A stretch of 24,103 nt of DNA from IMG/VR virus record IMGVR_UViG_3300035495_000018, positions 1 to 24,103 of that record; one strand, 5' to 3'. The notes under the pieces were generated by a model. The model saw only the letters and a program-made list of their open reading frames with translations. It searched no databases and had not been told where the DNA came from. The stretch comes from a virus (taxonomy: Duplodnaviria; Heunggongvirae; Uroviricota; Caudoviricetes; Crassvirales). Of the stretch, positions 1 through 24,103 are shown piece after piece. Numbering within the stretch: position 1 is the stretch's first letter; every line of letters begins with the position of its first letter. The position numbers and the translations under genes were made by a program.

Positions 1-1
1 T

Positions 2-2584
2 AACTATAAGACCAATAAGGTTGTTTCTCAAGGTGCTGTACTTGATATGAAAGGACAGACTGGAGAAGCAGGAAGTGATGGAAATGATGGTTCTAATGGT
101 ATTGATGGTTCTAATGGTATTGATGGTTCTAATGGTATTGATGGTGAGAATGGAAATTTCACAGAGTATAGATACAAGAGGTCATCAGAGTATGCTATCA
201 CTCTAGGTTCTCAACAGAAGGTTGATAGAACCCCCGAGGGATGGTACACTGATTGGAGTGAAGCTGATGTTGAAAGTTTTAGTGCTCTGCTTAATAATAT
301 AGGTGCAGCATTTGACACATTCTTAAATCAATTCTCTACAAGCCAGCTTATCTCTTCTAGCAACAAGAAGTACTTCACTGAATTAGGTAGCTCGCCTACA
401 TTTGCACAAATACAATCTCAGTATTATGCATTACATGGAGTTTACCTCACAGTTAATGATACACAGGAAGCTCTTGTTCTAGCAGCCTTCAAAGACTACC
501 TAGGACTTTATAATACCTGCACTGCTGCTACAGAAGACCTATTGATATGTAATACAGAATATCATAGATTGTACACCAAGTATAATGATGAAGACCACTT
601 CTGGGTGCTCTTTATGATTTATGCTACCATAGATGGGGATACCAATAATCTTATTGGTGAGTGGTCAACTCCACAAAGAATACAAGGAGAGGATGGTAAG
701 CCAGGTGCAGCAGGTTCCAATGGTATTGATGGTATTCCTGGAGTTAATATAGGAGTAGCATTTACATTAGGTACAGAGGATGCTATAAGGCCTGATGCAG
801 TGGACCCTACTGTATCTCCTTATAATACTAACTACAAAGCTCTATTTGCAAGTGGTACTAAGTGGCAAAAGGACTCTCCTACTGTTACTACTACCTATCC
901 TTATATATGGTTCACTCAATGTAGATACAGAGTCAATACTGATACAGATGGTAATGAGACTTACACATTTGAGGATGTATGGTCTGACCCTGCAAGATAT
1001 ACAGGGCTCAATGGTGTCACTACTACAGAGACTGTCTATGTGAAGAACCCTATAATCTATCCTCAAGGTATATATACTGCTGGTACAACTTATACTAATG
1101 ATGGTAATAGAACCCCATATGTATACTATGATGGATACTACTATTATTTGTCAGGTCAAGGAAGCTGGACAGGTACTTCTACATCAACACCTGCTAATAA
1201 CTCTGCATGGTGGACACTTCTAGAAGGGTTTGAGGCTCTATATACCAAGGTTGGTATTATAGCTAATGGTCTTATTGGTAGTGCGGTATTCAATGGACCT
1301 TATATGTTTAGTCAGCAAGGTGTTGACCAGAATGGCACTGCAACATCTCACTATGAGAACTTCTTGAAGAACTACAGCACTGGTGCTACCTTAGTAGACC
1401 CTTATGATGATATGGCTTCATTTAAGCCTAACTTCTGTATTAATTTTGAGACAGGAGAGCAGTGGTCTACTTCAATAGATAGTGCTATTGGAACTGCTAA
1501 GTCAGAAGTTATTCAGACAGCTCAGAGTATTTCACTATCAGTACAAGATACTATTGAAGGTAAACTGGAGTCAGCTGGAATTAGTATTACTTCAAGTGGT
1601 GTTGAAATCACAGGTAAGTTCAGTGGTACTTCTGATGGCACTTTCAATGGGGATGTAGCTGCAAAGAGTCTTTCAGTTCTAGGAGAGGATGGAACACCTG
1701 CTATGGTGTTTGATACTTATAAGGAGTCAATGGGTACCCCTAGTGGTGGTACTGCTCCTGATGAAGGTACTCCAGTACTGCTTATAAACTATGGAGGCAA
1801 TCAATACTTGGTAAGTATGTTGAAGCTTGTTACAGGCTCCTCAACAGGACAGTATCAGAAGACTCAACCTACAACTGTAAACTTGTACACTACCTCCTCA
1901 ATTACTAATAAGATGGGAACCCAAGGCTCGGCTAACTATAGTAAGATTACTAAGGCACCTTACTTGACCTTAGTTGACAACAATGGTAATACAACCAGTA
2001 CTACAGTGACTGCTAAGCTTTATGACTCAAATGATAATGAGCTATCTTGGAGCACCTATCTTAACAAGTATTACTCTGGTACCCTAGTAACTGAGTATCC
2101 TGATAAGACTGACCTAGGAAGTGGAATATGGGCATTTAAGCTTACTGGTAGCTTAGCTACAGTTTCAGACATTTATAATGGTACACCTACTAGTAAGATT
2201 ATGGCTGTAACTGGAGTTTGTTCTAATATTAGTGCTGGTTATTCAGCAACACTGTGCTATACTTCTTGTACTGCTAATGTGTATAGCAAAATAAAGATAG
2301 CATCTGGAGTTTTAACTACAGTCACAGATGAAAAGATAGTAGTGGGTTATGGAACTAAACAGAGCAATAATAGTTTGACTCAAGATACTTCTACTGTTAA
2401 GTACCTAAAGTGCTCATCTGCAACTGCTAATTACTTAACACCTAGTGGTGATTCTTTAACTAGTGCTTATTTCGCCTCTACTTCTACAACAAAGTCTGAG
2501 TGGACAAATACACAGGTTACTCAGTGCGCAGCTATTGTAGGACCTAAGCCTATGACAAGTGTAGAACCAACAGTAACAGCATAA
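2..2584 (+). CDS. Tail fibre/spike-like protein with collagen-like (Gly-X-Y) segments; 5'-partial
   Basis: The frame is open from position 2 (AAC TAT AAG ... GAT ATG), so the ATG at 47 is internal and the gene starts upstream of the window. It has two Gly-X-Y runs and Trp/Pro-rich modules ending in W-S-x-P-x-R-x-x-G-x-x-G. A block YVYYDG...EGFEALYTKVGIIANGLIGSAVFNGPYMFSQQG resembles Bacteroidota/crAss phage tail proteins as I recall them. A QTAQSISLSV segment and a Ser/Thr-rich C-terminus follow. The gene lies directly upstream of the muzzle gene and ends in TAA at 2582-2584. Confidence 0.75.
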   Translation, partial: NYKTNKVVSQGAVLDMKGQTGEAGSDGNDGSNGIDGSNGIDGSNGIDGENGNFTEYRYKRSSEYAITLGSQQKVDRTPEGWYTDWSEADVESFSALLNNIGAAFDTFLNQFSTSQLISSSNKKYFTELGSSPTFAQIQSQYYALHGVYLTVNDTQEALVLAAFKDYLGLYNTCTAATEDLLICNTEYHRLYTKYNDEDHFWVLFMIYATIDGDTNNLIGEWSTPQRIQGEDGKPGAAGSNGIDGIPGVNIGVAFTLGTEDAIRPDAVDPTVSPYNTNYKALFASGTKWQKDSPTVTTTYPYIWFTQCRYRVNTDTDGNETYTFEDVWSDPARYTGLNGVTTTETVYVKNPIIYPQGIYTAGTTYTNDGNRTPYVYYDGYYYYLSGQGSWTGTSTSTPANNSAWWTLLEGFEALYTKVGIIANGLIGSAVFNGPYMFSQQGVDQNGTATSHYENFLKNYSTGATLVDPYDDMASFKPNFCINFETGEQWSTSIDSAIGTAKSEVIQTAQSISLSVQDTIEGKLESAGISITSSGVEITGKFSGTSDGTFNGDVAAKSLSVLGEDGTPAMVFDTYKESMGTPSGGTAPDEGTPVLLINYGGNQYLVSMLKLVTGSSTGQYQKTQPTTVNLYTTSSITNKMGTQGSANYSKITKAPYLTLVDNNGNTTSTTVTAKLYDSNDNELSWSTYLNKYYSGTLVTEYPDKTDLGSGIWAFKLTGSLATVSDIYNGTPTSKIMAVTGVCSNISAGYSATLCYTSCTANVYSKIKIASGVLTTVTDEKIVVGYGTKQSNNSLTQDTSTVKYLKCSSATANYLTPSGDSLTSAYFASTSTTKSEWTNTQVTQCAAIVGPKPMTSVEPTVTA
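53..160 (+). repeat. Collagen-like Gly-X-Y run, 12 triplets (GQT GEA GSD GND GSN GID GSN GID GSN GID GEN GNF)
   Basis: Read directly from the translation: Gly at every third residue. Confidence 0.9.
86..145 (+). repeat. Perfect 18-bp tandem repeat (GATGGTTCTAATGGTATT) x3 plus a 6-bp partial copy, encoding DGSNGI
   Basis: Identical copies at 86-103, 104-121 and 122-139, then GATGGT at 140-145. Confidence 0.95.
686..748 (+). repeat. Second collagen-like Gly-X-Y run, 7 triplets (GED GKP GAA GSN GID GIP GVN)
   Basis: Read directly from the translation. Confidence 0.85.
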
Positions 2585-2594
2585 AAGAAAGAAT

Positions 2595-5500
2595 ATGCAA
2601 CAGTCTTCTAATCATACATTTATAGGACTGCAACAAGATACAGCAGTATCTAAGCAGTCACCTGAGTATCTAATAGATGCTCATAACATTAGAATTACAG
2701 CAAGAGGGAATGAAACCCTCTTGACTGTAACTAATGAGAGAGGTCCAAAGGAACTTACACTAAAGAAGGAAGATGAGACAAATGCTTATATAACAGGTAC
2801 TATTATAGGACATTGTGTTCTCAATAGCTACCTTGTTCTATTTACTCATGATGATTCTTATGGTGATAGTATCCTTAGGGTTGATATGTCAAAAGAAGAA
2901 CCTGTAGTTGTCAATATGTTTCAAGCAAGTTCTGACTCAACTCAATCATTGGGATTTGATGTCAATTATCCTATTGAGGCTATTGGTGACTATGAGAATG
3001 AGAACATTCAAAAGGTGTATTGGACTGATGGTCTCAATCAACCTAGAGTGATAAACATAGTACATTCTACTTATACATGGGCAGGTGCATTTGATTTTGT
3101 CCCAGAGCTTAAGTTAGGTGAGACTGTAACAGTAGATAGAGTAGCTAGTTCAGGGGGTTCCTTTCCTTCAGGAGTTATTCAATATGCCTTCACATACTAT
3201 AATAAGTATGGGCAGGAAACTAATATCTTCCATACTACCCCTCTATTCTACACATCATTTAATGATAGAGGAGGCTCACCTGAGAATGCAGTATCCAATG
3301 CCTTCAATATTACCGTAAAGGGTATTGACACTCACTTTGATTACTTAAGAATCTACAGCATCATAAGGACTTCTATCAATGCTGTTCCTACTTGTAAGAG
3401 AGTGCAGGATATTGACCTAAGTGTTATAAGTGAGAACACAATTAAATTCACTGACACTGGTACAGTGGGTGATACTGTAGACCCATCTTCTCTATTGTAT
3501 ATAGGAGGTGAAGAGGTTATAGCTGGTAGTATCTGTGCTAAGGATGGTACTCTATTCTTAGGCAATCTTAAGATTAAGAGACAAGCTATAAGCTCAATCA
3601 AGGACTTTATTACCAATGTAAAGGACTCAAGTATAAACACCTCTTCTAAAGTATCAACTGTAGCAAAGAGTATAAACCTCACTAGTGTAACATCTAGTGG
3701 TTATGCTTATAGCAATGGGCTCAATGCTAAGTGCAATGGTTCTAACACTAATGCAGCTGGATTCAAAAATAGAGAGTATTATAGACTGGGTCTGCAAGCT
3801 CAGTATAAGGATGGTAAATGGTCAGAGCCAGTATGGATAGGTGACTATCAAGTGCAAGGTGGCTCTACTTACCCTTATCAAAGTGGCTCTACATTACAGA
3901 AGCTTACAATACAATATACTCTTGATAGTGCAAGAAGAGCTGAATTAAAGAATGCAGGGTACAAGAAGATTAGACCTGTAGTGGTATTTCCTGATATACA
4001 AGATAGGACTGTTCTATGCCAAGGTGTAGTTAATCCTACAATGTACACTACTGATAATAGGAATTCATCTATCTATGCACAGTCTTCTTGGTTTTTTAGG
4101 CCACATATCTATGGAGTGTCAAGCTTGGATAGTTATGCTTCAAGTAGCAATGCCTATTCTGATTCTACTTGTAGCCCCTTCTCAGTGCATGGATTAACAT
4201 TACCATACACTGACTCTGCCTTAACTTGGGACCCTAAGATGGCAAGAGGTGTTGAGTTCCAAGGTCAATATGACTCTGACAATAAGTTCAAAGTTGATTG
4301 GAGTTTCTTAACTATGCACTCTCCTGACCTTGAGTTTGATGATTCTCTTCATAATGTTGACTTATCCAGTGTTAAGTGTAGACAGGTAGGTATATCTCAG
4401 TTTACCTATACTGCAAGTGATATTGATATTCAAACATCAACTCCTACTGTTAGTAATGGTGGTTCTGGATTTACTCACCAATCATTTACTAGATACAATT
4501 CTATGGGTATCATTAGTGGTTTATTCTACGATGATTTCATAGTAGATGAGTATGATAGTGGTAAGAAGTTTCAAGCTTATAGTAAGGAGTATAGCCCTTA
4601 TAGATGGTTAGTATATGCATGGAATAGAAATGGCTCACTTAATAATGATGTTAATAGACCAGCAGATGCTGGAACTAGAAGTGCTGAACTTAGCAAGAAG
4701 ACAATATCAAACCTAAGGTATTGTTCTTCTCCTGTATGGAATGCCTCTCCTACTAAGCTATCCTTGTCAAGTGATTGTGTTCCTCAAGTATTCAGTAGTG
4801 ATGAAGTGTCAATAGTAAAGCTTGGTAGCAATATCTATGAAGGTAATATTGATACCCTTCTTACCCCTGATAAAGTTGATGGTGACTACTTTGCTTTTAA
4901 TAGTAACTCTGTTGGAGCTCAGAATATTACTACTCCATTTAATTGTACTAAATGGTGGAAGACTTGGTCAAAGCAGGATGATTCTTCTGATGCTCAAGGT
5001 ATCTACAGAAGATATACAAATAACAATAGTACCCAATTCTACAGAGTAGATAAGAACATTGCAGATAACACAGTAGCCCTGGCTGTAAAGAAGGAGGCTG
5101 TTAGGTTTAAGTACAAATCAACTCCTCACATTGTAATAAGGCTATCAAGTGCTATCAGCAATACTTCAGATTCAAGCCATGTGGCTACTCTTCCTATAGT
5201 TGAACTATATAGAGAGTATGATTCAAATACAATGTTTGGAGGTACATCAAAAGATGCTCTTAGAGCTAACATGTGGCTACCTGCTGGTGAGGCAATATCA
5301 GTAGATGCAACTAATGTTCCTCTTGAATTTGAATGGGGTGATACTTGGTTTAGTAGATATGATTGCTTGAAGACTTACCCATTTACAGCAGAGGATACTA
5401 ATAAGGTTGTAGAGATTGGTTCTTTCATGCTTGAAACCAGGATAAACATTGATGGAAGATATGATAGAAACAGAGGTCAAGTTAATAATCTTAACATGTC

Positions 5501-6671
5501 TCCTACTAACTTCAATCTAATGAATCCTGTATACTCTCAAAGAAACAATTTCTTTAGTTATAGGATACTTGATGAGGACTACTATAAGCTGAGTGAGTTC
5601 CCTAATCAAATTACTTGGAGTACTGAGAAATCTCAAGGCTCTGATGTAGACCCATGGACTACTGTGACATTAGCTTCTACTTATGATATGGATGGTTCTA
5701 AAGGTAAGATTAGGTCTCTGAATGTATGGAGTGACAATATATACTGTTTCCAAGACAGTGGTGTATGTAACATCCTATTCAACTCTAGGGTCCAGATTCC
5801 TACATCTGATGGGGTTCCTATTGAAATCTCCAATAACTACAAGGTTGATGGTAAGAGATATATTTCTGACGGAGTTGGTTGTATCAATAAGTTTGCTATA
5901 TGTGCTACCCCTACTTCACTATATTTCATTGACTCTGTTGGGGGTCACCTACAAGCTATAAATGGTTCAGGTCTTAGTGATGTATCTCTACAAAGAAGTA
6001 TGGTCACCTGGCTAAGTAACCAGGCTACTGCAATGTGGACTCCTAATAAATATACTACAAGGTTGTTCTATGATAAGAATAACAATGACCTGTATATAAT
6101 GACAGATAGTGAGTCTCTCTGCTATAGTGAACAGCTTGGTCAATTTACTTCATTTATGACCTATTCTGAAATGCCTGCAATGTTCAATATAGTTGATAAG
6201 TTCTACTGTATCAAAGAGAACTACATCAATGAAATGTTTGCTGGAGATTACAACTACTTCTTTGGGGAGTATCAAGGCTATGATTTATCATTTGTATCTA
6301 ATGGCAAGACCTCTAATCAAGACCTATCTACAATAGATAAAATCTATGCTAATGTATTCTTCAGAGCTGATAGATGGTCTGATAAGATGGACAGCATTCT
6401 ATCATCTGAATCTCCATTTGACTATATCAGAGTATGGGATGAGTATCAAGATACTGGTGAAGTTCTTCTAAGGAATAAAGGCAACTTCCCTTCAATACTT
6501 AAGAAGAAGTTTAGAGTGTGGAGAGCACAGATTCCTAGAGATGCTCACAACAGAAGAGATAGAATAAGGAATACTTGGTGTAAGATTACTCTAGGCTCAG
6601 CACCTAGATACAATAATGGTAATAATGGTTTCATACAGCTACATGATGTAGAGGTTCAGTTCTTCATCTAG
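2595..6671 (+). CDS. Crassvirales tail muzzle / 'stabilisation' protein (P22 gp10-related family; PhiCrAss001 muzzle-like), 1358 aa
   Basis: Its length and motifs match crAss-like stabilisation proteins as recalled: N-terminal F-x-G-L-Q-Q-D...Y-L-I-D-A-H-N-I-R-I, ENENIQKVYWTDGLNQPRVINI, GDTWFSRYDCLKTYPF, FMLETRINIDGRYDRNRG, and C-terminal KKFRVWRAQIPRD...RDRIRNTWCKITL. It is beta-rich and sits directly before the cargo genes. Start context GAATATG, stop TAG. Confidence 0.85.
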   Translation: MQQSSNHTFIGLQQDTAVSKQSPEYLIDAHNIRITARGNETLLTVTNERGPKELTLKKEDETNAYITGTIIGHCVLNSYLVLFTHDDSYGDSILRVDMSKEEPVVVNMFQASSDSTQSLGFDVNYPIEAIGDYENENIQKVYWTDGLNQPRVINIVHSTYTWAGAFDFVPELKLGETVTVDRVASSGGSFPSGVIQYAFTYYNKYGQETNIFHTTPLFYTSFNDRGGSPENAVSNAFNITVKGIDTHFDYLRIYSIIRTSINAVPTCKRVQDIDLSVISENTIKFTDTGTVGDTVDPSSLLYIGGEEVIAGSICAKDGTLFLGNLKIKRQAISSIKDFITNVKDSSINTSSKVSTVAKSINLTSVTSSGYAYSNGLNAKCNGSNTNAAGFKNREYYRLGLQAQYKDGKWSEPVWIGDYQVQGGSTYPYQSGSTLQKLTIQYTLDSARRAELKNAGYKKIRPVVVFPDIQDRTVLCQGVVNPTMYTTDNRNSSIYAQSSWFFRPHIYGVSSLDSYASSSNAYSDSTCSPFSVHGLTLPYTDSALTWDPKMARGVEFQGQYDSDNKFKVDWSFLTMHSPDLEFDDSLHNVDLSSVKCRQVGISQFTYTASDIDIQTSTPTVSNGGSGFTHQSFTRYNSMGIISGLFYDDFIVDEYDSGKKFQAYSKEYSPYRWLVYAWNRNGSLNNDVNRPADAGTRSAELSKKTISNLRYCSSPVWNASPTKLSLSSDCVPQVFSSDEVSIVKLGSNIYEGNIDTLLTPDKVDGDYFAFNSNSVGAQNITTPFNCTKWWKTWSKQDDSSDAQGIYRRYTNNNSTQFYRVDKNIADNTVALAVKKEAVRFKYKSTPHIVIRLSSAISNTSDSSHVATLPIVELYREYDSNTMFGGTSKDALRANMWLPAGEAISVDATNVPLEFEWGDTWFSRYDCLKTYPFTAEDTNKVVEIGSFMLETRINIDGRYDRNRGQVNNLNMSPTNFNLMNPVYSQRNNFFSYRILDEDYYKLSEFPNQITWSTEKSQGSDVDPWTTVTLASTYDMDGSKGKIRSLNVWSDNIYCFQDSGVCNILFNSRVQIPTSDGVPIEISNNYKVDGKRYISDGVGCINKFAICATPTSLYFIDSVGGHLQAINGSGLSDVSLQRSMVTWLSNQATAMWTPNKYTTRLFYDKNNNDLYIMTDSESLCYSEQLGQFTSFMTYSEMPAMFNIVDKFYCIKENYINEMFAGDYNYFFGEYQGYDLSFVSNGKTSNQDLSTIDKIYANVFFRADRWSDKMDSILSSESPFDYIRVWDEYQDTGEVLLRNKGNFPSILKKKFRVWRAQIPRDAHNRRDRIRNTWCKITLGSAPRYNNGNNGFIQLHDVEVQFFI

Positions 6672-6687
6672 TTAAGCTATAATTTAT

Positions 6688-6725
6688 TAAGGGCATAGGA
6701 TAATTCTTATGCCCTTATTATTTTG
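6688..6725 (+). terminator. Intrinsic (Rho-independent) terminator after the tail genes
   Basis: 13-bp stem TAAGGGCATAGGA (6688-6700), loop TAAT, TCTTATGCCCTTA (6705-6717) with one G:U pair, followed by TTATTTTG. Confidence 0.8.
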
Positions 6726-6737
6726 CACATTAATATG

Positions 6738-6770
6738 TTGCTTAATTCAATTTTTATATGTACCTTTGCA
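6738..6770 (+). promoter_or_regulatory. Bacteroidota primary-sigma-type promoter (-33 TTG / -7 TAnnTTTG) upstream of the cargo operon
   Basis: TTG at 6738-6740, a 20-nt spacer, then TACCTTTG(CA) at 6761-6770. This matches the established Bacteroides consensus TTTG-N19-21-TAnnTTTG except that the -33 box reads GTTG. It lies between the terminator and the ATG at 6788. Confidence 0.7.
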
Positions 6771-6787
6771 CAATAAATCTTTAATAT

Positions 6788-9550
6788 ATGGCTAAAGGAA
6801 AATCTACATGGAAATATAATAAACTCCTTACAGCTAGAAGAAATTACTACAGTGGGCTAGAGCCTTATACCTCTCAAATACAGAGGCCCTCTTTTGCCCC
6901 AGTTAGTCCTGATTTAGCTGGACTAGGTGGAACTCCTCTACCTAATAAACTACCTATGCCTGTGCAGCAACAGCCAGCTGCAAGTAGCCCTAATATATTT
7001 CAGAGCACAGTCTCTGATGTAAAGGGAATGTTCAGTAATCCTAGCACTGCTTTCCAAAGCCCTACAATAGGTGCTAGCTCTATGATGGGTGCAGCTGCTG
7101 GAGCTATTGGTCAGATTGGTGGTCAGCTTCTATCAAATGGGTTGGATTCTAAGGCTGGAAATATTATCAGTGGAGTAGGTGATGCTGTTGGGGGTATCCC
7201 TGTTATTGGTGGTTTTGCCAAGGGAGCTCTGAATCTAGTTGGAGGTGCAGTTAATGGTCTGTTTGGCATGAAGGCTAACCAAGAGGAAATAAACAGAGTT
7301 AATAGTAATGTATCTACACTTAACACTGCTGCCAGTGCTGCCAGTGCTGCAACATCATTTGATGATAGTGCTTTATCTGGACCAGAGGCAACAAACTTTA
7401 GTGTTAATGCCTATAGAGGAGGTTTATTTTCTAAAGGTAAAGCTAAGAAGAAAAACAGACAATTAGCACAGGAGTTGAAGGATGCTAATAGCTTTGCAGT
7501 TAGAACTGCTGACAATACTACTGCTAATCTTGCAGATGACCAACTAAGCAATGCTGAAGCTAACTTCGCTGCTTTTGGTGGTGAACTTAATACACAAGGT
7601 GGTGATTTCACTAATGGTCTTCTTTATATAGACAATGGTGGTTCACATGAGTCTAATCCTCTTGAAGGTGTGCCTATGGGTGTAGACCAAGAAGGTACTC
7701 CTAACTTAGTAGAGGAAGGAGAGACAATCTTCAATGACTATGTATTCAGCAAGAGATTGAAAGTACCTAAAGCAGTAAGAGACAAATATAAGATGAGAGG
7801 TACAAAGGATTTAACATTTGCAGAGATGAGTAAGGCTATGGCTAAAGAGTCAGAGGAAAGACCTAATGACCCAATCTCTATAAGGGGGCTTCAGGCTGTA
7901 ATGGCTGACCTTGCGAATGCTCAAGAGGGTATAAAAGATACACAACAAGATAGGCAATACTCTAATGGAGGCAGGTTATTTGCTGGAGGAGGATTGAAAT
8001 ATTGGAAAAAGAAGGAGGATATAGAAACTAATCTCCCTTGGCTTAAGGAATTATACACGAATGGAACAGATACATCAGCATGGGATGCATTGTTTGATGA
8101 TAGTGGAAACATTATAGCTACCAAGGGAGGAAATACTGGTTTATATGACCCTAATGGGGCATATATGAAGGCACTAAACGAGGTATTTAGTCCTGATGGG
8201 TTTGGCAATTGGACTCCTGAGTTTAAGGAAACTTTTGTTAATAGATTAAAGACCATAAATCCTAGTAAATACTCTGGTCTCACAGTTGAGAATTTAGCTA
8301 CTACTCTCAGTAGAGATAACCTATATAATTTGGCTACAGATGGTATGGTAGGAGGTCACCACCAAATAGGTGAGCTTGCTGCTCAGCTTTATCCAACAGT
8401 TACTGAACACATGCTTAGAGGAGCTGATGGTTCTCTCACTCCAATGCCTGAGTCTGATATTTATTATCCAAATACTGACTTTAATACAGGTCAGACATGG
8501 TCAGAGAGATTCAAAGGTAAGTACACTAGAGCAAACAATGGTAACTATGTAGAGAGTGTAGACCCAGAAACTCACACAAGGACAAGGAGATACTTCTATG
8601 ACCCTGTTGAAAACAAAGGTACAGGGAATAGATATTATAGGAAGAATGCTGATGGTCAGTATGAACTAGTAGAAGGAGATAACCCATACTTAACTATTCA
8701 GAATGAAGGTGGTTATTCTCAAGTCAAGAGTAATCCAAATGACCAAAATGGTACTGACTTCTACTATGACCCAGATAAAGCTGACCCTGAGTTCAAGAAA
8801 CTTCCTACTTGGTTTAGATACGCTCCAGCTGTTGGGCTTGGTATTAGTGCTATAACAGATGCTTTTGGTTGGACTAATAAGCCAGACTACAGTAATGCAG
8901 ATGCTGTTATGGAGGCGGCTCAAAGTGCTGGTACATATAACCCAGTAAGCTTCAAACCTATTGGTAATTATCTGACCTATAGACCATTTGATAGAGATTA
9001 TTATATTAATAAGATGAATGCTGAAGCTGGTGCTGCTAGAAGAAATATAATGAATACTTCTGGTGGGAATAGAGCACAAGCTATGGCAGGTATTCTAGCT
9101 GCTGACAATAATTACCTTAACCAACTTGGAAGCCTTGCTAGACAAGCTGAAGAATATAACTTCGCACAAAGAGCACAGGTTGAAGAGTTTAATAGAGGTA
9201 CTAATACTACTAACTCTCAAGGTTTCTTACAAGCTGATTTAGCCAATCAAAAGGCTGCTTCTGAAGCAAGAGAAGCTTCATTAAAAGGTATTATGGCTGC
9301 TGCTGATATGAGAGAAAGAGCTAGGCTAGCATCAGAACAAGCCAAGTCTGCTAATATATCTGGATTCATCAATGCTATTGGTGATATTGGTAGAGAGAAC
9401 ATGGGATGGAACTGGAGAAACTTTGGTCTTTCTACTGGTACATTTGGCAATGTTGGTGAGGAAGAGAGACTACTTACTCATACTGGTAGAAAGAAGAACA
9501 GTGGCTCTAAGGGTGGTAAAATTAAAAGAAAAAAGGGATTAACACTATAG
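6788..9550 (+). CDS. Virion cargo/ejection protein (crAss 'cargo protein 1'-like), 920 aa
   Basis: It lies directly after the muzzle gene. It has a Gly/Ala-rich hydrophobic N-terminal segment (MMGAAAGAIGQIGGQLL...GGAVNGLFG) and a recognisable crAss block FGG...IDNGGSHESNPLEGVPMGVD...PNLVEEGETIFNDYVFSKRL. A hydrophobic WFRYAPAVGLGISAITDAFGW segment, a coiled-coil region (GNYLTYRPFDRDY...AGILAADNNY) and a basic C-terminal tail follow. I found no Cys. Confidence 0.7.
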   Translation: MAKGKSTWKYNKLLTARRNYYSGLEPYTSQIQRPSFAPVSPDLAGLGGTPLPNKLPMPVQQQPAASSPNIFQSTVSDVKGMFSNPSTAFQSPTIGASSMMGAAAGAIGQIGGQLLSNGLDSKAGNIISGVGDAVGGIPVIGGFAKGALNLVGGAVNGLFGMKANQEEINRVNSNVSTLNTAASAASAATSFDDSALSGPEATNFSVNAYRGGLFSKGKAKKKNRQLAQELKDANSFAVRTADNTTANLADDQLSNAEANFAAFGGELNTQGGDFTNGLLYIDNGGSHESNPLEGVPMGVDQEGTPNLVEEGETIFNDYVFSKRLKVPKAVRDKYKMRGTKDLTFAEMSKAMAKESEERPNDPISIRGLQAVMADLANAQEGIKDTQQDRQYSNGGRLFAGGGLKYWKKKEDIETNLPWLKELYTNGTDTSAWDALFDDSGNIIATKGGNTGLYDPNGAYMKALNEVFSPDGFGNWTPEFKETFVNRLKTINPSKYSGLTVENLATTLSRDNLYNLATDGMVGGHHQIGELAAQLYPTVTEHMLRGADGSLTPMPESDIYYPNTDFNTGQTWSERFKGKYTRANNGNYVESVDPETHTRTRRYFYDPVENKGTGNRYYRKNADGQYELVEGDNPYLTIQNEGGYSQVKSNPNDQNGTDFYYDPDKADPEFKKLPTWFRYAPAVGLGISAITDAFGWTNKPDYSNADAVMEAAQSAGTYNPVSFKPIGNYLTYRPFDRDYYINKMNAEAGAARRNIMNTSGGNRAQAMAGILAADNNYLNQLGSLARQAEEYNFAQRAQVEEFNRGTNTTNSQGFLQADLANQKAASEAREASLKGIMAAADMRERARLASEQAKSANISGFINAIGDIGRENMGWNWRNFGLSTGTFGNVGEEERLLTHTGRKKNSGSKGGKIKRKKGLTL

Positions 9551-9553
9551 GAT

Positions 9554-10981
9554 ATGTATTTACAATTAGATACTAGATTTAATCCATTTACATACGATGA
9601 GATGGTAAAACCTCTGCTCTATTATAAGCAAGCTTATGATGAAGCAGAGGCAGCCTACTCAGCTTTATCATCTGATACTGATGCATGGAAAAACAGGGTG
9701 GATAAAAATAATAGTCCACTTGCTTATGAGCAATTTCAGAGGTACTCTGGAGATTTATCTAGAACAGTAGATGACTTTAGTAGAGGTATGAATGCTAAAA
9801 ATAGGAGAGCCCTCTTAGGTCTCAAGAGAAGATATGCAAGTGAGATAAAACCAATAGAGGATGCTTATAACAGAAGAACCGTATTAGCTGAGGAACAAAG
9901 AAAGGCTAATCTGGCAAATCCTACTATGTTGTGGCAAAGAAAGGCTAGTGATATGAGCCTTGATGACTTTATAAAGAATCCTGATGCTGACTATGGTAGG
10001 AGCACCTCTGGTACTGCTCTAACTGCTCAAGTTGCAGCTGGTGCTGGTGCTCTTGCTAAAGAATTTAGAGACAACCCCGAAAAGATGAGAAAGCTTGTTG
10101 GAGGTGACTACTATGAGTATGTAAAACAAAGAGGATTTAGTAGTGAAGCTGTTCTAGCTGCTATAATGAATAATCCAAATGCTTCTCCAATATTAAATCA
10201 GCTTGTTGAGGGTGCTATAGACTCTGCTGGATTGAAAGAATGGGCTGATGCATCTACATTAAGTCAAGCATACAACTATGCAAGACAAGGATTATGGAAT
10301 GCAGTTGGACAAGAAGAGGCACAGTTAGTTCAAAACTGGAGAGCACAAGAGAACTTAAGTCACTCTCATGCTATGGCAAGACAAGCATCTGCGCAAGCCT
10401 TCCAAGCTGCTGAAGCAGAGAAGAATAGGCAATTCCAAAGAGAGCAGTCATCTCCTAGGGCAATTATTGGAAATGACGGTAAACCTACAGGAGAATACTA
10501 TGACCCTAAGCTAGGAGTTGTTGTTGACAACAAGGGTAACATAATAGGAACTCCAAAGAGTAAGAATACCCAAGGCCCTGATGGAAATAAAAGAGACCCA
10601 AATGACCCAAGGCCTAAAGAGCTGATGCAGCCTTTATACTTTGATGCATTCTATAATGATACTTCATCTGGTCTAACATATAAAGCAAAATGGGATGGAA
10701 ATATAGATGAGGCAGGTAGACAGTTAATCTACTCTAAAGGAAAACATGTATCAGGTTCAGGAGTTCCTAATAAACTAAGTACAAAAGCTCTGGCTGATAT
10801 TAGAGCTAAGCTTCCAAAGGGCATGTCTCTAAGTGATGTTGATGTATATGTTGACCATGACAGTTGGTCTGACAGTCACTATATAGTAGTTGACTCCAGG
10901 GGTGACATCCTTGGGAGAGAAAAAGTAGCAACGTCTACTCCTACTTCTGGAAGTAAGGGTAGTCAAAGTGCAGGATTATAA
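9554..10981 (+). CDS. Putative virion cargo/ejection protein, 475 aa
   Basis: Long ORF with typical codon usage in the same operon. The N-terminus DTRFNPFTYDEMVKPL followed by a helical region resembles the crAss protein that follows cargo protein 1. No catalytic motif recognised. Confidence 0.6.
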   Translation: MYLQLDTRFNPFTYDEMVKPLLYYKQAYDEAEAAYSALSSDTDAWKNRVDKNNSPLAYEQFQRYSGDLSRTVDDFSRGMNAKNRRALLGLKRRYASEIKPIEDAYNRRTVLAEEQRKANLANPTMLWQRKASDMSLDDFIKNPDADYGRSTSGTALTAQVAAGAGALAKEFRDNPEKMRKLVGGDYYEYVKQRGFSSEAVLAAIMNNPNASPILNQLVEGAIDSAGLKEWADASTLSQAYNYARQGLWNAVGQEEAQLVQNWRAQENLSHSHAMARQASAQAFQAAEAEKNRQFQREQSSPRAIIGNDGKPTGEYYDPKLGVVVDNKGNIIGTPKSKNTQGPDGNKRDPNDPRPKELMQPLYFDAFYNDTSSGLTYKAKWDGNIDEAGRQLIYSKGKHVSGSGVPNKLSTKALADIRAKLPKGMSLSDVDVYVDHDSWSDSHYIVVDSRGDILGREKVATSTPTSGSKGSQSAGL

Positions 10982-11000
10982 TAATAAAAGTTAATTAGAT

Positions 11001-14000
11001 ATGATACTAGGAGGAGGTCCTTTTGGACTTGGCTTAGGCTTACCTACTAAGCCCGCACAAACAGAGCAACAAGTCTATAACCAAGCCTACTTTACAGGCT
11101 TGGCTGGACTTGGTGCAGATGATAGGGCTAACTGGGAAAAGAAATATGCTAAAGAAATAGCAGGTCTTGATGATGAAGAGAGGGACAACTACTTCAGAAA
11201 CACTATATTCATGGACATCTTTGGAAATAGTGATGATGAAGAAGACAAAAAGATATTTGCAAATAGGAGCTCTCTAACTAGAGACCAAAGGGATAGTCTA
11301 ATAGCACAGAAAGCTATTAGTTCTGATATTGATGCTATGAGTGACTTGCAAGAGTCACCATTAGACCTATGGAAGTCTCTTGTTGATGCTGATTATAAAT
11401 ATGCCTGGATAGATTCTAAACTAGGGGACGAAACTGCTAGACAAGGTGCAATGAGACACCTTGAGGAAAAAGGTCTGGAGAATTATGATATTTTCTATAA
11501 CAACCTGATGTCTCTTGACACTGAGACAAGAGATAAGATGCTGAGTGACCTAGATAATTTTTCTGGAGAAGTTTCACCATACTACAAAATGTATAATGGA
11601 ACTGACAAGCTTAACTTATCTCCAGAAGAGAAAGTATCAATGCTTGCTACCTACCTTTCCAATGAGTCAGTTGGTGGTACTGCATTTGCAGCTAAAGCAC
11701 TAGGAAACTCTTATCAAGACATAGTTGCATCTAACCAATCTGTTCTTGAGAAAGCTTGGAACTCTGGTGCTCAGTTTATAGATAGTGCTGCTGGTATGAT
11801 TATCAGAGCAGCTGGTATGGTTGGTGGTGCTGTAGGCATAGGTCTGGAGGATGATGAATCTTGGCTTGAAAATGTTATTGACAACACAGTAACAAGATAT
11901 GGTGATAGAATAGCTACCACTAACTCCTGGTCTCCTAGTGAACAGGAGTCTCTAGAATTACTTGGTATGTCTGATAATCCTATCATAAATACTGTGGACC
12001 AGCAGAATGCTCTTATGAGTGCTAATACTCCATTCGAGCTATTTGGTCAGTATGGTTTCACAACTGCTTCTACTATCCTTTCATTTGGGGGCTCGTCTGT
12101 TCTACAGGGAGCAACTAAAGGAGCAGCTTGGCTTGGTAAAGTAGCTATGGGCGGTAAAACTCTCAATGCAACTGCTAAAGGAACCAAGTTCCTTAGGGGT
12201 GTAATCAAAGCTAGAAACATAGGCAATGTTCTTATACCAGGTGCTGTTGGAACAGTTGAGGGTGGTATGAATGCTGCTATGACTAAGCAAGAAACACTTA
12301 GAGGTCTTGAGCAGGATATAAATGATAGATTTACTCAAACCTTAGATGGTGCTATAACAGGTGGTTCTGGTCTTGAAGGTGGGGTGCAGAGTGAAGAAGA
12401 CATAGATAAAGCTATTATTGGTAGTGGTACAGAGAACTGTCAAGCTGTTCTTGATGCTATGTTTGGTGCTGGAAAGATTGATGCTTCTAAACATACCAGT
12501 GCTGAAGTTGCTGAACTTGTAAAGCAGAGGTACAGAAGTGACAAAGCAGCTGCTGAAGAGAGTGCCAATACAGCTATGTACTATGACTTTTGGACTAACT
12601 CTGTCATCAATGGTATGGTTAACTCCACTTGGAAGGCTGGTCTTGAAGCACCAAGAGTGCAGAATGCTCTTAGAAAGATAGGTCTTGGAGGAGGAGAATC
12701 TCCTGTTAGTGAGGCAGTCAATGTTGCTAGACAAGGTGACAGATGGGTTGCTCAAGCAAGACAAGCTACAAGAGGACAGTTGTTCAAGAGTAGACTTAAA
12801 GAGGCCTTAGGCGAAGGCTTCGAAGAATATACTCAGGATATATCAAGTGCATTTGGTCAGGCTTATGCAAATGACAAGATGCAACAATATATTGATAACA
12901 AGTATGGTGCTAATCCAGGTGCTACAGCTGCACAGAATGATTTCTGGCAGTCATTTGCAGCTGGTATACAAGCAGCAGGAAATGCTGCTGTGTCTCCCGA
13001 TGCTATTAAGAGTGGTCTTTATGGTGCATTGTCCACTGCTATGGGTGGTCCTAATATTGCTATGAAGCAAGGTGCTAATGGTAACATGAGAGCTTCAGGT
13101 ATTACTTGGAGAAGTGCTATTACTCCATTGATTAGCAATAAAGAAAGGGATGCTATAAATGAGCAGAGGGAGAAAATGGCTGAGCATTTCAACAACTACT
13201 TCTCTGATGAAACTATGCAGAGGGCATTATTCAATGCTGGTGGTACAGCAGAGTGGCTCACTCAGATGCAACAATCTATAGAAAGCAATGATGAGAAAGG
13301 TGCAAGAGATGCAAGAGTCGGACAAATGTTCAGCAACATCATTACTCTTAATGACCTAGAAGGCACTGGATACCATGATGCAGTTGTTGCCAATCTACAG
13401 GCAAGAGCTGGTTTTAATGAAGCTAACCTTGCAGACCCTGAATCTGAAGAGTCTAAATCTGTGGAGCAGCTTATGGCATCAGCAGCTCATAGAACTCAGA
13501 ACCTTACTAGGGAAGAAGCACTGCAAACTATAAAGAAGAATGCCACTGAAATGCTTAATATGATGGATATGGTTTCAAAAGAAACTAGGTCTATTGAGAA
13601 AATCTTTGGTGAGAATATTGACCAAGATGTGAAAGCAAGCATGGTGTTCAATAGAGTAGTTATTGATGACTATAAGAAGAGAATAGGACAACTTGATGAT
13701 GAAATCTCTCAAGTAACAACTGAGTTAGGAAGTCAAGAGAATCTTACTCCTACATCATCACCCACTTCTAAGGGTAGAAGGCTCATAGCTAGATTTGGTT
13801 CATTAAGTAATGCTATATCAGAACTCCAGAGAATGGAACAACAGAAGTCAGAGATTGACCAAGTTGTTAGAGAAATGGAGGGAGAGGAGAGTGATGGTCA
13901 CTTATCTCAGGAAGACCAAGCTACTTTTGCTATGGCAAAAGAGTACCAGAGGGTACTTGCAAGGGACATAAAAGCTATAAAGGAAGCAAGAGAGGAATAC

Positions 14001-17000
14001 AGTACTGAGGCTCGTCACATGCCAGTTGAAAGAGATGGCATTACTTATGATGACCCAGTAGACTCAACTGTACTGTCTGCTGAGGAAATTATGAGATTGT
14101 CTGCTAGTGATAGAGCATTCATGCTTGACCCCAAACATAAAGACAGATACAGTCAGGAACAACAGGCTGAGATAGATAAAGTTAATAGTGTCGGCACTTC
14201 TATACATCAAGATTTTAACAAGAAAGTAGCTGACAGAAGTAGGATTGAAAGAGACTACAAGGCTGCTATGACTTCTCAGTTTAATCTCATGTATAGTCCT
14301 AAGGCCCTTAATAGATATGTAAATAAGGTAAAACTTCAGGCCCAGCAAAGGATGCTTCAAAAGAAGAATGAAGACCTTATTGATTTGGCAGTAAAAGAGG
14401 ATGATTATTGGAGGTTCTCAGAAAGACTGGATGAAATCTATAATAATGGTGACCAGGCAGAAATATCTGCTGTAGAAGGAATGCTCTCTGGTAGAGACTT
14501 CTCAGGTGTCAGATGGCTAGGAATTCCACAGGAAGCCACTGACATGTTTGAAAGGTATCAGAGTGAGAACCAAAGAAAGGCTGAAGTATATGATTGGGCT
14601 GAGAGAAATGGGGTATTTGAAGAGAATGACCCTAGAGCAGATGTATTTGCTGCTACCCTTGATTACCTAACCAATAGTGGAGTTGATATAGCTGATATAG
14701 AATCTGGAGCACAATCATTACTTGAAACAACATTAGATGAGGATGGAAATCCAGGAGAGTACTACTTTGAACAGCACCTTGCAAGAGCTAATGAGAGGTC
14801 TCCAATTGAAGAGCAAGTAAATGGATATAGCTCTATAGAAGAGACCATTCAGACATACAGGGATGTAATGTCAAGATACAATGCTGAAAGACAGCAAAGG
14901 GAACTTGACAATGAAGAAGTGGTAGCATCTCAAACAGATGAAGCTGCATCTGAGCCAGCTGTGATACCAGAGCCTCAAACTAGTGGACCATCCCTATTTG
15001 ATATAGGTGGTTCAACACCAGAGGCTGGTCACTTAAATAGTGACGGAGAAAGAGTAGGAACTACTACAGTTTCTGATATGGTTGAGCAGGCAGAAGAGCC
15101 TGTTGAAACTCCACAAGAAGAGCCTCAAGCTACCCCAGTATCAGTTGTTGATAAGTTCACAGAGAACAGCAATGAGGAGGTAGGCAAGGCAGCTGAGATT
15201 GCTCTTAGAAATGCTGAAAATGCTCCTTCATTTTCACCAGAGGCAAAGTCTGAAGTTAAATCTATACTTGAGGAGTTAGCTGATTATAGCTTTGATAGTG
15301 TAGATGACTTCCTTGAATCAGTAACTAAAAGAGCCAATGCCCTTGATAGTAGGGCAGAGGATGACAATAGACAAGTACCTGACCTACTTAGACATGTTGT
15401 AGCTAAGGTTCAACAAGCTAAGAATTCTAAGGAGAGTATAACAACTCCAAGCTCTTCTGTATCACCCTTCTTTGATAGAAGAAGGAGAACAATACAGACT
15501 CAAGCTAGAAGGATGAATTACAATATGTTTGGTGCTGGACCTAACGCTGGATATATAACCAGTATCAATATAGCCCACATAAGACAGAACCATCCTGACA
15601 GCATACATGCAGATTACTATGATAAGTATGGAATAGAAGATGCATTAAGAGATGGAGTTCTATCTGGTAATCCTGATGTCATGTTTATTACTGACAGTAA
15701 CCTCACAGATGCTGTAAGGAATGACATGGAGAGCAAAGGTATTGGATATACTGAGAATGACCTTCCTATAGTTGCTGTTGTTGAAACTTCTAATGGTCCT
15801 ATAACCATAAATGTCAATGGACAGGATAAGCACTTCCAGCCAGTAAGTATAATGTCTGCTACTGGTGTTGAGTATAGTGCTGGAAGTAACAATATGGCTC
15901 CAATAAGGAGACTAGCAAGCTCCAATGGTGGAGGTGTTTCTATTGTCAAGAATGCTGATGGCTCTCCTGTGGTTACAAAGCCTATGGGACAAATCAAAGC
16001 TGTTCCTAACTATGACTCAAGCAGGAGGGGACAAGATAATAACAATGTTCTTGATGTTGGACAAAGTGACCTCTCTGAGAATGAAAGGGATACTCCACAA
16101 GGTTATCAGAAAGCTAAGAGAAAATTCCTAAAGAGTCTTGGAGTTGTAAAGGTCAGTGACACTCTTAAGAAGATAGTGTTCCATCTTAACAAGCTCAATG
16201 GAGCAACTCATCCTATTGATATATTCATTGCACCAGTGCAAAGAACTACAAACAAGAATGGACAATCTGTTACACAGGTAAGGGATGATGCTGATGGGCT
16301 TATCTCATTCAATAGCAGAACAAGAAGAGCTGCCAAAGCTATAGGTAGCTTCATTGAGTCATTCACAGATGAGGAGATGAGTTTCAACAGAGATTCTAAT
16401 GGACAGGTTATCCCTCTTGGAGATACTGCAAAACTACTAGAATCTTATGCATCTGGTATTGAGAGCAGAGTAAGCAACTTTATAAATATAGCATCAAAGT
16501 CTGGATGGCACTATGCTGTCAATGCTACTGACCAATCAGTAGATGGAAAGAGAGTATATAGTATAGACCTTGTGAATGATGATGGTTCATCTATACAACT
16601 TACTGCTGTACATCAAGGAATGACTGAGGAGCAAAGTAAAGCTGCACAACATCAGTTCCTAAGGAACCTTCTAATGGATGAAACTGGTGAGGTCAGAATG
16701 TCGAATGACAGAGACTCACTTGCTAAGTGGCAAGTTCCATTCTCTGATGTAGAGAGAGCTTCACAGGGTGATGAGAATGCTAAGAAGAACCTATCTGATA
16801 TATACGATGATGGATACCTGGAAGTAAGTGCAACCAATACTTCATTCCAGTATACCATCCAAGGTATAGCATTGCAGAGTCCATTCAAAAGAGATGGCAG
16901 TCCAGTGTATCAAACTGTTGCTAACACTGACAATGCAACTCCTTCATCACCACTCAATAGTCCTGCTGTTGTAGCTAATGGACAGGTTGAGCAGGGGGAA

Positions 17001-18224
17001 ACTATTATAGACAGTGACACAGGTGTTGTAATACAAGGTCAGGCCAGACCACAAACAAACCCTGCTGCTGAAAGGGCTAAGGAGGTAGTAGACAGAATAG
17101 TTGAGGATTCCAAGGGAATAACTCTTTCAGATGATGGTTCAGGTTATGTAGATAGTAATGGAACAAGATATGCTAGAGTTACTTCTATAATAGCAGCTGA
17201 CATTGAAGCAGGAGAAAGGTTTGACCCCAACAGTCCTTGGGTAACTCCTTCTACTAATATAGGTACAGGTGTTGATGAGTTTGTAAGAGACTTCTTTGCT
17301 GGTAAAGCTACAGACTTTAGTAAGTATCCTAATGCTACTCCTGAATCATTACAGAAATTTGCTGAACAGCTAGCAATCTTAAAGAACCAGCTTGAGCTAA
17401 ATGGTCTCACAGTAGTTCCTAGAGATGTTACTGTTACAGGTCAGATTGAAGTTGCTGATTCAAATGGTAAGATACACTCTATAAATGTTGCTGGAACACT
17501 TGACCTACTTGCTTATGATGGAAAGGGAAACTTCTATATCTTTGATATGAAGACTAATAGAAGTGGAATTGACCAACACAAGAGAGACAAGTACGCAAGA
17601 CAGTTGTCATTATACAAGGAACTACTTGAGAAGAAGTATGGTGTACAGGTTAAGTCTCTAAATATCCTTCCCATCGGAGTTACTTATCCAGCCCCAGCTG
17701 GAGCAAGAAATGGTGTGGCTGACTACTCAGTATCACCTGAGTCACCAAACCAGTTGCTCATAGATGGAAAAGAGTACAGAGAAGCAAACCCACAGCTTCA
17801 ACAAACTATAGCTGTTCCCTATAAGCCTCTACATATAGTATATGATAGACTCACAGATGCAGAAAGAGGAATGATTTCTGGAATTGAAGATGCTATAAAT
17901 GAAGGTAATGGGGTTGAGCAAGCAGCAGAGCCAATTACTCCTGTTGAAGCTCAAGTTGCAGACCCAGTTGAGGCACCAGTAGATACCACTCTTGGAGTTG
18001 CAGTTGACATGAGTGTAGGTGACTCTCTATTTGAAGATGACTTTGACTTTGGTGCAAGTTGGGATATGAGTGGAAGATTAACACCAATACCACATCATCT
18101 GCAATGGAGCAACCTTACACAAGAACAAAGAGATGGTCTTGAAGCTAAGGGCATAAATGAAGAATCCTGGTCACAAAAAGAGGACCAGGAAATGGAACAT
18201 GAGTTAGGTTGTATAAAAACTTAA
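11001..18224 (+). CDS. Giant virion cargo/ejection protein with N-terminal membrane-type segments and a C-terminal PD-(D/E)XK nuclease domain, 2407 aa
   Basis: Gly/Ala-rich hydrophobic segments occur at about 11787-11846, 12039-12155, 12225-12278 and 12954-13064. An E-G-x-E-E-x-x-Q motif (EALGEGFEEYTQ, 12801-12836) is typical of phage ejection proteins. Long coiled coils, an acidic Pro/Glu linker (about 14910-15150) and nuclease motifs at 17166-17690 follow. Confidence 0.75.
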   Translation: MILGGGPFGLGLGLPTKPAQTEQQVYNQAYFTGLAGLGADDRANWEKKYAKEIAGLDDEERDNYFRNTIFMDIFGNSDDEEDKKIFANRSSLTRDQRDSLIAQKAISSDIDAMSDLQESPLDLWKSLVDADYKYAWIDSKLGDETARQGAMRHLEEKGLENYDIFYNNLMSLDTETRDKMLSDLDNFSGEVSPYYKMYNGTDKLNLSPEEKVSMLATYLSNESVGGTAFAAKALGNSYQDIVASNQSVLEKAWNSGAQFIDSAAGMIIRAAGMVGGAVGIGLEDDESWLENVIDNTVTRYGDRIATTNSWSPSEQESLELLGMSDNPIINTVDQQNALMSANTPFELFGQYGFTTASTILSFGGSSVLQGATKGAAWLGKVAMGGKTLNATAKGTKFLRGVIKARNIGNVLIPGAVGTVEGGMNAAMTKQETLRGLEQDINDRFTQTLDGAITGGSGLEGGVQSEEDIDKAIIGSGTENCQAVLDAMFGAGKIDASKHTSAEVAELVKQRYRSDKAAAEESANTAMYYDFWTNSVINGMVNSTWKAGLEAPRVQNALRKIGLGGGESPVSEAVNVARQGDRWVAQARQATRGQLFKSRLKEALGEGFEEYTQDISSAFGQAYANDKMQQYIDNKYGANPGATAAQNDFWQSFAAGIQAAGNAAVSPDAIKSGLYGALSTAMGGPNIAMKQGANGNMRASGITWRSAITPLISNKERDAINEQREKMAEHFNNYFSDETMQRALFNAGGTAEWLTQMQQSIESNDEKGARDARVGQMFSNIITLNDLEGTGYHDAVVANLQARAGFNEANLADPESEESKSVEQLMASAAHRTQNLTREEALQTIKKNATEMLNMMDMVSKETRSIEKIFGENIDQDVKASMVFNRVVIDDYKKRIGQLDDEISQVTTELGSQENLTPTSSPTSKGRRLIARFGSLSNAISELQRMEQQKSEIDQVVREMEGEESDGHLSQEDQATFAMAKEYQRVLARDIKAIKEAREEYSTEARHMPVERDGITYDDPVDSTVLSAEEIMRLSASDRAFMLDPKHKDRYSQEQQAEIDKVNSVGTSIHQDFNKKVADRSRIERDYKAAMTSQFNLMYSPKALNRYVNKVKLQAQQRMLQKKNEDLIDLAVKEDDYWRFSERLDEIYNNGDQAEISAVEGMLSGRDFSGVRWLGIPQEATDMFERYQSENQRKAEVYDWAERNGVFEENDPRADVFAATLDYLTNSGVDIADIESGAQSLLETTLDEDGNPGEYYFEQHLARANERSPIEEQVNGYSSIEETIQTYRDVMSRYNAERQQRELDNEEVVASQTDEAASEPAVIPEPQTSGPSLFDIGGSTPEAGHLNSDGERVGTTTVSDMVEQAEEPVETPQEEPQATPVSVVDKFTENSNEEVGKAAEIALRNAENAPSFSPEAKSEVKSILEELADYSFDSVDDFLESVTKRANALDSRAEDDNRQVPDLLRHVVAKVQQAKNSKESITTPSSSVSPFFDRRRRTIQTQARRMNYNMFGAGPNAGYITSINIAHIRQNHPDSIHADYYDKYGIEDALRDGVLSGNPDVMFITDSNLTDAVRNDMESKGIGYTENDLPIVAVVETSNGPITINVNGQDKHFQPVSIMSATGVEYSAGSNNMAPIRRLASSNGGGVSIVKNADGSPVVTKPMGQIKAVPNYDSSRRGQDNNNVLDVGQSDLSENERDTPQGYQKAKRKFLKSLGVVKVSDTLKKIVFHLNKLNGATHPIDIFIAPVQRTTNKNGQSVTQVRDDADGLISFNSRTRRAAKAIGSFIESFTDEEMSFNRDSNGQVIPLGDTAKLLESYASGIESRVSNFINIASKSGWHYAVNATDQSVDGKRVYSIDLVNDDGSSIQLTAVHQGMTEEQSKAAQHQFLRNLLMDETGEVRMSNDRDSLAKWQVPFSDVERASQGDENAKKNLSDIYDDGYLEVSATNTSFQYTIQGIALQSPFKRDGSPVYQTVANTDNATPSSPLNSPAVVANGQVEQGETIIDSDTGVVIQGQARPQTNPAAERAKEVVDRIVEDSKGITLSDDGSGYVDSNGTRYARVTSIIAADIEAGERFDPNSPWVTPSTNIGTGVDEFVRDFFAGKATDFSKYPNATPESLQKFAEQLAILKNQLELNGLTVVPRDVTVTGQIEVADSNGKIHSINVAGTLDLLAYDGKGNFYIFDMKTNRSGIDQHKRDKYARQLSLYKELLEKKYGVQVKSLNILPIGVTYPAPAGARNGVADYSVSPESPNQLLIDGKEYREANPQLQQTIAVPYKPLHIVYDRLTDAERGMISGIEDAINEGNGVEQAAEPITPVEAQVADPVEAPVDTTLGVAVDMSVGDSLFEDDFDFGASWDMSGRLTPIPHHLQWSNLTQEQRDGLEAKGINEESWSQKEDQEMEHELGCIKT
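17166..17690 (+). other. PD-(D/E)XK (RecB/AddB-like) nuclease domain within the 2407-aa protein
   Basis: The motifs are in canonical order: RVTSII, GTGVD, VAGTLD(2168)LL, YIFD(2182)MK(2184)T, Q(2201)LSLY(2205), then the LNILPI beta-strand. The catalytic D...D-x-K and the RecB-family Q-x-x-x-Y motif are intact. Confidence 0.85.
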
Positions 18225-18232
18225 TAGAAAAA

Positions 18233-18267
18233 AATAAAGGGTAGTGATTAACTCACTACCCTTTATT
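18233..18267. terminator. Bidirectional intrinsic terminator between convergent giant genes
   Basis: Perfect 15-bp inverted repeat AATAAAGGGTAGTGA / TCACTACCCTTTATT with loop TTAAC. The A-run at 18228-18234 gives the U-tract for the - strand, and CTTTATTGTT serves the + strand. It fills the 44-bp gap between the stops at 18224 and 18269. Confidence 0.9.
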
Positions 18268-18268
18268 G

Positions 18269-21200
18269 TTATCTAGCCTTAACATTTCTACCATATTCAA
18301 ATGACTTGGCAGCTTCATAAGGATGTTCAAATGTATACACACTTCTTAAGTATGGGCACATCCTCCTCATGTGCACAAGACCTTCAGAGTCTCCTTCTTC
18401 ATACAGCCCTTCTTTGCTGGACTGATAGAAGAATGTTGAATTGGCCTCATCAGCAAATGGCATTCCACCTATTTGATATGCAGTATTGCCTATATCCATC
18501 AGAGCACTGAAGCCAGATGGTATCATATCCAATACTGTGTTTGCCTCATAATACCATCCACCAGGATAGTTGAAGGCTGCTTGCTCTCTATATAGTCTGT
18601 TGGCAAAGTAGTAGATTAGACCTTTTGCAATGTTATCCTCATCATCGTCATCATCATCACCTACTGCTGTAAGTCCCTTGAGTAGTGCAAGTAACCCAAT
18701 CAGTAAGAAGTCACCAAAGTTTCTCTTAAGATTCCTTACTTGATTAGCTGAGAAGCCAGCTTGATAAAGTGCATTAGCAGTATTCTTTCCAAATGGCATA
18801 AGCAATGCTCTAGCAGTAAGCTTAAATCCACCTCTATCAGTAAATGTACTCAAGATAACCTTTGCTACAGTATTCAATGAGCCTTCAGTGTTTTGACCTA
18901 GAGCTACATTGTACTTGTTAGCACCAAATCTTCTTTCCATCATACCAAGAGCATAACCCCTCATGGCAAGTACAGCATTACCATACCAACTCTGAGAGAA
19001 GGCCACCTTGTCTTGGTTATTATAAATACCATGCAGCCTTATGTTAATCTCTCTAGCCTTGTCCATGAACTCAGTTTCATCTGTAGCATTCCATGTAAGG
19101 TTCTCAGCGTCTTGCCTTAACTGAGTGAGTGTATTTTCTGTATCTGCAAGGTTATAGTTCTTGTTGGACAAATAATCTTGCTCATCTTGGCTAAGGTTGA
19201 TAGCAGCTCCAAATGGATTAGACATTGCTGACTCAATCTTTGATATGATTGAATTAGCCATATCATATTCAGCCTTTCCATCTTTTGACTTGAAGAAGGT
19301 TCCTTCGAGTGACAGAGTTTTGCCACCCTTTCTTCCATAACTATCTACATTATCAACAACCTTATAAGCATTGAACAGAGATATTTTATCTCCATTCTCA
19401 TCATACAGCATTGTCTTGCCAGCAAGGGCTAGGTATGCTATTGATGACATATAGTGGTCACCAGACTTATATGGAAGGAACAGACTCTCACTGAACATAT
19501 TATATATTCTATTCCAAGCATTCCTCTCATGCCAGTCTCTGTGTTTCTGTCTACTGTCACTAAGTATGTTGAAATGTCTCATCATAAGAGACACCTTATC
19601 TTCCTTCACATCATTTCCATATTGAATCCAGTTACTACCAAATGAACTGAAGTACAGTTTGTTAGCCCTCAAGAAATCTTTTGCTGTGAAGAACTCTCCA
19701 GCAATAGCTTCCTTGAATAGCTCATTGAAGCCAGTCATAGTATTAACAGCACCACCCGCAACATTACCTCCTAGGAAGTATTTAGAAGCAAATGATGACA
19801 GAGCTGCCAGTACCTTTTCAAGTACAACTCTTTTTCCTATCTTATGCTTGGTATTTCCAATACCATAGACTTGCTTGTCAAGGAACTTAAGATACCTATT
19901 ATAGGCCTTAGATTTATCTCCAGCTATCTGCTCTTCAGTCTTCTGACCTCCAACCTTTCTCTTCTGTAGAACATTCTTTCCTACTTCAAGAGTATCAACT
20001 ATTTGACTCATGGCAAGGTGGCTGTTAGCCATACTTGCATAAGCAAGTGTTGAATGGAACAGGTCAGTTGACAGCTCAGTCATATCTTGTAGTTTGTTTA
20101 TACCAAACAATGGAAGTCTATGTATCTTCTCTTTTTCATGAGCTAATGCATTAGCAAACAGTTCCTCCTCTTCAGAGTTATATGTCTGGTTACTTCCAAA
20201 ATCAGTATCCTCACTACTTTCACAGAAAGTATCCATGATGCTTCCTCTAAGTGCATGACCAACAGCTTTTGTTATACCAACAGTTTGATTCTTAACTCTG
20301 TTGGTGAACTTGCCTTTGAATTGAGGCATTCTTACTGCTAGAGTACTGCCTTCAGGTAGTCTTGCATCTAGCCCAGTCTTGAGTTGCATATAGTCATTGT
20401 ACCAGTTATGAAGGTCATTATTTGATACAACTACTCTGTCAAACTCTGGATTAGCATAGGTACCATTTGGTATGTACCTCTGCATATTCTGGTCATAGAT
20501 ACTATGTGTAGTATGCCATGCCCTGGATAATGGTCTGAAATACATGTCCCATTGGACTGCTTTCTCAAACTCTGTCATCTGGTCCAAGTTAGGAACAGTC
20601 TGCTTGAAGTTCTCAAGTTCAGCTTTCTTGAACTCTTCCCAATCACTTTCATAATCTCCCCAATTGACTTCAGAGAGTATATTACCTGTCAGTTGACCAT
20701 CTCTTCTACTTCTTTCAAATAGAATGCTGGTGTCCTTTATACCCATATCCTTGAGTCTCTTCTCAAGTATTCTGAGCTCATCCTGACATTGATTGGTAAG
20801 GTCATCTGCTGCTTTGTTTGCAGCCTTTGTAGCCCTATCAACTATCTGACCTATAAGGTCTGAGTTATTTGACATAGATGCTAGATACCTCTCAAAGAAA
20901 GTAATATCTCCCTCCATCTGTTCTAGTACTTCGGACACATGGAGTTTGCCCTCCTTCTGGAATGACAGACCCCATCTGCCATCCTTATTAAACAGTACTC
21001 TTGCAGATGTTTCAACATATTTACTCCCAAGTGTATCTTCACAGAACCTACAGAAGAATTGTCTCTCCTTTTGGAACAGCTCAGCCATAAGAGTCTTATT
21101 AGCCTGAGCAAGGTTGTTAAGGACCTGATTAAGATTTACAGTTACAACATTGCCTAAACTATCTGTAAGTTGGACATGGTCAATGTTACCTTTCAGTTCC

Positions 21201-22642
21201 CTTTGACCACCTACCTCTACACATGCTTCTTCTATGACACCTTGTAGTGTGAAACTAAGATTAACAAATGTATGTATCTGTCTTAACTTCCTGCCATTCT
21301 CTGCCATGTTACTCATGAAGTCACCTATGTTCTGGAAGTCAATAGACTTAAGTAGAGTGTCTATTTCCTTTCCATCACCCATCATATCAGATATAAGTGA
21401 CAGAGCCTCGGTTATACCATCAAGAGCAACACTGTCAGATAAGAATGAATTACCATTGGCATTTATAAGGTTAGTTCTTCCTGACTCAGTAACACCAAGT
21501 ATACCCATCATCTTCTTAGTGAAGATGTTATTGTCTATACCTTTCAATTCTGATACAGCCAGACTCAACCTATTAACAGTTTCTCTATATAACTTGGTGT
21601 TGGTAGTTCCCTGAGCACTGTATAGGGTCTCTCTTGTCTTTAGAGCCTCTTCTATAGAACCACTGAAATCACCAGACATAAAGTCACTTGCAAGTTTATC
21701 TGCAATTGCTTTTGCTTCAAGTGTAGCTCTATAAGCTGCATTATCACCTTTCTTGAATACAGAGAATACTCTTTTTGCTAGGTCAACTATCCTATGGACC
21801 ATCTTCTGCCAGGGCTTCTCATTATCAACACCACCAATGAGTGCCTTTCCAACAAGTGCTCCAGCTACCTCTCTTCTTGCATCAGCTCCTAGTACCTTGT
21901 TATTGTATTCATCACCTAATGCCTCTTTCTGAACCTCTGGGGTAAGAAGTTTCATGAGTCTTTCAACTAGCGGAGAGTCACTTAATGCACCTATAACAAA
22001 GTGACCAGCCTCCTCTGCCAGATTCTCTGTAACTCTTTCCCCATTTACAACTCTGATAAGCTGGTACATTCCATCAGCTGTTTGCTGTGCATTTACAGTA
22101 CTGTATCTTCCCCCTGTTTTGTCATCTTTTTCCATGAACTCAACAGATACTCCAGCCTTATTAAGGTGATACATTATCCTGTCATGTAGAGACCTCTTTC
22201 TTACTTCTTCATACAATGCAATCTCAGCTGCATTAGTACGAGGAACTACAGACAATTCATACTTACCATTGTTGTATTTCACTGTAGCCATGAAGTCACT
22301 TTTGAACCTACTATTGTTGTTGAAGCTCTGTAGTCTTGTCATAGCCTGTGAATACTCGTATGTACCAGCTCCTATATCCTTGTTGAGAGTAGATAGTATT
22401 TGTTCCTGGCTCACATCAATGTTAGCCAACTTTCTAAGAGAGTTGAATGTAATTTCTCCATTCTCATCGAATTCAGCTCTATCCCTTACTCTATCAAGGA
22501 ACTCCTGGTTTGTGCCTACACTGTAATACTCTTTTGTTAGTTCCCTATTGGGAAGATGGTAGAGTAAATCTTTGAAAAGATTACTCTCTACCACCTCACC
22601 ATTAGAGTTCCTAACATGAGCTATTTTCACACATTTACTCAT
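18269..22642 (-). CDS. Large virion-associated (cargo/ejection-type) protein of the RNAP gene cluster, with a degenerate zincin-like motif, 1457 aa
   Basis: Uninterrupted ORF with start context TAATATG. It has ENLAEEAGHFVIGAL near the N-terminus (E210-H214) and is predicted largely helical. A Gly-rich KYFLGGNVAGGAVNTMTG segment, INIRLHGIYN...WYGNAVLAMRGYALGMMERRFG and a hydrophobic FLLIGLLALLKGLTAV followed by poly-Asp give it a C-terminal region like other phage ejection/large polyvalent proteins. Confidence 0.65.
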   Translation of the reverse strand: MSKCVKIAHVRNSNGEVVESNLFKDLLYHLPNRELTKEYYSVGTNQEFLDRVRDRAEFDENGEITFNSLRKLANIDVSQEQILSTLNKDIGAGTYEYSQAMTRLQSFNNNSRFKSDFMATVKYNNGKYELSVVPRTNAAEIALYEEVRKRSLHDRIMYHLNKAGVSVEFMEKDDKTGGRYSTVNAQQTADGMYQLIRVVNGERVTENLAEEAGHFVIGALSDSPLVERLMKLLTPEVQKEALGDEYNNKVLGADARREVAGALVGKALIGGVDNEKPWQKMVHRIVDLAKRVFSVFKKGDNAAYRATLEAKAIADKLASDFMSGDFSGSIEEALKTRETLYSAQGTTNTKLYRETVNRLSLAVSELKGIDNNIFTKKMMGILGVTESGRTNLINANGNSFLSDSVALDGITEALSLISDMMGDGKEIDTLLKSIDFQNIGDFMSNMAENGRKLRQIHTFVNLSFTLQGVIEEACVEVGGQRELKGNIDHVQLTDSLGNVVTVNLNQVLNNLAQANKTLMAELFQKERQFFCRFCEDTLGSKYVETSARVLFNKDGRWGLSFQKEGKLHVSEVLEQMEGDITFFERYLASMSNNSDLIGQIVDRATKAANKAADDLTNQCQDELRILEKRLKDMGIKDTSILFERSRRDGQLTGNILSEVNWGDYESDWEEFKKAELENFKQTVPNLDQMTEFEKAVQWDMYFRPLSRAWHTTHSIYDQNMQRYIPNGTYANPEFDRVVVSNNDLHNWYNDYMQLKTGLDARLPEGSTLAVRMPQFKGKFTNRVKNQTVGITKAVGHALRGSIMDTFCESSEDTDFGSNQTYNSEEEELFANALAHEKEKIHRLPLFGINKLQDMTELSTDLFHSTLAYASMANSHLAMSQIVDTLEVGKNVLQKRKVGGQKTEEQIAGDKSKAYNRYLKFLDKQVYGIGNTKHKIGKRVVLEKVLAALSSFASKYFLGGNVAGGAVNTMTGFNELFKEAIAGEFFTAKDFLRANKLYFSSFGSNWIQYGNDVKEDKVSLMMRHFNILSDSRQKHRDWHERNAWNRIYNMFSESLFLPYKSGDHYMSSIAYLALAGKTMLYDENGDKISLFNAYKVVDNVDSYGRKGGKTLSLEGTFFKSKDGKAEYDMANSIISKIESAMSNPFGAAINLSQDEQDYLSNKNYNLADTENTLTQLRQDAENLTWNATDETEFMDKAREINIRLHGIYNNQDKVAFSQSWYGNAVLAMRGYALGMMERRFGANKYNVALGQNTEGSLNTVAKVILSTFTDRGGFKLTARALLMPFGKNTANALYQAGFSANQVRNLKRNFGDFLLIGLLALLKGLTAVGDDDDDDEDNIAKGLIYYFANRLYREQAAFNYPGGWYYEANTVLDMIPSGFSALMDIGNTAYQIGGMPFADEANSTFFYQSSKEGLYEEGDSEGLVHMRRMCPYLRSVYTFEHPYEAAKSFEYGRNVKAR

Positions 22643-22657
22643 ATTATAGAATTAAAT

Positions 22658-24103
22658 TTAACAACCTTGTAGTAAGTTACCCTCCTCATCCATGAGCAGG
22701 ATACCGTCCTTTCTGCATGCCTTTCTGATGTCTTCTATGTTGGATTTGAGCTCATCATCTGATGCAGCCCTCAACCCTTCAATCAGACTTTGAGCTGAGA
22801 TAGCTTCGCCCATCTCATCTTTGTACCCAATATTTGCAAGAGCCTTAGCCATTTCAGTCGCAATTTCATTTATTGCAGCCTCTCTGTCAAATGTTACAGG
22901 AGCAGGTCCTGGCTCTTGTGAAGAGTTTCCTTCATCAAAAGCTCCAGTACCTTCCTCCATAGTATCAACAACAGGAACAGCTCTAGTGCTTCCAGTGTAT
23001 TGCATAGAGTTACCTTTAAGTCCTTGTTTATCCATTCTAACATAGGTCATTGTAGTACCTTCTGTTTCATTGAAGACAAGTCCTTCACTCTGTGCTACAA
23101 ACAGTGCACCACCAACAGAGATTACTGGCCTGAATCTAGAGATTTTAGTTTCCTTATCAGGCTTACCAAGTAGGAATAGTCCTGCATCCTCTCCAAGTCT
23201 TGCAGTGTCAATAGTGAATGAAGGAAGTACTTCTTTCATGCTATTGAAAGCAAGTGGTTTCAGTATATCTTTAGCTGTTTTACTCTTATCAGCATTGAAT
23301 ACAAGTCTTTCATTGTCTGAGTGATTGAGCATATATTGGATAGCAAAATCAGTGCTGTTGTACTGAATTTTGTCACCCTTTACATCATTGAGAAACTCAA
23401 CATAGCTTCTTGCACTGCCATCCCTATTGGGAACCATTAGAGATTGCTTTACTTCAGTAGGAGCAAGGTTCATAAAGACACTAGGTCCAAATGAGAAACC
23501 AAGCTTAAAGAAGTTGTACAGGAAGAGGTCTCTAGCAACCAGAGGATTTGTTCTGTTTAGGTCAGCCCAACTCTCTCTGATTTCATCCTTTTGGAAGGGA
23601 GCTAAACCACCTATTCCTTGGACATTCATTACAATCCTATCTTCTTTCGTCCCATTAGGAAGAGTAACTTCTCTGCTGTCAAACATCATGTACTTGAATA
23701 TAGCCAGTTCTTTAAGAGATGGATTGGCTTCAAGTTCTCTAAACATGTCACTTGCAAAGTGCTTGGTGTAATACTCTCTGACAGTAGGAGCAGTTCCATC
23801 AGGGTTGGTGTGACCAGTCCCAAGTTTGGGAAGCTCACCATTGAAGTCACTGTGCTCTTCATTTGACAGAAGGTATACCATCATATCACTATGTATGCTA
23901 TTGATGGTATCTGCATCAAGTATTCCAGCTTTAGTTAATCCAGCAAGAGTCTCTCTAGCTACACTGTAACATGAGTTGTCATAAGGGAAATATCTTGTTA
24001 GATGCCTCAAGGCTCTCCTATTTGCATCAAACATAGCCTGCTCATAAGCAAATGGATTGTCTATCAGACTGTCAAAATAGTCCTCATCACTCATCTCAAG
24101 TAA
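22658..24103 (-). CDS. C-terminal ~480 aa of a giant virion protein, probably the crAss-like virion RNA polymerase polyprotein; 5'-partial
   Basis: The frame is open to the window edge (TTA CTT GAG ATG at 24103-24092), so the true start lies outside. The segment VARDLFLYNFFKLGFSFGPSVFMNLAPTEVK resembles the C-terminal region of crAss-like RNAP proteins as recalled, and the gene position fits. The catalytic DxDxD motif is not in the window, so the RNAP call is an inference. Confidence 0.55.
   Translation of the reverse strand, partial: LLEMSDEDYFDSLIDNPFAYEQAMFDANRRALRHLTRYFPYDNSCYSVARETLAGLTKAGILDADTINSIHSDMMVYLLSNEEHSDFNGELPKLGTGHTNPDGTAPTVREYYTKHFASDMFRELEANPSLKELAIFKYMMFDSREVTLPNGTKEDRIVMNVQGIGGLAPFQKDEIRESWADLNRTNPLVARDLFLYNFFKLGFSFGPSVFMNLAPTEVKQSLMVPNRDGSARSYVEFLNDVKGDKIQYNSTDFAIQYMLNHSDNERLVFNADKSKTAKDILKPLAFNSMKEVLPSFTIDTARLGEDAGLFLLGKPDKETKISRFRPVISVGGALFVAQSEGLVFNETEGTTMTYVRMDKQGLKGNSMQYTGSTRAVPVVDTMEEGTGAFDEGNSSQEPGPAPVTFDREAAINEIATEMAKALANIGYKDEMGEAISAQSLIEGLRAASDDELKSNIEDIRKACRKDGILLMDEEGNLLQGC

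Follow-up and report, generated by a model that had tools for sequence, protein, structure and literature searches.

Genome and gene content

The window, the whole 24,103-bp stretch of DNA that was analysed, corresponds to bases 1-24103 of a 104,352-bp genome. The record is a complete 104-kb genome of a Steigviridae-type crAss-like gut phage, and the window is its muzzle/cargo/virion-RNA-polymerase block. As befits a Steigviridae-like member of the Crassvirales, the genes for the muzzle protein and cargo proteins 1 and 2 lie in the conserved order and are followed by giant RNA-polymerase-like genes, and a TerL tree places the genome within the Steigviridae part. Its best relatives are cr116_1 (Pamirivirus; muzzle protein 68%) and IAS virus (TerL 82%), and even the closest is only about 80% identical in DNA. 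The features of the window are the following:

1..24103, whole window: CG about 18-fold depleted on both strands (53 versus 935 expected), with the same depletion throughout the genome
47..2584, + strand: tail-fibre-like protein with an N-terminal collagen repeat (Pfam Collagen, PHROG tail fibre); CG 6 versus 97 expected
2595..6671, + strand: Crassvirus muzzle protein (Pfam crAss_MUZ, E = 0); CG 3 versus 138 expected, rho 0.022
6788..9550, + strand: Crassvirus cargo protein 1 (Pfam crAss_CARG1, 1.5e-56); CG 7 versus 108 expected
9554..10981, + strand: Crassvirus cargo protein 2 (Pfam crAss_CARGO2, 5e-82); CG 6 versus 55 expected
11001..18224, + strand: 2407-aa virion protein, aa 2114-2232 of which form a C-terminal PD-(D/E)XK (RecB/Cas4-like) domain; CG 17 versus 293 expected
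18269..22642, - strand: 1457-aa RNA-polymerase-subunit-like protein (Kolpuevirus orthologue, 45% identity, annotated as RNA-polymerase subunit); CG 10 versus 165 expected
22658..24103, - strand: C-terminal 481 codons of a putative RNA polymerase of 2309 aa (ORF and orthologues); CG 4 versus 60 expected

Counterparts of the 2407-aa protein in relatives are annotated as an RNA-polymerase subunit; its nuclease domain is matched by Pfam PDDEXK_1 (5e-5), by a PHROG exonuclease family and, weakly, by Exonuclease V in the PDB. The ORF of the putative 2309-aa polymerase extends to genome position 29587.

Depletion of CG

An initial annotation, made from the letters of the window, had reported about 50 CGs in 24.1 kb, C and G shares of 18-21% each and an observed/expected ratio below 0.1. 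All three figures hold: the window contains 7561 A, 7030 T, 5038 G and 4474 C, and its CG count gives a rho of 0.057. GC, the reverse dinucleotide, is as common as had been stated (967 versus 935 expected, rho 1.03), so that low G+C is no explanation. Every CG in the window lies inside one of the seven genes, each of which is depleted (rho 0.02-0.11), on both strands. Arginine is encoded by AGA (261) and AGG (96), twice by CGT and never by another CGN codon, and there are only 14 NCG codons, again much as first noticed. Over the whole genome, 288 CGs are found versus 3,603 expected (ratio 0.08). About 93% of CG is thus gone, the genes having been rewritten with synonymous codons, with AGR replacing CGN for arginine, NCH replacing NCG, and NNT|G replacing NNC|G at codon junctions.

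A codon-preserving null had been named as a possible refutation, but no such null reproduces the observed count. Keeping amino acids and position-specific base composition yields 819 +/- 23.5 CGs in the window, and permuting synonymous codons yields 371 +/- 12.8, versus the 53 observed. For all coding sequences of the genome, the former null gives 2908 +/- 48 versus 217 observed, and at codon junctions 128 CGs stand against 1299 +/- 25 expected (z = -47). With z between about -25 and -56 throughout, this short palindromic word is under-represented well beyond composition and coding.

The depletion is context-independent. All ten strand-symmetric NCGN contexts are depleted (0.016-0.12), palindromic and non-palindromic ones about equally (0.071 vs 0.083); the lowest is CCGG, which falls a further 5-fold under its Markov expectation. 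Non-coding DNA is affected as well (71 versus 344 expected, 0.21, against 0.07 in coding DNA), as are the tRNA genes (rho 0.25, a 4-fold depletion), so that the target of the purge is the nucleic acid itself and not the choice of codons.

The nucleic acid in question could in principle be RNA, if a ribonuclease or RNA sensor, of the host or of the phage, acted on CG in transcripts, much as ZAP does in vertebrates. Ribonucleases typically have two-base specificity, nearly the whole genome is transcribed, selection on DNA and on RNA would look alike for a self-complementary word such as CG, and the milder depletion of non-coding DNA would fit. However, most non-coding CGs sit in regions for tRNAs and other structured RNAs, the need for base pairing accounting for their survival there, and the tRNA genes, which encode stable structured RNAs, are themselves depleted. 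No candidate RNase was found, and the accompanying loss of GATC and CTGCAG (see below) is a DNA-level signature. Selection at the RNA level is thus quite unlikely.

Distribution among phages and hosts

The comparison with other Crassvirales that the initial annotation had called for shows that the depletion is not general in the order. Gut Steigviridae score 0.02-0.13, while Intestiviridae and most Suoliviridae show no CG depletion at their codon junctions. The junction observed/expected ratio is 0.10 in the phage under study, 0.07 in Kolpuevirus, 0.027 in crAss001 and 0.023 in DAC17, compared with 1.14 in Rudgehvirus, 1.05 in crAss002 and 0.92 in LMMB. Kolpuevirus and Rudgehvirus share a host strain, B. 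cellulosilyticus WH2, and host identity alone therefore does not explain the purge. On the TerL tree the trait is patchy, with at least nine shifts; cr128_1 scores 0.24, relatives in the same TerL clade reach a rho of 0.7-1.2, and a Flavobacterium phage, FPSV-S29, is also purged. We found no published description of this purge.

As proxies for the host, the Bacteroides thetaiotaomicron plasmid p5482 and the Bacteroides phage B40-8 both have a rho(CG) of 1.19, with junction ratios of 1.16-1.19. On these proxies, mimicry of host dinucleotide usage was rejected (1.19 versus 0.08). An artefact or by-product of other kinds, such as low G+C, codon usage or base-calling errors at methylated sites, is hardly credible. 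G+C is indeed just 37-39%, and nanopore reads were used to assemble some crAss-like genomes, but GC has a rho of 1.0, the codon-controlled nulls miss the observed count by over 25 SD, arginine appears as AGR and not as miscalled CGN, and the purge is present in genomes from several laboratories, including the Illumina-sequenced crAss001.

The purged gut lineages carry their own means of reading the substituted codons. A tRNA-Arg(UCU/CCU) that reads AGR is encoded by all seven gut Steigviridae and by none of eight unpurged Crassvirales, which fits a long-standing recoding that needs compensation and provides a concrete reason for tRNA genes in these phages. The codon table itself shows that CG is the sole dinucleotide that can be removed from both strands without an amino-acid change. 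Because only CG can be erased in this way at zero protein cost, the codon table accounts for its being CG, and no other word, that is lost.

Could the phage's own machinery be what disfavours CG? Packaging or ejection with the cargo proteins, the virion RNA polymerase or a family A DNA polymerase might perform poorly on CG steps, and all gut Steigviridae do share several virion proteins as well as the family A polymerase, none of which was detected in the unpurged families. These genes, however, co-vary with one clade, so that the association may be phylogenetic inertia. The link is broken by cr128_1, by the CG-richer relatives inside the same TerL clade and by FPSV-S29, which is purged but lacks both the polymerase and the shared virion proteins. 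We know of no precedent for a machinery constraint that shifts a dinucleotide 10- to 40-fold, and this explanation is very unlikely.

Selection versus methylation decay

The closest relative of the study phage being only about 80% identical, selection was tested in the sister genus Kehishuvirus. There, the synonymous change from NNT|G to NNC|G occurred at 2 of 3396 site-branches, versus 77 of 4788 in other contexts (Fisher p = 7e-16), a 27-fold deficit of CG-creating synonymous changes relative to matched ones. Four CG gains were seen where 48 were expected. Existing CG sites are not hypermutable: five of ten are kept at 17% divergence, and no CG-to-TG loss was found in 30 site-branches, in which a 20-fold hypermutability of CG would predict about five. 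What keeps the purge in place in Kehishuvirus is purifying selection against new CGs at synonymous sites, not CG hypermutation; the study genome itself contributes the equilibrium deficit at its codon junctions.

The initial annotation had described the loss as vertebrate-like and offered two causes, deamination of methylated CpG or selection against a CG-recognising defence. Of the second, the selection part stands, whereas host identity as its sole explanation does not, given the two phages on WH2. The first is highly improbable. If a host or phage enzyme methylated CG and deamination of 5mC then eroded it, the course taken in vertebrates or Mycoplasma penetrans, the mild TG/CA excess of the study genome (1.14) would be explained, as would the lower conservation and faster turnover of CG sites, relative to other dinucleotides, in its own lineage. 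Yet the TG/CA ratio is 0.90-1.05 in relatives purged to the same degree (0.90-1.16 over all purged genomes and loci), and NCA codons reach only 0.72-0.96 of their share in control four-fold families, so that the synonymous TG/CA excess expected from decay is missing. No C5 methyltransferase (PF00145) was found in the study genome or in 10 related Crassvirales records, no methyltransferase of any kind among the 37 proteins of the study genome scanned with Pfam, and none in the replication module. Host-type DNA is not depleted, and on such short branches hypermutability cannot account for the 12- to 27-fold shortage of CG-creating substitutions. The label "vertebrate-like" is thus misleading, as the mechanism differs.

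Possible avoidance of DNA-cutting defences

CG is not the only word that is missing. The study genome has no GATC (291 expected), a single CTGCAG (30 expected) and no GATATC (30 expected). GATC and CTGCAG are the two methylation motifs shared by all five species studied in the B. fragilis group (PMC10333322). Across 72 genomes and loci, and with kinship ignored, rho(CG) correlates with avoidance of GATC (Spearman 0.53) and of GGCC (0.38). By hand count, about 15-18% of the listed host motifs obligately contain CG, many of them with a CCGG core.

Given that GATC and CTGCAG are lost alongside CG, our best guess, at a probability of roughly 45%, is that the purge works as blanket target avoidance against host defences that cut DNA and have CG in their recognition sequence. 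Nearly CG-free DNA would offer no substrate to such defences. Candidate cutters are orthodox Type II systems with CG cores, a common type in the Bacteroides fragilis group, or perhaps a single dedicated reader of CG. The lineage, with no methyltransferase detected, evidently relies on site avoidance, as the erasure of GATC, CTGCAG and GATATC indicates.

Several findings count against blanket avoidance. No defence specific for the 2-bp CG emerged in this analysis, and we know of no restriction enzyme or other defence with such a bare specificity. The nearly equal depletion of palindromic and non-palindromic contexts is unlike the effect of a handful of Type II sites. Avoidance has been found to be essentially confined to orthodox Type II sites (Rusinov et al., PMC6286503), which would make a diffuse effect of many rare motifs unprecedented. 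Finally, the normal CG content of Rudgehvirus on WH2 means that a host factor alone is insufficient, and blanket avoidance would require Intestiviridae to have a counter-defence of another kind, or selection to be exerted in other hosts.

The reader of CG might instead be carried by the phage or its lineage: a nuclease, or another protein that reads DNA, would act at the CGs of host or competitor DNA, and the phage would be safe by lacking the target and not by methylation. The trait tracks the phage lineage and not the host, as the WH2 pair illustrates (0.07 vs 1.14), and its patchiness on the TerL tree is what a mobile gene would produce. The giant virion protein in the window carries a nuclease domain, and the phage encodes its own RNA polymerase and nucleotide-salvage genes. 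The domain, however, belongs to a RecB/Cas4/ExoV-like family without sequence specificity; it was undetected in the purged genome G001 and in FPSV-S29, and it does not track the purge across relatives. No gene is common to all purged genomes and missing from all unpurged ones, and no DNA-reading domain could be recognised in the core proteins specific to the lineage. Neither this contrast of gene content nor the Pfam and PHROG scans yielded a candidate CG-binding or CG-cutting protein. A phage-borne reader is therefore rather improbable.

Implications

Crassvirales are the most abundant human gut phages. The selection-kept absence of CG points to a putative reader of CG in the DNA of this phage lineage, one that is not among the bacterial defences or phage weapons listed to date. 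It is conceivable, if somewhat doubtful, that an undescribed activity in the conflicts between Bacteroidota and their phages discriminates DNA by the bare CG, either as a host defence that hits only some phage lineages or as the weapon of a target-free phage. If so, CG-free genomes would be a recurrent answer, CG being the only dinucleotide erasable for free, and the at least nine appearances of the purge within a single phage family, besides those in unrelated mobile elements, would be explained. The question is directly testable at the bench with the purged cultured members crAss001, DAC15/17, Kolpuevirus and Kehishuvirus, and the Kolpuevirus/Rudgehvirus pair provides a natural control. As a cheap marker, the CG ratio at codon junctions separates crAss-like lineages, and it may inform the design of DNA meant to enter Bacteroides.

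Comparison with known systems

A close parallel is restriction-site avoidance, known from virulent phages (Rusinov et al. 2018, PMC6286503): here, too, a short palindromic word has been lost from a non-temperate dsDNA phage in which no protective methyltransferase was found. GATC and CTGCAG, two of the words erased along with it, are the most widespread methylation motifs of the B. fragilis group. Unlike the published cases, which concern orthodox Type II sites of 4-8 bp, the word measures only 2 bp and is depleted whatever its flanking bases.

The CpG suppression read by ZAP in RNA viruses that infect vertebrates is similar in that selection, and not mutation, removes synonymous CG beyond coding constraint, and the sensor reads the bare dinucleotide, as described in PMC11282364. 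Here, however, the host is a bacterium, the genome is dsDNA and host-type DNA is not CG-depleted; ZAP and TLR9 are encoded only by vertebrates.

Genome-wide CG deficits in prokaryotic-type genomes are associated with CG-specific C5 methyltransferases, such as M.MpeI in Mycoplasma penetrans and M.SssI (cited in PMC11282364). The study phage differs in having no detected methyltransferase or deamination footprint, and CG is not hypermutable in its sister clade.

As a general rule, the CpG content of phages resembles that of their hosts (Forni et al., as cited in PMC11282364, ref. 8). The unpurged phage B40-8 follows this rule, matching the Bacteroides plasmid. The study phage and its gut Steigviridae relatives contradict it, with a selection-maintained loss that sets them 10- to 50-fold apart from CG-normal, host-type DNA.

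CG depletion and its anatomy

The window contains 53 CG dinucleotides where 935 are expected, an observed/expected ratio, rho(CG), of 0.057, and GC is normal at 1.03. The loss extends over the whole genome (288 CG, 3,603 expected; rho 0.08), with all 4-kb bins between 0.03 and 0.21, and is found in each of the seven window genes on both strands (rho 0.02–0.11). The initial annotation had described arginine as encoded almost only by AGA and AGG, with CGT used about twice, and this was exact: the window has 261 AGA, 96 AGG and two CGT codons and no other CGN codon.

Two null models were applied. When the amino-acid sequence and position-specific base composition are held fixed, 819 ± 23.5 CG are expected in the window, and 2908 ± 48 in the coding sequences of the genome, where 217 are observed. 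Permutation of synonymous codons keeps codon usage exactly, so that only codon junctions are tested; it gives 371 ± 12.8 CG for the window and, genome-wide, 1299 ± 25 junction CG against the 128 observed (z = −47). The depletion remarked on initially is thus not reproduced by codon shuffling, and the chance that it is an artefact or by-product is negligible.

Depletion affects every one of the ten strand-symmetric NCGN contexts, with ratios running from 0.016 (CCGG) to 0.12 (TCGA), and is about equal in palindromic and non-palindromic ones. The depleted unit is the CG dinucleotide itself. CCGG, the most depleted context, lies another 5-fold under its Markov expectation. Non-coding DNA has 71 CG where 344 are expected, and rho(CG) is 0.25 in the tRNA genes. 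Since tRNA genes and spacers are depleted too, the pressure acts on the nucleic acid and not on translation. Selection at the level of RNA is a rival explanation that is considered improbable. Residual non-coding CGs are mostly located at 57–70 kb, in the tRNA and structured-RNA region, and 35 of the 97 ORFs are entirely free of CG. The densest CG cluster of the genome, seven CGs within about 30 bases (60732–60762), lies outside the window in a 202-aa ORF (60598–61206; 11 CGs, rho 0.42) that matches no known family and has orthologues in the IMG/VR relative G001 (IMGVR_UViG_3300035498_000265), Kolpuevirus, DAC17 and cr128_1.

Selection versus mutation

The initial annotation offered two explanations, deamination of methylated CpG and selection against a CG-recognizing defence. 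Deamination of 5mC predicts an excess of TG/CA and NCA. In relatives with near-total CG loss (“purged” genomes), however, TG/CA is 0.90–1.16, and NCA shows no excess over control four-fold codon families. C5 methyltransferases (PF00145) were found neither in this genome nor in any of ten further Crassvirales records, purged and unpurged alike. The replication module comprises a family A polymerase, NrdD, ThyX, dUTPase, a UDG-superfamily protein, a PD-(D/E)XK exonuclease, a primase and an SNF2 helicase, and no methyltransferase was found in it. Methylation decay is therefore a most implausible source of the purge; a constraint imposed by the phage’s own machinery is hardly more probable.

The closest relative of the window phage (an IMG/VR locus, L108) shares only about 80% DNA identity with it, so that synonymous sites are saturated, and the sister genus Kehishuvirus was used instead. 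Four genomes (crAss001, PhiCrAssBcn4, tikkala and cr112_1) were aligned over 26.4 kb of reliable columns at ≤17% divergence, and substitutions were polarized on the terminal branches. CG-creating T-to-C changes before G occurred at 0.38 per 1000 site-branches, compared with 4.8–7.5 in other contexts. Four CG gains were seen where 48 are expected under context-blind rates, there were no CG losses among about 30 site-branches, and five of ten CG sites were kept in all four genomes. At strictly synonymous NNY third positions, NNT changed to NNC in 2 of 3396 site-branches when G followed and in 77 of 4788 when the next base was A, C or T; the deficit is 27-fold (Fisher p = 7e-16).

CG hypermutability is unable to yield such a deficit of gains on branches this short, and a 20-fold hypermutability would have given about five losses where none was seen. 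New CGs are thus eliminated by selection in Kehishuvirus, which supports the initial proposal as regards selection against CG. In the window phage’s own lineage, 0–37% of CG sites are conserved, compared with 40–70% for other dinucleotides, which fits a mutation–selection balance in which most CGs are young and mildly deleterious.

Genome relationships

The 104,352-bp source record, of which the window is bases 1–24103, is rated complete by CheckV, and its nearest named relatives are Steigviridae/Asinivirinae. The window encodes, in order, a tail-fibre-like protein, the Crassvirus muzzle, cargo-1, cargo-2 and three giant proteins annotated in relatives as virion RNA-polymerase subunits. The muzzle protein (window 2595–6671) is closest to that of cr116_1 (Pamirivirus, 68% identity), but TerL (genome 72324–74585) is 82% identical to that of IAS virus, 78% to cr85_1 and only 55% to cr116_1. 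Judging from these protein matches, the genome is a mosaic within its family.

The tail-fibre-like protein (window 47–2584) has a collagen triple-helix repeat at its N-terminus (aa 2–37); among the genomes compared, only G001, cr116_1 and DAC17 encode orthologues of it. The muzzle, cargo-1 and cargo-2 orthologues of G001, a close relative, are 54–73% identical. No BLAST-detectable orthologue of the 2407-aa or 1457-aa RNA-polymerase-like protein (window 11001–22642) was found in G001, which suggests that these virion proteins may differ between the two phages by non-orthologous replacement. An RIIA-like protein (44127–45905 of the genome, outside the window; PHROG 612, 3e-16) and a small HATPase_c protein (46210–46593) are, among the genomes compared, common only to the window phage and cr116_1.

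Distribution among phages and hosts

Table. Whole-genome rho(CG) of crAss-like phages and a distant relative
Gut Steigviridae, window phage: 0.080
Gut Steigviridae, G001: 0.128
Gut Steigviridae, cr116_1: 0.080
Gut Steigviridae, Kolpuevirus frurule: 0.055
Gut Steigviridae, crAss001: 0.028
Gut Steigviridae, DAC17: 0.021
Gut Steigviridae, cr128_1: 0.24
Marine Steigviridae, phi14:2: 0.46
Intestiviridae, three genomes: 0.54–0.73
Suoliviridae, four genomes: 0.53–0.98
Flavobacterium phage FPSV-S29: 0.089

The observed/expected ratio for CG at codon junctions (junction O/E), a measure free of codon usage, splits these genomes sharply. It is 0.02–0.22 in purged gut Steigviridae and FPSV-S29, 0.35 in the intermediate cr128_1, 0.92–1.14 in the unpurged Intestiviridae and 1.09–1.31 in the likewise unpurged cr272_1 and cr118_1, so that the depletion is not general in Crassvirales. 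FPSV-S29 (MK764449.1), which infects F. psychrophilum and is only distantly related (TerL identity 27%), does not come from the gut; it is independently purged (junction O/E 0.16) and also lacks GATC, CTAG and tRNA genes.

Host chromosomes were represented by two proxies, B. thetaiotaomicron plasmid p5482 (junction O/E 1.16) and Bacteroides phage B40-8 (1.19), both with a rho of 1.19. The purge is absent from this host-type DNA and is not host mimicry. A single genome-contig search with NrdD of the phage as query gave hits only in Pseudobdellovibrio MAGs.

Kolpuevirus frurule, Kehishuvirus tikkala and Rudgehvirus jaberico were isolated on one strain, B. cellulosilyticus WH2 (PMC10028833), yet junction O/E is 0.07 in Kolpuevirus frurule and 1.14 in Rudgehvirus jaberico. 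Host identity alone thus does not settle the purge. The CG-normal Rudgehvirus reaches only 3.75e3 PFU/mL on WH2, compared with 2–9e9 PFU/mL for the purged Kehishuvirus and Kolpuevirus (PMC10028833), a gap that could possibly be an effect of CG content, although the comparison is anecdotal. TLR9, or vertebrate immunity more generally, was rejected as the agent because unpurged crAss-like families inhabit the same gut.

Among 80 IMG/VR loci with TerL 44–94% identical to that of the window phage, rho(CG) ranges from 0.007 to 1.18. On a TerL tree of IMG/VR loci and reference genomes, the purge is clustered yet labile, with sister lineages sometimes about 10-fold apart. Sister loci have values of 1.04 and 0.15 (L150, L154) or 0.05 and 0.47 (L129, L140), and two loci at 0.06–0.09 (L131, L141) adjoin a clade at 0.94–1.18. 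With states defined as purged (rho <0.2) or normal (>0.45), Fitch parsimony over 94 tips requires at least nine changes, compared with about 23 for shuffled labels. The TerL gene of cr272_1 (Suoliviridae; 8980–11034 of its locus) has four in-frame stops under table 11, consistent with stop-codon reassignment, which is known from some crAss-like phages.

Arginine codons and tRNA genes

The window phage genome carries 21 tRNA genes, including three tRNA-Arg genes outside the window, all of which read AGR:

61694–61769, tRNA-Arg, anticodon CCU
62430–62506, tRNA-Arg, anticodon UCU
66920–66992, tRNA-Arg, anticodon UCU

All seven gut Steigviridae examined carry tRNA-Arg(UCU/CCU), and none of eight unpurged Crassvirales does. 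Kolpuevirus and cr128_1 hold it despite having very few tRNAs left; the purged FPSV-S29 does not have it. CGN makes up 52–66% of Arg codons in host-type DNA and 0.3–4% in purged phages. Carriage of AGR-reading tRNAs would be a co-adaptation accompanying the purge.

Other erased words

The window phage lineage relies on site avoidance. Its 104-kb genome has no GATC (291 expected), one CTGCAG (30 expected) and no GATATC (30 expected), and crAss001 further lacks CTAG, GGCC, ATGCAT and CAGCTG. Tisza et al. describe 639 methylation motifs from 268 B. fragilis-group genomes, with GATC and CTGCAG the only ones found in all five species (PMC10333322). The erasure of these two words points to a Bacteroides host. 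By hand count, about 15–18% of the motifs in the readable part of their motif table obligately include CG, and many of these are Type II-like palindromes built around CCGG, the context most depleted in the window phage. In a set of 72 genomes and loci, and uncorrected for phylogeny, the Spearman correlation of rho(CG) is 0.53 with the avoidance of GATC and 0.38 with that of GGCC.

Proposed function of the purge

The CG purge is thus maintained by selection, context-free and fully synonymous, acts on the nucleic acid and is limited to particular phage lineages. Its most likely function, with a probability of roughly 0.45, is blanket avoidance of DNA-cutting host defences with CG-containing targets, from which CG-free phage DNA would be covered. 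A check of the codon table showed that, whatever the coding sequence, CG is the sole dinucleotide (counting its reverse complement) whose removal from both strands can leave every amino acid unchanged; for each of the others, one or more amino acids or the codon junctions stand in the way. Among words that can be erased at zero protein cost, CG alone is therefore short enough for blanket protection. The main objection is the CG-normal Rudgehvirus on the same WH2 strain. In addition, no such 2-bp specificity is known to us. Published avoidance is also limited to orthodox Type II sites (PMC6286503).

Alternatively, the phage itself might carry a CG reader, to which it would be immune through lack of target. 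This is doubtful. The PD-(D/E)XK domain in the window is of the RecB/Cas4/ExoV type, a poor candidate, and was not detected in the purged G001 and FPSV-S29; as an injected CG reader it was rejected as a clean correlate. Kolpuevirus, DAC17 and cr116_1 have the domain, and in crAss001 and cr128_1 it is weak. Comparison of gene contents between purged and unpurged genomes revealed no discriminating gene, and no DNA-reading domain emerged when lineage-specific proteins were scanned with Pfam and PHROG. A comparison of the GIY-YIG endonuclease as a mobile gene in two backgrounds was dropped: its apparent 78% match to cr118_1 is a short motif with no tblastn support.

Comparison with known systems

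Literature searches turned up no account of crAss-like phages being depleted in CG, and a large survey of phage CpG does not mention them (10.1101/2025.05.15.652987). Put forward as new are the same-strain contrast at codon junctions, the tRNA-Arg association, the patchy distribution on the TerL tree, the codon-table argument, the negative result on the injected nuclease domain and the correspondence between the other erased words and pan-Bacteroides methylation motifs. The nearest general rule, that phages have a CpG content similar to their host's (PMC11282364), is broken by the window phage lineage.
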